Virus record (IMG/VR): IMGVR_UViG_3300021142_000023
Span: 12,453-76,452 of that record
Direction: 5' to 3' (one strand)
Length of the DNA stretch: 64,000 nucleotides
Origin: a virus
The position numbers and the translations under genes were made by a program. This document shows positions 1 through 64,000 of the stretch, piece after piece (position 1 is the stretch's first letter; the number at the start of each line of letters is the position of its first letter). The notes under the pieces are model-generated. The model was not told where the DNA came from and did not search any database. It was given only the letters and a program-made list of their open reading frames with translations.

Positions 1-203
1 ACGTGAAGAGTATTAACAGCAATGTCATTACGATCATGAAATATGTCTCCAGGAATTATGATGTCTTGTATACCGTTCTTTTTGAACTGTTCAGCAGCCC
101 ACTTTGCATGGTCTAAGGCAATTTTGTGCCATGTAGCACTATTGCGATGTACCCCGTAATGTGGATCTGAAAATATACCGACTTCTGTTCCTTTAATCTG
201 CAT
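1..203 (-). CDS. gp47: Recombination endonuclease subunit, Mre11/SbcD family (T4 gp47-like), runs off the window edge
   Basis: Manual translation of minus strand from ATG at 203: MQIKGTEVGIFSDPHYG...IIIPGDIFHDRNDI; DxH and GDxFH metallophosphoesterase motifs; follows gp55 as in T4-like phages. Confidence 0.85.
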   Translation of the reverse strand, partial: MQIKGTEVGIFSDPHYGVHRNSATWHKIALDHAKWAAEQFKKNGIQDIIIPGDIFHDRNDIAVNTLH

Positions 204-729
204 GTTTGTTTAATGGATTAACTGGATCATCAACACCTACATTAGGTCCAATGACACTATATACTTCTTCTTGATAAGCTGCTAATGTATCTCTCATACG
301 TTTTTCTTTCTTAATACGAGAACGCCAGCAGTTAAAAGCTATAGAATTAAAATATGAAAACGGGTTAAAACCTTTGTCAAAGTTATACTTCTTATCTTTT
401 AATGCATTAAACATATTAATAAGAGAGTCTCCGATAGCTTCTTCTTTAAATGTATAGTTAATAAAGTTAGATGCATGTGCTAACCCATAAGCAATATTGC
501 GTATCATAATGGCGAGATTATCACTCATTACATTAGTTTCATAATACTTTCTAAGTTCAGCAGTAAACTCGGCCGGACTTACATAGTAAATCTTTTTAGC
601 TTTGGCAGATTCACTTAAAGGTTTTTTAGGTTTATCTGCTTTAGCTATTTTAGTAATTTTTACAGTTGACGGTACTTCAGGCGGTTTCTGTAATTGTTTT
701 TTCGGTAATTTTGATTTTTTCAAGGTCAT
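193..729 (-). CDS. gp55: Late-transcription sigma factor (T4 gp55-like)
   Basis: YYVSPAEF...IAYGLAHASNFINYTFKEEAIGD...NPFSYFNSIAFNCWRSRIKKEK matches the gp55 pattern (HYV-N, NF-NY, NPFAYFT-I-..AF-RRI-KEK); start chosen at MTLKK. Confidence 0.85.
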   Translation of the reverse strand: MTLKKSKLPKKQLQKPPEVPSTVKITKIAKADKPKKPLSESAKAKKIYYVSPAEFTAELRKYYETNVMSDNLAIMIRNIAYGLAHASNFINYTFKEEAIGDSLINMFNALKDKKYNFDKGFNPFSYFNSIAFNCWRSRIKKEKRMRDTLAAYQEEVYSVIGPNVGVDDPVNPLNKHAD

Positions 730-2131
730 AAAATTCTTTTCGTTTGTCGTAGTGCTTAATACCATAAATTAAATCATCGACAATATCGACTAATGTCAAT
801 ATGTCTTTGTTTTCGTGAACGCGTAATCCACGACCAATAGACTGTAGAGTTTTAATTTTTGATTTACCGCCTGCAGCAAACACTATATAATGTATGTTTT
901 TTATAGAAATGCCAGTAGAAAAGATCTTACTAATGGCAATACATACAACATTATTATGTTGTTCCATAATTTCCTGTACTCTGCGGCGTTCTTCCACCTC
1001 TACACTACCCTGTATGAAATATACTTGCTTATCCGTTAATGTGGATAGTTCTCTATAAAGATTATCTCCGTGAGCTATATGATCAATAAGAATAAGACAA
1101 TTATTTTTAAAATTATGAGCTAGTTGTCTGATTACTTTGTTTCTAAACTTGCTATTGTGTATGTAATCTAGTTCTAACAAATACCTCTGAGCTGAAGCAA
1201 CCGCGGTATAGTCTGGTTTAAAATCATAATCGATTTTAATAGCTAAGCATTGTGCATTAGCAATATACTCTCCACCAGCTGCTTCTCTTAACTCGGTAGT
1301 TGTTTTTTTAAATATAACCGGACCAATAAAGTTGTTAATATTCCATGTATCAATGTTGTTTTCTGGTAACGTACCTGTAAAACCGATACGTCTTAATGTC
1401 GGTACCTTGTCAAGTAGTTTACAAACCTTATTACCTCTACGTAGTTTATGGCACTCATCTACAACTAGTAAGCCTACTTTACTAAACCAGCTAATATCTG
1501 AGTTTTTACTCTGTAATATACCCATATTAGCAATAATAACCCGTGCATTAGGGTCTAGCTCGGTATTACCTGTCCATTTACTCACTATTTCCATAGGAAA
1601 ATTGTAAGAAGTAAAGTCTTTATGAGTTTGTGACACTAACCCTAAATCTGGAACAACTATTAGTATCTTTTCAGTAGGTTCAATTTGATGTAATGCAGCA
1701 TATACTAAATTAGCTATAATTATTGTCTTACCACCACCGGTCGCTAGTTCCACTACCCCGTAACCATTGTCTAACGCTTTACTAACTGCTGTTTCTTGAT
1801 AATCTCTAAGCTTAAATTCACTATTTAAAGTTTTAAATCTATCAGGATCCAGTATATGAGTCTTTTGTACAATGTCTTTATACTCCTGATTAACCTTAAT
1901 TTCAAAAGGTATATTCTGATTGTTTAAAAACTCTATAATACCTGGTACTAACCCGACCCCACAGTACCCGGCTGGGGTAATAGCATAAATGCGTTGAGGC
2001 ATGAACCGTTGAAAGCGATTAAAACGAGCAGCTGGACTCTTAACACTAAAGTGCTCTTTAATATTAGGAAGGTAATCTGAAACGATTCTTACTTCCTTAC
2101 GCTTCGGGTCATATTGGAACTCAACTACCAT
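677..2131 (-). CDS. uvsW: UvsW-like SF2 DNA helicase
   Basis: LRDYQ, ATGGGKT, DECH, GFTGT, STGISI, LQSIGRGLR motifs; next to uvsY. Confidence 0.92.
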   Translation of the reverse strand: MVVEFQYDPKRKEVRIVSDYLPNIKEHFSVKSPAARFNRFQRFMPQRIYAITPAGYCGVGLVPGIIEFLNNQNIPFEIKVNQEYKDIVQKTHILDPDRFKTLNSEFKLRDYQETAVSKALDNGYGVVELATGGGKTIIIANLVYAALHQIEPTEKILIVVPDLGLVSQTHKDFTSYNFPMEIVSKWTGNTELDPNARVIIANMGILQSKNSDISWFSKVGLLVVDECHKLRRGNKVCKLLDKVPTLRRIGFTGTLPENNIDTWNINNFIGPVIFKKTTTELREAAGGEYIANAQCLAIKIDYDFKPDYTAVASAQRYLLELDYIHNSKFRNKVIRQLAHNFKNNCLILIDHIAHGDNLYRELSTLTDKQVYFIQGSVEVEERRRVQEIMEQHNNVVCIAISKIFSTGISIKNIHYIVFAAGGKSKIKTLQSIGRGLRVHENKDILTLVDIVDDLIYGIKHYDKRKEFYDLEKIKITEKTITETA

Positions 2132-2532
2132 TATGTTGTTTCAAGTTTTTGTAGGTCTATTACGTTTTTGTAGTCGTACGTTAACGAACCGGTTAGTTTT
2201 TCTATTTTTTCAAGATACTCTAAGATTACTTTTACTTGATCAATACAAGCATTAATTGATGTGACTTCATCGTCGTTGTATACAATTTCGTCCTTAGCTA
2301 CTTTAGATAGAGCAACAGGAGAGTTGACTATCTTTGCTTTTATCTTTTGTTTCTTAGTATGTTCTAGCTTTAAAAGCGTACTTTTGTATTGAGTGGTTCT
2401 TGCAACCCATTTATGTTTAGTGGTAGGTGCAAGCATGGCTTTTTCCTTGATAGTGAGTTCATCCATTTTAATATCACTAACAAGTTCAGCCTGAAAGTTA
2501 CTAATAATTTTATCTACATCTAGTAAGTCCAT
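2131..2532 (-). CDS. uvsY: Recombination mediator UvsY-like
   Basis: 133 aa helical protein with D-K-DE...P--KHKW pattern, directly upstream of uvsW. Confidence 0.7.
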   Translation of the reverse strand: MDLLDVDKIISNFQAELVSDIKMDELTIKEKAMLAPTTKHKWVARTTQYKSTLLKLEHTKKQKIKAKIVNSPVALSKVAKDEIVYNDDEVTSINACIDQVKVILEYLEKIEKLTGSLTYDYKNVIDLQKLETT

Positions 2533-2572
2533 AAGTCTTACTAAGTATATAGTATAAATTTAATAAATCTAC

Positions 2573-2821
2573 GTGAAAAACTTTAATATTTTGTATACTA
2601 AGCTTTTAGAAGACATGACAACTGGTAGCACTTTTGGTGCAGGTCAAGCTCATGCCCCTGTAACTGGACAATCAAGCGATTTTTACGCCCCAGGAGATGC
2701 AAGAAACATATGGGGTAGTGCTAACAGTAAGAAACCTAAGAAAAATAAAAAGAAAAAGATGAATGGCGAGGCTCAGCCGTTGCTTCCGTTACAACGTAGA
2801 ACATTTCCAAAAGGGATGTAA
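2573..2821 (+). CDS. Hypothetical protein, probable internal head protein
   Basis: ORF track; N-terminus MKNFNILYTKLLE resembles a capsid-targeting peptide. Confidence 0.55.
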   Translation: MKNFNILYTKLLEDMTTGSTFGAGQAHAPVTGQSSDFYAPGDARNIWGSANSKKPKKNKKKKMNGEAQPLLPLQRRTFPKGM

Positions 2822-2830
2822 GTAGGGTGC

Positions 2831-3322
2831 ATGGACTTAGGTCACTGGACAACAAATGAAGCTTTCAACAACAATATTTTGCCTTACGGTTTTATTTATC
2901 GTATTACAAACATGGTCAGTGGTAAGGTCTATTTCGGTAAAAAGCAGATTAAAAGCGTTAAAAAGCTTAAACCTCTCAAAGGAAGAAAAAACAAAAGACA
3001 TTTCGACATAGAAACAGATTGGAAGACATACACGTCATCTTCTAATGATGTCAACAAAGATATTGAAACGCTCGGTAAAGATAAGTTTGCGTTTGAAATA
3101 TTAAAGTTTTGCGATAGTAAGTTTGAACTGGCATATTATGAAGCTAAAATACAGTTTGATCACGATGTATTGCTTAAAGAAGGTTATTACAACGGCATTA
3201 TAAACTGTCGCATTGGAAGAGCTCCAGACGCTTTGTTAAAAAAGCTTGCATTAGAGAGTAAAAACAGTACAATAACTAATAATGCAGCTCAAAGAACTCA
3301 AATACAATCTTTATCTAGCTGA
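2831..3322 (+). CDS. GIY-YIG family endonuclease (T4-like conserved)
   Basis: GFIYRITN..GKVYFGKK, DWKTYTSSS, F-FEIL, E...QF..DVL, YYNGII. Confidence 0.8.
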   Translation: MDLGHWTTNEAFNNNILPYGFIYRITNMVSGKVYFGKKQIKSVKKLKPLKGRKNKRHFDIETDWKTYTSSSNDVNKDIETLGKDKFAFEILKFCDSKFELAYYEAKIQFDHDVLLKEGYYNGIINCRIGRAPDALLKKLALESKNSTITNNAAQRTQIQSLSS

Positions 3323-3764
3323 TTTCAATCAGATTGAATCAGAAGCTCAAACATTGTTTAAAGCTGAATTATTAAAATATAATATTATAACGTATGATAG
3401 TTTACCCAAACAAGACTATCTTAAACTTGTACACTATTTTACGTTATCTACATTATTAAAAGAATATTCCAAACTAGAGCATAAGAAGAACACTATATTT
3501 TGGATAAATAAAAATACTTGCAATACGGATATTTTAAACTTTACGAAAGAAGTTAGGAAGTGTTTCCCAATACTACTTTATATTACCGATAAACCATATA
3601 ATACTGCATTAGTAGACAAAAATACTGCGGAATACACAGAAGTAACTACCGAGCTCAAGGAGTTTCGCTATTCCATCGATTATAGCAAGTATAGTTTTAA
3701 TAAAATTAAACGGTTTTGCACAAAATTCGGGCTGGAAGCACTAACAGCCACATTTAAGCCATGA
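3282..3764 (+). CDS. Hypothetical protein
   Basis: 160 aa ORF, phage-like codon usage, no recognised motif. Confidence 0.6.
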   Translation: MQLKELKYNLYLADFNQIESEAQTLFKAELLKYNIITYDSLPKQDYLKLVHYFTLSTLLKEYSKLEHKKNTIFWINKNTCNTDILNFTKEVRKCFPILLYITDKPYNTALVDKNTAEYTEVTTELKEFRYSIDYSKYSFNKIKRFCTKFGLEALTATFKP

Positions 3765-3772
3765 GCGGATTT

Positions 3773-3857
3773 CTCACTATATATTAAATATATAGTGAGC
3801 GCAGCGAACTGTGTAAAAGGTCTGCAAGACGAGACGAAGGAGCTCTGCTCCTGAGTC
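3773..3857. other. Structured intergenic element (two hairpins)
   Basis: ctcactatatat-taa-atatatagtgag (12-bp stem, 3773-3799) and gac-gaa-ggagc-tct-gctcc-tga-gtc (3833-3857). Confidence 0.55.
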
Positions 3858-3981
3858 CACAAACATTAACATATAATTTCTATTGTATGTGGTATACTCC
3901 TTAAACCGACGACACTTTATATTACTTTATTGCCAAATAAAATCAAGTGCAAATATGCAAAAAAGTCGTAAATATATTGAA

Positions 3982-4278
3982 ATGAAGCCAAAAAGTAAGT
4001 TTTTAACATTATTAAATCAGATCTCTGAAGATGTAAACCCTCAAGATCTTGCTCAAGGTGTTGCACAAGGGGTAAGCGGTATTAATACAGCTAAGACCAA
4101 CTATGACACGCAACTTTACGGAGCATTAATGGCGCACCCTGATGGTCCTGACGCTTTAAAAGATCCTACTAAGCTTCAAACTTTACTGCAGAAGATTGCA
4201 CAAGCTGGCACAGCTGCTGGTGGTGTAAGTGGTACTTCTGGTGTTAGTGTTCCTTCAGGCGTAACACCTGCTACATAA
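3982..4278 (+). CDS. Hypothetical protein, probable internal head protein
   Basis: Start re-assigned to MKPKSKFLTLLNQISE, 7 nt after TAAATA (3969-3974). Confidence 0.6.
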   Translation: MKPKSKFLTLLNQISEDVNPQDLAQGVAQGVSGINTAKTNYDTQLYGALMAHPDGPDALKDPTKLQTLLQKIAQAGTAAGGVSGTSGVSVPSGVTPAT

Positions 4279-4279
4279 T

Positions 4280-4639
4280 ATGAAAAAATTTGATAAAATA
4301 GCAGAGGGTATATTTCGTAAACTTTTAGAAGCAGATGTAGCACCTGCACCTGCTACAGCTCAACCTCAAGCACCTGCTGCTGGGTTACCTCAAGACGGTG
4401 GTCCTGTTCAAGCTGCACCAGGCAACGACACTGCTGCAGATCGTTCTCCTACTGAAATTAAGAACTGGGAAACCGAATTATTAGATATAGCTAAAGATGC
4501 TATTATGAATGTTCGTAATAACCCAAACTCGGTAGATGAAAACGATGTTAAAGTATTAACCATGCCTGTCACCATGGAAAATAAAGATAAACCAGGTGGT
4601 ATTATGGACGTACTTAACAAACTAGCGGGTAAAGCTTAA
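4280..4639 (+). CDS. Hypothetical protein, probable internal head protein
   Basis: MKKFDKIAEGIFRKLLEA followed by Ala/Pro-rich linker. Confidence 0.6.
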   Translation: MKKFDKIAEGIFRKLLEADVAPAPATAQPQAPAAGLPQDGGPVQAAPGNDTAADRSPTEIKNWETELLDIAKDAIMNVRNNPNSVDENDVKVLTMPVTMENKDKPGGIMDVLNKLAGKA

Positions 4640-5223
4640 TTTAAGTATCTGTTAGCAAAAGCTTGGTTACGGCCTGTTAGTTCTTTGCCATTGACATGGC
4701 GTATGTACTGTGCTTTTACTTCATTATCATTACCTGTTACAACCCCGTCTAGAAACTTTGGGAACTTTGCTAACACACCGTTAAAAGCGAAATCAGTTAA
4801 CATCTCTTTTTTAGTATTATCAAGACGCTCCCAAGCACCTTGACCGAATCTGAAATTAGTAATCTGTTTCGCTCTGTCTGCTGCAGCTGTAATATCTTTC
4901 TTTAGTAGTTCTGTTGCTTGAGCATCGGTTATACCACGTGAATAGTTATCTCCTGGGTGAAGTTTATGACCATATGCAATAGTATCTGTACCACCCTCTA
5001 CACTTTTATGAGGATGCCACATACCGTGTTTAAAACCTGCTTTAACTCCGTTCTCTACGCTTTTAATGTAGTTGATAAAATCTGGAGTTAGTTGAAACTG
5101 ACTATTGTGATACTGCTGGTAAGATACCATAGCAGGTGGTTGTTGCACGTTAAAACGGATTGGTGGGGGAGGGGGTAAATCCACAGCTTCTTTAATATTT
5201 ATAATATTTTTACGTGCAGCCAT
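4636..5223 (-). CDS. Phage lysozyme (GH24/T4-lysozyme-like fold)
   Basis: IKSVEN-G...GTDTIAYGHKL...GITDAQATELLKKDI...MLTDFAFNG; start at MAARK, 5 nt after minus-strand TAAATA. Confidence 0.8.
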   Translation of the reverse strand: MAARKNIINIKEAVDLPPPPPIRFNVQQPPAMVSYQQYHNSQFQLTPDFINYIKSVENGVKAGFKHGMWHPHKSVEGGTDTIAYGHKLHPGDNYSRGITDAQATELLKKDITAAADRAKQITNFRFGQGAWERLDNTKKEMLTDFAFNGVLAKFPKFLDGVVTGNDNEVKAQYIRHVNGKELTGRNQAFANRYLN

Positions 5224-5239
5224 ATTATTATTTACAAAG

Positions 5240-5608
5240 ATGGTAAATATTTGCGTGGTATTAAAATACAAAAACAAATGTTATAACAGCGATGATGTTC
5301 CATTATTTTTGTATTTTAAATCTGTTAAAAACAAAGAAGAGTTTATCGATTTGTTAGCAAATTACGATATTGTCAATGAATATGTGTTAGTTAACTGTGT
5401 AGATATAGCTTTAGCTGGTAATACTGTAGTAAAAGGTAAAAGAGCAAAACTTTATATTAATATACCAAGTAAGGAAGAAAAAAGAGAAATACAAAGATAT
5501 TTGTTTGATTCAAACGATGAAAGTAATGCGGTTATTTCAACCCCACCAGATATAAAACCATCAATCCTGGAAAAGTGGATTGGCAAGCACACAAAAGATT
5601 TAATTTAG
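5240..5608 (+). CDS. Hypothetical protein
   Basis: ORF track; true start may be GTG at 5255 after TAAATA. Confidence 0.55.
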   Translation: MVNICVVLKYKNKCYNSDDVPLFLYFKSVKNKEEFIDLLANYDIVNEYVLVNCVDIALAGNTVVKGKRAKLYINIPSKEEKREIQRYLFDSNDESNAVISTPPDIKPSILEKWIGKHTKDLI

Positions 5609-5642
5609 CTTGAGTTTTTTATTTTATACCATACTATAAGGT

Positions 5643-6083
5643 ATGGGTAAATTTACATCAACTAAAGTCATACCGCTAGGTAGCGCAGCCTTTCGTCAAC
5701 CCTACGCGAAAAGTCACTGCAAACTTGTTCATGGGTATCGTTTATCAGCTAAGTTCTGGTTTACATGCGAGCATCTCGATAATAATAATTGGGTAGTAGA
5801 TTTCGGTTCTCTTAAAGACCTTAAAATACGCCTCGAAGAGCTCTTCGATCATAAAACCGTTGTATGGGCTAAAGATCCTGAAATCGATACGTTTAAAGAC
5901 TTAGAGAAGCGTAGAATGATTGATCTAGTAGTACTTGAAGATGGTGTTGGTATTGAGCGTTTTGCTGAATTGTGTCACAACTTAGCTAATGAGTACGTTG
6001 ATGACCTTACTGATGGTCGTTGCTGGTGTACTCGAGTAGAAGTCTGGGAACATGAAGGTAATAGTGCAATTTACGAAGTTTAA
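5643..6083 (+). CDS. queD: 6-carboxy-5,6,7,8-tetrahydropterin synthase (QueD/PTPS family)
   Basis: SHCKLVHGY, WVVDFGSLK, FDHK, VEVWEH..NSAIY. Confidence 0.9.
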   Translation: MGKFTSTKVIPLGSAAFRQPYAKSHCKLVHGYRLSAKFWFTCEHLDNNNWVVDFGSLKDLKIRLEELFDHKTVVWAKDPEIDTFKDLEKRRMIDLVVLEDGVGIERFAELCHNLANEYVDDLTDGRCWCTRVEVWEHEGNSAIYEV

Positions 6084-6097
6084 TATATAATAGTTTT

Positions 6098-6904
6098 ATG
6101 TCTAATATTGATCCTAATACAACTTTATTCATTTCAGATGATTTTGTGTTCTACACATTAGAAGGCGAAGGCCGTTATATCGGTTACCCTTCAGTGTTTA
6201 TGAGAATGGCTATGTGTAACTTAACCTGTATTGGTTTTAAGAGCGAAGACTCACCAAACGGTTGTGATAGTTATGTTAGCTGGTCTAAGAAGAATAAAAT
6301 GACGTTTGAGGAAGTGGCTCAGTTGTTTGAGAAGAATGACTACCACGAGCGTCTAAAAGAAGGTGCATTACTTAAGTTAACTGGTGGAGAGCCTTTTATT
6401 CAGCAGAAGAACTTATTACTATTTGTTAAGTTTATTAGAGATCGTTGGGGTTTTGCTAACTATAGCAGAACTCTTACTACTGATGATATTGGTAAACCTA
6501 GATTGCATATCGACTTTGAAACTAACGGTACCATTATGCCGGGTGAAGAATGGTCTCGTCTAGGTGTACACGTAACATACACTACTTCACCTAAACTATC
6601 TAGTAACGGAGATCCTGCTGATAAACGTTATAAACCAGAAGTATTACGTTATTTGGCTATACATGATGCTTGTTTTAAGTTTGTAGCTAAACAAGAGTCA
6701 GACCTGAATGAAGTATTAGAAAACTATCTTAATAACCCTGAAGTAGCTGTACGTTCAGATCAAGTATGGATTATGCCTTGCTGTGGTAGCCGTAAAGAAC
6801 TACTAGAAGTTGGGCCTGCTGTGGCTGAACTATGTAAGAAATATAATTTTAAGTTCTCGAACAGAATGCACTTGCAAGTTTGGGACAAAGCCCTTAAAGT
6901 ATAA
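6098..6904 (+). CDS. queE: 7-carboxy-7-deazaguanine synthase (radical SAM)
   Basis: FYTLEGEG, CNLTC...CDS, LTGGEP, ETNGT, SPKL, KFV, R-HLQVW. Confidence 0.92.
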   Translation: MSNIDPNTTLFISDDFVFYTLEGEGRYIGYPSVFMRMAMCNLTCIGFKSEDSPNGCDSYVSWSKKNKMTFEEVAQLFEKNDYHERLKEGALLKLTGGEPFIQQKNLLLFVKFIRDRWGFANYSRTLTTDDIGKPRLHIDFETNGTIMPGEEWSRLGVHVTYTTSPKLSSNGDPADKRYKPEVLRYLAIHDACFKFVAKQESDLNEVLENYLNNPEVAVRSDQVWIMPCCGSRKELLEVGPAVAELCKKYNFKFSNRMHLQVWDKALKV

Positions 6905-6907
6905 TAT

Positions 6908-7069
6908 ATGAACGATATTCCTGATCCTAAAAAACATAAAAATATTAGCATTATTAAAAGCATTATCCGCATTATTGCGGGTACATGCCTTTGCTTCGGT
7001 GCCTTCTGGGTTACTGGTATATTGCTAATCGTAGCAGAAATACTCGGTATTGTTGAAGAAATGGTATAA
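6908..7069 (+). CDS. Small membrane protein (53 aa)
   Basis: Manual translation MNDIPDPKKHKNISIIKSIIRIIAGTCLCFGAFWVTGILLIVAEILGIVEEMV; fills the gap between queE and the next gene. Confidence 0.65.
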   Translation: MNDIPDPKKHKNISIIKSIIRIIAGTCLCFGAFWVTGILLIVAEILGIVEEMV

Positions 7070-7072
7070 CAT

Positions 7073-7336
7073 ATGAAACAAGAAATAAAATTCACATATA
7101 CGTTAGAGCATACTAATGACTATATTAACGTCGGTACACCTCGTAAAGTTGAAATCACTTTTGATGGTCAAGCAAGCTTAGAAGAACTATCAGAAGAGTT
7201 TAATGCTTTTGTTAAAGCTATAGGTTACAACCCGCCCGACAATTGCGTTCTTGATTGGGTAGACGTGGAAACCGGTCAACCACCTGAAGATGATGAGGTT
7301 GCCAATATCAGTATAAAGCGTAAATTTAAAAAATGA
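7073..7336 (+). CDS. Hypothetical protein
   Basis: ORF track, operon-like spacing. Confidence 0.6.
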   Translation: MKQEIKFTYTLEHTNDYINVGTPRKVEITFDGQASLEELSEEFNAFVKAIGYNPPDNCVLDWVDVETGQPPEDDEVANISIKRKFKK

Positions 7337-8049
7337 GTCACTCTAAACTTAGTAAAATAGGCGTTATTGGTACACAATGTGTCGGCAAGTCTACACTTGT
7401 TGATGATATGATATTACAGTGGCCTCAGCTTACTCGACCTGAAAAGTCGTACCGCGATCTTATTAAGAGTAAAAAACTTAAGATCAACAAAGAGGGTAAT
7501 AAAAAATCTCAAGAAACTATACTCAATTTTCTTGTAGATGAAGCGATGGCTAACTACGGTAAGAAGAAAATGATATTTGACCGTACGCCTATTGATAACT
7601 TAGTTTATTCTTTATGGCTTTTTGAAAAAGGCTTAGGAGACATTGACGAAGCATTCATTGATAGATGTGTTAAGCAAGTACGTGAAGCGGTTAAGTTTTA
7701 TTCTGTTATATTCTATATACCTTTAACTAAAGAAAACGACGTACTCCTTCAGACTAAAGAGAATAGAGATATTGATCCTGTTTATCGCGGGGAAATCGCT
7801 TTAATACTTGATGGCTTATTTAAGGCTTGGGAAAGTGGTAAGTCTGGGTTCTTTGATGCAGATGATTGTCCGCCTATCATACCTGTATACGGTACACCAT
7901 TAGAGCGTATCGCAATGATTAATCTTTATATTAACGATAAATGCGAGTTTTTCGGTGAAGAGGATTCCTTAATACAAAAAGATATAGTAGAACAGCAAAT
8001 GCTTGCTGATCAACTAGGTATTACGGATAAGAAACAGTTCAAATTATAG
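7333..8049 (+). CDS. P-loop nucleoside/nucleotide monophosphate kinase-like protein
   Basis: GTQCVGKST Walker A and FDRTPIDNLVYS (DR motif of dNMP/thymidylate kinase-like proteins). Confidence 0.7.
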   Translation: MSHSKLSKIGVIGTQCVGKSTLVDDMILQWPQLTRPEKSYRDLIKSKKLKINKEGNKKSQETILNFLVDEAMANYGKKKMIFDRTPIDNLVYSLWLFEKGLGDIDEAFIDRCVKQVREAVKFYSVIFYIPLTKENDVLLQTKENRDIDPVYRGEIALILDGLFKAWESGKSGFFDADDCPPIIPVYGTPLERIAMINLYINDKCEFFGEEDSLIQKDIVEQQMLADQLGITDKKQFKL

Positions 8050-8064
8050 TAAGTATTATATCCT

Positions 8065-8685
8065 ATGAAATTTGATGATGCTATTAACTATATTGCTGAA
8101 AACACTCTCGATTTAGAGATGGCTAAGCCAAAGAACCCTGAAATTGAAGAGCTCGTTAAAAAAGGTATACCTTACTGGAGAGCACGTCAGGACGTGCTAG
8201 CACGTCAGACGGTCAATAAGAGTGGGGCTAGTGCAGCACCTCAAGCAGCTCCTACTACTGAACCAGCTGGTATGAAGTATAAAGAGTTACCAGACACACT
8301 TAGGACTAAAGATGCAGTAGCAACTTATTTACAACACAACCCGGGTGCTACACCTGAAGAAGTGATGGCTGCTATTGGTTCTCAAAATTCAGAAGAAACA
8401 CCTCTTAACCTAGATCCAGAAGTTGTTAAAGCAGCAATTGCTGATGTACAAACCGGTGGTGGGGATGAGCAAGAGCCTGATCCAGAAGCTTTACGTAAAG
8501 CAGAACTTCAAGCAAAGTACGATAGAGTGCGTCAAGCACTATACAAGATGCATGGTTTCAAAACTAAAGGACGTCCAGGTAGAAAAGTAACTGCTGACGA
8601 GCCTGAAGAAGAACCAGGCGAGATTGATTACAATGAACCTAAGATCAATATGCGCGACGAGCCAGTTGACCCTACTGAGCTATAA
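8065..8685 (+). CDS. Hypothetical acidic protein, probable internal head protein
   Basis: MKFDDAINYIAEN; TAAGTA at 8050-8055. Confidence 0.6.
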   Translation: MKFDDAINYIAENTLDLEMAKPKNPEIEELVKKGIPYWRARQDVLARQTVNKSGASAAPQAAPTTEPAGMKYKELPDTLRTKDAVATYLQHNPGATPEEVMAAIGSQNSEETPLNLDPEVVKAAIADVQTGGGDEQEPDPEALRKAELQAKYDRVRQALYKMHGFKTKGRPGRKVTADEPEEEPGEIDYNEPKINMRDEPVDPTEL

Positions 8686-9130
8686 GATATTTTTCGGTAA
8701 GTACAATAAATTTCATACCTTTTTTAGCCGCGTAATCGCTCGCGGCTTTCCATTTGCACTGATTCTTGTGGTACATTAAGTGTTCGTACAAGACAGTGCT
8801 TTTTTTCTTTTTGTTTGATTGTACCGGTGGTAAAGTCTGGGAATGTGGTTTCAACTCTATCAAATATTTTTGTACAGTGCCATCTTTCTGCTTGATAGCT
8901 GCTATCAAATCTACATAATAGTTATGTACTTTATGGTCAACATCATTATAATAAGGCACTACTATACCTTCACTTGCCCAAGCAGTGACATTAGGGTTTT
9001 GATCAAAAAACAAAAAGAAATCTCTTTCTAATGCAGATCTGTATACAGGATTACTTGAACCCATATATTTATTTTTATTTATAGGTGAATAAATTCCCTG
9101 AATATACTTGTTATTTTTTGAAACACCCAT
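8672..9130 (-). CDS. gp4: Head completion nuclease (T4 gp4-like, TnsA-type)
   Basis: QGIYSPINKNKY.G...YRSALE...W.SE...PY...HNYYVD...IELKP..QT.PP...NQCKW.AA. Confidence 0.9.
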   Translation of the reverse strand: MGVSKNNKYIQGIYSPINKNKYMGSSNPVYRSALERDFFLFFDQNPNVTAWASEGIVVPYYNDVDHKVHNYYVDLIAAIKQKDGTVQKYLIELKPHSQTLPPVQSNKKKKSTVLYEHLMYHKNQCKWKAASDYAAKKGMKFIVLTEKYLIAQ

Positions 9131-9146
9131 ATACTATATTTACTTT

Positions 9147-10163
9147 ATGATTATTCCTCAAAACTTTATAATACAGACCTTCTTCCAATATGCGAAGAGA
9201 CCTGTATTTAGAAAGAATACTAACACGTATGCTGGGGAATGTCCATACTGTCATGAAGGTAAGAGTGCGGGTAAAAAACGTAGATTTTACTATATAGCAG
9301 AAGATGACCATTTGTTTTGTCATAACTGTAGTGAAAGCAAAAACGGATTAGAGTTTGTAAAAGATATGACTGGTTTATCTGTTAGTGAAATACTAGCAGA
9401 GTCTGGTAGTCATGCTGATACAGTTGAAGAGCTTATTAAGAAGTCAGATTTTTATAAGAAAGCTAATCCTAACCCTTTACCCTACGATAGTATTAACTTA
9501 TTTGACGGTAATCAGGTATCGTTTTATAAAGAGAACCAGGTAGTTAAGGATGCTCTTGAGTTTATTAACAAGAGACGCTTAAACACCGCTATTAATAAGC
9601 CTAAATCGCTTTGGATCAGCTTGACTGATATGACCCATAAAAATAGAGTGGTGTTTCCGTTTTATAATACAGAAGGTAAAATTATAACTTATCAATCGAG
9701 AGCTTTATACAAAGAAGACGAAGATAAAGCAAAGTACCTATCTAAGGTTAATAGTGATAAGGGAGTGTTTAACTTAGATAAAGTATCTTCTGATATAGAA
9801 TATATATTCCTACAGGAAGGACCTATTGATGCTATGTTTTTGCGTAATAGTGTAGCATTAGCTGGTATACACCCTACTCAAGAGCAGTTAGAATTGATAC
9901 GTAAGTCGTACCCTATGCACGAACTAGTTTATGTGCTAGATAATCAGTGGGCAGATAAGACTTCTTACAAAGTAACTAAAGAGCTCTTAGATAAAGGAGA
10001 GTCTGTATTTATTTGGCCTAAAGAATGTAGTCAATATAAAGATTTAAACGAACTCTGTACTAAACAAAAACAAGACGAAATACAATATACTAATATTGTA
10101 CAAAACACGTATAAAGGTATGAGAGGATTAATACAATACTCTCAGATCAAAAGGCCTGCTTAG
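9147..10163 (+). CDS. gp61: DNA primase (T4 gp61-like)
   Basis: Zn finger CPYC...CHNC, YQSR, KYL, EGPIDAMFL, LDN, KDLNE (TOPRIM). Confidence 0.9.
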   Translation: MIIPQNFIIQTFFQYAKRPVFRKNTNTYAGECPYCHEGKSAGKKRRFYYIAEDDHLFCHNCSESKNGLEFVKDMTGLSVSEILAESGSHADTVEELIKKSDFYKKANPNPLPYDSINLFDGNQVSFYKENQVVKDALEFINKRRLNTAINKPKSLWISLTDMTHKNRVVFPFYNTEGKIITYQSRALYKEDEDKAKYLSKVNSDKGVFNLDKVSSDIEYIFLQEGPIDAMFLRNSVALAGIHPTQEQLELIRKSYPMHELVYVLDNQWADKTSYKVTKELLDKGESVFIWPKECSQYKDLNELCTKQKQDEIQYTNIVQNTYKGMRGLIQYSQIKRPA

Positions 10164-11032
10164 CGAGTCGTAATCTTGCTAGTAGCGTCGTGAATCTTTT
10201 TACTAGAACTTGTAACAACTGTTTTAAATAGTTCTGCTAAGCCACGTAAGTTTTCAGCTAACTTAGTAATACGTTTTTCTTCACGGCGAACAATACCCTT
10301 AAAAGGAATAGAGTTGCGCATTTCTAATGCATTAATTTGAGCATTTAAACTATGCTCATCAGCACCATTAATGAATGTTGCCATGTCGTCAAGCTTCTTG
10401 ATCCACTCACGTGCTTTAGCAACGCCTTCTGTATCAAGCTTGAGAGCTGGGTTTGATGCTCCATCAAAAGCCTTAGGATCGGTTTTTGGGTCCAAGGATT
10501 TAGCCCAGCCAGCGTGGTCGTCGCCGCCTGCTTGAGCAGGGGCTGCCGGCGCCGGTGCTGGGGTTGGAGCTGGTTTAGCTTCTTGAAAATTTTCTTCTAA
10601 TGCCTCTTGAACGTTCTTTGCAAATTGTGCCATGTGACGGGTATGAGGATTCTTACTGTGTACAGCTTTGTTTAACTTTGCAGCAGGAATCTTTTCGCCT
10701 TGCGGCACGTGTAAAGCTTTATGTAAACCGCCTTTTTTAACATGTGCGTGTTGAATCCATTTCGGGTCGTTTTCTTTAACAGGAAATTCCTCGCCACCTA
10801 ACTCAAAAGTATCTTTACCAGCTTCTTTAGCTTTTTGATCTTTAAAATGTAAAACCCCGGCACCTTCTTTGTCTAAGACTTTACCTTTTTCCTTGACTGG
10901 AAATGTTTCATCGCCTAACTTAAATGAGTCTTTACCAGCTTTTTTAGCCTCTACATCCTTTAAATGCATAATACCAGCGTTACTCTCTTTGCCCAAGGAT
11001 TCATTAAAAGCGGTTATAAACTGATTCTTCAT
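10160..11032 (-). CDS. Hypothetical modular protein, probable internal head protein
   Basis: MKNQFITAFNES start 6 nt after TAAATA; internal duplication AKKAGKDSFKLGDETFPVKE / AKEAGKDTFELGGEEFPVKE. Confidence 0.65.
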   Translation of the reverse strand: MKNQFITAFNESLGKESNAGIMHLKDVEAKKAGKDSFKLGDETFPVKEKGKVLDKEGAGVLHFKDQKAKEAGKDTFELGGEEFPVKENDPKWIQHAHVKKGGLHKALHVPQGEKIPAAKLNKAVHSKNPHTRHMAQFAKNVQEALEENFQEAKPAPTPAPAPAAPAQAGGDDHAGWAKSLDPKTDPKAFDGASNPALKLDTEGVAKAREWIKKLDDMATFINGADEHSLNAQINALEMRNSIPFKGIVRREEKRITKLAENLRGLAELFKTVVTSSSKKIHDATSKITTR

Positions 11033-11089
11033 ATACATTATTTACTACTTTTCTATTGAATTTCTATTGATCTATATTATTATAACCAT

Positions 11090-11833
11090 ATGTCAAAAGC
11101 ATTAGTCATATTATCAGGTGGAATGGACAGCTCTATATTACTTCACTATGTAACTAAGAAGCTTAATTACGATGAAGTATATGCTATTACGTTTAACTAC
11201 GGGCAACGGATTATTCGAGAAATCGACTGTGCAAAGTATCAGGTAGATGCTTGCAAAGTTAAAGAACATAAGATAGTAGATATGGATTTCTTTAGAAGTA
11301 TATCCACTATGTCTGCTTTAACCAATACCAATCTAAATATTCCAAAAGCTAAAGATGATATTGGTAATGCACAGCCTTTAAGCTATGTTCCTTTTAGAAA
11401 TTTACTTCTACTTACAACGGCTGCTGGTTGGGCTGAATCTATTGGGGCTTCAGACCTGTTTTACGGTGCAGTACAAACTGACGACTTCTCGGGTTACTGG
11501 GACTGCACGTCGTTATTCCTTAATAAGGTTAACGAACTATACAGTCTTAACCGTAAAAACGTTATTAAAGTTAATGCACCTTTTATGCAGTTCTCTAAAG
11601 AAGAGGTTGTCACAACAGGTATTGAACTAGGTATTAACTTTAAGCAAACCCATACATGTTACGAGGGTAAAGAAGTAGCATGCGGAGAGTGTGTATCATG
11701 TTCAGCAAGATTAAAAGCTTTTATAGATAATAAAATAATAGACCCAATACCTTATGCAAAAGAAGTACCTTGGTCTAAATACGATTGTAAACCTTATACT
11801 AAATCAACATATGTGCGGAATAGCGGGCAGTAA
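11090..11833 (+). CDS. queC: 7-cyano-7-deazaguanine synthase
   Basis: LSGGMDS, FNYGQR, YVPFRN, GYWDC, TCY....CGECVSC..R. Confidence 0.95.
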   Translation: MSKALVILSGGMDSSILLHYVTKKLNYDEVYAITFNYGQRIIREIDCAKYQVDACKVKEHKIVDMDFFRSISTMSALTNTNLNIPKAKDDIGNAQPLSYVPFRNLLLLTTAAGWAESIGASDLFYGAVQTDDFSGYWDCTSLFLNKVNELYSLNRKNVIKVNAPFMQFSKEEVVTTGIELGINFKQTHTCYEGKEVACGECVSCSARLKAFIDNKIIDPIPYAKEVPWSKYDCKPYTKSTYVRNSGQ

Positions 11834-12467
11834 ATACAGAACACAAGCGTTTGAGCATTACAAAGATAATCTCAATAGAGGTTATTATAGCTCTGGTGCG
11901 TTAGTAATAGACACTAACGGTCAGTATACTACTAAAAAAATATTAGGCACGTTTAAGGAACCTATAGACTGTTTTAATTCACCAGGTATACACACACGCG
12001 GTCAATATTTTTTGTACCATTCTCGCGGACCCACTGTTGAAACAAGAGAGTTTGAGACAGAAAACAATCATCCGTTTTTTTACGGTGATTGGGTAGTTGC
12101 ACATAACGGTATTATTAGCAATTTTGAGAGTTTATGTAGAGAGTACTTTCCAGACGAAGATTTTACCGGCAGAACCGATAGCTGTATTATTCCTCGTATG
12201 CTAGAAATTAAACCGCAAGTATCAGATGCTATTGAAGCACTTAAAGGTACGTATGCAATCTGGGCTTTTAATACAAAATATAAAAAGACTTGGTTAGCTA
12301 AGAGTGGTAGTACTTTATTTGCAAATACTAAAACAGGGGATTTTTCATCTACAGAATTTGACGAAAGTACACCTTTAAATGAAGGTATTATATATGCTGT
12401 ACAGGATTATAATAGTATAGTGCCGGCTGGAAGATTTAAGCACAAATCTCCATACTTCATATTCTAA
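11811..12467 (+). CDS. Class II (Ntn) glutamine amidotransferase
   Basis: MCGIAG N-terminal Cys nucleophile, NRG..SSG, HSRGPT, NNHPF, AHNGII, TDS; overlaps the queC stop. Confidence 0.88.
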   Translation: MCGIAGSKYRTQAFEHYKDNLNRGYYSSGALVIDTNGQYTTKKILGTFKEPIDCFNSPGIHTRGQYFLYHSRGPTVETREFETENNHPFFYGDWVVAHNGIISNFESLCREYFPDEDFTGRTDSCIIPRMLEIKPQVSDAIEALKGTYAIWAFNTKYKKTWLAKSGSTLFANTKTGDFSSTEFDESTPLNEGIIYAVQDYNSIVPAGRFKHKSPYFIF

Positions 12468-12475
12468 ATATATGC

Positions 12476-12844
12476 ATGCCCTCACGCAAAGCACCCGAAA
12501 GAAATACCGCTATAGACTATATCAATAGGGATATAGTTAACGTTAAAGAAGATCTAGCCAATATAAGCAAGATTGTTCGAGACGGTAATGGTCACCCGAG
12601 TTTAATGCAACAAGTTGCAACACTTAACAATGACTTGACGCATTTAAGAACAGAAATGGATAGTCGTTTTAATGAAACTCGAGACCTAATGGAAGTATAC
12701 CATAACGAAATGTACTCCGCTATTAATAAGTGTGATGCAAAACACCAAAAACAGCAAGGCTTACATTGGCATATGCAAACAGCTATTTGGGTTGCTTTAA
12801 TAAGCAGTGTAACTGATTTATTAATTCATTTTTTCGGGAAATAG
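12476..12844 (+). CDS. Coiled-coil protein with C-terminal hydrophobic helix (late-expressed membrane protein)
   Basis: Heptad-like middle, C-terminal AIWVALISSVTDLLIHFF; TAAATA at 12465-12470. Confidence 0.5.
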   Translation: MPSRKAPERNTAIDYINRDIVNVKEDLANISKIVRDGNGHPSLMQQVATLNNDLTHLRTEMDSRFNETRDLMEVYHNEMYSAINKCDAKHQKQQGLHWHMQTAIWVALISSVTDLLIHFFGK

Positions 12845-12886
12845 TAGTAGATTTATTTTTATAAACCTTTATAATGTAAGCACTAT

Positions 12887-13147
12887 ATGAAAGGCTTACA
12901 GTTAAATACAGAAGAGAAACAACTACTTGTAGAATCACTACTGTTTACGGCTAGTTGTGATGTGTGTTCAGATCACACCGCAGCACATCGTAAGCGTATA
13001 CTCGATCTTGCAGAAAAAATAAATGACAAGAATATAAAGCTGCATAATATTTTTATCTATAAAACTGGTATTAGTGATGACGTAACACTAGACGAGATTG
13101 CTAAGAAGTTTCCTAACGTTCCTCGCGAAACTATCATACAAGACTAA
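12887..13147 (+). CDS. Hypothetical protein
   Basis: ORF track. Confidence 0.55.
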   Translation: MKGLQLNTEEKQLLVESLLFTASCDVCSDHTAAHRKRILDLAEKINDKNIKLHNIFIYKTGISDDVTLDEIAKKFPNVPRETIIQD

Positions 13148-13833
13148 TGAACGTTTATATTGGTTTTTGTTCTACTGCTACCTCCTACTCTAATCTCAAG
13201 GAGAGAAGTAAATTCACTATCGTTAATAGTGAAGGCTTAGAAAATGTTAAAATCGCAAATGGGGCTTTTAATAATAAGACTGCTATTGCTAAGGTTTATA
13301 ACTCTTTTATTAACTCCCTTAAAGACGAAGACTGTATATTAGTACTAGCACATGATGATGTTGTTATTACTGATGAAAAATGGATAGAAAAACTAAAACA
13401 AGCCTTAAAACAATATGACGTGGTGGGTTTAGCAGGCGGGGTTAACCCTAAAATACAAGCACCTGCATTGTGGCACTTAATGTGTGCTAAGGAAGACTTA
13501 AAAGGCGGTGTTAACCATGTAGATATGGGTAAAAACAGTGTATTTAACACCACATTTGGTAAAAATGGTAGAGTGGCTCTTTTAGATGGTTTGTTCTTAG
13601 CATTTAACCCTAAAAAAATATCTGAAGTTGGTGTTAACTTTGATGAAACATGTCCATCTAAATTCCACTTCTACGACCTAGACTTTAGTTTACAATGTAA
13701 TAAAGCTAAACTTAAACTTGGTACCACTAACATTGGTGTTACACATGCTTCCCCAGGTCTACAAAACTATTCAGACGAATTTAGACTTGGACAAGACTGG
13801 TTTATTAACAAAGCAAGAACTGGACAATATTAA
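13147..13833 (+). CDS. Glycosyltransferase, GT-A fold (GT2-like)
   Basis: IAKVYN, VLAHDDV (DxD-like), VVGLAG, LDGLFLA, FDE...FHFYDLDFS. Confidence 0.75.
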   Translation: MNVYIGFCSTATSYSNLKERSKFTIVNSEGLENVKIANGAFNNKTAIAKVYNSFINSLKDEDCILVLAHDDVVITDEKWIEKLKQALKQYDVVGLAGGVNPKIQAPALWHLMCAKEDLKGGVNHVDMGKNSVFNTTFGKNGRVALLDGLFLAFNPKKISEVGVNFDETCPSKFHFYDLDFSLQCNKAKLKLGTTNIGVTHASPGLQNYSDEFRLGQDWFINKARTGQY

Positions 13834-13854
13834 TTTTTATAATACAATACTACT

Positions 13855-14436
13855 ATGATTATCAAAGACCAAACTATCTATAACGGCGATTTTATTCACA
13901 AGCGTTTTGCTTACAAGTATTTTAGAGATAAGACTCTAGCTGTGGGTAATATTGTTAGCTATGTTGCACCCGTAGAAGTTACATTAAATCTTATCGATTT
14001 AGAAGATTCTTTAGAAAAAGACTATATCTATAGTGAATCTATGATTAACTTCTGTTGGGAAATACCTAACTTAGATCCATTCGGTGCAGTTTGTTTTCAG
14101 CGTTTGTTTAATACAGCAATTGCTAATACTTTACATACGTATATTAAGAAGCCTATCGAAATGAAGGGCGACGACTTGATTGTTCACGGGGAATTTACAC
14201 AAGGCGGTGTAGTACAACAAAAAGGTAAAGCTTCGGTTAGTATTACGTACTCTAAAGACAACGTAGCTATTGGGCATACCGGTATTAATATTACTGCTGG
14301 TAAACAAGCACCTGCTTTTGCGTATAGCACAAACTTAACACCTGAGCAAGCAGAGAAGTTTCAGTTACAAGTGCATCAGCAATTTTACCAGATGGTAGAT
14401 AACATCTTTGTTGCTACTTCTAAGGTGATTGTTTGA
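13855..14436 (+). CDS. DUF366-like protein (biotin/lipoate-ligase-like fold)
   Basis: YNG..I...FAY, IDLED....YIYS..M.NF..E, FQRL, KGDDL, K.SVSI, HTGINI pattern recalled from the DUF366 family. Confidence 0.7.
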   Translation: MIIKDQTIYNGDFIHKRFAYKYFRDKTLAVGNIVSYVAPVEVTLNLIDLEDSLEKDYIYSESMINFCWEIPNLDPFGAVCFQRLFNTAIANTLHTYIKKPIEMKGDDLIVHGEFTQGGVVQQKGKASVSITYSKDNVAIGHTGINITAGKQAPAFAYSTNLTPEQAEKFQLQVHQQFYQMVDNIFVATSKVIV

Positions 14437-14833
14437 TATGTTTACACATTTAAACAACATATTATACAAAAAACATCCTGATAAAGAGCTGACTAGCATT
14501 AACGAGGATAAGGAATTTCAACCATTCCTTATCCAGCGTTGGTGTACTATGTATTCTACGTCTATTACGTCATTAGTTAATGATACTACTAATAGATACT
14601 GGAAAATCCTTGAGAACAATAAAGATTGGTACGCTGCACTAGACACAGTTATACCGACTTGTAGATTCAAAAAGATTTCATATATTAAAAAGACTAAAAA
14701 AGAAGCAGTTAAGAAGTCTAATGAAACATTATTAAAGATTGCAAGTAATCTTGAAATTTCCAGTAGAGAAGTAAGTCAATACATAGAACAGTTTAATTTA
14801 AAAATTCCAAATGAAGAAAAATCTAACCTATAA
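14429..14833 (+). CDS. gp62: Clamp loader small subunit (T4 gp62-like)
   Basis: F..LNNI..K...FQPFLIQRW...RFKKISYIKK...ISSREV pattern and size. Confidence 0.65.
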   Translation: MFDMFTHLNNILYKKHPDKELTSINEDKEFQPFLIQRWCTMYSTSITSLVNDTTNRYWKILENNKDWYAALDTVIPTCRFKKISYIKKTKKEAVKKSNETLLKIASNLEISSREVSQYIEQFNLKIPNEEKSNL

Positions 14834-15269
14834 AGTCGAAAAAGATCTAAAAGCTCAAGGCATTAATGCTGAAGACCGGGAAAAAGCTTTGAGAGCTAAT
14901 GAAGACGTACAAACAGATAATGTCAAAGGTCTTGTACAGCTTGACAATTACATGGGTTCTGATATTAATCTTAGTGATTGGAAACTTGAATCACTTTTAG
15001 ATGATATCATGATGTGTCAATTTGCAGATTGTAATGAAGATAACACTCAAATTATGAGAGACGGTATTTTTGTACCGGTTAACATGGTTCAATCTGCTTG
15101 GCGTGTAGCTAAAGTTATTATTGCAGGACCGCGTTGTAAGACTAAGGTTGGAGAACACGTAATATTTCCAAGTAACTTCGGTATTAAATGCGCAAAGATG
15201 AATGGATTAAAAAACATTGTATTTCTTAATGAAGAACGCATCTTTGGCCGTGCAACCCCTGCTAAGTAA
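14811..15269 (+). CDS. GroES-like co-chaperonin (T4 gp31 analogue)
   Basis: L.D.I....DGIFVP...AKVIIAGP....VGEHVIFP...FLNEERIFG. Confidence 0.7.
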   Translation: MKKNLTYKVEKDLKAQGINAEDREKALRANEDVQTDNVKGLVQLDNYMGSDINLSDWKLESLLDDIMMCQFADCNEDNTQIMRDGIFVPVNMVQSAWRVAKVIIAGPRCKTKVGEHVIFPSNFGIKCAKMNGLKNIVFLNEERIFGRATPAK

Positions 15270-15274
15270 TATGT

Positions 15275-15649
15275 ATGTCTCCAGGAGCACTAGAACAAAT
15301 TTTAAACGGCCATGCGGTCGAATTAAGATTTGATAGACGGAGACCTTTACCTGGTAATACAGTAAGAAGAATGCTTGCGACTAACGATACAAACCTACTT
15401 AATAGTATGCCAGGTCGTATGGCATTGAACTTTCATGGTGCGCCTGGAAGATTAAAGTTTAGCCCTGAACAAAGAGGTTTAGTTATGACTTGGGACATCC
15501 TTATGCAGGATTTTAGGTTAATCCCTGCAGAAAACGTTCAAGTAGTAAGAGCAATAAAGACTACACCACCAGACGAATTTTGGGATTTTTTTAATAGAGT
15601 ACTATCTAAAATGTCAGAGGGACAAAAAGTCTCATTCATGCACACATGA
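15275..15649 (+). CDS. Hypothetical protein, SH3/WYL-like beta-barrel
   Basis: VELRF.R...RRMLAT...VMTWDI...DFR pattern. Confidence 0.5.
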   Translation: MSPGALEQILNGHAVELRFDRRRPLPGNTVRRMLATNDTNLLNSMPGRMALNFHGAPGRLKFSPEQRGLVMTWDILMQDFRLIPAENVQVVRAIKTTPPDEFWDFFNRVLSKMSEGQKVSFMHT

Positions 15650-15978
15650 CCGATAAAATTGATACATTATTAAAGCCATTATTGCAAAGAGATGTTGTTT
15701 TTAGTTTTAAACAAAAAAACTACAAAAGCGGCAAGCTACTGCTATACAAGCTTTCCGGGAATTACCTATCTTTTATTCTAGTTAACGAAAAGAAAAGAGA
15801 AACATTCGAAATACCGTTTCCTTATTCAGCATATTTTGAAAAAAACAAGGTATACTTTGATTACAAGCTTGAAACACTTGCTGAAAACGACTTTGACTTA
15901 TTAATAACATTAAAAGGTGTTAATAAGATTAAAAATAGTCGGTTTTATGATAGCGTTATGACCATTTCGTCCTTGTAA
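15646..15978 (+). CDS. Hypothetical protein
   Basis: ORF track. Confidence 0.55.
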   Translation: MTDKIDTLLKPLLQRDVVFSFKQKNYKSGKLLLYKLSGNYLSFILVNEKKRETFEIPFPYSAYFEKNKVYFDYKLETLAENDFDLLITLKGVNKIKNSRFYDSVMTISSL

Positions 15979-16014
15979 TTTTTATATTTTACTGTATACT
16001 CTATCTTTTAATTA

Positions 16015-17631
16015 ATGAAGATAGAAAAACCAATACTCAGCTATTTTCCTGCTCCGCACACGCCTAGAGAGCACCAAATTCAAGGCTTGCAACAGATAGA
16101 AGAAGCTATAAACTCTGGTACGAAGTTTATTATAGTACAAGCACCTACCGGTTCTGGTAAATCTTTCTTCAGCAAGACCCTTTCTAATACTACTAATAGT
16201 GCAGATTCTGAATATGAAAAACTAGTCAATAACTATCAAGCGTTTGATAAAGATTTTCCACCAGTTTTTAATAGATTCCCTAATCACGGGTTATTTGCTT
16301 TAACCACCACCAAAGCTTTACAGGATCAGTATGGAGAGTTGTTCGAAGATAGTACCATATTTAAAGGCAAATCTAACTATCAATGTGAAGTTGATGATAG
16401 TTTTGCTGTCGATCAGGCGCCTTGTGTGATTTCGCCTAATCAAAAGAAAAAATGCTGGAACGATTGTACTTGTCCGTACTATGAAATGCGTAATGAAGCA
16501 TTAATTGATAGGTTTACTGTTCTTAACTACGCTTCTTTCTTTAATTTACCTGATCATGTAAAAAGACGTCAGATTATTGTATGTGACGAGGCGTCAGAAG
16601 TAGAAGATGAAATAGTTAAAAACTTTTCAGTAGTAGTAAACTATAAATCTTTAACGTATCTTGATGTAAAGGCAGAAAAATTAACTAGCGAGTCACAGCC
16701 GAAAGTGCTCGGGTGGTTATTAGATGTACAGAGTGCTATAGAAGATACTATTGATAGCTTTAATGAACGTTCTCGTTTTGAAAAAAACAAAATTGAACTA
16801 TCAAAACAAAGACAACGTAAAGATCTTTGTGATGCTATTAAGCACACAATCAATCATTGGGACGATGCACAGTATATTGTCGAAAAAGACGCTGAAAAGG
16901 TAGTGGTTACCCCGTTAAAAATCGATCGGTTAACACACTGCTTGTTTGATTTTGCAGAAGTAGTTGTATTAATGAGTGCAACTATCGTAGACCGCGATAT
17001 TTTTGCGAGGAATTTAGGTATCACTGACTACAAATATATAGAAGTACCCTCGACTTTTGACCCTAAAAAGAGCCCTATCATATTAGGGGATAAACTTCCA
17101 TTAAATCATGCATTAATGGATAAAAACCTACCAGGGGTATTAGCAGAAGCTGTAAACATTGCTAACTATCACAAAGATGAAAAGGGTATTATACATACTC
17201 ACACGTTTAAAATTACACAAGAACTACAAAGAAAGCTAAATGGCAGAAGATTTTTGTATAGAGAAGAGGGAACCACTAATGAAAACATTATAAAAGAGCA
17301 TAGTATGCGTACAGACCCTACGGTCATAGTAAGTCCTTCATTGACTATGGGGTTAGATCTTAAGGGAGACCTCGGAAAATGGCAAATTATTATAAAGTTA
17401 CCATACCTTCCGCTAGGAAATAAGCGTATTAAGATGTTATCTGAAAAAGATAAGGATTGGTATCGTATGAAAATGCTTATTACTTTAATCCAAGCTGCTG
17501 GAAGATGTACGAGAACTAAAGACGATGAGAGTTGCACCTATATTTTAGACGGATTAGCTAGTAAAATCATAAATGACTGTAGAGACAAATTACCGAAGCA
17601 CTTTCTAGACAGAATATATAGAAGTGCGTAA
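16015..17631 (+). CDS. DinG/Rad3(XPD)-like SF2 helicase
   Basis: PREHQ, QAPTGSGKS, KGKSNYQC...CPYY, DEAS, MSATI, MGLDL, QAAGRCTR. Confidence 0.85.
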   Translation: MKIEKPILSYFPAPHTPREHQIQGLQQIEEAINSGTKFIIVQAPTGSGKSFFSKTLSNTTNSADSEYEKLVNNYQAFDKDFPPVFNRFPNHGLFALTTTKALQDQYGELFEDSTIFKGKSNYQCEVDDSFAVDQAPCVISPNQKKKCWNDCTCPYYEMRNEALIDRFTVLNYASFFNLPDHVKRRQIIVCDEASEVEDEIVKNFSVVVNYKSLTYLDVKAEKLTSESQPKVLGWLLDVQSAIEDTIDSFNERSRFEKNKIELSKQRQRKDLCDAIKHTINHWDDAQYIVEKDAEKVVVTPLKIDRLTHCLFDFAEVVVLMSATIVDRDIFARNLGITDYKYIEVPSTFDPKKSPIILGDKLPLNHALMDKNLPGVLAEAVNIANYHKDEKGIIHTHTFKITQELQRKLNGRRFLYREEGTTNENIIKEHSMRTDPTVIVSPSLTMGLDLKGDLGKWQIIIKLPYLPLGNKRIKMLSEKDKDWYRMKMLITLIQAAGRCTRTKDDESCTYILDGLASKIINDCRDKLPKHFLDRIYRSA

Positions 17632-17640
17632 GTATATTTT

Positions 17641-18864
17641 GTGCAACAATATAATTATCATTGGGAGATCAAGGATTTATTAACGCAATTCTTGCAGGCT
17701 TTCGATGGCGCTGTAGTAAAACGTTTTGATAATCAAAGAAACCCTGGGGCTTCGGTAGCAGTTCGTTATGTTTACTCTGCAAAACAGAGAGTATTACACG
17801 ATTTAGTAGACAAAGCGCAGACATTAACACTTCCTGTTGTAGCTTTTAGTATAGCTTCAATATCTCGTGATGTTAATAGAGTATTTAATAAACTTGGTGG
17901 TTCTTATTATAACTCAAGTTCTACTGATGTATCCAGTATTCATACATTACAACCAGTACCGGTTAACATTGCTGTTAACATTAATATTGTAACTCGGTTT
18001 CAAACCGATATGGATCAAATTCTTAGTAATTTTGTTCCTTGGAGCGACCCTTATTTTATAATTTCAACTACTAATGACTCTTTACCGAATCAAGAAATAA
18101 GAACAGAAGTATTGTGGGATGGGGCTTTAAAGATGGGCTACCCAATGGACTTAACTGATTTACAACGTACAAGAGTCACTTGTGACACTGTTTTTACTAT
18201 TAAAGGATGGTTGTTTAAGTCCACTCAAAGCCCTGTTGGTAGAATATTTAAGATTGATAGCAACTTTTACGCAGTTTCTGCTATACCTCAAGATGAATCT
18301 GCATATGGTTCAATATATAACATATTAAATGAACTAAACGGTACACCTTATAATGAGACTGTTACAGTTTCTGCACGCCCTGTAACAAGATACACAGATA
18401 GGTGGATTACACCTACAAGTCTTTCCGGTACTTGTACTCTACTAGGAGATTCTTATAACCATACAAACGGTGTTTATTTAAGTGCTTCTGTACCTGGTAT
18501 GTTTGGGTATAACAATAATGTTACTCTTTCCGCATTTTCCGGTATACCTTCCCTGTCTGCATATTATCCTGATATCCAGAACGTGGTACCTGTACTAAAT
18601 TACTGGATTGTTAACAATAATAAAATGGTTGTTAACTATCAAGCCCCTGCAGATGCTGCAGACGGGGGATATTTTGATATTATTGTAACTAACCCAGCCG
18701 GATATTCTATTTTATCTAAAGATTCGTATCAACCTGGAATGCCGGTACAACAACCCTACGCTTTAAGCGGTATTAAAGTTATAACTGTTAACCCGGTAGA
18801 TATTAACTGGATGAACGCAACATTTACATGGGATGGTAACACATATACTTGGCTAACAGTGTAA
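17641..18864 (+). CDS. gp15: Tail terminator/sheath stabiliser (T4 gp15-like) with C-terminal extension
   Basis: YHWEIK....F...FD, V.Y.....K, TLP...F, PVPVNI, DMDQIL..F.P. Confidence 0.75.
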   Translation: MQQYNYHWEIKDLLTQFLQAFDGAVVKRFDNQRNPGASVAVRYVYSAKQRVLHDLVDKAQTLTLPVVAFSIASISRDVNRVFNKLGGSYYNSSSTDVSSIHTLQPVPVNIAVNINIVTRFQTDMDQILSNFVPWSDPYFIISTTNDSLPNQEIRTEVLWDGALKMGYPMDLTDLQRTRVTCDTVFTIKGWLFKSTQSPVGRIFKIDSNFYAVSAIPQDESAYGSIYNILNELNGTPYNETVTVSARPVTRYTDRWITPTSLSGTCTLLGDSYNHTNGVYLSASVPGMFGYNNNVTLSAFSGIPSLSAYYPDIQNVVPVLNYWIVNNNKMVVNYQAPADAADGGYFDIIVTNPAGYSILSKDSYQPGMPVQQPYALSGIKVITVNPVDINWMNATFTWDGNTYTWLTV

Positions 18865-18901
18865 ACATCTATGTGTTTATACTAAATAATAAAGACCTAT
18901 C

Positions 18902-21541
18902 ATGGCCCAGATTACCACCATACAGCCTCTAGATTTTCTTAAGAACAGTCGTTCTATAATAAATCAAAATTTTGTTAACTTAAATAATGGGCTTTCTGCT
19001 TTAAGTTTATCTTTATCGGCTTTAAGCGCTAACGGTACAGGCACGTCTTATCCTACTCGTAACTTAGAGGTAAACAACTACGGAATGACCCAGTATGGCT
19101 TAAATGACAAAATTACCCTAGGAGCGGCTAATGTAGTAATACAAACCTTAAGTCCGTTATTAAACGGAGATATTGTTGTTAACGCTAATAATGGTATTAT
19201 TAAACATGTTAGTGAAGGACCTGGTACTCAATTGGTAGATAACTGCCACGACACAGAATATGGTGGCAGTTGGTTAGAGTTTTATAGAACCAACACTTTA
19301 AGTGGTTTAAATATTTTAAACGGTACTGCTTATAATATAAGAAACTTACCGTATTTAGAGTCAGTCGGTCCATTATCTTCAACAACAGTACCAATGGACG
19401 CACTTGTTTTCGGTGGTACAGATAATGATACAAGCTTATATTTTTCTTCTAGTTTTGGCAACCCGTACACTGTTCCAGGCATATATGTACCATCAGTAAA
19501 TAATGCTGCGCTAGGTCGCAAGCTTGAACTAAATGGGCCCGGAGTGGTTGCACAAGAACTTACTATCGGTGGCCAGTTAAGATTTAATCCTGACAACTTT
19601 GACGGTTTTTATACAAGTACTAATAGTAACCTTCACATAAAGACGGACTTAAATCATGCGTTATTAAGTGCTGATAGCGCTAGTGGTATTAATATAGTAG
19701 CAGATGTTATTAACATTAGCACCGCTCACACATTAAAAAATGGTAATATTGTTATCTCTGCCAATAATGGTATTATACAGCATTATAGTTGGGGGCCTGG
19801 TACACAACTAATAGACGATTTACACGATACCCAATATGGTGGTACATGGTTAGAGTTTTATAGAGTAAACAGTACAGGCAGTGTTAATATATTAAACGGT
19901 ACTGCTTATAATATAAGAAACTTACCGTATTTAAACACCACTGGGCCACTATCTTCGATCACATCTCCAATAGATGCGTTGGTTTTCGGGGGTACAGATA
20001 ATAATACAAGTTTGTATTTTTCTTCTAGTTTTGGAGATCCATACACTGTTCCGGGTATATACATACCATCAGTAAATAATGCTTCCCAAGGACGTAAGCT
20101 TGAACTGAACGGGCCCGGCGTGGTAATGCAAGAACTTACAGTTGGGGGCCAGTTAAGATTTAACCCTGACAACTTTGACGGTTTTTATACAAGTACTAAT
20201 AGTAACTTTTATATTAAAACAGATTCAATTAATACAACTTTAAGTGCAGATAGCGCTAGTGGTATTAATGTTTATGGAGATGTTATTAATATTACTACAA
20301 CCAACCCGCTTAAAAACGGTAATATTACATTAAACCCGAACAATGGTTTTGTTATTGTTGACACAGAAGGACCCGGTCTACAAATTAAAGATAACTGTCA
20401 TAACACCTTGTATGGTGGTACTTGGGTAGAATTTTATAGAACAAATGCTAACAATCCTGTTTTTAACGGAACCGCATATACAATAAGAGATTTACCTAAT
20501 TTCCCTGTTCAAAATAATGCTAATGATACTTTAGCATTGGCAGGCATGACACATGATACTAGTATATTAATAGCCGGTTATTTAGATTATAATAGATACA
20601 ACCCTGGTATTTATATTCCTTCTTATAATAATAGCTCGTTAAGTAGTGCTAGAGTTGAAATTACAGGACATGGTGGTTTAATAGCAAACTCTCTTTTAGT
20701 AGGTGGTCAAACGCTATATGGGGATATATACACAACCCCAAACTCTTCTATCAACTTTTTTATTGGCTGTCAGCATTCAACAAGTAGTTCAATATTAAGC
20801 GCTGAACAAAATGCAGTACTTTACGCTAACGATATTACAATAAGTACAGTTAACCCGCTATTAAATGGTAATATTACATTAGCTTCAAACAACGGTTATG
20901 TTATCGTTGATAGTGGTGGTCCAGGTTTACAGATTAAAGACAACCTTCGTGGAAATACTAACGGTGGAAGTTGGATAGAATTTTATAGAACTAATGCAGC
21001 TTCCGGAATATTTGAAGGCACCGCGTACGCAATAAAAGACATTTCAAGCTTTACAACGTTGGGTATTGACACGTTAGGTATAATGGGTACTAATAGTGAT
21101 GCTAATATATACCTAGCCGCTAATACAGATTATCATGACGATACACCTGCTATTTTAATAACCTCTACTAATAATGCTGCATCGAGTGGTACTGGTGTTT
21201 CAGTTTTAGGTACTAACGGTTTGTTTGCCCGGGCTTTAACAGTTGGCAATACCCCTTATATTGGTACTACAGCTCCTTCAGCTAATACTAACTTTGAAAT
21301 TTCGTATAACGATTTTACACATACAGTTTACTTAAGTGCTCTAGAAGCTACTACTACTCTACAAATCGGTTCAGTAAGTACAATTAATTTTGCTGACAAC
21401 TCTACACAAACAACAGCGTATACAGGGGCATATACACCCGCTGTACCTTCAAACTGGAATGGAGCTGCCCCTACAACAATACAAGGCGCGTTAGATAGAA
21501 TAGCTGCTGCTATTAAAGCCTTGAACGGAGTAGGACCATAA
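18902..21541 (+). CDS. Fibre/adhesin-like structural protein with four ~180-192 aa repeats
   Basis: Repeated L-NG-I---NNG---GPG-Q--D------GG-W-EFYR-N unit; late promoter at 18883. Confidence 0.7.
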   Translation: MAQITTIQPLDFLKNSRSIINQNFVNLNNGLSALSLSLSALSANGTGTSYPTRNLEVNNYGMTQYGLNDKITLGAANVVIQTLSPLLNGDIVVNANNGIIKHVSEGPGTQLVDNCHDTEYGGSWLEFYRTNTLSGLNILNGTAYNIRNLPYLESVGPLSSTTVPMDALVFGGTDNDTSLYFSSSFGNPYTVPGIYVPSVNNAALGRKLELNGPGVVAQELTIGGQLRFNPDNFDGFYTSTNSNLHIKTDLNHALLSADSASGINIVADVINISTAHTLKNGNIVISANNGIIQHYSWGPGTQLIDDLHDTQYGGTWLEFYRVNSTGSVNILNGTAYNIRNLPYLNTTGPLSSITSPIDALVFGGTDNNTSLYFSSSFGDPYTVPGIYIPSVNNASQGRKLELNGPGVVMQELTVGGQLRFNPDNFDGFYTSTNSNFYIKTDSINTTLSADSASGINVYGDVINITTTNPLKNGNITLNPNNGFVIVDTEGPGLQIKDNCHNTLYGGTWVEFYRTNANNPVFNGTAYTIRDLPNFPVQNNANDTLALAGMTHDTSILIAGYLDYNRYNPGIYIPSYNNSSLSSARVEITGHGGLIANSLLVGGQTLYGDIYTTPNSSINFFIGCQHSTSSSILSAEQNAVLYANDITISTVNPLLNGNITLASNNGYVIVDSGGPGLQIKDNLRGNTNGGSWIEFYRTNAASGIFEGTAYAIKDISSFTTLGIDTLGIMGTNSDANIYLAANTDYHDDTPAILITSTNNAASSGTGVSVLGTNGLFARALTVGNTPYIGTTAPSANTNFEISYNDFTHTVYLSALEATTTLQIGSVSTINFADNSTQTTAYTGAYTPAVPSNWNGAAPTTIQGALDRIAAAIKALNGVGP
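19160..20400 (+). repeat. Intragenic tandem duplication, 576-nt period
   Basis: aaacggtactgcttataatataagaaacttaccgtattta at ~19318 and ~19894; ggccagttaagatt...actaatagtaac at 19571 and 20147. Confidence 0.85.
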
Positions 21542-21544
21542 TTT

Positions 21545-24298
21545 ATGTATTGGAATAGAAACTTATTTCCTGGTTTATCGGGTGGTGGTAGTGGTGGTCC
21601 TACAGACCAACTTATAAACGGTTCAAATACAGTTACATTATCTACAGATGGTAATCTGTACTTTAATAACGGTACTGCGATAGCTTTTAGCGATAAATCA
21701 GCAATAAGTTCAGGAGAAATTATTGCACCACCAGGTGGTTCAGCAGGTATATATAGTAATAGCTTTAATCAAATAGTTTTTGCTCAAGACGACGGTGCCT
21801 GGATACAAACTAGTGTAGATAACGGTGGATCCCTGTTTAATAATTGGAATTTTGATTTAAGTGGCCGGTTAATATTACCTTCAGCTGCAATAGACCCGCA
21901 ATCTCAAGCTGGTACTAGTATAGGGTTAAGCGGTACAATAGTATTTCCAGACGGTTCAATACAAACTACAGCTTACATTAGTGGTAGTAGTGGCGGTGGT
22001 ACAGGCAACATATCATTTAGTGCTTCTACTTTAACAGGACCAGGTTACAGTGTTGACGGTGGTCGTATCAACATACAGCCTACTGTTGATTCACCTAATA
22101 CATTAGCTCTTTACCCTACGGTAGATAACGACATACATATATTTGAAAATAGTGCTCTACAAGGTGGTGTTACATTAGGTAACTATGGTAAGAGCTATGT
22201 TAGTGTGTGGGGTAACGGTGGAACAAACCCAACAGTAGATAATATTGCTATAGGTACAGTTAACGCTGGTGTTATTACATTAGCTACAAACACACCAGGG
22301 GCAGGTTCAAGTGGTGGTAGTAGCAAGACTTGGACATATGGTACTGATGGTGTATTAACAACTCCAGATAATAGCTCTATTAAATCTAATAGTGGCAGTT
22401 TAGGGTTACTTAACAGCGATGGCAATAGTTATATCGACATTCAGGCAGGTGGAATCTACTTATACACTGACTATGAGAACAATGAGTACGAATGGCACTT
22501 TGGCACAGATGGTAGTTTAACATTACCTGGTATTATAACATTACCAAGTGGTCAAGGACAAATCGGAGTTAATAGTAATGCTGGCTTAGATATTATTAAT
22601 AACACCTCTTCCTACGGCTATGTAACATTAAACTACAACAATCAGTCTTATGTTACAGCTAATTCAACCGGGGTACAAATTACTACTGTCAATAGTCCAG
22701 CAATTACTTGGACATATAGTAGTACTAACGGTGGTACGTTTACCCTACCTACAGGTGGAACTATTACAGAAGGTACAAGCCCTGCAGGTATAGGCAATGC
22801 TATAACACTTACCCCAGCTGGTGGTAGTGATCCTAACCAACAGTTATTACTATACCCAACAGTAGCAGAAGGTAATCATTTACATTTAACTACTGGAGCA
22901 TTAAGTGCAACAAGTCTATTTTTAGGTAATGATTCTCAATACGCAAGAACTCGCGCCGATGGTGCTATGGTTATTGGTACAGGAGATTCATATCCTGATG
23001 TGGCTGGGTACGGCTCGCGGTGGACATTTGATACAAGCGGTGCATTAACCTTACCTAACAGTACTTTAAGTGGTACGTTAGTATTTCCTGATGGTTCAAT
23101 ACAGACAACAGCTTACACAGGTGGCGGTGGTGGTTCAGGCGCTTCTGGTTACAGCGGTATTTCAGGCTATTCTGGCGCAGCAGGTGCACAAGGTGCGCAA
23201 GGAGCTATCGGTAATAACGGACCAATGGGTGCTTCTGGCTATTCAGGGGCAAATGGAGCCCAGGGTACTCAAGGCGCACAAGGTACCACTGGTGCTCAAG
23301 GTGCTGCTGGTACTTCTGGTTATAGCGGTCCTACAGGTCCTGCAGGTAATCCTGCTCCAGTACCTTATTTAAGAGGTAGTAGAAACACCAGACAGGCAAT
23401 AGCATTAAGCGGTGCTGTAGTGTTTAATACTGCTGACGCCGATCTTGGTCAAGGTTATATCTCGCTCAACACTTCTACCGGTGTTATTACATTATCTGCT
23501 GGTTACACATATTCATTAAGAGCTGAGGTACCTGCTGTTTCTGCTAGTGCTGGTGGTGGTCAAGTTGCTTTTGGTTGGGTTAATAATACAACAGGAGCAC
23601 AAATAGGCAGTGTAAGTCCGATATATGGTTCTACAAGTAATGCTGCGTATTTAGCACTTGGTGGTGTTGCTGCAGCTATTATTACTCCAGGTACAACCAC
23701 TAATGTATCTTTACAGCTATTAAACAATAGTGCTGGTAACGTGGGTATTAATGGTAATACAGATTTCCCTGTAAATACTAACCCTTGGTTCGAAATACAG
23801 GTAGCTGGTCAAGGTGGTATATCTGGTTTTTCTGGTTTTAGTGGCCCAGGCGCCAACCAAACGCTTAATACAACTAGTAATGTAACACATCAAAGTTTGT
23901 CTGCCTATTCTGTGTCCTCTGTTAACTTAATTACAACCGGTGATATTAGTGTTGGTGGTAATTTAACAGCAATTGGTGGTATTCGCAAAAGTGCTAGAGT
24001 GCTTACTACAACCGCTACATTGACAGTGGCAGATGCTAGCGGATTTATTGAATTTGCTGGTTCAGGGGCATATACTGTCACACTACCAGACCCAACACAG
24101 GCTGCTAACTCAGGTATAGGTTATAGATTCTGGCAAAATACCGCACAGAATATTACATTAAGCACACCGGCAGGCAACTTCTATGGACCAAATGGTAATA
24201 GCACAAACACAAAAGTTTTGGCACAGGCCACCACACAATATTGGGATGTATGGAGTGATGGTTACAACTGGGCAGTATTTGGAATTAAAACGGTATGA
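21545..24298 (+). CDS. Tail fibre-like protein with collagen-like segment
   Basis: W-(F/Y)-x-x-(D/S)-G-x-L-x-x-P repeats, LSGT(I/L)VFPDGSIQTTAY twice, GAQ/GYSG Gly-X-Y repeats at ~23140-23350. Confidence 0.75.
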   Translation: MYWNRNLFPGLSGGGSGGPTDQLINGSNTVTLSTDGNLYFNNGTAIAFSDKSAISSGEIIAPPGGSAGIYSNSFNQIVFAQDDGAWIQTSVDNGGSLFNNWNFDLSGRLILPSAAIDPQSQAGTSIGLSGTIVFPDGSIQTTAYISGSSGGGTGNISFSASTLTGPGYSVDGGRINIQPTVDSPNTLALYPTVDNDIHIFENSALQGGVTLGNYGKSYVSVWGNGGTNPTVDNIAIGTVNAGVITLATNTPGAGSSGGSSKTWTYGTDGVLTTPDNSSIKSNSGSLGLLNSDGNSYIDIQAGGIYLYTDYENNEYEWHFGTDGSLTLPGIITLPSGQGQIGVNSNAGLDIINNTSSYGYVTLNYNNQSYVTANSTGVQITTVNSPAITWTYSSTNGGTFTLPTGGTITEGTSPAGIGNAITLTPAGGSDPNQQLLLYPTVAEGNHLHLTTGALSATSLFLGNDSQYARTRADGAMVIGTGDSYPDVAGYGSRWTFDTSGALTLPNSTLSGTLVFPDGSIQTTAYTGGGGGSGASGYSGISGYSGAAGAQGAQGAIGNNGPMGASGYSGANGAQGTQGAQGTTGAQGAAGTSGYSGPTGPAGNPAPVPYLRGSRNTRQAIALSGAVVFNTADADLGQGYISLNTSTGVITLSAGYTYSLRAEVPAVSASAGGGQVAFGWVNNTTGAQIGSVSPIYGSTSNAAYLALGGVAAAIITPGTTTNVSLQLLNNSAGNVGINGNTDFPVNTNPWFEIQVAGQGGISGFSGFSGPGANQTLNTTSNVTHQSLSAYSVSSVNLITTGDISVGGNLTAIGGIRKSARVLTTTATLTVADASGFIEFAGSGAYTVTLPDPTQAANSGIGYRFWQNTAQNITLSTPAGNFYGPNGNSTNTKVLAQATTQYWDVWSDGYNWAVFGIKTV

Positions 24299-24453
24299 CA
24301 ATCGTTATAATAAACAATAACACAGCATTTATATTCTATTGTTAATTATATCCGGGTCAAATAAAAAATAATAAAAAAAAATATTAGTATTTTATATAAT
24401 AGTATACAAAACATACTTAAATACTATAAATAATTTGTAACTACTAAAATTTT

Positions 24454-24763
24454 ATGGCATTCTACAACGTATATAACCCAATTGGTGTTTCAGGTCTGGT
24501 GGCGTGCTGCTTCTCCTGCCAATGCTTGGGGTCAGAATAACCTACAAATTAGAAAGAGCGGTTCCACACAAACCATAACACAAACAAACCCACTATCGGG
24601 TAACGGTTACAGTCAGATTACATCAAAAGTTATATACTTAAACGGCTCCGGAGATTATTTAGATTTTACCGCTTATAGTAATCAATCTGGTGGACAAGGT
24701 ATACAGTATGGTAGCGGTGTGGGTCTAGGCACATACTTTAGTGTGTTCTTAATAAGTAGATAA
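24454..24763 (+). pseudogene. Probable fibre gene remnant with internal deletion/frameshift
   Basis: TATAAATA (24425-24432), then ATG 24454 MAFYNVYNPIGVSG... stopping at 24540; a C1q/TNF-like fibre tip (FQVWW...VIYLNGSGDYLDFTAY...TYFSVFLI) lies in the +1 frame. Confidence 0.6.
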
Positions 24764-24823
24764 TATTACTGGCATTTTAGTAAATCCAGTATATAATAAC
24801 AACCTACAGTGTAAATATTAACA

Positions 24824-26659
24824 ATGGCTCAACCACAGCAAAACTTTTTTCAGAAATCTTTTAACAATTTTGTTAATAAACTGCCATACACTGGTAACTC
24901 TACGGTTATAGATAATATTGCTGAGTTAAATCCGAAGTTTGAGACATTTTATAAAATAGGTAGTTCTCAACAAGAAAGAAACCTAAGACAAGCTGTTTCA
25001 GTTGTACAAGATCCTAATAATCCTCAAAGTAACCTAAACGGGGTTATCATTGACAAAGGTTATCATGATTATCTTTATGCTTTAATCGATACAGATAAAG
25101 CAAAGAGAGTGGCTGATTACCGTGTTATGGCTTCTTATGCAGAAATCAGCCATGCATTAGATGAAATTTGCGATGAAGCTCTAGTTAAAGACGATAAAGG
25201 TAAATACGCCCAGTTACATTTAAGCGAAAAACTAGAAGAGAATCAAAAGAAAGAAATTCAAAAGAGCTTTGATTACGTAATGGACCTGTTCAACCTTAAT
25301 AACAGAGGTTGGGAATACTTTAGAACACTTTTAATCGATGCTGAAGTATTCTTTGAAAACGTAATCAACGAAGAGAATAAAGAAGCTGGTATTATTAGTT
25401 TAGTACAAATACCTACAGAGCATATTAATCCTATTTTTGATAATGTTCAGAATATGATCATTAAAGGTTACTTGCTTCGTAAGCCAGTACCTAAAGATGA
25501 TAAGACGGGCGGTTTTAATGTTAATAACAGAGGTCCTTCTGGTGGTCCAAAGAAAGACGGTATGGAACTTATACCTCTTGAACGCCACCAAGTAACTTAT
25601 TTCCATTCTCACACTTGGAACGAAAACAAAACGATTCGTTTACCGTATTTAGAAGTAGCCCGCCGTGCATATAAACAACTGAGCTTGATTGAAGATAGTA
25701 TTGTTGTTTATCGTTTAGTTCGTGCACCAGAGCGTTTAGCATTCTATGTTGATGTTGGTAATATGCCTGCAGCAAAAGCAGAAGCTTATTTAAAACGTCT
25801 GATGCAGAACTACTGGTCAAAACGTACATATGATAGTAGCCAAGGTGGTAATGTAAACGTGTATGACCCTCAATCAATGTTAGATAGTTATTGGTTTGCT
25901 CGTCGTAACGGTCAAGATGGTACTGATGTTAAAGTGCTTAACGGTGGTCAGAACTTAGGTAAACTAGAAGACTTAAATTACTTTGTTAATAAGCTGTATA
26001 AAGCATTACGAGTACCTTCAAGTAGGTTAAACCCAGATACAAAATTTGCTGATGGCGGTGAAATTTTACGTGAAGAGTTAAAGTTTGCTAAGCTTATTAT
26101 TAGATTACAAACACACTTTGCATCTACTATTAAAGATACATTCGTAACTCACCTTAAGCTTAAAGGCTTATGGGGCGAATATAAGCTAAGAGAAAACGAC
26201 ATAGCAGTCACGCTTAATCCACCTTCACACTTTGCCGCAGTAAGAGATCAACAGTTACTACAGATTAGATGGGATAACTTAAAGAGCGCTACACAAACAG
26301 AAAACTTAGTAGCTAAGTCTTATGCTCTTAAGAAGTATCTAGGTTGGAACGATGATGAACTTATCGCTAATAGGGAATGGCAGCGTAAAGATGCTGCTTT
26401 ACAATTTGAACTAGAAAAGATAGCTACACTCGGTAAGAACTGGGAAGAAGCAATGACCGGTGGTGCACCTGGGCAACCAGGTGTAGGTGGTGGTGGCGCT
26501 GCTCCAGGAGCTAATAGCGCTCCAGCATTCGGCCCTGGACCAGGCGGTCCTGAAGCTGGTGCTGAACCAGGTGCAGAAGGTGAACCAGGTGCTCCAGGTG
26601 CTGCTCCAGCTCCACGTGGTGCTCCAGCAGCTGCTCCAGGTAGCGCTTTACCAACTTAA
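24824..26659 (+). CDS. gp20: Portal vertex protein
   Basis: YR.MA...EI..A.DEI, L.LIEDSIVVYRL.RAPER..FYVDVGNMP..KAE.YL, GGQNLG, LYKAL.VP.SR, I.REELKF. Confidence 0.96.
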   Translation: MAQPQQNFFQKSFNNFVNKLPYTGNSTVIDNIAELNPKFETFYKIGSSQQERNLRQAVSVVQDPNNPQSNLNGVIIDKGYHDYLYALIDTDKAKRVADYRVMASYAEISHALDEICDEALVKDDKGKYAQLHLSEKLEENQKKEIQKSFDYVMDLFNLNNRGWEYFRTLLIDAEVFFENVINEENKEAGIISLVQIPTEHINPIFDNVQNMIIKGYLLRKPVPKDDKTGGFNVNNRGPSGGPKKDGMELIPLERHQVTYFHSHTWNENKTIRLPYLEVARRAYKQLSLIEDSIVVYRLVRAPERLAFYVDVGNMPAAKAEAYLKRLMQNYWSKRTYDSSQGGNVNVYDPQSMLDSYWFARRNGQDGTDVKVLNGGQNLGKLEDLNYFVNKLYKALRVPSSRLNPDTKFADGGEILREELKFAKLIIRLQTHFASTIKDTFVTHLKLKGLWGEYKLRENDIAVTLNPPSHFAAVRDQQLLQIRWDNLKSATQTENLVAKSYALKKYLGWNDDELIANREWQRKDAALQFELEKIATLGKNWEEAMTGGAPGQPGVGGGGAAPGANSAPAFGPGPGGPEAGAEPGAEGEPGAPGAAPAPRGAPAAAPGSALPT

Positions 26660-27840
26660 CCTAAGAAGAACATTGGAGGTTCTTGAACCTCTGAGTGACC
26701 ACCTTTTAGCTCATCTTCAAGAGCTTTCTTTTCTTCTGTACCTTGTCTCATTAGTTCTTGATACTGTAATGTACCACTACCAAAGAGTTGTGTGTTACCA
26801 AATTTACCACGGGTATTAGCAATGGAAATTTTCATTAACGCCTTAGCGTATTCCATTACCCAACGCTCTTTTACTAAGTCTTTAATAGGTCTTTCTAAAT
26901 ATACACCAATACAAGCAAAATAACGGGCATTATTATTCGAAGAAATAGTTGGATCTGGTGTTATACGCAACACTTGTGTACGCGGGTCAAATCTGCAATA
27001 TTGCTTCATTGCAAACAGTTTTTCGCGAGTCTTTAACCAGTCTTTCAATACATGCCAGGTAATTAAGTCAAATGCTTTACTACCTAAAGAGTAAGCAAAG
27101 TGCATTTGTTGTGCTAATGATTGTTCAATAGTAAATAATGTATTAACACCTTCATTTGAACCTTCTTGAAAGTTATAAATGTCTATTACTTTTCTGTAAG
27201 AGTTTAAATCGTAATCCCAACCAGATTGAAATGTACTGTCCCAACCAGATAGTTCAGGGGTATAGTTAATAAGAGTGTCTAACTTAATACCCTTACCGCC
27301 TGTGTATAGGTTTGAGTCAAATATTAATAGCTCTTCCGTACCCGGTGTAAAACGTGTAAATACCTCAATTGCATATGCAATCATGTCATAAGCTGCTGTA
27401 CAAGCTAACTCTAAATTAATTAAAGGTGCGCCTAGCTGAAAGAAAATACGTTCAGCTAACAAATCGTAACTTATAATTCTACTATTTAAATTAGTGGAAA
27501 GAAATGCAGCAGGTCCAACTGTTGAAACAGTAGTAACAGGGGCTCTATATTCTAAAGCAGAAAATGTATAAGGGCCGCCTGGCTTGGTATTGGGTTGGTC
27601 TATTTGTACTTGTATATAGCCGCTATTTTGACCGGTTAAACCTTGCACAATACTATTTGTAACACCATTACCATTTGTAAACCACCCTACCTGTACATCA
27701 TTAATACTTGGTGTCGGGTTTATAGGAAAAGCAGCACCCGAAGCAGGAAACCCTGTTGTACTGTAAAAAGCTAGAGAGCCACCGCTTACACTATTTACAT
27801 TAGTATAAGCTGGTGTTGGATAGTATTCATATGCCGCCAT
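26656..27840 (-). CDS. gp13: Neck protein (T4 gp13-like)
   Basis: LGAPLINLEL, W...YA.AL.K...RGKF...LFGSG.L...E...LE.EL...PPMFFLG. Confidence 0.85.
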   Translation of the reverse strand: MAAYEYYPTPAYTNVNSVSGGSLAFYSTTGFPASGAAFPINPTPSINDVQVGWFTNGNGVTNSIVQGLTGQNSGYIQVQIDQPNTKPGGPYTFSALEYRAPVTTVSTVGPAAFLSTNLNSRIISYDLLAERIFFQLGAPLINLELACTAAYDMIAYAIEVFTRFTPGTEELLIFDSNLYTGGKGIKLDTLINYTPELSGWDSTFQSGWDYDLNSYRKVIDIYNFQEGSNEGVNTLFTIEQSLAQQMHFAYSLGSKAFDLITWHVLKDWLKTREKLFAMKQYCRFDPRTQVLRITPDPTISSNNNARYFACIGVYLERPIKDLVKERWVMEYAKALMKISIANTRGKFGNTQLFGSGTLQYQELMRQGTEEKKALEDELKGGHSEVQEPPMFFLG

Positions 27841-27848
27841 ACCTATAC

Positions 27849-28346
27849 TTAGGAGGCCATAAGCTTAGGTAGTACTATCTTTACCACTTCTTCCGCACTA
27901 AGAAACGCCTCTTCTACAAACAATCTATCCCACCAAAATCCGAATTGATCTGGTCGTAAATACTTGCGATCCTTAAGAATATTAGTATTTTGCTTATATC
28001 CGTATATGTTTGGATCTGATTGCCCGAATATTACAAAACCATTACGTGTCTTATAGTATGTAGCAAAATGCTGAAAAAAGTTATCTACTGAAAACCAACC
28101 ATCACAATCTTTAATAAGATCTAATAACTCTTGTGGTCCTAAATTATGTTTAATAGCAGATACTCCCTTAAGTACAGTCTCTCCTACAACCCCAATTTGA
28201 ATAACTTCAAGATTTGGTATCTGTTGTTTTAATATTTCAATTACCTGTTCCCAGTAAGGATAGTTTTTTGGGTTTATACCGTTATGACCCTTGCATAGTT
28301 TTTCTTTAGGTAGTTTTTGAGAGTACGGACTAATTACGATTTTCAT
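27849..28346 (-). CDS. Glycosyltransferase-like protein (GT9/heptosyltransferase-like GT-B half)
   Basis: KNYPYW..VI, VIQIG, SVDNFFQH, VIFGQSDP..YGY..N. Confidence 0.6.
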   Translation of the reverse strand: MKIVISPYSQKLPKEKLCKGHNGINPKNYPYWEQVIEILKQQIPNLEVIQIGVVGETVLKGVSAIKHNLGPQELLDLIKDCDGWFSVDNFFQHFATYYKTRNGFVIFGQSDPNIYGYKQNTNILKDRKYLRPDQFGFWWDRLFVEEAFLSAEEVVKIVLPKLMAS

Positions 28347-29398
28347 AGATATACCTTTCTCATTGCATCAACTAAATTGCCTTTCCAGTTATTTTCAAAC
28401 ATAAATTTGTATGTATTTTGCTTTTCAGCGTTGACAAACGGTGCAGCATCGGCTAGCGAACAAAAAGTAACATTTTCTTCATTTATGTCCCAAAAACAAT
28501 CAGCATAGCAACACCCTATTACTATTTTAAAATCTCTATAACGCTTTAATATGTCAGGCAATATCTGTTTAAATGCATAATGATCTCCACGGCCGCTATC
28601 TAGATAATAAAACTTATAGCTGTTTGCCGCCACCCCCCACTCGCGCATTTTATTACGGAATACCATTTCATCTGATTGGAGCATTCTATCATCTTTTTCA
28701 CTACGAATACCGCCAGTTTGGTAATGAAAATGCCAGGTTATTAATCCTAAAACCGCGATCAGTTTCCACCCAGCTTTAAACATTTCATATGTAAAAATAG
28801 TTTCTTCTCTATGACCCTTTCTGGATAGACTCATTTCATAACCATGGGTAGCAGCTGTCACTCTATATATAAACGTGCTACCCTGTAAGTGCTCTACTTC
28901 CTTGAGGGTAGGCTTACCTGTTGTATAAACCCATTGTTCATTTAAGCCCAAATAAATGTCATCCATTTTGTTAGATGCAAGTTTACTAAACATCGGGCTT
29001 TTCGGGTCTACTATAGAAGGACCCACAGCACCTATTTTGTCATCAGAAGTAATAGTATTATAGAGTACCTCAAGATTATTAGGTAGAAGCATATTATCAT
29101 CATCAATACGCCATATAAAAGCTGTGTCACACGTCTTTCGAGCATTTTCATGATTGGTAACTTGACCGGTTTTAGCTCCAGGTATCCAATACCATTGAAT
29201 CCCGGCTAATGTAAAGGCGGCTAGTATATTGTTAATAACATCATTAGTACGTGGATCTGCAAATGTGTCATTATCATCAAACACAATAACTTTGCAAGGC
29301 TTAACGGTTTGACTCAACAGGGATGATAAAACTAATGGCAAAGTCGTATTAGTTCTACCCCTTGTAGAGATTGTTGCAGTAACGTCCTTTAAAATCAT
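28343..29398 (-). CDS. Glycosyltransferase, GT2-like
   Basis: TISTRGR, SLLSQT..P, VFDD, WRIDDD, GAVGP, HREET. Confidence 0.75.
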   Translation of the reverse strand: MILKDVTATISTRGRTNTTLPLVLSSLLSQTVKPCKVIVFDDNDTFADPRTNDVINNILAAFTLAGIQWYWIPGAKTGQVTNHENARKTCDTAFIWRIDDDNMLLPNNLEVLYNTITSDDKIGAVGPSIVDPKSPMFSKLASNKMDDIYLGLNEQWVYTTGKPTLKEVEHLQGSTFIYRVTAATHGYEMSLSRKGHREETIFTYEMFKAGWKLIAVLGLITWHFHYQTGGIRSEKDDRMLQSDEMVFRNKMREWGVAANSYKFYYLDSGRGDHYAFKQILPDILKRYRDFKIVIGCCYADCFWDINEENVTFCSLADAAPFVNAEKQNTYKFMFENNWKGNLVDAMRKVYL

Positions 29399-29475
29399 TA
29401 CTATATTTTATGCTAACCTATTAAAAATACAAGAGATTATATAGTTTTATTGGTATATTAGCATAAGTATACGCA

Positions 29476-30135
29476 ATGGTTTACAAACTCATAACTCAAA
29501 CCCCTATCTGCGAGGGACTTGATTATCTAATCGAAGAAGGCAACAAAGACAAGCCAGCCAATATTTATGTATCTGGTGTTTATATGGTAGCAGAAGAAAA
29601 GAACCGTAATAACCGCATTTACAGCCGTGAAGAAATGGCCCGTGAAGTAGAACGCTACAATGAAGAATTTGTTAGAACAAACAGAGCTTTAGGTGAACTT
29701 GAACACCCAAACAGCGCTAATGTTAGCAGCGAAAGAGCATGCCATCTAATTACTGAACTTAGAATGGACGGTAATGTGGTAAAAGGTAAAAGCAAGATAC
29801 TACGCACCCCACTAGGAGAAATCATGAGATCTCTAGTCATGGATGGTGTTAAGATGGGTATGAGCTCAAGAGCTTTAGGTACAGTAGAGGATAAAGGTGG
29901 TACCAACTACGTAACCAACATGAAACTCATTACAGTTGACGCCGTAGCTGATCCTTCTGCTCCTGGTGCATTTGTTAACGGTATTTTAGAATCTAAAAAC
30001 TTTATTATCAAGCAAGACGGTCGTTACGAAGAAATATACGACGTTTTAGAATCTAAACTTAGCTCCTTGCCTAAAAAGGACGTCGACCTATATCTTAGAG
30101 AGCACATCATTCGCTTTATCAACAACCTTAAATAA
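29476..30135 (+). CDS. gp21: Prohead protease
   Basis: NRNNRIY, ALGELEHP, TP.G.I, GMSSRALG, DAVADPSAPGAFVNGILE. Confidence 0.95.
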   Translation: MVYKLITQTPICEGLDYLIEEGNKDKPANIYVSGVYMVAEEKNRNNRIYSREEMAREVERYNEEFVRTNRALGELEHPNSANVSSERACHLITELRMDGNVVKGKSKILRTPLGEIMRSLVMDGVKMGMSSRALGTVEDKGGTNYVTNMKLITVDAVADPSAPGAFVNGILESKNFIIKQDGRYEEIYDVLESKLSSLPKKDVDLYLREHIIRFINNLK

Positions 30136-30136
30136 T

Positions 30137-30298
30137 ATGAATCATAAAAATCAAATTGCAAGCTTTATTAAGCACGTAGTTGATAAAAACTACTCAACTG
30201 CTAATTCAACGTTACAAGCAGTAATCAATGAGAAACTCAAGCAACGTATCCAAAAAGCGGATTCAGTAATTGCAAACAAAACTGCAAAAAAATCCTGA
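30137..30298 (+). CDS. Small prohead core protein (gp67/68-like position)
   Basis: Manual translation MNHKNQIASFIKHVVDKNYSTANSTLQAVINEKLKQRIQKADSVIANKTAKKS, between gp21 and gp22. Confidence 0.55.
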   Translation: MNHKNQIASFIKHVVDKNYSTANSTLQAVINEKLKQRIQKADSVIANKTAKKS

Positions 30299-30333
30299 TA
30301 ATAACACACATTTTACTAAATATATAATACGAT

Positions 30334-31272
30334 ATGAGCCAAGACATTTCCACAATTCTTAAAGAGGCAACAAAAGACCTCCTTTCCGAGGAATCGCTAA
30401 AAGCAGTTTCTGAAGCTGTTGAAGCAAAGGTTAACCTCGCAGTTGAAGCTGCTCTTGTACAACAAGACGAAGAGTACTCAGCTAAGCTTGAAAAAGTTTT
30501 AGAAGCTATTGACGCTGATCATACAGCTAAGCTTGAAAAGATTGTTACTCGTATCGACGACTTACATGCAAAGCAATTTGCTGAAGCTATACAAAAGCTT
30601 GACGAAGACCGCGCTACAAAGCTCGCTCACGTTGTAAAGCTCTATGAAAATGCTTCAAAGGTAGAAGCAAAAGAATTTACAAAGAACATTGTAGAGAATG
30701 TTTCATCTTATCTCGATCTTTATCTTGATAAAGCAATTCCTTCACAGCAACTTCAAGAAGCTACACAAAATGCCCGTAATACTAAGATCGTTGAAGAAAT
30801 TAAACGCTTAGTAAGCCTTGATGAAACTTTCGTAAATGAAAGCGTAAAAGAAGCTTTATTAGACGGTAAGAAACAAATTGATGAAGCTAATGCACGTGCT
30901 GCAGCAGCTGCAAAACAATCACAACTTTTAAACGAAAAAGTTCAATCATTAGAGTCAAATCTTTTATTAGAAAGAAAAGTATCAACACTTCCTGCTAACA
31001 AAAAGAGTTATGCTCTTCGTGTACTAGCTGAAAAAGATGCAAAGTACATTAACGAAAACTTTAATTACGTTTTAGAAATGTTTGACAAGCGTGAAGATGA
31101 AAAACTTCAAGAGCTTAAAGAATCCACAGCACCAAAATCTAGAGGTGTTGATGTATTAGTTACAGAAGACAAGAAACAAGTTTCGAAATCATTTACATCT
31201 GCTTCAGATGACGATGGTGAAAAGTTTGTAGCTGAGTCTTACGTATCACTACTTAAGAATAAGCTTGCTTAA
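30334..31272 (+). CDS. gp22: Prohead scaffolding/core protein
   Basis: Coiled-coil, LSEE..., V..YLD.Y; lies between gp21 and gp23. Confidence 0.85.
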   Translation: MSQDISTILKEATKDLLSEESLKAVSEAVEAKVNLAVEAALVQQDEEYSAKLEKVLEAIDADHTAKLEKIVTRIDDLHAKQFAEAIQKLDEDRATKLAHVVKLYENASKVEAKEFTKNIVENVSSYLDLYLDKAIPSQQLQEATQNARNTKIVEEIKRLVSLDETFVNESVKEALLDGKKQIDEANARAAAAAKQSQLLNEKVQSLESNLLLERKVSTLPANKKSYALRVLAEKDAKYINENFNYVLEMFDKREDEKLQELKESTAPKSRGVDVLVTEDKKQVSKSFTSASDDDGEKFVAESYVSLLKNKLA

Positions 31273-31295
31273 TAAATAAATCAGATTTTTTACAC

Positions 31296-31323
31296 AAAAG
31301 CCCGAGAAATCGGGCTTTTTTTT
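31296..31323 (+). terminator. Rho-independent terminator after gp22
   Basis: aaaagcccga-gaaa-tcgggctttttttt. Confidence 0.85.
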
Positions 31324-31392
31324 GTAAGTATATCTACACGTTGAAGTACTGTTAAGTACTTGAGGTAATGTTAGTTTATAAAATTATTAGAT

Positions 31393-32829
31393 ATGAAACA
31401 AATTAAACCTTCACAGTCATACATCGATCGTGATCGCGCAGGCCAACTTTTAAAGAAGTGGGCACCATTGCTTAATCACTCCGATGATAACACTCCAGAA
31501 ATCGTAAACGAACACACTCGTTTGAACACAGCTATCCTTCTTGAAAATCAAGAGAAGTGGTGCTTTGAGTCCGCTAACGCAGCAGGTAATGCAGGCGTTT
31601 TCGGTACACTTCAAGGTAACCCTGGTCAAGGCGGCTTACAATCAAGCGACTTCTATGCATCACAAGATGCTCGTTTACCAAAGATCCTCATTCCGATGAT
31701 CCGCCGTACTTTCCCAGAATTGATCACAAACGAAATCGTTGGTGTTCAACCTATGAGCGGTCCAGTTGGTCTCGCTTTTGCACTTCGTTATAAATACGAA
31801 GCAGACCCACTCGGTGGTACACAACTAGACAATGGTTTCGGTACACCAGGCGGTAATGCTAACGGGGTACAAGGATGGACAAACGCTTCAGACGGTACTG
31901 AAGTAGGTTGGAACTACCTCAATACTCGCTTCACGGGTATTTCTTCAACGTTCCTTTCCGGTAACGCTGATTTCAACATCCTCCCAACAGATAGCGGTAT
32001 TGCTCAATTCTTAAGCAATTTTGAATTAACAAGCAATATTCCTCAGATGGTCGTTTCCTTCGAAAAGACCGCTGTTGAAGCTGGTACACGTCGTCTAGCT
32101 GCTCGTTGGTCAGTTGAACTTGAGCAAGATCTCAAGAACATGAACGGTATCGACATTGACAATGAATTAACGAACGCTATGTCGTACGAAATTCAAGCTG
32201 AAATCGACCGTGAAATGGTAATCCGTATGTGCCAAGTTGCTCTCAACGCTGGTGCAGGCCAAGGTTATTCATTCTGGAACGCAGCTTCAGCTGATGGTCG
32301 TTGGTTAGGTGAACGTAACCGTGACTTCTTTGCACGTGTTATTGTTGAAGCTAACCGTGTTGCTATCCGCAATCGCCGTGGCGCAGCAAACTTCATCATT
32401 GCAACACCTCGTGTTTGCGCAATGTTTGAAATGCTTCCTGAGTTCCAATGGTTCTCAGTTAACGGTAACGTAAACACACAACCAGTTGGTATTGCTAAAG
32501 TTGGTACAGTCGGTGGTCGTTTCACGATCTACCGTGATACACGTACAGAAGCACAATATCAGACAAATCAACGTGGTACAATACTTGAGTACGCTTTATT
32601 AGGCTACAAGGGTGCTGAATACTATGATACTGGTATCGTTTACTGCCCATACATTCCTGTATTAGTACAGCGTACAGTTGGTCCTAATGATTTCAGCCCA
32701 CGTGTTGGTTTAATGACCCGTTATGGTGTTATTGATCATATCTTTGGTGCTGCTCTTTATTACCACCTCATTATCGTATCTGGTCTTGGCAACGCTTTCG
32801 TTCCAGGCACAGCTGCTACAATGCTATAA
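31393..32829 (+). CDS. gp23: Major capsid protein
   Basis: KWAPLL, LLENQE, LIPMIRR..P.LI..EIVGVQPM.GP.GL.FALR, ELEQDLK, EI.REM, YCPYIP, MTRYG. Confidence 0.97.
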   Translation: MKQIKPSQSYIDRDRAGQLLKKWAPLLNHSDDNTPEIVNEHTRLNTAILLENQEKWCFESANAAGNAGVFGTLQGNPGQGGLQSSDFYASQDARLPKILIPMIRRTFPELITNEIVGVQPMSGPVGLAFALRYKYEADPLGGTQLDNGFGTPGGNANGVQGWTNASDGTEVGWNYLNTRFTGISSTFLSGNADFNILPTDSGIAQFLSNFELTSNIPQMVVSFEKTAVEAGTRRLAARWSVELEQDLKNMNGIDIDNELTNAMSYEIQAEIDREMVIRMCQVALNAGAGQGYSFWNAASADGRWLGERNRDFFARVIVEANRVAIRNRRGAANFIIATPRVCAMFEMLPEFQWFSVNGNVNTQPVGIAKVGTVGGRFTIYRDTRTEAQYQTNQRGTILEYALLGYKGAEYYDTGIVYCPYIPVLVQRTVGPNDFSPRVGLMTRYGVIDHIFGAALYYHLIIVSGLGNAFVPGTAATML

Positions 32830-32861
32830 TAAGCATAGTACAAACGATAAAACGTTTAATC

Positions 32862-32898
32862 AAAGAACCCGTCGAGAATTCTCGACGGGTTTCTTTTT
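32862..32898 (+). terminator. Rho-independent terminator after gp23
   Basis: aagaacccgtcgag-aatt-ctcgacgggtttcttttt. Confidence 0.85.
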
Positions 32899-32944
32899 GG
32901 TTGCAGACCTGTATTAACTTTGTTTCAGGAGTAAATAATAACAG

Positions 32945-33724
32945 ATGAGTAAGAAAAAACGCCTGCAAAAACAGAAGTTAGCTCAAAACATTCAAAATAA
33001 CGCACCTGCTACTAAAGACAAAAGTCTTTTAGTACATCAGGCTGATAAACTGGAAAGACCGGTGATGATACGACAAAGGCCGGATTTGACAAACAGGCAA
33101 AAAGAGTTTCTTAAAATAGCTTTAGATAATCATACAAAGGTTGTCTTTGTTACAGGGCCATCTGGTAGTAGTAAGAGTTTTCTAGCAACATTAGTTGCTT
33201 TGGAATTATTAAACCTAAAAAAGGTTTCTGACTTAATATATATTCGTAGTATAGTTGAGAGTTCAGATAATAAAATGGGATATCTTCCTGGGGATGCAGC
33301 TGAAAAGTTATCCCCATATCTAGAACCTTTAATGGAAAAGCTCGATGAGCTATTATGTAAAGCAGATATTACTACATTAATGAAAGAAGGCCGTATAGAA
33401 GGTAAACCGACAGGATATCTTCGTGGTCTTTCTTGGAATGCTAAAGCTATTATTATGGACGAAGCTCAGAACAGTACATTTAGAGAGCTCACAACTTTAT
33501 TAACCCGTGTAGGTCAGTTCAGTAAACTATTTATTTGCGGAGACCCGATGCAATCCGATATTAACGGTAAGTCTGGGTTTGAAAAAATGTGCAACGTATT
33601 TAACGATGCTGAAAGCCGCGACAAAGGTATACACGTATTTACATTAACCGAAGCAGACATAGTACGTAGTGAAATCGTGCGCTACATAGTAAAAAAGCTA
33701 GAATTGTATAACAAGAAAAACTAA
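32945..33724 (+). CDS. phoH: PhoH-like ATPase
   Basis: GPSGSSKS, MGYLPG, YLRG, MDEAQN, GDPMQSD, DIVRS. Confidence 0.92.
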   Translation: MSKKKRLQKQKLAQNIQNNAPATKDKSLLVHQADKLERPVMIRQRPDLTNRQKEFLKIALDNHTKVVFVTGPSGSSKSFLATLVALELLNLKKVSDLIYIRSIVESSDNKMGYLPGDAAEKLSPYLEPLMEKLDELLCKADITTLMKEGRIEGKPTGYLRGLSWNAKAIIMDEAQNSTFRELTTLLTRVGQFSKLFICGDPMQSDINGKSGFEKMCNVFNDAESRDKGIHVFTLTEADIVRSEIVRYIVKKLELYNKKN

Positions 33725-33832
33725 CTTTTATAACTCAGTCAAGCGCACTGGCGAGAAAAAAATATTTTTTTCTTAGAGATAAAAATGTAAAAACATTTAC
33801 AATACGTAAATAATATTCCCTGTACTAAAACT

Positions 33833-34804
33833 ATGATATTCGACGAACAGATCTCCCGCAAACCTAATCACTATCCTTGGACAGAGGAATTTATCGAATC
33901 CATGCATAATGGCTTTTGGACCCATAAAGAGTTTAGTTTTAAGTCAGATGTACAACAGTTTAAAGTTAAGTTAAATGATCAAGAAAGAGAGATTATTATC
34001 CGTACTTTATCCGCTATTGGTCAGATTGAAGTGGCTGTAAAAACGTTCTGGGCTAAGCTCGGGGAAAACCTACCACACCCATCTTTACAGGATCTTGGCT
34101 ACGTAATGGCTAATACAGAGGTAATTCATAACAATGCTTATGAAAGGCTATTAACTGTACTCGGCCTTGAAGATGTATTTGAAGAGAATCTCAAGTTAGA
34201 ATGGATACAAGGCCGTGTAAAGTATCTTAAGAAATATACACACCGTTACTATAAAGACAAGAAAAAACAATATCTTTACGCTATTATACTCTTTACCCTA
34301 TTCGTAGAGAATGTATCACTTATGAGCCAGTTCTATATTATTAACTGGTTTGCTCGTAATAAAAATCTACTTAAGGATACTGATCAGCAAGTTAAGTACA
34401 CTCGTAATGAAGAGCATATACATGCATTAGTTGGTATGAAGATTATTAACACTATCAGAGAAGAGCATCCAGAACTATTCGATGATGAGCTTGTAGAAAG
34501 GATCCTTGCTGAAGCTAAGGAAGCTTATGAAAGTGAAGCAAAAATTATTGATTGGATGGTTAACGGTATTAATGAAGACGGATTGACTGCAGCACATCTT
34601 AAAGAGTTTGTAAAAGACCGTATTAACGAATCTCTCAGAGGTATCGGCTTCTCAGAGGTGTATGAAACGGATTCTAAGCTTCTCAAAGATATTTCCTGGT
34701 TTAACGAAGAATTACTCGGTAATAATATGACCGACTTCTTTCATTCTCGTCCTGTAGAGTATTCTAAAAAGTCACAAAGCTTTTCAGAAGACGATTTATT
34801 TTAA
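33833..34804 (+). CDS. nrdB: Ribonucleotide reductase class I beta subunit
   Basis: FWT..E, QIEVAV, EVIHNNAY (radical Tyr retained), VENVSL, EEHIH, DFF..RPVEY. Confidence 0.93.
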   Translation: MIFDEQISRKPNHYPWTEEFIESMHNGFWTHKEFSFKSDVQQFKVKLNDQEREIIIRTLSAIGQIEVAVKTFWAKLGENLPHPSLQDLGYVMANTEVIHNNAYERLLTVLGLEDVFEENLKLEWIQGRVKYLKKYTHRYYKDKKKQYLYAIILFTLFVENVSLMSQFYIINWFARNKNLLKDTDQQVKYTRNEEHIHALVGMKIINTIREEHPELFDDELVERILAEAKEAYESEAKIIDWMVNGINEDGLTAAHLKEFVKDRINESLRGIGFSEVYETDSKLLKDISWFNEELLGNNMTDFFHSRPVEYSKKSQSFSEDDLF

Positions 34805-34830
34805 TAAAAAGTATAGTATAATATATAAAA

Positions 34831-36483
34831 ATGAGTAACAAGAACATTTACTGGCTGAATAGCGACTCTCGCAAGTTCCTTGAACGTGGTTATCTCCTGG
34901 ACGGAGAAACTGCCGAAAAGCGTATCAGGGATATAGCTGAAAAAGCTGAAGAATACCTCAAATTAAAAGGCTTTGCAGATAAGTTTGAAAGTTATATGCA
35001 CCAAGGTTTTTATTCCTTGGCTTCTCCTATTTGGTCAAACTTTGGTCGTAGTCGTGGTTTACCTATCTCGTGCTTTGGTTCGTACATCGACGATGATATG
35101 GATGCTATTCTGTACAAGATTTCAGAAATAGGTACTATGTCAAAGGCAGGTGGCGGTACATCAGCTTACTTTGGTAAAATTCGTCCACGCGGTGCACCTA
35201 TTTCATCTGGTGGAGAATCTACTGGTGTACATCATCAGTTAACTGTATTTGAAACGTTAACAGACTATATCTCACAAGGTAATGTGCGTAGAGGTTCATT
35301 TGCAGCGTACCTACCTATTGACCATAAGGATGTAGAAGAGTTTTTAAAGATTAAAAGCGAAGGTGATGACATTCAAAACCTTTCTATCGGTGTATGTGTA
35401 ACTGATGAGTGGTTAAAGTCTATGCTTGATGGCGATAAAGAAAAACGTCGCATCTGGGGCTTAGTTATTAAGAAGCGCTTTGAATCTGGTTATCCTTATA
35501 TCTTTTTTACTGATAACGCTAACAATCAAGCACCACAAGTATACAAAGACAAGAACATTAAGATTAATCAAAGTAATCTCTGTACAGAGATTATGCTATC
35601 AAACGATAACGAAGAATCGTTTGTTTGTGATTTATCTTCTCTTAACTTTGAACAATGGGACAACTGGAAGAATACCGATGCAGTAGAAACACTTGTATAC
35701 TTCCTTGATGCTGTGATGACTGAGTTTATTAATAAAACTGAAAAGATGAAGTTTATGGTACACCCAAGAAACTTCGCTATTAATCAGCGCGCGCTTGGTA
35801 TCGGTGCACTCGGTTGGCATACATACCTTCAGTCTAAGATGATCGGGTTTGAAACGATGGAAGCAAAGCTACTCAATACTCAAATATGGAGCTTTGTTCG
35901 TAAAAAAGCAGATTCTGCTACCGCACAAATGGCTGTAGAGTACGGTGAACCACCCTTACTTAAAGGTTACGGTCGTCGTAATGTAACTACATTAGCTGTA
36001 GCACCTACCACCTCTAGTTCGTTTATTCTCGGTCAAGCTTCACCTTCAGTTGAGCCTCTTAACTCTAACTACTTTGTTAAAGATTTAGCTAAAGGTAAAT
36101 TTACCTATAAGAACCCCTATCTCGAGGCTTTACTGGAAACCAAGAAAAAGAATACAGAAGGTGTTTGGAAGTCTATTCTTGTAAAAGGCGGCTCGGTGCA
36201 ACATCTCGAGTTCCTCACACCAGAAGAAAAGGCAGTGTTTAAGACATTCGGCGAAATCAGCCAAAAAGAAATAGTTATACAGGCAGCTGCTCGTCAGAAG
36301 TATATTGATCAAGGTCAGTCATTAAACTTAATGATTCCACCTAACACTAAGCCAAAAGACGTTAACGAGTTAATAGTATTTGCTTGGGAAAACGGTATTA
36401 AGAGTCTTTATTATCAGCGTTCTGCTAACCCAGCACAAGAACTTGCTCGTTCAATATTAACCTGTTCAACTTGTGAGTCGTAA
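34831..36483 (+). CDS. nrdA: Ribonucleotide reductase class I alpha subunit (short, no evident ATP cone)
   Basis: ISCF, GGGT, RRG, SNLCTEI, VCDLSS, APTTSSS, IDQGQS.N, KSLYY, C-terminal CSTCES. Confidence 0.95.
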   Translation: MSNKNIYWLNSDSRKFLERGYLLDGETAEKRIRDIAEKAEEYLKLKGFADKFESYMHQGFYSLASPIWSNFGRSRGLPISCFGSYIDDDMDAILYKISEIGTMSKAGGGTSAYFGKIRPRGAPISSGGESTGVHHQLTVFETLTDYISQGNVRRGSFAAYLPIDHKDVEEFLKIKSEGDDIQNLSIGVCVTDEWLKSMLDGDKEKRRIWGLVIKKRFESGYPYIFFTDNANNQAPQVYKDKNIKINQSNLCTEIMLSNDNEESFVCDLSSLNFEQWDNWKNTDAVETLVYFLDAVMTEFINKTEKMKFMVHPRNFAINQRALGIGALGWHTYLQSKMIGFETMEAKLLNTQIWSFVRKKADSATAQMAVEYGEPPLLKGYGRRNVTTLAVAPTTSSSFILGQASPSVEPLNSNYFVKDLAKGKFTYKNPYLEALLETKKKNTEGVWKSILVKGGSVQHLEFLTPEEKAVFKTFGEISQKEIVIQAAARQKYIDQGQSLNLMIPPNTKPKDVNELIVFAWENGIKSLYYQRSANPAQELARSILTCSTCES

Positions 36484-36507
36484 TATATTGATTATTATTA
36501 GTACTTT

Positions 36508-37482
36508 ATGAGAACACAAGATGATCTAGCTATAATACTATGCCACTTTAATTGGTGTGGTTATAAAAGACCAGATCAAAATTTGAATCGTTTCTTACGA
36601 CAAATGAAAGCTATAGACGTACCTGTTTACGGAGTCGAAGCTTCTCTTACCGACACTTTTATTACAAAAGATATGCCTGGCTGGATTCAGATCGGGGCAA
36701 GAGAAGAAAATATATGTTTTCAAAAAGAAGCATTACTTAATGCTGTAGAAAAAACAGTTCCTGAAAAATATACTAAACTTGCATGGATTGATCACGATAT
36801 ATTTTTTGAAAGTCAAACTTGGTATGATGATACTTCTATAGCTTTAGATAAACTAAACATAGTACAGCTGTATGAAACAGCTTACTGGACAGATAGTAGA
36901 GGTAATATAGAGCGTATAGCAAAATCGACACTATCATTACCTGAGCTTAACGAAATAAATGTACAATCCCCGTTTTGGTCTGTAGTACCATCTCATCACT
37001 GTGGTTTTGGTTTTGCAGCAAAACGAGATTTATGGAAAACAGGTCCCAAGCTATACCCATATAACTTTTTAGGTGGTGGTGATATGGTATTAGTATTTGG
37101 TATTATGAGCGGGGAACTTTCTCCTGCTGCGTGCCGTAGAGGCTATTTTAAACCTGGCAACGCGTCTGGGGTATATAAAGAGTGGTTACAAGCTTTTAAC
37201 AAATATGTTGATAACAAATATGGTTATATAAAAGGTAATATATATCATGAATATCACGGCCCTAGACAAAACCGTAAGTACGGTTCAAGAGAAAAACTTA
37301 TTGATGGGTATGAGTACGATTTTAGTAAAAATATATTTGTTAACTATCGTGGTTTACTAGAGTTCAAAGACTCACCTTACGGTTTTAGAGAAGCTATAAA
37401 ACAATATTTTATTGAACGACGAGAAGATGATGTGGAAGAAATAAAAATAGCCGGAGTTAGTATATATATGCCTCCTCATTAA
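36508..37482 (+). CDS. Glycosyltransferase-like protein (GT-A)
   Basis: QKEALLN, WIDHDI, VQL, GFGFA.., LGGGD, HEYHG....R.Y. Confidence 0.6.
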   Translation: MRTQDDLAIILCHFNWCGYKRPDQNLNRFLRQMKAIDVPVYGVEASLTDTFITKDMPGWIQIGAREENICFQKEALLNAVEKTVPEKYTKLAWIDHDIFFESQTWYDDTSIALDKLNIVQLYETAYWTDSRGNIERIAKSTLSLPELNEINVQSPFWSVVPSHHCGFGFAAKRDLWKTGPKLYPYNFLGGGDMVLVFGIMSGELSPAACRRGYFKPGNASGVYKEWLQAFNKYVDNKYGYIKGNIYHEYHGPRQNRKYGSREKLIDGYEYDFSKNIFVNYRGLLEFKDSPYGFREAIKQYFIERREDDVEEIKIAGVSIYMPPH

Positions 37483-37549
37483 GTAGTTACAAAAGTTTAT
37501 ATAAAAAATATTTGATTTAGTTAGTTTTAAGTATATAAATATTATTGCT

Positions 37550-37963
37550 ATGACAAAACTAACTAACTATAATCCTAGCACATATCGTAATCCATTCTCA
37601 CTCTTAGATACTGTCTTAGAGAGGGAATTTAACCATCCTTTCTTTTGGGGGGATGTTAGCCGTACAGGAGACACTGTTCGGTTTAAAGAAGGGGATGAAC
37701 TCACCGTAGAGGTGGATCTTCCTGGTGTATCCAAAGATAAAACAAACGTAACTGTTGAAGGTAGAGTAGTAACGATTGAAGGTACTCGTAAAGTGATCCA
37801 TAAAGGTGGCACACAAGAAGAGACATTCAGCCGTAGCTTTACCGTTGGCAACTCGTTTAACTTGGATAAAGCTAAAGCCGTACAACAAGACGGCGTTCTT
37901 ACCTTAACCTTTCCAAAAAATAAGGTAGAGAACGGCGGCAAGAAAGTTATTGATATTAACTGA
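37550..37963 (+). CDS. Small heat-shock protein (Hsp20)
   Basis: VDLPGV.K..V.VEG..VTIEG.R, FSRSF, A...DGVLTLTFPK. Confidence 0.9.
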   Translation: MTKLTNYNPSTYRNPFSLLDTVLEREFNHPFFWGDVSRTGDTVRFKEGDELTVEVDLPGVSKDKTNVTVEGRVVTIEGTRKVIHKGGTQEETFSRSFTVGNSFNLDKAKAVQQDGVLTLTFPKNKVENGGKKVIDIN

Positions 37964-37982
37964 TTGCTGTTGGCAAGGACAC

Positions 37983-38010
37983 GGGGAGAGAGAAATCTCT
38001 CCCCTTTTTT
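37983..38010 (+). terminator. Rho-independent terminator after hsp20
   Basis: ggggagaga-gaaa-tctctcccc followed by a T run. Confidence 0.85.
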
Positions 38011-38024
38011 ATGTAAGTATATGT

Positions 38025-38969
38025 ATGAAAAAGTTTGCATTATTATCTCTTCTATTCTTAACTAGTTGTACACTTGGTATAAAAGCACCAGACGCGTTTA
38101 GCAATAGCCCTACCACAGAAATAGGTAAGAAAGCAGTTGCTGTAGTTAAAGCTGAAGACAGTCAAAAACAAGTCGATCAGTTAGCTGAGGCTAATAAGAA
38201 GGTTGAAGCTGCTCGTCAAGAAATGGAATTAAAATACAATGCAGCTAGAGAACAACTACAAAAGTCATATGACGACTTAAAGAAAAAGGATGATGAAAAC
38301 TTTGCAAAAATTGATGAACTGAATTACGGTATCTATATGGTTACTCAAGAGAAAAAGAAACAAGACATGAATACTCTTGTTGCACATTTACGCGCTAAAG
38401 AGATAATGAATCGTACCGATAAGTTAACACCAGAACAAAAAGCTGTTATTACAACAGAGATTAATAAAGAGAAAGCTTTAACTATTGATCAACTTTACAC
38501 CAAATATAATGGTGCGGTTGAGTTAGCTATTGTACAAAAACAAGCTTTAGATAATGCTCAAACAGTAATCGATCAACAAGAAAGAGAAAAGGCAGCTTTA
38601 AGAGAAGCTGAAAAAGTAACACTTAATAAACTACAAGCTGAAAGAAATGCTGAAATAGAACAGATTAAAAAACAAGCTGCTGATCAGTTAGCACTAGCTA
38701 AAGCTGCTCAAAAAGCAGAACTCATTGCTTTAATGGTGAAGGCGTTAATCGGTGTCGGGATACTATTCTTAGTACTTGCTATACTTTTAAAGAATATTAC
38801 AATGGGTATTGGTTCAATACTATCTCTTGGTCTAGCCTATGTTGCTGCTACTATTGAAATGTGGATAGTAGGTGCTTCTTTAGGTGGTATTGTACTAATA
38901 GCTATATTAATAGAAGTACTTAAGTCGAAGAAGAAGGCGGCTGCAGCTGCGAATCAGAAATCTCAATAA
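38025..38969 (+). CDS. Lipoprotein with long coiled coil and C-terminal transmembrane helices (spanin candidate)
   Basis: MKKFALLSLLFLTS-C lipobox; ~230 aa helical region; three hydrophobic segments at the C-terminus; TAAGTA 5 nt upstream. Confidence 0.65.
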   Translation: MKKFALLSLLFLTSCTLGIKAPDAFSNSPTTEIGKKAVAVVKAEDSQKQVDQLAEANKKVEAARQEMELKYNAAREQLQKSYDDLKKKDDENFAKIDELNYGIYMVTQEKKKQDMNTLVAHLRAKEIMNRTDKLTPEQKAVITTEINKEKALTIDQLYTKYNGAVELAIVQKQALDNAQTVIDQQEREKAALREAEKVTLNKLQAERNAEIEQIKKQAADQLALAKAAQKAELIALMVKALIGVGILFLVLAILLKNITMGIGSILSLGLAYVAATIEMWIVGASLGGIVLIAILIEVLKSKKKAAAAANQKSQ

Positions 38970-39510
38970 CTTCATTAGTTACATTAGCGGTCTTGTTCTT
39001 AACTTTGCCGGTTAACTGTGCTATCATTTCTTCTCTGGTAGCAACTAGTATATTGGTGTTACCAGCTGGCAAGTTAAGGTAACCGTCATTCTTGAGGCGT
39101 TGTATTTCTTTTTTACCTTCTATTTCTAGTTTTTTAAGCTCTCTTGCAGTTTCAGCTTTTTGATTTTGTAAATGCATTTTGTTTACTGTTTCAATAGCTC
39201 CGGTACTAGCGGCTATTAAACTTGCTAAACTAGCCATCATTTCTGGGTCTCCGGTGGCAACAGTTAGCTTTTGTAGTTCCATTATGCTCTTTACACTATT
39301 TTGCACAAGCTCAGCTGAATGCTTTGCTACAAACTCTTTCATCTCTTCATTAGTCTTTGGGATAGTTACTTTTACTTCTTCAACCTGTGCAGAGTTCTTA
39401 CTAACTAGTTCCTTATCTTCATTATTCAATCCTTCAAGAAACGAATCGATTTTATTTAATACGTCTTGATTGTTATCTGCAGTGTTATCCGGTAAAGGTG
39501 GTTGATTCAC
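38920..39510 (-). CDS. gp16: Terminase small subunit (T4 gp16-like)
   Basis: Helical core (ATGDPEMMASLASLI, equivalent to the gp16 P-RA-EV---LI region) and C-terminal NTNILVATREEM; late promoter 5 nt upstream. Confidence 0.65.
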   Translation of the reverse strand: MNQPPLPDNTADNNQDVLNKIDSFLEGLNNEDKELVSKNSAQVEEVKVTIPKTNEEMKEFVAKHSAELVQNSVKSIMELQKLTVATGDPEMMASLASLIAASTGAIETVNKMHLQNQKAETARELKKLEIEGKKEIQRLKNDGYLNLPAGNTNILVATREEMIAQLTGKVKNKTANVTNEVIEISDSQLQPPSSST

Positions 39511-39566
39511 TATAATATTTATGGCAAGCGTTGATTTATCAATATTATACGTTATACTACCTCATT

Positions 39567-40124
39567 ATGTTTCCTGTTACTATTAAATTTGTTAAAACAC
39601 ATGAACTAGCTGTGTTACCGAAGTTTAATCATGCTGACCCTTATACAGGGGATTCCGGTATTGATCTTACAGCTGTAGAGCAAGTCACTGTACCTGCTAA
39701 AGGTTATGCTGTAGTGCCTGTAGGTCTTAAGTTAGGTTACTTAACACCAGGCTATTGGATCCGGGTAGAGGGCCGTTCTGGTGTAGGTTTTAAGAAGCAT
39801 ATCTTTCCTCATTTCGGTATTATTGATAACCCTTATAGAGGAGATATGGGTATCAAGCTTTATAACTTCGGTACAGAAGACCAAACGTTTAAGGCTGGTG
39901 ACAAGATTGCACAGCTTATTGTTTACCCTCTTATACAAGCCGATATTGAGTGGACAGACCAAGTAAGTGAAACTACACGTGGTGAAAAAGGTTTCGGTTC
40001 ATCAGATAAATCAGCCAAAGCTGATGAAGTGTATAATAAGAAAATGGGTAGTGTTACACCAACTGAAGTTGAAATAGTAGCAGATCCAGATGGCGGCTTT
40101 TCAGTAAAACCAAAAAAGAAATAA
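39567..40124 (+). CDS. dut: dUTPase (trimeric)
   Basis: DSGIDL, GRSG, GIID..YRG, KIAQL, RGEKGFGSS. Confidence 0.93.
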   Translation: MFPVTIKFVKTHELAVLPKFNHADPYTGDSGIDLTAVEQVTVPAKGYAVVPVGLKLGYLTPGYWIRVEGRSGVGFKKHIFPHFGIIDNPYRGDMGIKLYNFGTEDQTFKAGDKIAQLIVYPLIQADIEWTDQVSETTRGEKGFGSSDKSAKADEVYNKKMGSVTPTEVEIVADPDGGFSVKPKKK

Positions 40125-41068
40125 TGTCAATCAACGAACAGTTAATGAATATATGGGTAGAAAAGTATCGGCCAACTAAACTGGCCGATATGGTTTTATC
40201 TGAGTCTTTGCGTGCGTACATAGAAGAATGTAAACGTAAAGACGAAATACCTAATATGTTGCTAGTAGGTAATGCTGGTACTGGAAAGACCACATTAGCG
40301 AAAGTAATTATAAATGAAATACTAGATGCACAGTACCTTTACATTAACGCAAGCGAAAAGAACGGTATCGACGAAGTCCGTACCTCTATTCTTACATTTG
40401 CTCAAACTAAAAGCTTGGATGGCAAAATTAAGGTTATCTTTCTCGACGAGTTTGACAACTTTACTGATGCGGGTCAAAGAGCTCTGCGTAATGTTATGGA
40501 AGAGTACGCTGGTAATACCCGTTTTATCCTCACTGGCAACTATCTACATCGTATTATCCAACCAATTCAGTCTCGATGCCAAGTTTTCACTGATTTTACT
40601 CCTCCTATTGGAGAATATGCTAAACGAATAGGTTTTATTCTTCGTCAGGAAAAGACACAAGTAGAGAAAGAACAAATAGAGAAGATTAAAGAGGTTATTC
40701 GTTATCACTACCCGGATTTACGAAGAATCATTAACTATATTCAACGTAGCGTTGTTGATGGTGTATTGTCTATTAGTAGTACGATTAATAACGAGGGATT
40801 CGCACAAGAGATCCTGGATAAAACTGTGAACAAAGAAGACCTTACGTCTATACGTAAATTCGTTATAGAGTCGGAACAAACCTTTGGAAACGACTATCCT
40901 AAGTTAATGAAAGATCTGTTTAATGCAGTATACAAGAGCTCTATTTCAGAAGATAAAAAAAGACTTGCATTGCTGCAAGTCTCTGAATATCTCTATCGAA
41001 GCGCTTTAGTAATGGATCAAGAAATTAACTTTTTTTCTTGTCTTATTGCCTTAGCTTCCGTGGTGTGA
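40124..41068 (+). CDS. gp44: Clamp loader large subunit (T4 gp44/RFC-like)
   Basis: WVEKYRP, GNAGTGKTT, NAS, DEFD, Q.ALR..ME, SRC, YPDLR. Confidence 0.93.
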   Translation: MSINEQLMNIWVEKYRPTKLADMVLSESLRAYIEECKRKDEIPNMLLVGNAGTGKTTLAKVIINEILDAQYLYINASEKNGIDEVRTSILTFAQTKSLDGKIKVIFLDEFDNFTDAGQRALRNVMEEYAGNTRFILTGNYLHRIIQPIQSRCQVFTDFTPPIGEYAKRIGFILRQEKTQVEKEQIEKIKEVIRYHYPDLRRIINYIQRSVVDGVLSISSTINNEGFAQEILDKTVNKEDLTSIRKFVIESEQTFGNDYPKLMKDLFNAVYKSSISEDKKRLALLQVSEYLYRSALVMDQEINFFSCLIALASVV

Positions 41069-42409
41069 GTGTTTAGCTTTAATTTGCTCTTTTTTCTTAG
41101 CATCATGCTCTCTACCAGCTTGTTGTAAAGCTTTGAAATCATCTGCTCCGTATTTCTTTTTACCGAGGTAAGCTTGAAGTCCGGATTCATCTTTCATTTT
41201 CATTTTAGCTTCTTTCATTGTATCACATTTGCAAATATCTTTACCGCAGATAGGACATACTTCTTCTGCAATAGTACCGGTAGTATTAATTACTTCTTCT
41301 TCTTTATCTCCTACTTTGCCTTTTTGTCCTTCTTTAGTTTTATGTAAAAAACCAGTGAAAGCATTGCCTTCTTTTTCTGTGGATTGACTACCAGGGAAAT
41401 GACCGAATACTGCTTTGTAATCCTGCCCTGCTTCGGCTGGAAACTCTCCGTCATCCATATACCACATTTTATTGTCCGTTGCGGTTTTTGCTCTACGGGG
41501 ATCATTATTATACTGTTTTAAATTATGAGCATAAAGATTGTGCCAGAGCTTATCTTGAAACTCTTCCCAAGACAATCCTGGTTTCATTCCAGTTAAGCAA
41601 TCTTTGAAAAACGGTTTATTATAATTTGCTGGTAAAGAATTTACAAATGCATCAATCTTAGCTTCGTCATCATTTGCTACATTTTCTTCCTCAGATTGAA
41701 TTGGAGGATTACCTGCTGATTGATCCCCACCATTTTGGGAACCAACACCACCGCTCATTACACCTACGTCTTCAGTAAGAATATTAAAATAAAGATCTTC
41801 TAAGAGAGCTTGTGACTCGTTAATATTTTTGGCTTTTTGCATGCCTTTTACTTTTGGTGGTTGCATATCGTTATGTTTGTTAGAGTGTGCAAGCTTTGTA
41901 TTTTTTGTAGCTAACTCGTAATCACCTTTTTCAGCATGAGTTTGCTTTTTCATCACTTTTGTTTGTTCGTTAGTTGCTTTGCTTTTAAATTCTTTTTCAC
42001 CTTCAGCTGTACGATCTCTTGTATCTTTTTGACCTTCTGGTACTGGAGCTAGGTTAGCACCTGTATCAACTTCTTCTAAACATTCGACTGGAAGAGTGAT
42101 TAAATTAGCAACCATACCTGGTGCATATTCTTCATATACATCAGCTAATTCAGCCGGTACTTGATCTGCACCTTCAGCACTATAACGTGAACCAGCGCTG
42201 TAATTATGTAATTTACCGACGCGTAGATTGTTACCTGCTTTAACAGCTTCTTTAATACGCTGCTTAACATTTTCGCCTAACTTTTTAAAACCGTCCATAT
42301 TTTCGTAACCGGATTTTAATTTTACAACATCCCCTACAAGAAAACCGTTACCTTGTGCATAACGACCGTAGGCTGCTTCAAATAAAGAGTTAAACTTACT
42401 GTTTTTCAT
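41051..42409 (-). CDS. Hypothetical protein, probable internal head protein
   Basis: MKNSKFNSLFEA; several internal xxE sites (INES, LTED, IAEE); minus-strand TAAGTA at 42420-42425. Confidence 0.65.
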   Translation of the reverse strand: MKNSKFNSLFEAAYGRYAQGNGFLVGDVVKLKSGYENMDGFKKLGENVKQRIKEAVKAGNNLRVGKLHNYSAGSRYSAEGADQVPAELADVYEEYAPGMVANLITLPVECLEEVDTGANLAPVPEGQKDTRDRTAEGEKEFKSKATNEQTKVMKKQTHAEKGDYELATKNTKLAHSNKHNDMQPPKVKGMQKAKNINESQALLEDLYFNILTEDVGVMSGGVGSQNGGDQSAGNPPIQSEEENVANDDEAKIDAFVNSLPANYNKPFFKDCLTGMKPGLSWEEFQDKLWHNLYAHNLKQYNNDPRRAKTATDNKMWYMDDGEFPAEAGQDYKAVFGHFPGSQSTEKEGNAFTGFLHKTKEGQKGKVGDKEEEVINTTGTIAEEVCPICGKDICKCDTMKEAKMKMKDESGLQAYLGKKKYGADDFKALQQAGREHDAKKKEQIKAKHSHHGS

Positions 42410-42447
42410 ATGATGATATTACTTACTACCTCCCTAAGTATTTTACA

Positions 42448-42888
42448 ATGCCATCCATAAGTTTTAACGGTCTACAAAAGGTTATAGTAACCAATACTTA
42501 TACATATTCGGATTTACATCTAGATTTTAGTAATCCTATAAGCAAAGACTTGCAAGCAGATTATGATGCTGCAGCTATTAAAAATTCTATTTACTCTTTG
42601 TTTAATACCATGCCCGGGCAAAGTTTATTAAATCCATTATATGGATTAGACTTAACCCAATATTTGTTTGAACCGGTAAATGAAACAAATGCACGAAACA
42701 TTGGCAATGCTATAGTTAACGGATTGTCTTTGTATGAACCAAGAGTAACTGTCTCTAACGTCAACATAACTCTAAACCTAGACGAGCAAACCTATTACAT
42801 TGACTTAAATATAATAATGCCATATCTTAACAATCAAGCTGTTAATATACCAGGCACTTTAAGCAAAACAGGATATACAATTTTATAA
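42448..42888 (+). CDS. gp25: Baseplate wedge subunit (gp25-like)
   Basis: YSDL.L, AIKNSI..LF.T.PG...L.P.YG, LFEP, YEPRV. Confidence 0.92.
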   Translation: MPSISFNGLQKVIVTNTYTYSDLHLDFSNPISKDLQADYDAAAIKNSIYSLFNTMPGQSLLNPLYGLDLTQYLFEPVNETNARNIGNAIVNGLSLYEPRVTVSNVNITLNLDEQTYYIDLNIIMPYLNNQAVNIPGTLSKTGYTIL

Positions 42889-42889
42889 G

Positions 42890-44731
42890 ATGTCGACAAC
42901 ATACACAGATGCATCAGCTCTAAACATTCAACCAAACGAATACATCGCGTTTGATGCTACAAATCTTAGAGACTTCATGCGTACCCGCTTAACACAAAGC
43001 GGCTTATTTACAGATCAATACGTTGAAGGTTCAAATCTGAATGCGGTTAACAGTGTTATTGCATATGCTTTTCATACTTTTATGTACTACCTAAACAAGA
43101 CTTCTTCGGAGTCTATGTTTAGTGATGCTCAAATTTACGAAAACATTAATAAAGTAGTTAGGATTATTAACTATTCCCCTATTGGGGTACAAACCTCAAC
43201 TGTAACGTTTACCTGCTCCGCTACAGCAGACTTACCTATAGGTTCATATACAATACCTCGTTATTCGTTTATTCGTGTTAATAACGCTCCTTATACATTT
43301 AACACTGATGTAACTTTTACAAAAACTTTATCTACAAATCAGTATATCGAAAGTGTTGGTAGTCAGACCTTATTGTACCAAGGTAAGTGGACAGAGTATC
43401 CAGCCTATACTGCTCAAGGAGCTACTAATGAAACTGTTTTTGTTGCACCAGGTAGCGCAGTACAGATAGATCATTTTAATATTGATGTTTATGTAAAGAG
43501 CGCTGCAACCGGTAAATGGTCGCAATGGACTCGTACAGAATCTCTTTACTTGGAAACTGCTACATCAACCACATTTGAAGCTCGTTACAATGAAAGTCGT
43601 AACTATGAGTTAAAGTTTGGTAACGGTGTTAACGGAGCACAACTTAACACAGGCGATATAGTTGCAGTCTACTACTTACAATCTTTAGGTGTTAACGGTC
43701 AAATTGGTTCAGGAGATTTAAGCTCTTTACCTGCTGTACTTTATAATACAGCTCAGTTTAATCAAATACAGGCTGACGTATTCAGCACTGATCTACAGTA
43801 CTTGGATGATTCCGGTATCACTTATTTAAGCTTTGATAACGCTAATACATCTACAGCATTTACCAATGCAGAAAATGCAGATAGTATTCGCGCTAATGCT
43901 CCAGCTGCTTACAAATCTCAATACAGGCTAGTAACAGCAAATGATTACAACAACTTTGTTAAGAGTACGTTTAATAATATTGTACAAGACGTTTTAGTAT
44001 ATAGTAATAACGATTACGTAAACAATCATTTACGTTATTTATATAATATTGGTTTAACTAACCCTAATCAAGATAATAGAGTATTATATAATCAGTTAGC
44101 ATTTTCTACTTCCTGTAACTTTAATAACATTTACATTTACGCTTTACCGAGAGCTTCTCAGGGTAGCACAGTTAACTCAGTAAGTTATCTAACACCAACA
44201 CAAAAAACTTTAATAACCAATACAGCTATTAGCAAAAAGACTTTAACGTCTGATATTATTGTAATGGATCCAGTATATAAGACAGTTACAATAGGTTATA
44301 GTAGTACAACCGGAGAAGATGTTAATACTATTATTAATCAAACAAGATTAGTAATAATGTTAGAGCGTACAGCAAAAGTATCTGCACAACTTATACAAAA
44401 CAAAGTAACCGGTATTATTACTTCTTTCTTTGATCCGACTAAAATGACTTTAGGCTATAATATAGACCTAATCACTTTAACAGCTCAAATTGAAAGCATA
44501 CCTGGTGTATATATGGTATATACTCAACGTCAAGATACAGGAGAGACGGTACAAGGGGTTAACTTAGTATTGTGGAATCCATCTTATCCAACTAACGACA
44601 TTAGTATATTAACTAAAAACACTCAACTTGCACCTTTCCAAGCGCTTTACTTAAACGATACAACCAATATTACGCCTCGTATTATTGTTTCAACAGATGT
44701 ATCTCAAGACACTTCAGTTATTAACATTTAA
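42890..44731 (+). CDS. gp6: Baseplate wedge subunit (gp6-like)
   Basis: FD...LR, FTD..VEGSN, ES..S.A...EN, YE..FG.G..G, SIR.NAP..Y..Q.R.VTA.DY. Confidence 0.9.
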   Translation: MSTTYTDASALNIQPNEYIAFDATNLRDFMRTRLTQSGLFTDQYVEGSNLNAVNSVIAYAFHTFMYYLNKTSSESMFSDAQIYENINKVVRIINYSPIGVQTSTVTFTCSATADLPIGSYTIPRYSFIRVNNAPYTFNTDVTFTKTLSTNQYIESVGSQTLLYQGKWTEYPAYTAQGATNETVFVAPGSAVQIDHFNIDVYVKSAATGKWSQWTRTESLYLETATSTTFEARYNESRNYELKFGNGVNGAQLNTGDIVAVYYLQSLGVNGQIGSGDLSSLPAVLYNTAQFNQIQADVFSTDLQYLDDSGITYLSFDNANTSTAFTNAENADSIRANAPAAYKSQYRLVTANDYNNFVKSTFNNIVQDVLVYSNNDYVNNHLRYLYNIGLTNPNQDNRVLYNQLAFSTSCNFNNIYIYALPRASQGSTVNSVSYLTPTQKTLITNTAISKKTLTSDIIVMDPVYKTVTIGYSSTTGEDVNTIINQTRLVIMLERTAKVSAQLIQNKVTGIITSFFDPTKMTLGYNIDLITLTAQIESIPGVYMVYTQRQDTGETVQGVNLVLWNPSYPTNDISILTKNTQLAPFQALYLNDTTNITPRIIVSTDVSQDTSVINI

Positions 44732-44742
44732 CATTTACTCAT

Positions 44743-46281
44743 ATGGCCGATATTAAAATCTCAGCATTACCTACATTAGGCTCAGCAGGCGCTCAAGGCT
44801 CTGACGTTATTCCAGTAGTAGACAATTCATCTCCTGGTGCACAAGTAACTAAAAAAATTACTTTAACTGATTTAACCAATTACATTACCGGGCAGATACC
44901 ACCTTCTACTCCCTCCACACCACCCACTTATAATCTTCCACCTGGTTCTGGATTAGGTTACTACCAAAAAGAAATCTTTCAACGTTCTAGTATAGTACCA
45001 GCTACCCCGCCTAATCAAGTCAGTCCAGCTGGTTGGTATATAAGCGATCCAGGTAGTAGTGGTAATGATGTATTATGGTCTTGTACAGCTCTTATTGACC
45101 CATCTGAAGGTGGTTCGCTAGTTAATCCTCCTGGTGCTTGGTCAGCGCCTATTAGAAAGGGTGCAGGTCAAGTTATATTTTACTCTCCTACACAACCTAC
45201 TGCTGGTTATATACAGGACGGAGATTTATGGTACAATACAGCAAATAACAATGTACTTAAAATTTATCAGAGCGGTGCTTGGGTACTAACAACAGTACCG
45301 TTCCCGTACGTTGATGCTAACGGTAATATGACCGGTATTGTGCAAGTCAACGGAAACAATAATGGCAATGTTACTTTAGTTGCTGAGCAATTTCAGATCG
45401 TTTCAACAGAAGATTTAGCGGGTTCGACTTATAAGACTGCTCCATTTAAAATATTAAACATTACTGCACCTGCAGGTACTACATTTGCTGATGGTACTAC
45501 TAATAAGCATGAAATCTTTATGGATGGTACTCATGTTACCAATCTAGATGCAGGTTCTATTATTGGCGGCACTATTCAAGCCGGTGTAAAGATGCAAACT
45601 CCTTTACTTGAAGCAGGCGCAATAAACAATAATTTTGGTGTGTATAATGACGGATGTACAAGATATAGTAATACTGCTACATCAACTAATGGCATATCAA
45701 TAGCTGGTAGACCATACTATACGATGCCTACAACCGGTTATGTTACATTAACCGATGGTGGTACGTACCCTATTACGCAAGGCGGAGCTCCTTTACCTCA
45801 AAATTCTGCAGGCACTGAACAATGGTGGAATGGTTCTTATCAAGGTGCTTCTAATATTTCTCCTCTTACTTTTTGGGGATGGAATACAGGGCCTACCGGG
45901 TATATAGCAAATCGTTTTGGTTGTCCAGGTAACGGTGAGCAGTTATTTTTATATAACTGGCAAGCTTATACAGATGGAACCGACCCGTTAATGAACGGTA
46001 ATTTAGTTTATAGAATAGTAACTAGCTATTCAAATAACGTGGTAGGATGGGGTCCGACTTGTCAAGTACAATTCCAACAAGCCGATCTTGCTGGTGGTGG
46101 TAGGGTTTTACAACAGCACGGGGCGCTCTGTTTTAGAGGTAACAATAGTGAAACCCCTACCCCTGATGGTACTGGTTATCTTAATGGTATTTGTCTCATA
46201 CAGTTTGGTTGGCGAGTAGCATCTGTCGGTACCGGATCAATAATATGGTCTAGTATAAATGTTACTGCAGTTAATATATAA
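44743..46281 (+). CDS. Baseplate/tail fibre-associated structural protein
   Basis: MADIKISALPT...KKITL N-terminus typical of fibre proteins; P....DGDLWYNT; follows gp6. Confidence 0.6.
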   Translation: MADIKISALPTLGSAGAQGSDVIPVVDNSSPGAQVTKKITLTDLTNYITGQIPPSTPSTPPTYNLPPGSGLGYYQKEIFQRSSIVPATPPNQVSPAGWYISDPGSSGNDVLWSCTALIDPSEGGSLVNPPGAWSAPIRKGAGQVIFYSPTQPTAGYIQDGDLWYNTANNNVLKIYQSGAWVLTTVPFPYVDANGNMTGIVQVNGNNNGNVTLVAEQFQIVSTEDLAGSTYKTAPFKILNITAPAGTTFADGTTNKHEIFMDGTHVTNLDAGSIIGGTIQAGVKMQTPLLEAGAINNNFGVYNDGCTRYSNTATSTNGISIAGRPYYTMPTTGYVTLTDGGTYPITQGGAPLPQNSAGTEQWWNGSYQGASNISPLTFWGWNTGPTGYIANRFGCPGNGEQLFLYNWQAYTDGTDPLMNGNLVYRIVTSYSNNVVGWGPTCQVQFQQADLAGGGRVLQQHGALCFRGNNSETPTPDGTGYLNGICLIQFGWRVASVGTGSIIWSSINVTAVNI

Positions 46282-46284
46282 TGT

Positions 46285-48972
46285 ATGTCAACATACATCA
46301 ATACAGAAGATAGTAACGTATTAAATACGCAAGACAGTAATCAAATAGTTACTGAAAGCTCTACTTCTTCATCTCCTTCGACTTCAGCACCAACAGTTAC
46401 CAGTATTAGTCCTACAAGCGGTTCTACAGCCGGTGGTACTATAGTTACTATTAACGGTACTGGTTTTACAAATGCTCTTGGAGTATCTTTCGGTACTACA
46501 GCAGCTACTACTTTTACAGTTAATACTGATACATCTATTACTGCTACTTCTCCAGCTGGTGCAGCAGGGGTGGTTGATGTAACTGTAACAACGTCATTAG
46601 GTACAAGCACTACAAGTACAAATGATCAGTTTACATATGTTGCACCTACCATACCTTTCTGTTCCCAACATGAAAATTTAGTTTCAACATATATCAATTC
46701 TGGCGGGTTTTCAGTAAAAAGTTCTTATATTGGTGCTTCTCCTAGTGTAATTTTTACGTATGCAACACCTGTATATGTAGATATTAATATTGCTACTGGT
46801 GCACAAACAACTACGATATTAAACTTATTCTCTATTTTTATACAATATGGAGATGGAGTAGAAGAAGAAATTACACAAGTTACAGATAGTGTAATGCGTG
46901 GTTCGGATCACGTATACAAATGGCCTGGTGAGTTTGAAGTTAAAGTTTCGGTTATACCTAAGAACGGTTGCCCGCCTTCAATATTCCGTTCTTCAATAAC
47001 AGTACAAAATTATACAACCGATTATTTACAATGGGATTATTCTCGTTGGCCAGAACTTACCCCACAGAACCTTTCTTTAGGTGGTTTATTTCATGGTTAT
47101 CAGTCTAACCCGCCTGGTTCGTTCAACTCTCCTACACCTTTAACATTTTCATTCTCTGCTTCTAATCAATTAAGCGGCAACTTAGTATTTGACTTATACT
47201 CGCAGGGATCCTTATCTCAGCCTTGGGAAACAACCACTCCAGATAATAAATTTGCTCAGTTAAGACCACGCTGGAGATATACAGACTTAAACGGTAATTT
47301 TATTACTTCCCTAACCGCGACTAATATTACCCCGGTATATGCTATGCCAGATGGTATTGGTACTGTTCCTGGAAGTGGTACTTTAGTTGGTTATTACGGT
47401 TCAGTAGACTTTTATTATATAGACGATATACCCTCATTAGTATACAATAACGGGTTTACGGTTACCACACCAAGAGTTTGGGTAACATATAATACAAGCA
47501 ATATACCTAACTTACAGGATAATAATGATGGTAGTACGCCTTCTTATTCTAATAGTAATGTTACTTTATCTGCATTATTTTATGTAAAAAACTTATCTGC
47601 AGATCATTTTAACATAACTGTTGACGGTGATACAATACTGTTACCTACCACTATTTGGCCAGATACAGACAATCAGTTTATAGTAACTGTTAATAGTGCA
47701 TCTGCAAGTACAGTATACTATAATAACAATACACTACTTAATTATCCGCTTTTAGGAGCAACTTACACTAACGTTACAGCCACCGTAACACCCGCTTCTG
47801 CAGCAACCGTATATGTACCTTCTTTTAAGTTTAACAGATATGATAATCTAGGTAGAGATATAGGCGGTTTTTATAAAAACATTTTAAGTACATTACCACT
47901 CTCTGCTTTATCAAGTCCTATATTAAATACAAACCTGTTACTAAGTGCTAAGACATTTACAACTATAGTAGAACCTGCACCATACGGTTCTCCTGGTTAC
48001 TACACAGTAGCTAATGCCCTTGCAAATGCTTCTTTAACTACAACTAGCTTGACTGGAGCGTTTAATTTTAATATTACAGATTTTTATAAAAAGTATTTTG
48101 TACGTAAAGTAAATGAAAACTTTAATTACGGTAATTTACTTAAGTCTTATTTATTACAACCATTCCTACAGGAAGATACTAACTTAATTACGTATCTATC
48201 TGCGGTAGGTGGAGATAATGTACACCCTACAGAAAACTTCGGAACAGTAGCATATGAAAAAACTGCTAACTTTGTAGGTAATAACGCTGACCCTCTCACA
48301 AGTGGTGTTAATCAGTTATACTCTTTAGCAAGTCTAGTTGATACTGAGTTTGATGATTACAATCTAAATGCACCACCTGTACTCAAGAGACAGTTTGATC
48401 TTTATAGTACACCGCATGAGCGTTTATGGGGTACAAGAGAAAAATACAATACAAACTTTGATGCTACTACAGATCATACGAATTTAGGAGCTGCCTTAAC
48501 AGCTTATCCAGCTAACGCAACAGTTAATGCAGGAGACAAAATAGTTGTAAACGATATTTTTAATGCAACATTTTACGAACTTTTAGAAGTGCCTCGTATT
48601 AATTCTTACGCTAGTATATCTGCAAATAATATGCAGGCTTACTTCCCACCAGCTAATACGTTAACATTCCCATTAACCTCTTATCCGCTAAGTTCGTTCT
48701 TTGGTTGGGGATTAAAGACTCCAGTTAATAGCTATTATCGGTTCTTTGTTTACAATAATGTTTATACAAACACCCCAGTAAATGCTCTTATTGATTGGAA
48801 TACTCGTACAGATGGGTTATCAACTACTTTAGCCGAATCTGCTTCTTCTGTAAAAGCTTGGTACGCAGATGGTGGTATATTAGAAAATATATATAGCTAT
48901 TATATTACACAGGGACTAAACTTGATAGGCAGTAAATATTATCAGTTAACTGGTACTATACCTCAATCATGA
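46285..48972 (+). CDS. Large structural protein with IPT/TIG and PKD-like domains
   Basis: PTVTSISPTSGSTAGGT.VTI.GTGF...VSFG...ITATSP...VDVTVTT (IPT/TIG); YGDG...HVY..PGEF.V (PKD-like). Confidence 0.7.
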   Translation: MSTYINTEDSNVLNTQDSNQIVTESSTSSSPSTSAPTVTSISPTSGSTAGGTIVTINGTGFTNALGVSFGTTAATTFTVNTDTSITATSPAGAAGVVDVTVTTSLGTSTTSTNDQFTYVAPTIPFCSQHENLVSTYINSGGFSVKSSYIGASPSVIFTYATPVYVDINIATGAQTTTILNLFSIFIQYGDGVEEEITQVTDSVMRGSDHVYKWPGEFEVKVSVIPKNGCPPSIFRSSITVQNYTTDYLQWDYSRWPELTPQNLSLGGLFHGYQSNPPGSFNSPTPLTFSFSASNQLSGNLVFDLYSQGSLSQPWETTTPDNKFAQLRPRWRYTDLNGNFITSLTATNITPVYAMPDGIGTVPGSGTLVGYYGSVDFYYIDDIPSLVYNNGFTVTTPRVWVTYNTSNIPNLQDNNDGSTPSYSNSNVTLSALFYVKNLSADHFNITVDGDTILLPTTIWPDTDNQFIVTVNSASASTVYYNNNTLLNYPLLGATYTNVTATVTPASAATVYVPSFKFNRYDNLGRDIGGFYKNILSTLPLSALSSPILNTNLLLSAKTFTTIVEPAPYGSPGYYTVANALANASLTTTSLTGAFNFNITDFYKKYFVRKVNENFNYGNLLKSYLLQPFLQEDTNLITYLSAVGGDNVHPTENFGTVAYEKTANFVGNNADPLTSGVNQLYSLASLVDTEFDDYNLNAPPVLKRQFDLYSTPHERLWGTREKYNTNFDATTDHTNLGAALTAYPANATVNAGDKIVVNDIFNATFYELLEVPRINSYASISANNMQAYFPPANTLTFPLTSYPLSSFFGWGLKTPVNSYYRFFVYNNVYTNTPVNALIDWNTRTDGLSTTLAESASSVKAWYADGGILENIYSYYITQGLNLIGSKYYQLTGTIPQS

Positions 48973-50849
48973 TAAGCTTTAAAAATTATTTTAACGAAAG
49001 AATACTAGAGGAATCTACAGTAGATAGCACTCTTAAGAATCACTTATCACATTTAGAAGACCTTGCTATTGAAGAAGGTAAAAGAGGTTTTGCTAAGTTT
49101 GTTGAACAGGTAGAAAACTTTACAACCTATTTAGAAGGCTTTAATAGTAAGACGTCCGTTAACTTAAAGGTAGATGGATCACCTGCTATATTCTGGGGCA
49201 TTGATCCAAGAGAGCAGTTTGATAATCAATTCTTTATTGCTACCAAGACAGTGTTTAGTAAAGTACCTAACTTGGTGCACAGCGAACAAGAAGTAGACCA
49301 GTTATATGCTCAAGCACCTCAAGGCTTAAAAGACGTACTTAAAACAATATTTCCTTATTTAAAGAAGGGCTATGACAACTCTGGTTTAATGTATCAAGGT
49401 GATTTATTATTTTCGCCTTCGAGACCACCAGAAGCAAAAACTATAGAAGGTAAACAATACATTACTTTCCGTCCTAACTTAATCTCTTACGCAATACCAG
49501 CTGATCCTCAATCACCTCTTTACCAACAAGTTTCAAAGGCACCCGTGGGTATTGTAGTACATGCTGCGTTTAATATTAATGCAAATGGAGATGCTATTAC
49601 CTCGAGTATGGCTGGTAGAGATACCACTCGTGTTGTTAGTAGCTTAAAGAAAGCAGGGGTATTTGCAGAAGGTTCTAACTATAAGACTTTAAACTTAAAC
49701 ATTGATCCTACTTTAAAGAATACTATACACGGTTTATTACAAGATGCTAAAGTAAAGATCAGTAGTATTAATAATCAGTTTGATGCTGAATATACAGGCG
49801 GTGCTTTATCTACAAGCTTAAGAGAATATACTAACTTTATGGTAAGAAAGGGCGGCGGTATATTTAAAGCTGCTCTAAACGGTGAAGCATTCGATATTAA
49901 CAAATACCTAAACGGTTTCGCTATATTTTATAAAGACAAAGTATTAAAGAAAGCAGCAGATGGTTCAGATAAAGTAAAGGCTAACGCTCAAAAGAAAGTA
50001 GATAACTTAATAGCTCATTTACAGCAAAACAAAAGCTCTCTTAACGGTTTAATAGGCGCCACATACGATATGATTCGTATTAAGTTATTATTCCAAAATC
50101 TATTAGCTAATGTAGAAGGTAAACTGAGTGGTATGTATTCATTTATACCTGTAGGAGATAGTTATATATCTGCTCCAGGAGAAGGTCACGTACTATACAT
50201 CGGAGACACCCCTAACCAAGTTAAGATAGTAGACCGGTTAAACTTTAGTGCTAATAACTTTTTATATGCAGGCGAACGTGGTAGAAAACCAGCAGATCAG
50301 CCTGTAACAGAAGATGCACCAGCTGTAGAACGTAGATATAGTATTGGGTTCTTTGGTGGTGGGTTTAACCCTCCACATATCGGACATTTCGAAGCAGCTA
50401 AAATGGCGGCTAAAGAAAACGATGATGTTTATATTATTGTTTCTAAAACAGAAAGAGACAATGCTAACATTACCATTGATAAAAAACTAGCTGTATGGAA
50501 TCTTTTTAAACCATTATTAGAACAATACAGAGCTAAAATAAACATTATAGAAGCAGAAATATCTCCAGTAGCTACTGTATACCAATATGTAGCTACATTA
50601 AATGAATCTCCAGATGCTGGTCAAATCGAAGTTAAATTATACACAGACGCCGACGATGCCGGTCGTTATGATAGGATCAAGACATATGGAGAACATCTTG
50701 CAGGTATAGACATCAGACCAACACCTCGTATGGGCTCTGGTACTGAGTTCAGAACATATCTACAGAACGGAGACATGCGTAGAGCGTGGGAGCTAATGCC
50801 CCAAGGTGTAGATAAAAATATGATTTGGAATATATTAACGGCTCAATAA
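48969..50849 (+). CDS. Two-domain protein: DUF6267-like N-terminus plus HIGH-superfamily nucleotidyltransferase (cytidylyltransferase-like)
   Basis: HLSHLED..NLKVDGSPAIFWG..FFIATK..YQGDLLF..F.PN.I.Y; C-terminal GGGFNPPHIGH, SGT..R. Confidence 0.75.
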   Translation: MISFKNYFNERILEESTVDSTLKNHLSHLEDLAIEEGKRGFAKFVEQVENFTTYLEGFNSKTSVNLKVDGSPAIFWGIDPREQFDNQFFIATKTVFSKVPNLVHSEQEVDQLYAQAPQGLKDVLKTIFPYLKKGYDNSGLMYQGDLLFSPSRPPEAKTIEGKQYITFRPNLISYAIPADPQSPLYQQVSKAPVGIVVHAAFNINANGDAITSSMAGRDTTRVVSSLKKAGVFAEGSNYKTLNLNIDPTLKNTIHGLLQDAKVKISSINNQFDAEYTGGALSTSLREYTNFMVRKGGGIFKAALNGEAFDINKYLNGFAIFYKDKVLKKAADGSDKVKANAQKKVDNLIAHLQQNKSSLNGLIGATYDMIRIKLLFQNLLANVEGKLSGMYSFIPVGDSYISAPGEGHVLYIGDTPNQVKIVDRLNFSANNFLYAGERGRKPADQPVTEDAPAVERRYSIGFFGGGFNPPHIGHFEAAKMAAKENDDVYIIVSKTERDNANITIDKKLAVWNLFKPLLEQYRAKINIIEAEISPVATVYQYVATLNESPDAGQIEVKLYTDADDAGRYDRIKTYGEHLAGIDIRPTPRMGSGTEFRTYLQNGDMRRAWELMPQGVDKNMIWNILTAQ

Positions 50850-51289
50850 GAGCATTCGTTAATAAACTCTTTCAAACGCTGTACAGCTTCTAGGGCCATT
50901 GGAGCAGCTTCATGTCCAGAAGCACACCAACCATTACAACACTCTTCTGCTAATTGCATACACTCTTTTAATTTAGCAACATGATCTGTTGTTTCACCTA
51001 AACTGTCTCCGCCTTGTGAGCCAGCATAACCAGGTTGAGATTCAATGTTGCCAGCTACACCACCATCTATACCGTCAGTGTTTTCAGGTACTGCTGGTTG
51101 TACGTAATCTTTCATACATTCTTTTCTTAATGTACCGTCTTCTTCAAAACAATACACCTTAGGATGATTAAGATTTTCATCCCAATGTTCAGGGTTAATT
51201 TGTTCTTTTTTAATTTCCTGAAAGTAACTCTCAGTTAGTACTTGATACTTGTCTACTAAATTACTTTTTGTATAGTTGTACTTTTTCAT
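50843..51289 (-). CDS. Hypothetical protein, probable internal head protein
   Basis: MKKYNY...KYQVLTES. Confidence 0.55.
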   Translation of the reverse strand: MKKYNYTKSNLVDKYQVLTESYFQEIKKEQINPEHWDENLNHPKVYCFEEDGTLRKECMKDYVQPAVPENTDGIDGGVAGNIESQPGYAGSQGGDSLGETTDHVAKLKECMQLAEECCNGWCASGHEAAPMALEAVQRLKEFINECSY

Positions 51290-51294
51290 AAAAA

Positions 51295-51681
51295 TTATCC
51301 TTGTTGACCAGTCATTGTTTCTGTACGGTCAATATCTTCTCCAGCACCATCTGATGGTTCATAGCTTGCTTCATCCTTTACTGGCTCCATTTCTGGACTA
51401 TCAACTTCTTCTTTTAATTTAGCTAACACATCTTGTAGCATGTCAGCTGATTGAGTTACATGAGTAACCATCCAAGCCATAATAGGATGCTCTGCAGGAA
51501 TCTTTTCTAAAAGTTCGTGTAGCTCTGCAGCTACTTCAGCTGCTTGACGAGCCTTGGTACGAGTCATTTCAACATTGTGATCGGACTTGTGAGTACCGCC
51601 TGGTTGGATTTCTGTTTCCAAAGGATTCTCTTGTACTAAGGAATACTTTTCTGCTAATAGTTTAAATGTATTGCGACCCAT
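51295..51681 (-). CDS. Hypothetical protein, probable internal head protein
   Basis: Start MGRNTFKLLAEKY, 7 nt after minus-strand TAAATA. Confidence 0.6.
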   Translation of the reverse strand: MGRNTFKLLAEKYSLVQENPLETEIQPGGTHKSDHNVEMTRTKARQAAEVAAELHELLEKIPAEHPIMAWMVTHVTQSADMLQDVLAKLKEEVDSPEMEPVKDEASYEPSDGAGEDIDRTETMTGQQG

Positions 51682-51759
51682 ATGTGTATATTTACTCAAT
51701 CCGAATAAAAAATATATAGTAGTTGCTTTAATAAATAACACCTCTATACTATTAAAACT

Positions 51760-52269
51760 ATGGGAATGTACGACATATTAACAGTTAAAGATAAGCTACC
51801 TTGGACGGATGAAATGTGGGAAGAGGGATTGCCTAATGCTTGTACAGAGTTTCAAACTAAAGGATTAGTAGAAGGATTAGCTGATTACAAGATTGAGAAC
51901 GGTAGACTGTTATTACAGAAGGGTAAAGAAGGAGAATGGGAAGATACAAACTATCACGGCAAACTTGACTTCTATGATTATAAGCCGAACGATAAACCAG
52001 GCTATAATGATTGCTGGATAGAGTTTACCGCAACATTTACTAACGGACAAGTAGATAAAATTGAGGTTACTAATTTTGAAAAGACAAGCAACGCTACTCG
52101 CTTAGAAACCGTAAAAATACTAGCTGAAGAAATATTACGGAATAGAAACCGTTGGAGCAACAAATACTTTAATCATACCGCACCGGTGCAGTGGTTCCGT
52201 AGATGGGTATGGTACGAGTTCTGGTACCAACTAGGACGATTATGCGAGAAGATGCGCTTCTTATGGTAA
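51760..52269 (+). CDS. Conserved phage hypothetical protein
   Basis: MGMYD...EFQTK...Y.IENGRL...WIEF.A.F..G; sigma70-like promoter TTGCTT-17-TATACT upstream. Confidence 0.6.
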   Translation: MGMYDILTVKDKLPWTDEMWEEGLPNACTEFQTKGLVEGLADYKIENGRLLLQKGKEGEWEDTNYHGKLDFYDYKPNDKPGYNDCWIEFTATFTNGQVDKIEVTNFEKTSNATRLETVKILAEEILRNRNRWSNKYFNHTAPVQWFRRWVWYEFWYQLGRLCEKMRFLW

Positions 52270-52962
52270 CGGGCCGTCTGTAGGTGGGCCGTAACGTTCT
52301 TCTACAATCTTCATATTACGGGCATAGATCATACCCTGGTTAGGGTTCTTGTTGACTGTTACACCACCGTCATGATAGATTGGAAAGTTACCAGTCATCT
52401 TATTAGTACCTTCAATATGATCTAGCTTTTGCTCCGGTACTTGATGGACAGTAAAACCCGCGTTAAATGCCCGTATACAGAAGTCGATATCTTCTCCGCA
52501 ACCAGGTGTAAACGTTTCATCTAATAAACCAATCTTATTAATAACTGAACGCTTAATAGCAGCACAGAAGAACAAGATCCAAGGCTTACCACCTTGATAG
52601 CGTTTAATAACACCGGTAACACCTGCGGTAGGGGTTGTCCTGAAAGGATCAGTTAAAATGTCATACCAGTTATTATTTAAAAACACCGTATCGTTATTTA
52701 ACATGATAACAATATCTCCGGTTGAAGCGGAAATGCCCATGTTAACTGCTTTAGGGTAACCGAGAGGTCTTGGCCACGAAATAACATTTACTGGATAGTC
52801 TTTATATGTAGTCTGAACCAAGAATGGTGTATTGTCTGTACATCCGTTCGATACAACAATGATTTCTCCAAAAGTTAAATCAACTGTCTTAACAATACTG
52901 TCAATACAGTTCTTTAATAAGTCCCAACGATTAAAAGTAGGTATAACGATAGAAAACTTCAT
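52261..52962 (-). CDS. Glycosyltransferase family 2
   Basis: SIVIPTFN, EIIVV.NG.TD, N.GI, LNNDT, IGLLDE.F..G.GEDIDFC.R. Confidence 0.9.
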   Translation of the reverse strand: MKFSIVIPTFNRWDLLKNCIDSIVKTVDLTFGEIIVVSNGCTDNTPFLVQTTYKDYPVNVISWPRPLGYPKAVNMGISASTGDIVIMLNNDTVFLNNNWYDILTDPFRTTPTAGVTGVIKRYQGGKPWILFFCAAIKRSVINKIGLLDETFTPGCGEDIDFCIRAFNAGFTVHQVPEQKLDHIEGTNKMTGNFPIYHDGGVTVNKNPNQGMIYARNMKIVEERYGPPTDGPLP

Positions 52963-53003
52963 ATGGTTATACTTAACCTAGAAACGGTATTTTGCCAGAC
53001 GAC

Positions 53004-53201
53004 TTAAGCGTAGGTATTAGTATTAACAGGTTGTTTAACCTCTTCATGCACTACCTGGCCACTGGCATTAAGTATTTTAGCAGTGTGCCCATCCGCTTTC
53101 TTAGCAAATTCATGTGCATCGTGCTTGTTACTAAATGCATGCTCAGTAGTATGCAATTTACCGTTTATCCATTTATGAAGTTTGACGAAATGTTTAGCCA
53201 T
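53004..53201 (-). CDS. Hypothetical protein
   Basis: ORF track, overlaps the upstream GT stop. Confidence 0.55.
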   Translation of the reverse strand: MAKHFVKLHKWINGKLHTTEHAFSNKHDAHEFAKKADGHTAKILNASGQVVHEEVKQPVNTNTYA

Positions 53202-54264
53202 TGGTGGAGAAGTGTTTTACCCAGATACGACTTGTATTGGATGTATACTTAGTCAAATTGCGTTGATTTATTTTAACATTTAATCGTGGAAAATAGTATG
53301 CACACTTCAACGCTGCGCTTATTTTATCACTATTAGTAGGATCTACACAATATAGAGAGCTACACCATGGTATTTCTTTTGTGCCGATTAACGGCACGCC
53401 TTGACTGATTAAGTCCGCGCCAACTATATTAAACGTCTCAGAAAAATTACATTGTATACCGATATCCATTTGACGGCAAAGTTTTAGAAAGTCTTCTCTC
53501 TGAACCCAATCATGCATGATTAATTCATGCCCGGTACCAGCTAACTGCATAAACAGACCCTGTAAGTTATGTAGTACTGGCTGACCTTTCATTTCTTCTC
53601 TACCAACATTAATATGAAAGCGCAACTTTTTACCAATACCATTAACAAATTTTAAAGCGGCAAAGGCCTGTAATAAGTGATTCTTTAATGGGCGTACAGC
53701 ACCAAAACATCCAATATCAACTGTATCTAGCTTTCTTACGATACCTTTTGGTTCCCAATAGTCTTGTGGGTAATGGTTCGGTAAGTAAAACACTCTATTA
53801 TTAACTTGTTTCTTATTCCATCCTGTTTTATTAAACGCTAATACACGAACCTCATCAAGCATACGCGGTGCATTAACCCCTATAGATACTTCAGGATAAC
53901 TAAGGTAATCCCCAAGCCAGTTCATAGCCATACCCTCCCCAGCCATAAATGGCATTTCAGAGTGCAATCGTACAATCCATTTTACCTTAGGGTGTAATGG
54001 TATCAATACTGAAAACTTCGAAGGCACCACCCACAGAGCTTCAATAACAACGTGAGTGGGTTTATGAGTATTAACCAACCGATCAATACAGTTATTATCA
54101 ACTGCAACTTCCAGAGTAGCCTTAATGCCGGATTTATTAAGCATATCGACCACAAAAGAAGCGGAATTAAATAGTCCGGTGCTTAATCCTTTCGGACTAT
54201 GTACAATGGAATTATAGTCTTCCCGGCGTTTTAAAATAAAGAGAATATGAGTATCAGCTGTCAC
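53194..54264 (-). CDS. Glycosyltransferase, GT-B (GT4-like)
   Basis: FGAVRPLKN...QA.A, MDIG.Q..FSETFNIV.AD...GVP.I. Confidence 0.75.
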   Translation of the reverse strand: MTADTHILFILKRREDYNSIVHSPKGLSTGLFNSASFVVDMLNKSGIKATLEVAVDNNCIDRLVNTHKPTHVVIEALWVVPSKFSVLIPLHPKVKWIVRLHSEMPFMAGEGMAMNWLGDYLSYPEVSIGVNAPRMLDEVRVLAFNKTGWNKKQVNNRVFYLPNHYPQDYWEPKGIVRKLDTVDIGCFGAVRPLKNHLLQAFAALKFVNGIGKKLRFHINVGREEMKGQPVLHNLQGLFMQLAGTGHELIMHDWVQREDFLKLCRQMDIGIQCNFSETFNIVGADLISQGVPLIGTKEIPWCSSLYCVDPTNSDKISAALKCAYYFPRLNVKINQRNLTKYTSNTSRIWVKHFSTNG

Positions 54265-54328
54265 GGTAGTAGAGAATAATTTTATTTATACTACCGGATG
54301 CAATAAGCTAGTTTAAGAACGTATTAAA

Positions 54329-55633
54329 TTAACCAAAAATACTACCTAATCTACAGCTTATCTCTGAACCTGCCACGGTCATATCTTCAAGTTTGAGATT
54401 CGAAATTTTTGTCAAATCAATATGATAAAAACGCAACCGTTCTCCTTCTTTATCACAATCTAAAATAAACCCATTATTACCAGGCTTAACACTTAACTTA
54501 GCTGCTAGCAATCTACGTAAAAAGCACTTAGCGTAGCCTTCAGCGCTTGGTTCTCCTTGACCAAGTCCCTCACCAAGTGTATTATATATGAACTTTATTT
54601 TATTATCTATATCTTTAAAAATTTGGAATCCCCACACATTAGCAATTTCTTGAAACTCAGGAGAACTAAAAACCTTAGCCACCGGTTGCAAAGCTTCAAG
54701 CGCAACTTTTACGTCCTCTCCCTTAAAACTACCCAATGTGGGTAAGTGACTACTAGGTGCAGGGGCTGGAGCGAGTGGTTTTTTAGATTTAGTCTCTGCC
54801 ATTGACTTAATAGCTAAACGGGAAAACATTTCCTGTATCGGCATTTTCGGACTCACATTCAGTTCATTAAACAGAGCATTAAACCCGAATATGTAGTTTG
54901 CTAGCTTGTTGTTTACGTCAAATTCTGTTTCTGTACCAGCAGTTTTAAACTTACCTATGGTTATTGCTTTTTCTTTACCCCCATAAGCCTTAACTTCTAA
55001 ACCTACTCCATTTACCAATAAATCAGGTGCACCCTTACCGGCGTGTCTGTTGTCTATAATAAACTTATCCGCCGCCTCCAAGCCCTGCTGCTTGAGTATA
55101 GGTAAATACAAGAACCAAAATGCAGCTAGTTCTCCATTACCAGAACCTTTAGTAGAGGTGCCTGGTTCATTGGCTTTGGGTGGTGATAGTCTGTATAGCA
55201 ATTTCCAAACCTGTCTATCATTAGGTTGAATATCTATTACACCAGAACTAGGTGGTAGAGAAATACCGCCCACTCCGCATAACTTAGTTAAGTCACCACC
55301 TGGCCACTCTCTTAATATATTTTGTACGTATTCGTTCTTAGAGTGCTTTATTGCTTGTGCTAAATCGTTTACATTGCTACCTGAAGTAACGGTAGCAGTA
55401 GCCGGTTGTGGTGTGTGCTGAGGCTTTTCAGCCGGTGGTTGAGTTTGTGCAGGCACCGGTGCAGGAGTAGTAGGTTTAGACACCGGTGCAGGAGTAGCTG
55501 CCCGTGCTGCCTGATCCTGAGCAATCCTGTCCATATCAGTCCCTATATCATCATACCCTCTAATAGCCTCCACATACAACTCACTTAAGTTGACGTACGG
55601 TAAATGTTTTTTCTTTTTAGTTTTCTTTATCAT
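54329..55633 (-). CDS. Hypothetical protein with PD-(D/E)xK-like motif
   Basis: GSGNGELA...APDLLVNGVGLEVKAY; N-terminal LSELYVEA plus Pro/Ala linker. Confidence 0.55.
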   Translation of the reverse strand: MIKKTKKKKHLPYVNLSELYVEAIRGYDDIGTDMDRIAQDQAARAATPAPVSKPTTPAPVPAQTQPPAEKPQHTPQPATATVTSGSNVNDLAQAIKHSKNEYVQNILREWPGGDLTKLCGVGGISLPPSSGVIDIQPNDRQVWKLLYRLSPPKANEPGTSTKGSGNGELAAFWFLYLPILKQQGLEAADKFIIDNRHAGKGAPDLLVNGVGLEVKAYGGKEKAITIGKFKTAGTETEFDVNNKLANYIFGFNALFNELNVSPKMPIQEMFSRLAIKSMAETKSKKPLAPAPAPSSHLPTLGSFKGEDVKVALEALQPVAKVFSSPEFQEIANVWGFQIFKDIDNKIKFIYNTLGEGLGQGEPSAEGYAKCFLRRLLAAKLSVKPGNNGFILDCDKEGERLRFYHIDLTKISNLKLEDMTVAGSEISCRLGSIFG

Positions 55634-56322
55634 TTGCTTCTATGACCAACGATATTAGCACCCTTGTGACCACCTCTATAATCGGCAAAGTTCATCTTGG
55701 ACATCCACCGAGTAAGGTCCCAGTACTGAGAGTACCTGTCTTTATGGTTAGCATTATCTGTAGCATACCCATATAGTGGGTTATGTGCTTTACCTTCATC
55801 CCCGGTAAGAAAGATCTTTTGTCCGTGCTTACGGTACATATCAAGTATGTACTTCTCGGCCTGTGGGTTAGTCATGTACTCACGCATCTTCTCTATGTAC
55901 TCACCTCTTGGATCCTTAGGATTAATATAATACACTGGTACCATTTCACCAGGTTGTACTCTATGCACCTTGGACATAGGCGACGAAACCATACCCCCTG
56001 CTTTAGCCGAAGCCGCAGGCTTCACCTCTCCCCGGTCCAGAGCCGCTAGTACGCGAGTAAACTGATCCGGTGCCTTTGCCATAAACGTCTTGCTATTAAC
56101 GGTCGTACCGACCAAATACTGAATCACTCCGGCCTTATACGTTTTGGAGATCGGGAACTCATAGCCCATATAATGTAGTGTACCATTATTATCATCTTCG
56201 TCATCTATCTCTAGTTCAACCCCATTGGCAGGATCGTCGAACATCTTTTTCTCTGGTTCCAGAGACTCTAATAGAGCCTCTACTTGAGTGTATTTTTCAG
56301 CTAATAGTTTATATGGGTTCAT
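55630..56322 (-). CDS. Hypothetical protein, probable internal head protein
   Basis: MNPYKLLAEKY..LLES shares KLLAEKY with the 51681 protein. Confidence 0.6.
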   Translation of the reverse strand: MNPYKLLAEKYTQVEALLESLEPEKKMFDDPANGVELEIDDEDDNNGTLHYMGYEFPISKTYKAGVIQYLVGTTVNSKTFMAKAPDQFTRVLAALDRGEVKPAASAKAGGMVSSPMSKVHRVQPGEMVPVYYINPKDPRGEYIEKMREYMTNPQAEKYILDMYRKHGQKIFLTGDEGKAHNPLYGYATDNANHKDRYSQYWDLTRWMSKMNFADYRGGHKGANIVGHRSK

Positions 56323-56438
56323 TGGTCATCCTTACAGTTACATTTAACACACCCGCACCCATTGTGCTTACGTAATAGTTTACGCACAAACAGTGCTACT
56401 ACTGTAAACACAATAACAATGGCAAGTGTGGTTTGCAT
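56319..56438 (-). CDS. 39-aa Cys-rich membrane micro-protein (FeoB-associated Cys-rich protein-like architecture)
   Basis: Manual translation MQTTLAIVIVFTVVALFVRKLLRKHNGCGCVKCNCKDDQ; TAAATA 9 nt upstream; ATGA overlap with the next gene. Confidence 0.55.
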   Translation of the reverse strand: MQTTLAIVIVFTVVALFVRKLLRKHNGCGCVKCNCKDDQ

Positions 56439-56459
56439 AGATAGATATATTTACTTATA

Positions 56460-57239
56460 TTATAGTAACTTATCGTGTATGTGTTCAAGCAAAAAGTCTA
56501 TGCCCTTTCTACTTGGGTGCGAATCTCCATGCCACCCAAAATACGTGCCCTCATGCTTACGAGTACAAGTCGAACGGCTCCCTACCCCGTTTAATAGGAC
56601 ATCCAGATTAGCTGTATCTATACTGGTAAGATGGAGGTTTGGGTTGTAGGAACTGTAAATGGAAGGAGTGTGGGTGGGTTCTATTAACTGTAGCCACGAG
56701 TTACAGACCACGTTCAAGTGTGGGTAACGTGCTATACAAGGATCTATATCTGACCACCCACCTACCATGTTAATGGTGATACCATGGTACCGGGCAATCA
56801 TATCTAGTACATCGTATAGCATCTCGATGTTCATTTTAAGAATACTGGTATAATAGCGTTGATAAATGCGGTTGTTGTTTAAAAAGGGAAATACGGTGGC
56901 CTCTGCTGAAATTGGTTCCTTAAACATAAAAAAAGACCTACCATTGTTAAATACAGAGTAGGTGAGGAGATCACGAGCGGGGTCGGTCTGCACAAATAAA
57001 AACTTGGTTTCTGATAGTGGAGGCACTATGCCGGAGTTGTTTTTAGTATAAATAATGAAATCCAGTAGATACCTAACGCTATCCAAATTACCACCGCCAG
57101 AGTTGTGAGGGCTACTTATAATGTTGTAGTACCGGGACATGGCTACATTGAAGTACTCATCCGATGTTTGATCAACTACTTTGTCCGGGGTTGACCAAGC
57201 CCCTCGCACCCAACTATCCCCATATATTGCAATATTCAT
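56460..57239 (-). CDS. SGNH-hydrolase-like protein
   Basis: IYGDSW block I, GGGN, C-terminal DSHPSRKG. Confidence 0.6.
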   Translation of the reverse strand: MNIAIYGDSWVRGAWSTPDKVVDQTSDEYFNVAMSRYYNIISSPHNSGGGNLDSVRYLLDFIIYTKNNSGIVPPLSETKFLFVQTDPARDLLTYSVFNNGRSFFMFKEPISAEATVFPFLNNNRIYQRYYTSILKMNIEMLYDVLDMIARYHGITINMVGGWSDIDPCIARYPHLNVVCNSWLQLIEPTHTPSIYSSYNPNLHLTSIDTANLDVLLNGVGSRSTCTRKHEGTYFGWHGDSHPSRKGIDFLLEHIHDKLL

Positions 57240-57267
57240 ATTCACTATAATTACTATGTAATAAAAT

Positions 57268-58083
57268 ATGTACAAGAGATTTTTTGCATTTGGTTGCTCG
57301 TTTACCGATTATATGTGGACGACGTGGGCAGATATAGTAGCAGGAGCATATCCTGGCATTGAATACCATAACCTAGGCAAAGGAGGTGGAAGCAATCAAG
57401 TAATACTATATAAAATGATGGAAATGGATCAGTTGTATAACTTCAACCCCGAGGACCTAATCATTGTACAGTGGACGGCACCAGCAAGAGAAGCTTTCTG
57501 GAATGGCAAAAATTGGGTGGCCAGTGGCAGTGTTTATAATAACCCATACTACGACGATGCATACGTCGAAAGATATACCTCTCAAATAAACTACCTGTAT
57601 AGGGATTTATCTATTGTTAAAGTTATACAGGGGTTCATGAAACTAAAAGGATGCACGTTTCATCAAATATCTATGTCCCCTATTCTTGATTTGGAGCTCT
57701 ATGGAGGTAGATTAGAAGATATATTACCAGAACAAAAACAGTACCTACTAGACCTCTATAAACCAGTAATAGATCAAATAAAACCAAGTTATATGGAAGT
57801 AGTGTTTGAGGGTAACTGGAGAAATAAACTTCCTCGGCCTAAGTTCAGGCTTTCTACCACTAAAGATATATGTGATGATTGTCACCCCTCTCCCTTAGAG
57901 CACTTAAAATACGTTGAACAAATATTACCATTTGTACCCATTACTCCAGATTTAAGAAATAATGTACAAATAGATAATGCTAGAGTTATGAGTACAGTTA
58001 ATGAGTATGTACAACGTTACTGTAACCCACCACTTAACGGCACGTTACCCTTTACCCGGGGATGTAGTAAATCAGAGTTTTAG
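57268..58083 (+). CDS. SGNH-hydrolase-like protein
   Basis: FGCSFT, NLGKGGGSN, IVQWT...RE, DCHPSPLEH. Confidence 0.6.
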   Translation: MYKRFFAFGCSFTDYMWTTWADIVAGAYPGIEYHNLGKGGGSNQVILYKMMEMDQLYNFNPEDLIIVQWTAPAREAFWNGKNWVASGSVYNNPYYDDAYVERYTSQINYLYRDLSIVKVIQGFMKLKGCTFHQISMSPILDLELYGGRLEDILPEQKQYLLDLYKPVIDQIKPSYMEVVFEGNWRNKLPRPKFRLSTTKDICDDCHPSPLEHLKYVEQILPFVPITPDLRNNVQIDNARVMSTVNEYVQRYCNPPLNGTLPFTRGCSKSEF

Positions 58084-58095
58084 TTCTGAAATCCG

Positions 58096-58221
58096 GGGCT
58101 TATATATGTATTTGGACAGAAAAAAATTTGCGCGAAAAAAATTTGAAAACTAGGCTCTCGGGATTTTTGAAGAAAGGGCTTATATAGGATTTGGGTTTAA
58201 AAAATTTGGCAAAAGTTTGGC
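58096..58221. repeat. Intergenic imperfect direct repeats
   Basis: gggcttatata at 58096 and 58176, each followed by atttgg; aaaaaatttg at 58121, 58136 and 58199. Confidence 0.6.
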
Positions 58222-58333
58222 ATGCACGTATATACACGTGTTTTGTTGATATCTATATTCAACCAATTTCTGCGCTTAGGTGGTGTATTTAGCTTGCACT
58301 GTTATACACCACCATATATATTATACCACTCTA

Positions 58334-58696
58334 TTAGCCGCGCCATCTTTCTAAGCGCTGCTTCATCCATCCTATCTCGCTAGCAGACGCTCCTGCCTCT
58401 TCTAATGCTTTCACTTTAGCTTCATAATGCTTTACATACTCTTCATTCGACATATGCTTAGTTGATAAAGATGGAGCTAGCTTCACTCCTTCTTCTAAGA
58501 TGCTCTTCATTAGATCTACTTCACCATCTTTCAATAAGCTGCTCTTTACTTTAGGCTTCTTATTAGCACCTCTGCTTACATATGCTTTCTGGAATGCTTC
58601 TAATGATCCATACTCTTTGATCTTAGCATCAATGATTGATTGGTTCGACCACTTAACGGTCTTACCGGTTACATTACACGTTAGTATTATACTCAT
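58334..58696 (-). CDS. Hypothetical early protein
   Basis: ORF track; promoter TTGCCA-17-CATTAT at 58747-58719. Confidence 0.65.
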   Translation of the reverse strand: MSIILTCNVTGKTVKWSNQSIIDAKIKEYGSLEAFQKAYVSRGANKKPKVKSSLLKDGEVDLMKSILEEGVKLAPSLSTKHMSNEEYVKHYEAKVKALEEAGASASEIGWMKQRLERWRG

Positions 58697-58750
58697 ATTG
58701 GTTCCTTATTGTTATATGATAATGGATTACTTTATGATAAATGGCAACTC

Positions 58751-58990
58751 TTAAATTGTATTTTTATACCAATCATCTTTCTTTATCTTCTTAAAGTTCT
58801 TTACAAATTCATTTATATCATATCCACAATCATTATCACCCATCCAGCCTATAAACTCTTCATATTGTTCTTCCGACAACCACAATACCATTTGTGTTAG
58901 AAAGTTATCAATCATCCATTCATTTGTGGATACTTCCTTAAGACACTTAATGGTCTTAAGTCTATGCTTTACCTGTTTATTAAGTTTCAT
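58751..58990 (-). CDS. Hypothetical early protein
   Basis: ORF with its own promoter, ATG 6 nt after the -10 box. Confidence 0.65.
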   Translation of the reverse strand: MKLNKQVKHRLKTIKCLKEVSTNEWMIDNFLTQMVLWLSEEQYEEFIGWMGDNDCGYDINEFVKNFKKIKKDDWYKNTI

Positions 58991-59030
58991 ACCAATAGTA
59001 TGAGTACTTAAATGATATATGGCAACTGTA

Positions 59031-59339
59031 TTAGCCCTCAGAAGAACCTCTAGAATACTCTGCTAAGTTACCATAAAAATCGCCTATGTACGCTTCATAT
59101 TTTGAGACGTTTAATTGATTCTTATTGCGTACTTGTGCATATAGCTTTTGAAAGTTTGGATCATTTGACAGGGCCTCAATTGCTTTAAAGATGTCATTGA
59201 TCTTACTTGCATAGGCCTGTACAGAGGCGCCAGCAGCTGGAGCAGGTGCTGGTGCACGTGCTGGAGCTTCACTCATAGCAGGTGTAATATTCATGGTTTC
59301 AAGTAACTGAACAAGTTTGTTAAAGCTTTTATCACGCAT
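59031..59339 (-). CDS. Hypothetical protein, probable internal head protein
   Basis: MRDKSFNKLVQLLE, 7 nt after TAAGTA; PAPA linker. Confidence 0.6.
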   Translation of the reverse strand: MRDKSFNKLVQLLETMNITPAMSEAPARAPAPAPAAGASVQAYASKINDIFKAIEALSNDPNFQKLYAQVRNKNQLNVSKYEAYIGDFYGNLAEYSRGSSEG

Positions 59340-59374
59340 AATGTAATACTTATTCAATCCCGTTACATTTTCTA

Positions 59375-59593
59375 TCAGTTCTTTCCAGTTAATTTGAGCT
59401 GGATGTGTTCCATGAGCTCTCTCAATATCAGCTCATAGCTCTGCTTGTGACCTGTAACATACGCTTGTCTGGCTTGAATGAGTAACACTTGCTGTTCAAT
59501 TGTATTCACAAGTGTAACAGGTACATTGTGGTTGGTAATGCTTGATAGCTGGTCATGAAGGTGCATCAAGCTTTCGTCAAATCTATTGATCAT
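59375..59593 (-). CDS. Hypothetical protein
   Basis: ORF track. Confidence 0.55.
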   Translation of the reverse strand: MINRFDESLMHLHDQLSSITNHNVPVTLVNTIEQQVLLIQARQAYVTGHKQSYELILRELMEHIQLKLTGKN

Positions 59594-59594
59594 A

Positions 59595-59849
59595 TTAGTA
59601 ATGGTCTTTATGTCTTACATCATTTACATCATCTGAAGTGCAATCATATGTGGATGTATTTTCATATGATATGGTTACAGGATTACCTTCTTCAATACTG
59701 GTAATGTGATTGACTTGCTGAATGACAGCATCAATCAAGCCATCAGCTTCTATGATTTCATTAGCCAGGTCATATGACTCAGCTGTGCAATATACTGTAT
59801 CACTTGCTGTAAAGATAATGTATGTTTGTTTTAAGTCTCTCATTTTCAT
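59595..59849 (-). CDS. Hypothetical early protein
   Basis: ORF; ATG 6 nt after CATAAT. Confidence 0.6.
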   Translation of the reverse strand: MKMRDLKQTYIIFTASDTVYCTAESYDLANEIIEADGLIDAVIQQVNHITSIEEGNPVTISYENTSTYDCTSDDVNDVRHKDHY

Positions 59850-59897
59850 AATACTATTATGGTAACTTAATTGATTAAGTGCAACTATAATGTTCTC

Positions 59898-59965
59898 TCC
59901 TGGAATATTTCTTCTCCTGGAATATTTCTTCTCCTGGAATGAAAATTATCCTGGAATGAAAATTA
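59898..59965. repeat. 4 x 17-bp tandem repeat, each unit containing CCTGG
   Basis: tcctggaatatttcttc x2, then tcctggaatgaaaatta x2. Confidence 0.9.
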
Positions 59966-60175
59966 TACTGTCACACAACATTCTACTTCATCTCTCACCT
60001 CAATACAATTCCACTTTTGTACTACACAATCACCTTCAATAATTGGGTGGTCAACTAAATAGCCTGTCTGGCCTTCTTTCCTTACCTCCATTACAGTCCC
60101 TACCTTCAAGTCAATCCAGGTTGGGAATTCAGCTGCCAGGAATGTATTAGTTGGTTTGGTTATCATTATTTTCAT
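59963..60175 (-). CDS. Hypothetical early protein
   Basis: ORF; ATG 6 nt after CATTAT. Confidence 0.6.
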   Translation of the reverse strand: MKIMITKPTNTFLAAEFPTWIDLKVGTVMEVRKEGQTGYLVDHPIIEGDCVVQKWNCIEVRDEVECCVTV

Positions 60176-60213
60176 AAGACAATAATGGTAACTTATTGTG
60201 TCAAGTGCAAGCC

Positions 60214-60387
60214 TTAAGTTATCTTAGTATCTTCACCCACATATGTTAAGTGCTCATACATTACACTTGTATACACCTTATTGAGTGTTTGGACATCATA
60301 CAGAATGGTGCCATCCTGTAGTTCGAGTATCTCTATCACTTGTCCTACTTTGTTATTGTATTTGACTAGATCGCCTATTAGGTACAT
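60214..60387 (-). CDS. Hypothetical early protein (57 aa)
   Basis: Manual translation MYLIGDLVKYNNKVGQVIEILELQDGTILYDVQTLNKVYTSVMYEHLTYVGEDTKIT; own promoter. Confidence 0.55.
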   Translation of the reverse strand: MYLIGDLVKYNNKVGQVIEILELQDGTILYDVQTLNKVYTSVMYEHLTYVGEDTKIT

Positions 60388-60426
60388 ACATATGAGTATG
60401 TAACTTATCAGGTATAGTGCAACTAC

Positions 60427-61299
60427 TTAAATGTTATGTAACAGTATTTCTACAGCATCCTTAGCAGTATGAGTACCATTATCCTGTTTCTTTCTTCTAC
60501 CAGCTGTATATGTTACCTCGTACTTGTGTAACTGTAGCTTACCTTGGTTGTCTGTATAGAAAGTGTCTCCGGTATCTCTACCACAAAACATCACTTTATG
60601 TTTGGTAGAAACATTTGAACAATACTTCATTAGTTCCACTTGCTTGTCATCTCCAAACACTTGCCCGTAGGCTGTAAAGCTATCCCTATAGGGTGGATCC
60701 ATAAAGTAAAAGGCTGTACCTTCTACCTTATCAACACATCCCTTCCAATCACCACAATAAATGTCTACCTTTTGTAAGAGTTTGTTCCACTCATACACAT
60801 TCTCTTTATCATATACAAAGAATGTTTCGTTCAATAGTCCGCAAGGTGTGGCAAACCTACCTTTACTCTCTTTCGTGGCCTGCCATATCCCGTTAAATGA
60901 GGTACGCATCAGGAAGTACAAGTGAGCTGCCTCCACCACCTTATTCCACTTGGAGTAATCAGTCCCATACTCTTTACGTATCTTGTAATAGTACTCCTTA
61001 CGTCCCTCTTTGGATAAAGGGATGTACTCTTGTTGTAACCCGTCTAATGTCTTTAAAAATGTCTTAACATCTGTCTTGATAGAGGTGTACAAGTTAACAA
61101 TCTCTTCATTAATATCATTTAATATGAACTTCTTTACATCTGGATTGTTCTCATACACATACAACATCATAGCACCACCACCGAAGAACGGCTCTACATA
61201 TGTATCATACCCACTTAGTGGTATGGTAGGTGTTTCCAGGTACTTGGGGATCATCTTGTTCTTACCCCCAGCCCATTTGTATAGTGGCTTAATTTTCAT
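60427..61299 (-). CDS. dam: DNA adenine methyltransferase, Dam/D12 family
   Basis: KWAGGK, YVEPFFGGGA, LNDIN, FNG, DPPY. Confidence 0.9.
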   Translation of the reverse strand: MKIKPLYKWAGGKNKMIPKYLETPTIPLSGYDTYVEPFFGGGAMMLYVYENNPDVKKFILNDINEEIVNLYTSIKTDVKTFLKTLDGLQQEYIPLSKEGRKEYYYKIRKEYGTDYSKWNKVVEAAHLYFLMRTSFNGIWQATKESKGRFATPCGLLNETFFVYDKENVYEWNKLLQKVDIYCGDWKGCVDKVEGTAFYFMDPPYRDSFTAYGQVFGDDKQVELMKYCSNVSTKHKVMFCGRDTGDTFYTDNQGKLQLHKYEVTYTAGRRKKQDNGTHTAKDAVEILLHNI

Positions 61300-61340
61300 T
61301 CACTACATTATAACATACCTATTGGGTAAGTCAAGCTCTT

Positions 61341-61463
61341 TCAATCGTAGAAACCATTTTCCCTCAACCACTTGATGGTTCTGGAATGATCCCATAACAG
61401 GTACAGAATACCTAGTAATGGTACTACCAAGATACCTAATACAACCAGGATTATCTTAATCAT
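61341..61463 (-). CDS. Small membrane protein (40 aa)
   Basis: Manual translation MIKIILVVLGILVVPLLGILYLLWDHSRTIKWLRENGFYD; ATGA overlap with the upstream gene. Confidence 0.5.
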   Translation of the reverse strand: MIKIILVVLGILVVPLLGILYLLWDHSRTIKWLRENGFYD

Positions 61464-61645
61464 TTCTTGTTCTTTACAAATTGATCATACAGGCTCTTGG
61501 TAGCTGGAGTGGCTTGACCAACCGCAACACTTCCTGGAGGTGTATTGTTGGTAGGGGTGCCCTTGGCTATGTTATAGATCTCCCATACCTTCCAGTTAAG
61601 ACTCTCCAGTTCTTTAATGATCTTTTCGGCTTGTTGTTCTGTCAT
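61460..61645 (-). CDS. Hypothetical protein
   Basis: ORF track, overlapping start/stop. Confidence 0.55.
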   Translation of the reverse strand: MTEQQAEKIIKELESLNWKVWEIYNIAKGTPTNNTPPGSVAVGQATPATKSLYDQFVKNKK

Positions 61646-61881
61646 TTTATTTTCCTTTTCTTTGGTACTCTCACCTCATCATTTATTTGTGTAAACTGGT
61701 CTTCTTGTAACAACTCCACTTGCCCGGTTGTATCGCTTATGTACTTGTTGTAAAGGGTGCTGGTGAGCTTGAGAGCTATATCAGCAATATCCTCCCGATC
61801 TTTGGTTGAGTTGGTAGGCCACTTATCCACTAAAGCAGCTGCCACAGATACAAAGATCTTATGTTTGAGTTTGTTGTTCAT
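61642..61881 (-). CDS. Hypothetical protein
   Basis: ORF track. Confidence 0.55.
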   Translation of the reverse strand: MNNKLKHKIFVSVAAALVDKWPTNSTKDREDIADIALKLTSTLYNKYISDTTGQVELLQEDQFTQINDEVRVPKKRKIK

Positions 61882-62488
61882 TTAAATATATTACCTCTTT
61901 ATCTGGTAACTGCAACTCTTCTTTTGGAAGATATGGTTTAATGTCTTCAAATGTGATGGTTAAGCCTAGATGCTGTTTAAAGATATTGAATAGCTCCTCG
62001 TCATTAAATGCTGGAGCATAATGGAAGGTGGTATTGTCTGGATATATGTTACCCATGGTAGTACCTAAGTTATTGAGTACTTTGCCCTCTTGAGCACCTG
62101 GTCCAGTCATAAATGTTACATACTTGTTTGTAGTACCCTTCAATAGTAGCTCGTAGCATATGCTAAAGTTCTTGCTCCATCTTTCGTGGGCATTACCAAA
62201 CACATCCTGGTGCTTAGCTTCAAAGATAGCTAGGATCTTTCTAGTACCATCTGGTTGTTTGGTGAACCACATACCACCATCTGGCTTCACACCCAACCCA
62301 ACCAGTTTACCATTAAACTCCGGTAAGGGTCTCTTTACAGATGATCCACTTACATATGTGAGTGTGGTGTTACCGGTCACCTTTAAATGAGTCCTAATGG
62401 CTTCAGCCATATACTTAACGCTATCATCTAGCTTAGTTGATTCTATGCTAGCTGCTGTTGTGCCTGGTTGTATACCTCTAGTACTCAT
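61859..62488 (-). CDS. EcoRI/MunI-like type II restriction endonuclease
   Basis: KPDGG...IFEAKHQ...GNAHERWSKN (EcoRI: KPDGG...AEAKHQ...GNAIERSHKN; MunI: GNAHER). Confidence 0.75.
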   Translation of the reverse strand: MSTRGIQPGTTAASIESTKLDDSVKYMAEAIRTHLKVTGNTTLTYVSGSSVKRPLPEFNGKLVGLGVKPDGGMWFTKQPDGTRKILAIFEAKHQDVFGNAHERWSKNFSICYELLLKGTTNKYVTFMTGPGAQEGKVLNNLGTTMGNIYPDNTTFHYAPAFNDEELFNIFKQHLGLTITFEDIKPYLPKEELQLPDKEVIYLNEQQTQT

Positions 62489-62532
62489 TTGTATAGATAC
62501 TATTATCGTATCTTTTCGAGTAAAATCAACAT

Positions 62533-62573
62533 AAAAAGAGCGGTAGGGTGAAAATAAAAAAGCCCTACCGCTC
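62533..62573 (-). terminator. Terminator hairpin downstream of the AP2-like gene
   Basis: 11-bp stem gagcggtaggg/ccctaccgctc with an A5 tract at 62533-62537 (U-tract on the minus strand). Confidence 0.7.
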
Positions 62574-62617
62574 TCGTGTTGATATATTATGAATAACCCC
62601 CTTGTGGGGGAAATGGA

Positions 62618-62875
62618 TTAGTTACGGACGATACGACGACCGAAGAACTCAGTCTTTGATGGACGTCCCATACGGCGGCATGCCTTACGGAATTGAGTTG
62701 GTGAAGCATGCAAGCGTAGGTAGCGAGCGTACTCAGTAGCACGTGCAATAGCGGTCTCAAGACCACCAAACTTTGTTACTAAGAACCGGCGGGTACGGCG
62801 TACACCATCACGCATTACATTGACTTGAACACTGATAGCCTTGCGGCCTTGTTTTTGAATATATAGGTTTTTCAT
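62618..62875 (-). CDS. Small basic protein, AP2-like DNA-binding domain
   Basis: Three beta strands, then RRFLVTKFGGLETAIARATEYAR (AP2 pattern F---K(Y/F)G---A---A---R). Confidence 0.55.
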   Translation of the reverse strand: MKNLYIQKQGRKAISVQVNVMRDGVRRTRRFLVTKFGGLETAIARATEYARYLRLHASPTQFRKACRRMGRPSKTEFFGRRIVRN

Positions 62876-63042
62876 ATCTTTATGATGTTATTATTATCGT
62901 TTACTTTACTAAAAAGTCAAGCACTATTTGTTATTATCTTTGTTATTTGTTGTAAGGTTGTGTTCCTAATTGATAAGACAAGTATGGTTACTTTTACCCA
63001 AACGGTCAAGCTTTATTTTTAACACGCGTCCTTTTTTCTAAC

Positions 63043-63056
63043 ACACTACGTAGTGT
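63043..63056. repeat. 14-bp perfect palindrome
   Basis: acactacgtagtgt. Confidence 0.8.
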
Positions 63057-63305
63057 TTTTTATTTAAAAAAAGTACCTTATTATGCGAACTTTATTAATA
63101 AACGGCAAGTTTATTTTTATTAAAATATAATAAAAAATATTAAAAATATATTATTTTTTTATTGCAAAAAATAATAAAATAAATATTATATATATATAAA
63201 TTATTTAAAAAATATTATTAAAACTTTTATAAAAATATTAATAAAAAAATATATTATAAAAAATATAATATTAATAATTAATTTAAATAATAATAAAATA
63301 ATAAT

Positions 63306-63527
63306 ATGAAGAATAATAAATTAAAAATATATAAAAATAAAGATTTAGGTATTTATAAAATTAATAATTATAAGATAAATGATGAAGTATTATTAAAAAA
63401 TAATGATGTATTGAGGATTGTAGGTTTTAGAGAGGAAGATGGGGTTATGATGGTAGATGGGTATTTTAATAGTGATGATTGTGGGGGTAGTGAGGAGTTT
63501 AATAATATAGTAAGTTTATATAATTAA
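63306..63527 (+). CDS. Hypothetical early protein encoded without cytosine
   Basis: 73 aa; no C in the coding strand; protein lacks A, P, T, Q and H. Confidence 0.7.
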   Translation: MKNNKLKIYKNKDLGIYKINNYKINDEVLLKNNDVLRIVGFREEDGVMMVDGYFNSDDCGGSEEFNNIVSLYN

Positions 63528-63537
63528 TAAATTAATT

Positions 63538-63578
63538 AATTTTAGTGTTGATTTAAATAATAAAAGTAGATATATTAA
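63538..63578 (+). promoter_or_regulatory. Early promoter, copy 1 of a 41-bp exact repeat
   Basis: aattttagtgTTGATTtaaataataaaagtagaTATATTaa; 17-nt spacer; ATG 5 nt after the -10 box. Confidence 0.75.
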
Positions 63579-63581
63579 AAT

Positions 63582-63818
63582 ATGAGTAATAATAAAAGAG
63601 AAGTTAAATTAATAAATTGTAATTTATTAGATGTTAAAAATAATAAATTAATTAAAATGAAGGGTTATGTAAAAATTGTAAATTATGATAATAAAGAATA
63701 TTTTGAGGTTAATTTAAGAGATGGAGATTTTGAAAATGAGAAGTATATTTTAATAGGAAGTAATGAGAAGTTTAAGATTTTTGATAAAGATGATGATGGT
63801 GGTTATTTTGTGATTTAA
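63582..63818 (+). CDS. Hypothetical early protein encoded without cytosine
   Basis: 78 aa; no C in the coding strand; lacks A, P, T, Q and H. Confidence 0.7.
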   Translation: MSNNKREVKLINCNLLDVKNNKLIKMKGYVKIVNYDNKEYFEVNLRDGDFENEKYILIGSNEKFKIFDKDDDGGYFVI

Positions 63819-63835
63819 ATATATTAAGTAGTTTG

Positions 63836-63876
63836 AATTTTAGTGTTGATTTAAATAATAAAAGTAGATATATTAA
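63836..63876 (+). promoter_or_regulatory. Early promoter, copy 2 of the 41-bp exact repeat
   Basis: Identical to 63538-63578; ATG 6 nt after the -10 box. Confidence 0.75.
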
Positions 63877-63880
63877 TAAA

Positions 63881-64000
63881 ATGAAAAATAATAAAATAGA
63901 TAAAGAAATAGATAATTTTTATAATAATTTAAATATATTATTAAAAGATATAAAGAGTGAAGTAGATAGATGTAAAAAAATATTAGAAAATAATAATTAT
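63881..64000 (+). CDS. Hypothetical early protein encoded without cytosine (partial)
   Basis: Manual translation MKNNKIDKEIDNFYNNLNILLKDIKSEVDRCKKILENNNY..., open to the window end. Confidence 0.65.
   Translation, partial: MKNNKIDKEIDNFYNNLNILLKDIKSEVDRCKKILENNNY

Follow-up and report, generated by a model that had tools for sequence, protein, structure and literature searches.

The DNA analysed here, called the window below, is a stretch of 64,000 nt that ends where its contig (G0) ends. The phage is an uncultured freshwater T4-like myovirus whose host is probably a member of the Bacteroidota. The 7-deazaguanine gene set, as listed here, comprises six genes on the + strand of the window and a seventh elsewhere on the contig:

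5643–6083, + strand: QueD, 6-carboxytetrahydropterin synthase family (PF01242, 2.8e-16; 57% identical to the copy in relative G2)
6098–6904, + strand: QueE-like radical SAM enzyme (TIGR03963, 5e-13, below the curated cut-off; BLASTP 2e-12 to immuto QueE)
7333–8049, + strand: P-loop AAA_28 protein (profile match)
11090–11833, + strand: QueC (PF06508, 2e-62)
11754–12467, + strand: class-II glutamine amidotransferase beside QueC, the true start probably lying downstream of 11754
13855–14436, + strand: DUF366 protein (PF04017, 1e-20; 63% identical in que+ G2, absent from que-less G1)
G000:C1:136-942, − strand, same contig, just outside the window: DpdA3 transglycosylase (similarity to immuto DpdA)

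A preliminary description had named queD, queE, queC, an amidotransferase and a DUF366 gene, and profile or BLASTP matches bear out every one of these. The kinase that it also listed is present as the P-loop AAA_28 protein, but this is not specific to the pathway, because que-less G1 has one too. The DpdA3 protein shares 48.9% identity along its whole length with the DNA guanine transglycosylase of Flavobacterium phage immuto (E 4e-77), and 42.6% and 25% with the proteins of CP220 and phiST, respectively. The Pfam TGT profile (PF01702) gives no match to the DpdA3 gene, as is expected for so distant a subfamily. FolE was not found in the 76-kb fragment, which CheckV scores as 36% complete; relative G2 has FolE. 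Previous work linked the DpdA3 subfamily to complete G replacement, all G being replaced in the DNA of immuto, CP220 and phiST (PMC10516641). DpdA3, QueD, QueE and QueC are common to those phages and the present genome, whereas the separate amidotransferase and DUF366 protein are extra in this lineage. Immuto has a single early gene that is nearly C-free, gp143; CP220 and phiST are without any, and PMC10516641 gives no account of such genes.

At the right end of the window the following features were found:

58334–62875, − strand: leftward array of small early-type genes of ordinary composition, serving as context and internal control
63077–64000, + strand: YC-free zone (no TC or CC), 924 nt, reaching the contig end
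63225–64000, + strand: fully C-free stretch, 776 nt, the template strand being without G
63306–63527, + strand: c1, ORF in the C-free stretch, 73 aa, no Ala, Pro, His, Gln or Thr
63538–63578, + strand: 41-nt repeat, copy 1, at the cassette boundary before c2, with promoter-like TTGATT-17-TATATT
63582–63818, + strand: c2, ORF of 78 aa, predicted to be all-beta (AF2 model of low confidence)
63836–63876, + strand: 41-nt repeat, copy 2, exact, at the cassette boundary before c3
63881–64000, + strand: c3, ORF in the C-free stretch, truncated by the contig end

A base scan of the window gave zero C over the 776 nt, and the next C-free run by length is 58 nt. Given the C content of the contig, 18.3%, arithmetic from composition puts the chance of such a run at P ~1e-68. 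Because G is present, at 19–22% in the two complete C-free genes, c1 and c2, the block is not plain AT richness. Between 63090 and 63224 there are five C's, each preceded by A or G, and the YC-free gap of 924 nt, the longest, compares with an expectation of ~106 nt. Both zones extend to the contig end, and all three ORFs lie inside the C-free stretch. The early block with a G-free template that had been claimed is therefore real, and so is its presence in one genome with the 7-deazaguanine gene set. The caveat attached to that claim, that the leftward early genes have ordinary composition, also holds, these genes having 8–25% C. In the literature searched, we found no description of cytosine-free early genes.

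The same cassette was assembled internally in two relatives, G056 and G062. Because G056 carries it mid-contig, the block is not a genome end but a short series of mobile cassettes separated by 40-nt repeats. The repeat core, ATTTTAGTGTTGATTTAA, is found again at two cassette junctions of G056; the promoter in the 41-nt repeat is a motif match only. The c2 copy inside G056 is 96% identical in one comparison and 91.5% in another, and lies in a different context, the two genomes being ~74% identical. At the site matching c3, G056 has a different, unrelated 51-aa C-free gene between the same repeats, and c1 is absent. Another relative, L002, does have c1; over 466 aligned nt the two blocks differ by 7 substitutions, and none of these introduces a C. 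Divergence between L002 and the present contig is 1.5% in the block versus 12% in the flanks. The cassettes are thus swapped between related phages, and each consists of one small gene preceded by a conserved ~40-nt repeat with a putative early promoter. The stretch occurs in at least 20 runs from freshwater or lakes, assigned to 20 study codes. The products are tiny proteins, built from ~15 amino acids, presumably for host takeover.

Earlier work described PeSL (promoter-early stem-loop) cassettes in the T4-type phages RB49 and phi1 (Arbiol et al. 2010, PMC2839356). As there, small non-essential early genes lie in a variable region of a T4-type genome, with a repeated early-promoter element and repeat-mediated gene swapping between phages: the exact 41-nt repeat precedes c2 and c3, and between the repeats c3 in the present contig stands where G056 has the unrelated 51-aa gene. 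A PeSL-type stem-loop terminator was not found in the repeat, and no G-C inverted repeat was seen in the junctions; a stem-loop terminator with G-C pairs is impossible in the block because the sequence is C-free. PeSL genes, unlike the cassettes here, have ordinary composition. Synthetic G-less and C-less cassettes serve in in vitro transcription. Like these constructs, one use of which is found in PMC8969151, the present block is a transcription unit copied with three nucleotides only; the synthetic cassettes, however, are laboratory constructs that code for nothing, whereas here the genes are natural, translated and selected.

Homologues of c2 form 74 clusters with 76–100% identity. Across these 74 variants, residues that need C number 10 of 5,585 (A 0, P 0, H 1, Q 7, T 2), and one-step variant states needing C were seen in 6 of 48 cases versus 32% expected (P = 0.0014). 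Since the variants are nearly free of Ala, Pro, His, Gln and Thr, selection maintains the C-free state. C is depleted on the coding strand in all of the roughly eight unrelated cassette gene families, from four lineages. In G2 the YC-free zone starts at the -10 element, and in immuto it begins 33 nt upstream of the start codon and ends 37 nt beyond the stop, so that in both the onset is at or just upstream of the promoter or gene start. Depletion thus tracks transcription. Whole units are YC-free over 511 nt in G2, 574 nt in G056, 427 nt in immuto, 338 nt in G062 and 423 nt in G066, against expectations of 88–146 nt. In these five genomes the units are partly relaxed, and C-free runs are shorter than the YC-free zones; units in relatives tolerate 5–11 C's. 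Of 28 residual C's in such units, 27 follow A or G, the remaining one being a CC; there is no TC. Genome-wide, 42–45% of C's are preceded by a pyrimidine, which gives the contrast a P of ~1e-4 by arithmetic. The non-coding residual C's behave likewise, 12 of 13 being preceded by a purine. Depletion of all C is ~ten-fold even in the after-purine context, and YC is in general scarce on the coding strands of these phages (in immuto, for example, 0.063 versus 0.120 on the opposite strand). Judged by the context of the residual C's, the ban falls on YC more than on C itself. In sum, selection keeps the transcribed units without TC or CC, and nearly or wholly without C, on the message strand. Each genome has only 1–3 C-free early genes, and the genes beside them are of ordinary composition although their promoters are similar.

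Rho primary sites bind YC, the very dinucleotide that is banned here, and we therefore tentatively favour, at somewhat less than an even chance, a reading in which nascent RNA is hidden from a YC-reading host factor, the termination factor Rho being the best candidate. A factor that reads pyrimidine-C on single-stranded RNA would get no grip on the nascent message, and the first messages would be completed whether or not ribosomes trail the polymerase. The DpdA3-type 7-deazaguanine module would then be a trait that goes with the clade rather than the cause. Recent work showed that sense strands rich in purines and poor in C escape Rho, and put Rho forward as an obstacle to phage genes and other foreign genes (Dierksheide et al. 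2026, Nat Microbiol, PMC13323073); that paper cites Cardinale et al. 2008 for the silencing of foreign DNA by Rho. The bias described there, like that found here, is a C- and pyrimidine-poor coding strand that keeps G and follows the direction of transcription. The block has this composition, with no C, no YC and G retained in c1 and c2, and five further genomes have whole YC-free units. The Rho-avoiding bias is, however, statistical and genome-wide, whereas here exclusion is absolute, is limited to a few short early units and strips the proteins of five amino acids. Several YC's distributed over tens of nt are required by Rho, so zero YC over 400–900 nt goes beyond what simple rut avoidance should demand, and the neighbouring early-type genes are not depleted. 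The ~ten-fold depletion of all C is also predicted by a template-G or CTP model, and the strong cases found are confined to DpdA3 genomes. Part of the YC contrast may reflect which residues return first, as Thr (ACN) and Ala (GCN) give purine-C by definition; the non-coding C's, however, show the contrast as well.

The preliminary description had tied the block to modification of G. All virion G would be changed to a 7-deazaguanine derivative, host RNA polymerase would read modified G poorly, or template G would be sensed, and bootstrap genes with a G-free template would be expressed first. We consider this possible but doubtful. The same doubt applies to the fuller form, a two-part strategy in which the genome is rewritten with 7-deazaguanine and a mobile G-free-template set is kept for unmodified host RNA polymerase, its products adapting the cell to modified DNA. 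Several observations fit: DpdA3 is on the same contig as the block, the polarity (coding strand without C) and the unit boundaries suit template reading, and the strong C-free units found are all in DpdA3 genomes (G0, G056, G2, G062, G066 and immuto). No C-free unit was found in que-less G1, G3, PTm1 and phi18:1, and of complete DpdA3-less genomes 0 of 3 has a strong case; G1 is the sole complete relative without que or dpdA genes. On the other hand, 6 of 10 near-complete DpdA3 genomes have no block (CP220, phiST, G061, G067, G068 and G069), although full G replacement is proven in CP220 and phiST. Moreover, co-occurrence is confounded by ancestry and the test is powerless, because que and DpdA3 are almost universal in the clade and the comparison covers only three complete genomes without DpdA3. 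The early-type genes adjoining the block are ordinary despite similar promoters, and the avoidance of YC context by the relatives' residual C's is not predicted by a template-G model. The coding strand keeps or is enriched in G, and the duplex would therefore still carry modified bases; G also occurs in the promoter-like TTG (-35-type) element. T4 relies on host RNA polymerase for its genes, and 7-substituents sit in the major groove with Watson-Crick pairing intact. No RNA polymerase gene is encoded in the parts of these phage genomes seen, and as T4-likes the phages should use host polymerase on modified DNA for all their other genes. A combined version may apply, in which modified G slows the polymerase and overexposes nascent RNA to Rho, both template-G pause sites and YC sites in the RNA having been removed. 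That G modification needs C-free genes is unproven, and the pattern points more to a reader of C on new RNA.

Such a reader might instead be another enzyme acting on C or YC in single strands, which we think rather unlikely. Candidates are an abortive-infection or toxin RNase, a TC/CC-preferring ssDNA cytosine deaminase acting on the non-template strand, a DarT-like ssDNA modifier, and viperin-made ddhCTP. The C-less strand corresponds both to the RNA and to the non-template DNA, and a ban to zero suits an agent that is harmful at a single site better than it suits Rho. C-free messages would escape chain termination by ddhCTP because no CTP is needed, and the three genes of the present contig require none; a ddhCTP or CTP-shortage model, however, leaves the tolerance of purine-C in relatives unexplained. 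The sequences point to no particular enzyme, and we know of no such host factor for these hosts. It is improbable that the units are selected for structure-free messages. Without C no G-C pair forms, so the mRNAs would stay unfolded and be translated efficiently in a non-Shine-Dalgarno host. Predicted folding is indeed weak (-0.04 to -0.09 kcal/nt for the three C-free genes versus -0.14 to -0.26 for 16 other genes), and the G056 leader is A-rich and without a Shine-Dalgarno sequence. An open start region would suffice, yet the ban spans whole units including 3' ends and spacers; the YC-specific pattern is unexplained, and ordinary composition works for other early genes. Least probable is a constraint on double-stranded DNA, such as escape from restriction, or an assembly or sequencing artefact. 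The block is by construction without palindromes containing G:C, and three contigs end in it. Restriction escape, however, predicts neither a link to gene direction nor a purine-C exception, whereas polarity is 8/8 and the residual C's are context-specific, and the phage in any case carries its own DNA modification system. An artefact was rejected given the internal cassettes in G056 and G062, the recovery of the stretch from many runs and the composition kept in 74 protein variants. These observations, with the residual-C context and the polarity, largely refute both versions.

These natural genes use three letters and their proteins ~15 amino acids, which shows that pressure at the nucleotide level can fully override protein composition. 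The signature of this pressure is precise, namely no pyrimidine-C on the message strand from transcription start to end, and because the cultured phage immuto (grown on Flavobacterium sp. LMO8) has such a gene, the cause is experimentally approachable. C-free cassettes also interrupt metagenome assembly, a concern when complete genomes are to be recovered from this abundant group of freshwater phages. If Rho is the cause, the cassettes would show more sharply than any natural case so far what Rho recognises, and would exemplify how a phage evades the silencing of foreign DNA by Rho. If modified G is the cause, they would be the first evidence of a transcriptional cost of 7-deazaguanine DNA that phages must work around.

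The preliminary description reported an early gene block without C on its message strand, and the block proved to be real: the plus strand lacks C from position 63225 to the contig end, a run of 776 nt, the runner-up run being 58 nt. Three small ORFs lie in this stretch:

63306–63527, plus strand: c1, ORF in the C-free stretch
63582–63818, plus strand: c2, ORF in the C-free stretch, after a 41-nt repeat
from 63881, truncated by the contig end, plus strand: c3, ORF in the C-free stretch, after a 41-nt repeat

The two complete genes, c1 and c2, are 19–22% G. The 41-nt repeat is exact and holds a promoter-like TTGATT-17-TATATT, which lies only a few bases ahead of the ATG; its 18-nt core also gave three chance matches in unrelated contigs. 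An AlphaFold2 model of c2, built on a 30-sequence alignment, was all-beta and of low confidence (pLDDT 58). Ahead of the first cassette, positions 63100–63305 (about 200 nt) are nearly all A/T, with G absent for 143 nt and many short inverted repeats; the stretch may act as an unwinding element, or as a promoter region that is bent or UP-element-like. Divergent from the block on the minus strand (62618–62875) is a gene for a very basic 85-aa protein, 94% identical in the relative L002, with a weak match to the AP2 DNA-binding domain (E 5.5e-4). Further left, three tandem 17-nt repeats, TCTCCTGGAATATTTCT (59896–59957; units 1 and 2 identical, unit 3 diverged), lie directly upstream of a leftward early-type gene and may be an operator or iteron.

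The codons of Ala, Pro, His, Gln and Thr require C. In the c2 family (76–100% identity), 5,585 residues included no Ala, no Pro, one His, seven Gln and two Thr, and among variant states one nucleotide change away, 6/48 needed C versus 32% expected (P = 0.0014). Judged by these protein variants, the c2 family is kept C-free by selection. Substitution counts within the block are by themselves too few to prove selection: none of seven between this genome (G0) and L002 was to C, and 3 of 42 were T-to-C in the alignment with the relative G056, the last part of which, past c2, is not homologous.

The preliminary description also held that the depletion has a strand polarity, and the depleted strand was indeed the coding strand in all eight cassette gene families; no gene comparably G-free on the coding strand was found in the genomes compared. 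In the relative G2, the last pyrimidine-C is just upstream of the −10 element, and in the cultured Flavobacterium phage immuto, the zone without YC (TC or CC on the message strand) around the nearly C-free gene gp143 begins 33 nt ahead of the start codon and extends 37 nt beyond the stop. Given these limits and the coding-strand polarity, the constraint is one that follows the transcribed unit, which argues against a purely double-strand DNA cause such as restriction-site avoidance. The units in relatives are not strictly C-free, having 5–11 C's each, but they lack TC and CC throughout. Within units 28 C's remain: 27 of them come after A or G, CC accounts for one and TC for none; in non-coding parts, 12/13 come after a purine. 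Genome-wide, 42–45% of C's follow a pyrimidine, and by our own arithmetic the contrast would arise by chance at about 1e-4; there is also a general YC deficit on the coding strands of these phages. YC-free runs were far longer than chance would give.

YC-free runs on the coding strand (chance expectation for the longest gap, 88–146 nt)
G0: 924 nt
G056: 574 nt
G2: 511 nt
immuto: 427 nt
G066: 423 nt
G062: 338 nt

On the evidence of the residual C's, what is banned is YC more than C as such. That purine-C is tolerated and YC excluded is a contrast predicted neither by a model in which template G is costly nor by one in which CTP is limiting.

The contigs of G0, L002 (a 94%-identical relative) and the more distant G2 all end within such a block. 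A genome terminus was rejected as the cause, as G056 and G062 hold such units internally. On the 140.7-kb contig of G056, c2 lies at 37736–37969, far from the contig ends; another C-free gene, of 51 aa, comes next, then ordinary genes, and the same 40-nt element occurs at both junctions. The alignable parts of G0 and G056 share about 74% identity, but c2, in another neighbourhood, is 91.5% identical; between G0 and L002 divergence is 1.5% in the block versus 12% in the flanks. The C-free proteins of G0, G2/G062, G066 and immuto have no convincing homology to one another, and the 74 database clusters of c2 are mostly on contigs of 0.5–3 kb. From the internal c2 of G056, the identity contrasts, the unrelated genes and the small-contig clusters, the block can be described as a short array in which mobile early cassettes are flanked by recombining repeats. 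In this respect T4-type coliphages offer a counterpart, the PeSL cassettes (PMC2839356), although these have a stem-loop and the present block does not. The repeats and strain-variable content would explain the assembly breaks at the block. Just upstream of the G056 array, a GC-rich, apparently structured 85-nt element in an AT-rich spacer (L220:17500–17585; G056:C1:37500–37585) is a possible terminator or small RNA.

The modification genes named in the preliminary description, encoding QueD, QueC, an amidotransferase, a P-loop protein, DUF366 and QueE, were all recovered. The Pfam TGT model detected no transglycosylase; using the phiST and immuto proteins, we located a gene for DpdA3, the transglycosylase subfamily linked to complete G replacement:

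G000:C1:136–942, minus strand: DpdA3 gene, the contig's first gene, just outside the window

Over its full length the protein shares 48.9% identity with the immuto DNA guanine transglycosylase; identity is 42.6% to the CP220 protein, 25% to phiST DpdA3 and 88% to the DpdA3 of G056. In DpdA3 phages G is wholly replaced, with dADG in CP220, dDG in phiST and fdPreQ1 in immuto (Hutinet/Cui et al. 2023, PMC10516641), so that heavy G substitution is plausible in G0 DNA. Within L001:136–3500, the DpdA3 gene overlaps the end of an upstream 853-aa ORF (939–3500, minus strand) by 4 bases and, given this overlap, the two may be translationally coupled. DUF366 (13855–14436) adjoins a family-2 glycosyltransferase (13147–13833) that is also present in the que-less relatives G1 and G3; DUF366 itself was confined to que-positive genomes, with a single homolog among cultured phages, in Microcystis phage MaAM05 (29%), and it may be involved in synthesis of an undescribed 7-deazaguanine derivative. 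Taken with the amidotransferase, it suggests that the modified base is not fdPreQ1. In other relatives, the DpdA3 match is split in two with about 120 nt between the pieces (G063:C1:96083–96976), and QueC has one in-frame TAA each in G065 (G065:C1:19803–20522) and G067 (G067:C1:130621–131343); these may reflect insertion, pathway decay or recoding.

The contig (76,452 bp, of which the window is 12453–76452; linear, 36% complete by CheckV) comes from a T4-like myovirus, as seen from PHROGs matches to portal, major head protein, baseplate wedge, tail sheath stabiliser, helicase and ribonucleotide reductase. No cultured phage has a capsid protein more than 37% identical to the one encoded here, and pieces of the window gave no close match to cultured phages by megablast, blastn or tblastn. 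The right end of the window was found in at least 20 freshwater/lake metagenome runs from 2016–2020, with no RNA run among those listed. In a relative, promoter and leader resemble those of Bacteroidota, given the motif TTG ... TAATTTTG and a leader that is rich in A and has no Shine-Dalgarno sequence. Elsewhere in the window, the early-region stretch 60427–62488 (minus strand) encodes a Dam-family DNA methyltransferase (phrog_56, 6e-58) and, about 0.6 kb away, a 209-aa protein that weakly matches EcoRI endonuclease (PF02963, E 0.012) and has the motif EAKHQ...GNAHER; the phage may thereby carry a restriction-modification pair or a nuclease pair directed against the host. A protein with a TnsA-like endonuclease N-terminal domain (8672–9130, minus strand; PF08722, 1.4e-15) is encoded between queDE and the primase gene; its non-syntenic homologs in G1, G2, G3 and phage PTm1 suggest a mobile (homing-type) endonuclease.

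To relate the block to G modification, whole or near-whole genomes were compared.

Strong C-depleted units by genome class (DpdA3-positive genomes at least 84% complete)
DpdA3-positive, strong unit present: G2, G062, G066, immuto
DpdA3-positive, no strong unit: G061, G067, G068, G069, CP220, phiST
DpdA3-negative and que-negative, strong unit present: none
DpdA3-negative and que-negative, no strong unit: G1 (complete, circular), G3 (54%), Tenacibaculum phage PTm1, Cellulophaga phage phi18:1

As to the proposed co-occurrence of the C-less block with G-modification genes, no DpdA3-less genome with the block was found, and six of ten DpdA3 genomes lacked it. The counts, 4/10 versus 0/3, carry no statistical weight and, since DpdA3 and que are almost universal in the clade, the association is confounded by ancestry. 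G061, the capsid-closest relative of G1 (83%), has DpdA3 and no block, so the absence in G1 is not attributable to DpdA3 loss. A scan of 50 capsid-bearing fragments for long C-free runs returned only a known relative; these fragments lack early regions and are hence uninformative. The preliminary description had paired a G-modified genome with bootstrap genes on a G-free template. We regard this pairing as a legitimate hypothesis of fairly low probability, and rank it below evasion of a YC-reading host factor. CP220 and phiST have a measured 100% G replacement yet lack the block, which is therefore not a necessary companion of full replacement; the cassette coding strand is G-rich; and the same modified DNA must serve all other genes of a T4-like phage. 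Further, as the preliminary description itself cautioned, the early-type genes next to the block, whose promoters are similarly arranged, have ordinary C (8–25%). Our literature search found nothing relevant on transcription of 7-deazaguanine templates, and no description of natural C-less genes in phages.

The observation itself is confirmed and extended, by the presence of DpdA3, the mobile array, the selection and the YC ban. C-free messages could be better translated because they are weakly folded, and their predicted folding is weak (−0.04 to −0.09 versus −0.14 to −0.26 kcal per nt), but this leaves the whole-unit and YC-specific exclusion unexplained. Evasion of an RNase, of a TC/CC-preferring deaminase of single-strand DNA or of another single-strand reader would account for an absolute ban better than evasion of Rho would, but the data indicate no particular enzyme. 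YC is the dinucleotide bound by Rho primary sites. Sense strands poor in C and rich in purine avoid Rho, and are required for foreign gene expression (PMC13323073). We therefore lean, at somewhat less than even confidence, to the reading in which the cassettes would conceal their nascent RNA from a host factor that reads YC, with Rho as the likeliest candidate.

Follow-up and report, generated by a model that had tools for sequence, protein, structure and literature searches.

Results

A cytosine-free tract at the end of a phage contig

The window, as we call the whole 64,000-nt stretch of DNA analyzed here, comprises the final 64 kb of one IMG/VR virus contig, which is 76,452 bp long and has a CheckV completeness of 36%. 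Its right-hand end carries a series of small genes whose sense strand contains no cytosine. On the left, the series is bordered by a gene of normal composition (62618..62875, minus strand) that encodes an 85-aa protein with a weak match to the AP2 domain. This AP2-like gene is a conserved border of the island described below and also precedes it in the related loci L035, L001, L031, L033, and L038. Next to it lies a near-pure A/T spacer (63107..63305, plus strand), which contains two C and two G and heads the rightward block of genes. The spacer is C-free at 63107-63164 and 63166-63223, is G-free at 63165-63307, and is homologous to one arm of a 119-nt inverted repeat that brackets the island in relatives.

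Three C-free genes follow on the plus strand. Gene 1 (63306..63527) encodes a 73-aa ORFan protein with a pI of ∼5 that belongs to family F3, which has 10 members in related loci and no match in Pfam or PHROGs. A consensus scan places a candidate promoter for this gene at 63271..63299 (plus strand; TTAATA-17-TAAAAT), with the -10 box 6 nt ahead of the ATG. Gene 2, referred to here as ORF2 (63582..63818), encodes a 78-aa, all-beta ORFan protein of family F1, for which 74 homologue clusters were found. Gene 3 (63881..64000) belongs to family F5, whose product is ∼80 aa long in relatives (L035 1322-1564), and only its 5′ part is present. The original prediction of three intact open reading frames thus holds for 63306-63527 and 63582-63818 but not for the frame at 63881, which runs off the contig end.

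Genes 2 and 3 are each headed by a predicted promoter cassette, and the two cassettes are identical, as had been claimed. The first copy (63538..63578, plus strand) has a -35 box TTGATT at 63548-63553 and a -10 box TATATT at 63571-63576, with the ATG 5 nt further on. The second copy (63836..63876, plus strand) is a 41-nt exact repeat of the first and is followed by the ATG after 6 nt. The cassette consensus, TTGATT-17-TATATT, is sigma-70-like and occurs in two exact copies in the window and in ten in L035, where seven point rightward and three leftward. The regions directly ahead of genes 2 and 3 (63571-63584 and 63869-63883) contain no Shine-Dalgarno sequence, and the -10 box ends only 5 to 6 nt ahead of the ATG, a spacing that suggests that the island mRNAs are probably leaderless.

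A recount of the tract from 63225 to 64000 gave 373 A, 283 T, 120 G, and no C, in agreement with the initial hand count of about 120 G, and the last C is at 63224. The tract stops at 64000 because the contig ends there, and "at least 776 nt" is therefore the right description of its length. The runner-up among C-free runs, in the window as in the whole 76,452-bp contig, is 58 nt long. The probability of 776 nt without C is ∼1e-68 at the C frequency of the genome and ∼1e-57 if the frequency of C is set equal to the local frequency of G. At the composition of the tract, a stop codon is expected once per 7 codons, and the probability of 73 open codons is ∼2e-5. As the original prediction had it, the proteins of the tract lack Ala, Pro, Thr, Gln, and His.

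The C content of the open reading frames on this contig is 0% for the island genes, 7.9% for the next-lowest frame, and 17% on average for long frames, and the rest of the genome has 18% C. The C-free class is therefore discrete and all-or-none within the contig, without intermediate genes. That the C-free strand is the sense strand is forced, because a G-free sense strand cannot hold an ATG start codon. Such a strand could not encode Asp, Glu, or Gly either, and the C-free sense strand is therefore uninformative on mechanism. For this reason, we rejected the choice of strand as a sign of a transcription-level cause.

Near the island, the minus strand of the window (60427-62488) encodes a D12-class N6-adenine methyltransferase (Pfam, 1e-30). 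The methyltransferase is adjoined by a 209-aa protein that has a weak match to the EcoRI family (E = 0.012), belongs to a PHROG of unknown function, and has no relative in IMG/VR. Judged from these matches, the two proteins may form a phage-borne restriction-methylation pair beside the island.

Recurrence in independent metagenomes

The tract is AT-rich and lies at the end of a contig, and these two properties could point to an artefact, such as chimerism at the contig end, deamination or bisulfite treatment of the library, or low-complexity junk. Such an artefact is hardly credible, however, when the following observations are considered. The junction that runs from the AP2-like gene through the spacer into the island recurs at 94 to 96% identity in independent contigs, which speaks against a chimera and bears out the proposal that the region belongs to the phage. 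Together with the genes, it was found in ∼20 freshwater or lake-water metagenome runs from 2016, 2018, and 2020 and in more than 20 independent contigs. One of these relatives, the IMG/VR locus L001, matches the window from 62546 to 63689 at 96% and also ends within the tract. In addition, the composition of the flanking DNA is normal, the C-free strand changes when the genes change direction, and the open reading frames are conserved, with variation mostly at third codon positions.

A scan of JGI metagenomes returned 23 loci, with a longest C-free run of 2,520 nt and one 2,018-nt contig that is C-free throughout. A scan of IMG/VR with a 17-mer of the promoter gave 20 chance matches and two true loci only, and the tract had no DNA or protein match among GenBank phages.

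Organization of the island in related contigs

Beyond the contig end, the island could be read through in two relatives, L035, which is 96% identical to the end of the window, and L031. The rightward C-free run extends there over 2407 to 2520 nt and is followed by a block of 1.0 to 1.1 kb in which the plus strand is G-free, so the tract does continue past the window as anticipated. In both relatives, the leftward AP2-like gene and the A/T spacer are followed by eight rightward C-free genes, a bidirectional GC-rich terminator with three GTGTTCAAA repeats (fold z = -3.6), and five leftward genes. The plus strand of the leftward genes is G-free, and they are thus C-free on their own sense strand. 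A second A/T spacer then leads into ordinary leftward genes. The two spacers pair as the 119-nt inverted repeat, and the arms in L035 (586-704 and 4331-4449) are 82% complementary. C reappears 14 nt past the last rightward stop codon and 11 nt past the last leftward one.

From this arrangement, we are confident that an island of 3.7 kb, of which the tract forms the left margin, lies within a hyperplastic, early-type region of this uncultured T4-like myovirus from freshwater. There is little doubt that the island consists of ∼13 genes of 45 to 125 codons in two convergent blocks, and most of them very probably stand behind the repeated, predicted sigma-70-like promoter cassette that ends 5 to 6 nt ahead of the ATG. 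It is equally well supported that the sense strand of each block is without C throughout, beginning at the promoter and ending with the stop codon of the block's final gene, such that the mRNAs consist of A, G, and U, the template is G-free, and the proteins draw on 15 amino acids.

The three GTGTTCAAA copies lie between the convergent blocks at L035:3140-3200, and in the same place in L031, with a spacing of ∼20 nt, beside the bidirectional terminator. A 145-nt piece that holds the copies is enclosed by the arms GCTTGCC...GGCAAGC. The array may serve as a binding site for proteins; alternatively, it may have been inserted into an ancestral terminator hairpin.

A position at a genome terminus, in DNA that enters the cell first, was also considered for the island and was rejected because L035 and L031 continue through it into further phage genes. 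A C-free cassette of the island is likewise internal to a 140-kb contig, G001, which indicates that there is no fixed first-entering end.

Gene order and orientation vary among the loci, and members of families F2, F7, F9, and F11 are found in the rightward block of L026, L028, and L030 and in the leftward block of L031 and L035. The arrangement resembles the promoter-early stem-loop (PeSL) cassettes of the T4-type phages RB49 and phi1 (Arbiol et al. 2010, PMC2839356). In both cases, a hyperplastic region of a T4-like phage holds small ORFan genes, each behind a repeated sigma-70-like promoter (here a predicted one), and gene content, order, and orientation are shuffled among relatives at the repeats. 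We consider it very likely that the island genes have been shuffled by PeSL-like recombination at the promoter repeats. The island differs from PeSL cassettes in two ways. First, its intergenic cassettes are without a stem-loop (-5.4 and -6.6 kcal/mol; z = 0.1), since G-C pairing is impossible in RNA that lacks C, and a terminator (z = -3.6) is present only at the block end. Second, the exclusion of a nucleotide from the genes is a feature of the island and not a property of PeSL cassettes.

The contig G001, whose DpdA3 (see below) is 88% identical to that of the window's phage, holds only a two-gene, 466-nt C-free cassette. The F1 gene of this cassette is driven by a local leader in which there are at least eight C's, and three synonymous C's have arisen in the gene itself. 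These gains under a C-containing leader place the constraint in the expression context and not in the protein. A direct duplication of ∼100 nt (L002:9886-10000 and 10533-10637; IMGVR_UViG_3300022602_000038, 140 kb), which consists of the resident promoter and 5′ leader, flanks the cassette and looks like the footprint of its insertion by recombination.

A number of contigs end inside the island, namely the window's own contig (at 64000), L001, L026-L030, L032, L033, L038, L039, L041, and L043. Assemblies presumably break at the repeated promoter cassettes. As assemblies stop inside such islands, the islands are probably under-represented, truncated, or missing in short-read phage genomes and databases.

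Gene families and the reduced amino acid alphabet

With a cut-off of at most 2% C, the 25 loci yielded 116 island open reading frames in 19 ORFan families, with 24 C's in ∼24 kb. For ORF2 (F1), a collection of 5.8 billion proteins holds 74 homologue clusters at 76 to 100% identity. Sixty-six of these clusters are without Ala, Pro, Thr, Gln, and His, and among 5,583 residues only 10 need a codon with C. A profile search with F1 against 1.84 billion representatives matched its own cluster alone and found no remote relatives, and it therefore yielded no ancestor with an ordinary alphabet. The island proteins are mostly acidic, and the 13 that were searched had no match in Pfam or PHROGs. The AlphaFold2 model of F1 has a pLDDT of 59.9, which is too low for a fold search, and the scores for ORF1 in the ESM Atlas were below 0.9.

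That the island open reading frames are translated genes follows from their variation by codon position, which is highest at the third position (0.28, as compared to 0.18 and 0.15 at the others). Together with the 74 ORF2 clusters, this supports the assignment of the frames as genes that had been made from the window alone. Where a residue leaves a choice between synonymous codons, a C-containing codon is used in 0.2% of cases in the island as compared to 33.5% in the window's ordinary genes. The combined share of Ala, Pro, Thr, Gln, and His is 0.2% in the island versus 25.9% in the ordinary genes.

Exclusion of cytosine and the places where it is tolerated

In the family alignments, 16 of the 608 variable columns involve C, and there are 336 exchanges between A and G as compared to nine between T and C. 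When the contig was aligned with its relatives, 3 of 415 substitutions in the tract created a C (0.7%), whereas 138 of 497 did so in the flanking DNA (28%), which amounts to a ∼40-fold purge of new C's. The sequences have diverged substantially and yet have stayed C-free, and new C's must therefore be removed, either by selection or by equally strong directional mutation. A strong directional pressure against new C's, most simply purifying selection, can be regarded as established with high confidence, in line with the active exclusion of C that had been proposed. The amino acid composition also bears on the kind of change involved. Amino acid gains are chiefly Lys and Glu, and not the Val, Leu, Phe, and Ile expected from plain C-to-T decay of ordinary genes.

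The places where C is tolerated were found in leaky relatives, in which the density of C is 0.46% between genes versus 0.11% within coding sequence. The intergenic C's number 15 in total. Each of them is 16 nt or more upstream of the ATG, most often inside a variant -35 box, TTGCCT, which leaves the last 15 nt ahead of the ATG free of C, although these intergenic events are few and partly related by descent. The tolerance upstream and the sharp 3′ borders of the blocks place the constraint on the interval from the transcription start to the stop codon. Given the number of events, we regard exclusion over this interval as suggestive only. A start-to-stop constraint argues against a purely DNA-level rule such as the avoidance of restriction sites.

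The avoidance of recognition sites was one of the reasons put forward originally. A strand without C excludes any site with both G and C, and thus nearly all restriction and defense motifs, from genes that would precede counter-defense. This follows logically from the composition, and site avoidance is a known strategy of phages. As an explanation of the island, however, it has been weakened to the point of being very unlikely. Relatives tolerate C in -35 boxes but not between start and stop, which is not what a DNA-level rule predicts, and AT-only palindromes are not avoided in the island. A single new C rarely makes a site, and yet single C's are purged. Moreover, a T4-like headful phage is without a fixed first-entering end, and a cut elsewhere in the genome would be equally lethal.

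A cause at the level of translation or tRNA was rejected because promoters and spacers are C-free as well. Because the pattern is all-or-none and even single C's are purged, a cost per C is required. A cost or bias per site would be imposed by a host or phage enzyme that attacks C, either on the exposed non-template strand of DNA under very heavy transcription or in the mRNA. The agent could be a cytosine deaminase acting on single-stranded DNA, in line with the deamination suggested originally, or a dC/C-specific nuclease of the type of the dC-specific endonuclease IV of phage T4, and C-free genes would either be immune or have been swept clean by C-to-T hypermutation. This proposal fits the near-total purge of T-to-C changes, the fact that double-stranded -35 boxes tolerate C whereas the sequence starting at -15 does not, and the scarcity of both G and C in the spacers that head each block. 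It is nevertheless improbable, because replication exposes far more single-stranded DNA and the remainder of the genome has 18% C, and because the enrichment is in Lys and Glu rather than in the products of plain C-to-T decay.

The folding data are relevant to a further explanation, in which C-less mRNA offers no YC for Rho loading and no G-C pairs, such that short early transcripts, leaderless in all probability, would escape both premature termination and folding. The intergenic cassettes fold no better than shuffled sequences (z ∼0.1), and C reappears at exactly the point that requires a terminator hairpin. Furthermore, the avoidance of Rho has been reported to give sense strands a purine bias in cases in which transcription runs ahead of translation (Dierksheide et al. 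2026, PMC13323073), and the sense strands of the island are likewise purine-enriched and C-depleted. That bias is graded and genome-wide, however, whereas the depletion here is absolute, confined to one island, and bimodal with respect to the genome. Rho needs a long C-rich, G-poor stretch, and the last C's in a gene with 20% G would cost nearly nothing, yet they are purged ∼40-fold. The class is all-or-none, without intermediate genes, and other early-type genes of the same phage have 8 to 17% C. We therefore think it unlikely that Rho and structure avoidance is the cause.

A block to the incorporation of C would also predict a constraint from the start site to the stop codon, with C allowed past the last stop, and an all-or-none class. 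Such a block could arise from a shortage of CTP, which is the least abundant NTP, or from its poisoning, for which the chain-terminating ddhCTP made by prokaryotic viperins is an example, and C-free transcripts could still be made under these conditions. Independence from CTP was also among the reasons suggested originally. All later genes of the phage need CTP, however, and such independence seems quite improbable as the cause.

Phage identity and 7-deazaguanine genes

The contig belongs to a distant T4-like myovirus, whose major head protein is 36% identical to a cyanophage gp23 (T4 gp23 family) and which also encodes a baseplate wedge protein, a helicase, and a ribonucleotide reductase. A DpdA3 homologue (L049:136-942, minus strand) aligns along its full length (100%), at 49% identity, with the protein annotated as DpdA in phage vB_FspM_immuto_2-6A (immuto_2-6A below), and it is 42.6% identical to that of Campylobacter phage CP220. 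The Pfam TGT model did not match it, as expected for a divergent subfamily. In the contig (36% complete), Pfam identified QueC (2e-62), QueD/PTPS (3e-16), and, by a weak radical-SAM match, QueE.

In the window regions 11090-14436 and 5643-6904, the genes for a glutamine amidotransferase, a family-2 glycosyltransferase, and DUF366 come after QueC, and QueD and QueE share another operon with a P-loop protein. This gene content suggests that the phage makes a 7-deazaguanine derivative other than those already known, perhaps with a sugar attached. In the DpdA3 phages CP220, phiST (a Cellulophaga phage), and immuto_2-6A, G is completely replaced in the DNA (PMC10516641), and by analogy every G in the virion DNA of the present phage is probably replaced as well.

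Eight GenBank phages were scanned for C-free runs of at least 124 nt. The only one with such a run was immuto_2-6A, in gp143 (NC_055915.1 68330-68686; L055:1831-2187), which has five C's and 89 G's in 357 nt, neighbors of normal composition, and no homology to the 19 island families. No C-free run of at least 124 nt was found in the fully modified CP220 and phiST, or in three phages with more distant DpdA-like genes.

Discussion

The explanation that we tentatively favor is that transcripts of the island never require the polymerase to read a modified G in the template. We hold it as possible and short of probable. According to this proposal, DpdA3, QueC, QueD, QueE, and the amidotransferase would constitute a pathway that replaces every G of the virion DNA with a 7-deazaguanine derivative, as in the cultured phages. 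On a G-free template, unmodified host RNA polymerase could transcribe the injected, fully modified DNA without meeting a modified G, and the island would be a natural "G-less cassette" whose genes could be made first and fastest. The products might counteract host defense, take over the host, or adapt the polymerase to a modified template. C would be permitted in terminators and -35 boxes, as these are not part of the start-to-stop interval.

The G-free template was among the reasons originally suggested, and it is the best anchored of them because DpdA3, QueC, and QueD have been verified. Cultured DpdA3 phages, however, are mostly without such tracts. CP220 and phiST are fully modified and yet contain no C-free run of at least 124 nt, and DpdA3 is therefore not sufficient. 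The gene gp143 keeps five C's, and the polymerase that reads it must therefore pass modified G's. Likewise, other pre-replicative genes, such as those for the polymerase and the que genes, are normal in C, which means that host polymerase must read modified G at some stage. Two further observations weigh against the modified-G explanation, namely the eight or more C's in the F1 leader of G001, with its 88% identical DpdA3, and the G that island promoters keep in the -35 box. In favor of the explanation are the nearly C-free gp143 of the fully modified immuto_2-6A and the finding that bulky 7-substituted 7-deazaguanines nearly abolish in vitro transcription by the RNA polymerases of E. coli and B. 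subtilis (PMC4838386). That inhibition, however, occurred mainly at initiation and not at elongation, and small substituents were tolerated (PMC4838386).

A more far-reaching version, which we consider somewhat doubtful, is that the island would be a bootstrap device for hypermodified genomes. It would consist of immediate-early genes with a G-free template that an unprepared host RNA polymerase could read in DNA with a bulky 7-deazaguanine adduct at every G, and their products would open up what remains of the modified genome or decide the first seconds of the contest with host defense in favor of the phage.

Several known systems share features with the island. Synthetic G-less and C-less cassettes are engineered, non-coding sequences for in vitro transcription, and they too give RNA that lacks one nucleotide and is made without one NTP or one template base. 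In contrast, the island consists of natural protein-coding genes in at least 19 families that are kept so by selection. The pre-early anti-defense genes of T7 (0.3, Ocr) and the first-step-transfer region of T5 are not known to have a skewed alphabet. The likeness to these genes lies in tiny, mostly acidic proteins that may be the first to be made, from strong host-type promoters (predicted ones in the present case); the island differs in its skewed alphabet and shows no sign of stepwise DNA entry. With the DpdA3 phages, the present phage has in common a DpdA3 homologue (49% and 43% identity) and QueC, QueD, and QueE, and immuto_2-6A has one nearly C-free gene. CP220 and phiST differ in lacking such tracts, and we found no description of a link between modification and composition.

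A literature search found no published description of C-free natural protein-coding genes, in agreement with the original remark that no described precedent was known. As far as that search reaches, natural protein-coding genes that exclude one nucleotide, and hence five amino acids, have not been described. The island shows that a 15-letter alphabet suffices for functional proteins to be built and to evolve, and selection has kept C out of at least 19 gene families in many phage lineages. It points to a strong cost per nucleotide at the start of infection, be it for C in the transcript or for G in the template. Once found, the cause would reveal either how host polymerase handles fully modified DNA or a cytosine-directed defense or physiological limit.
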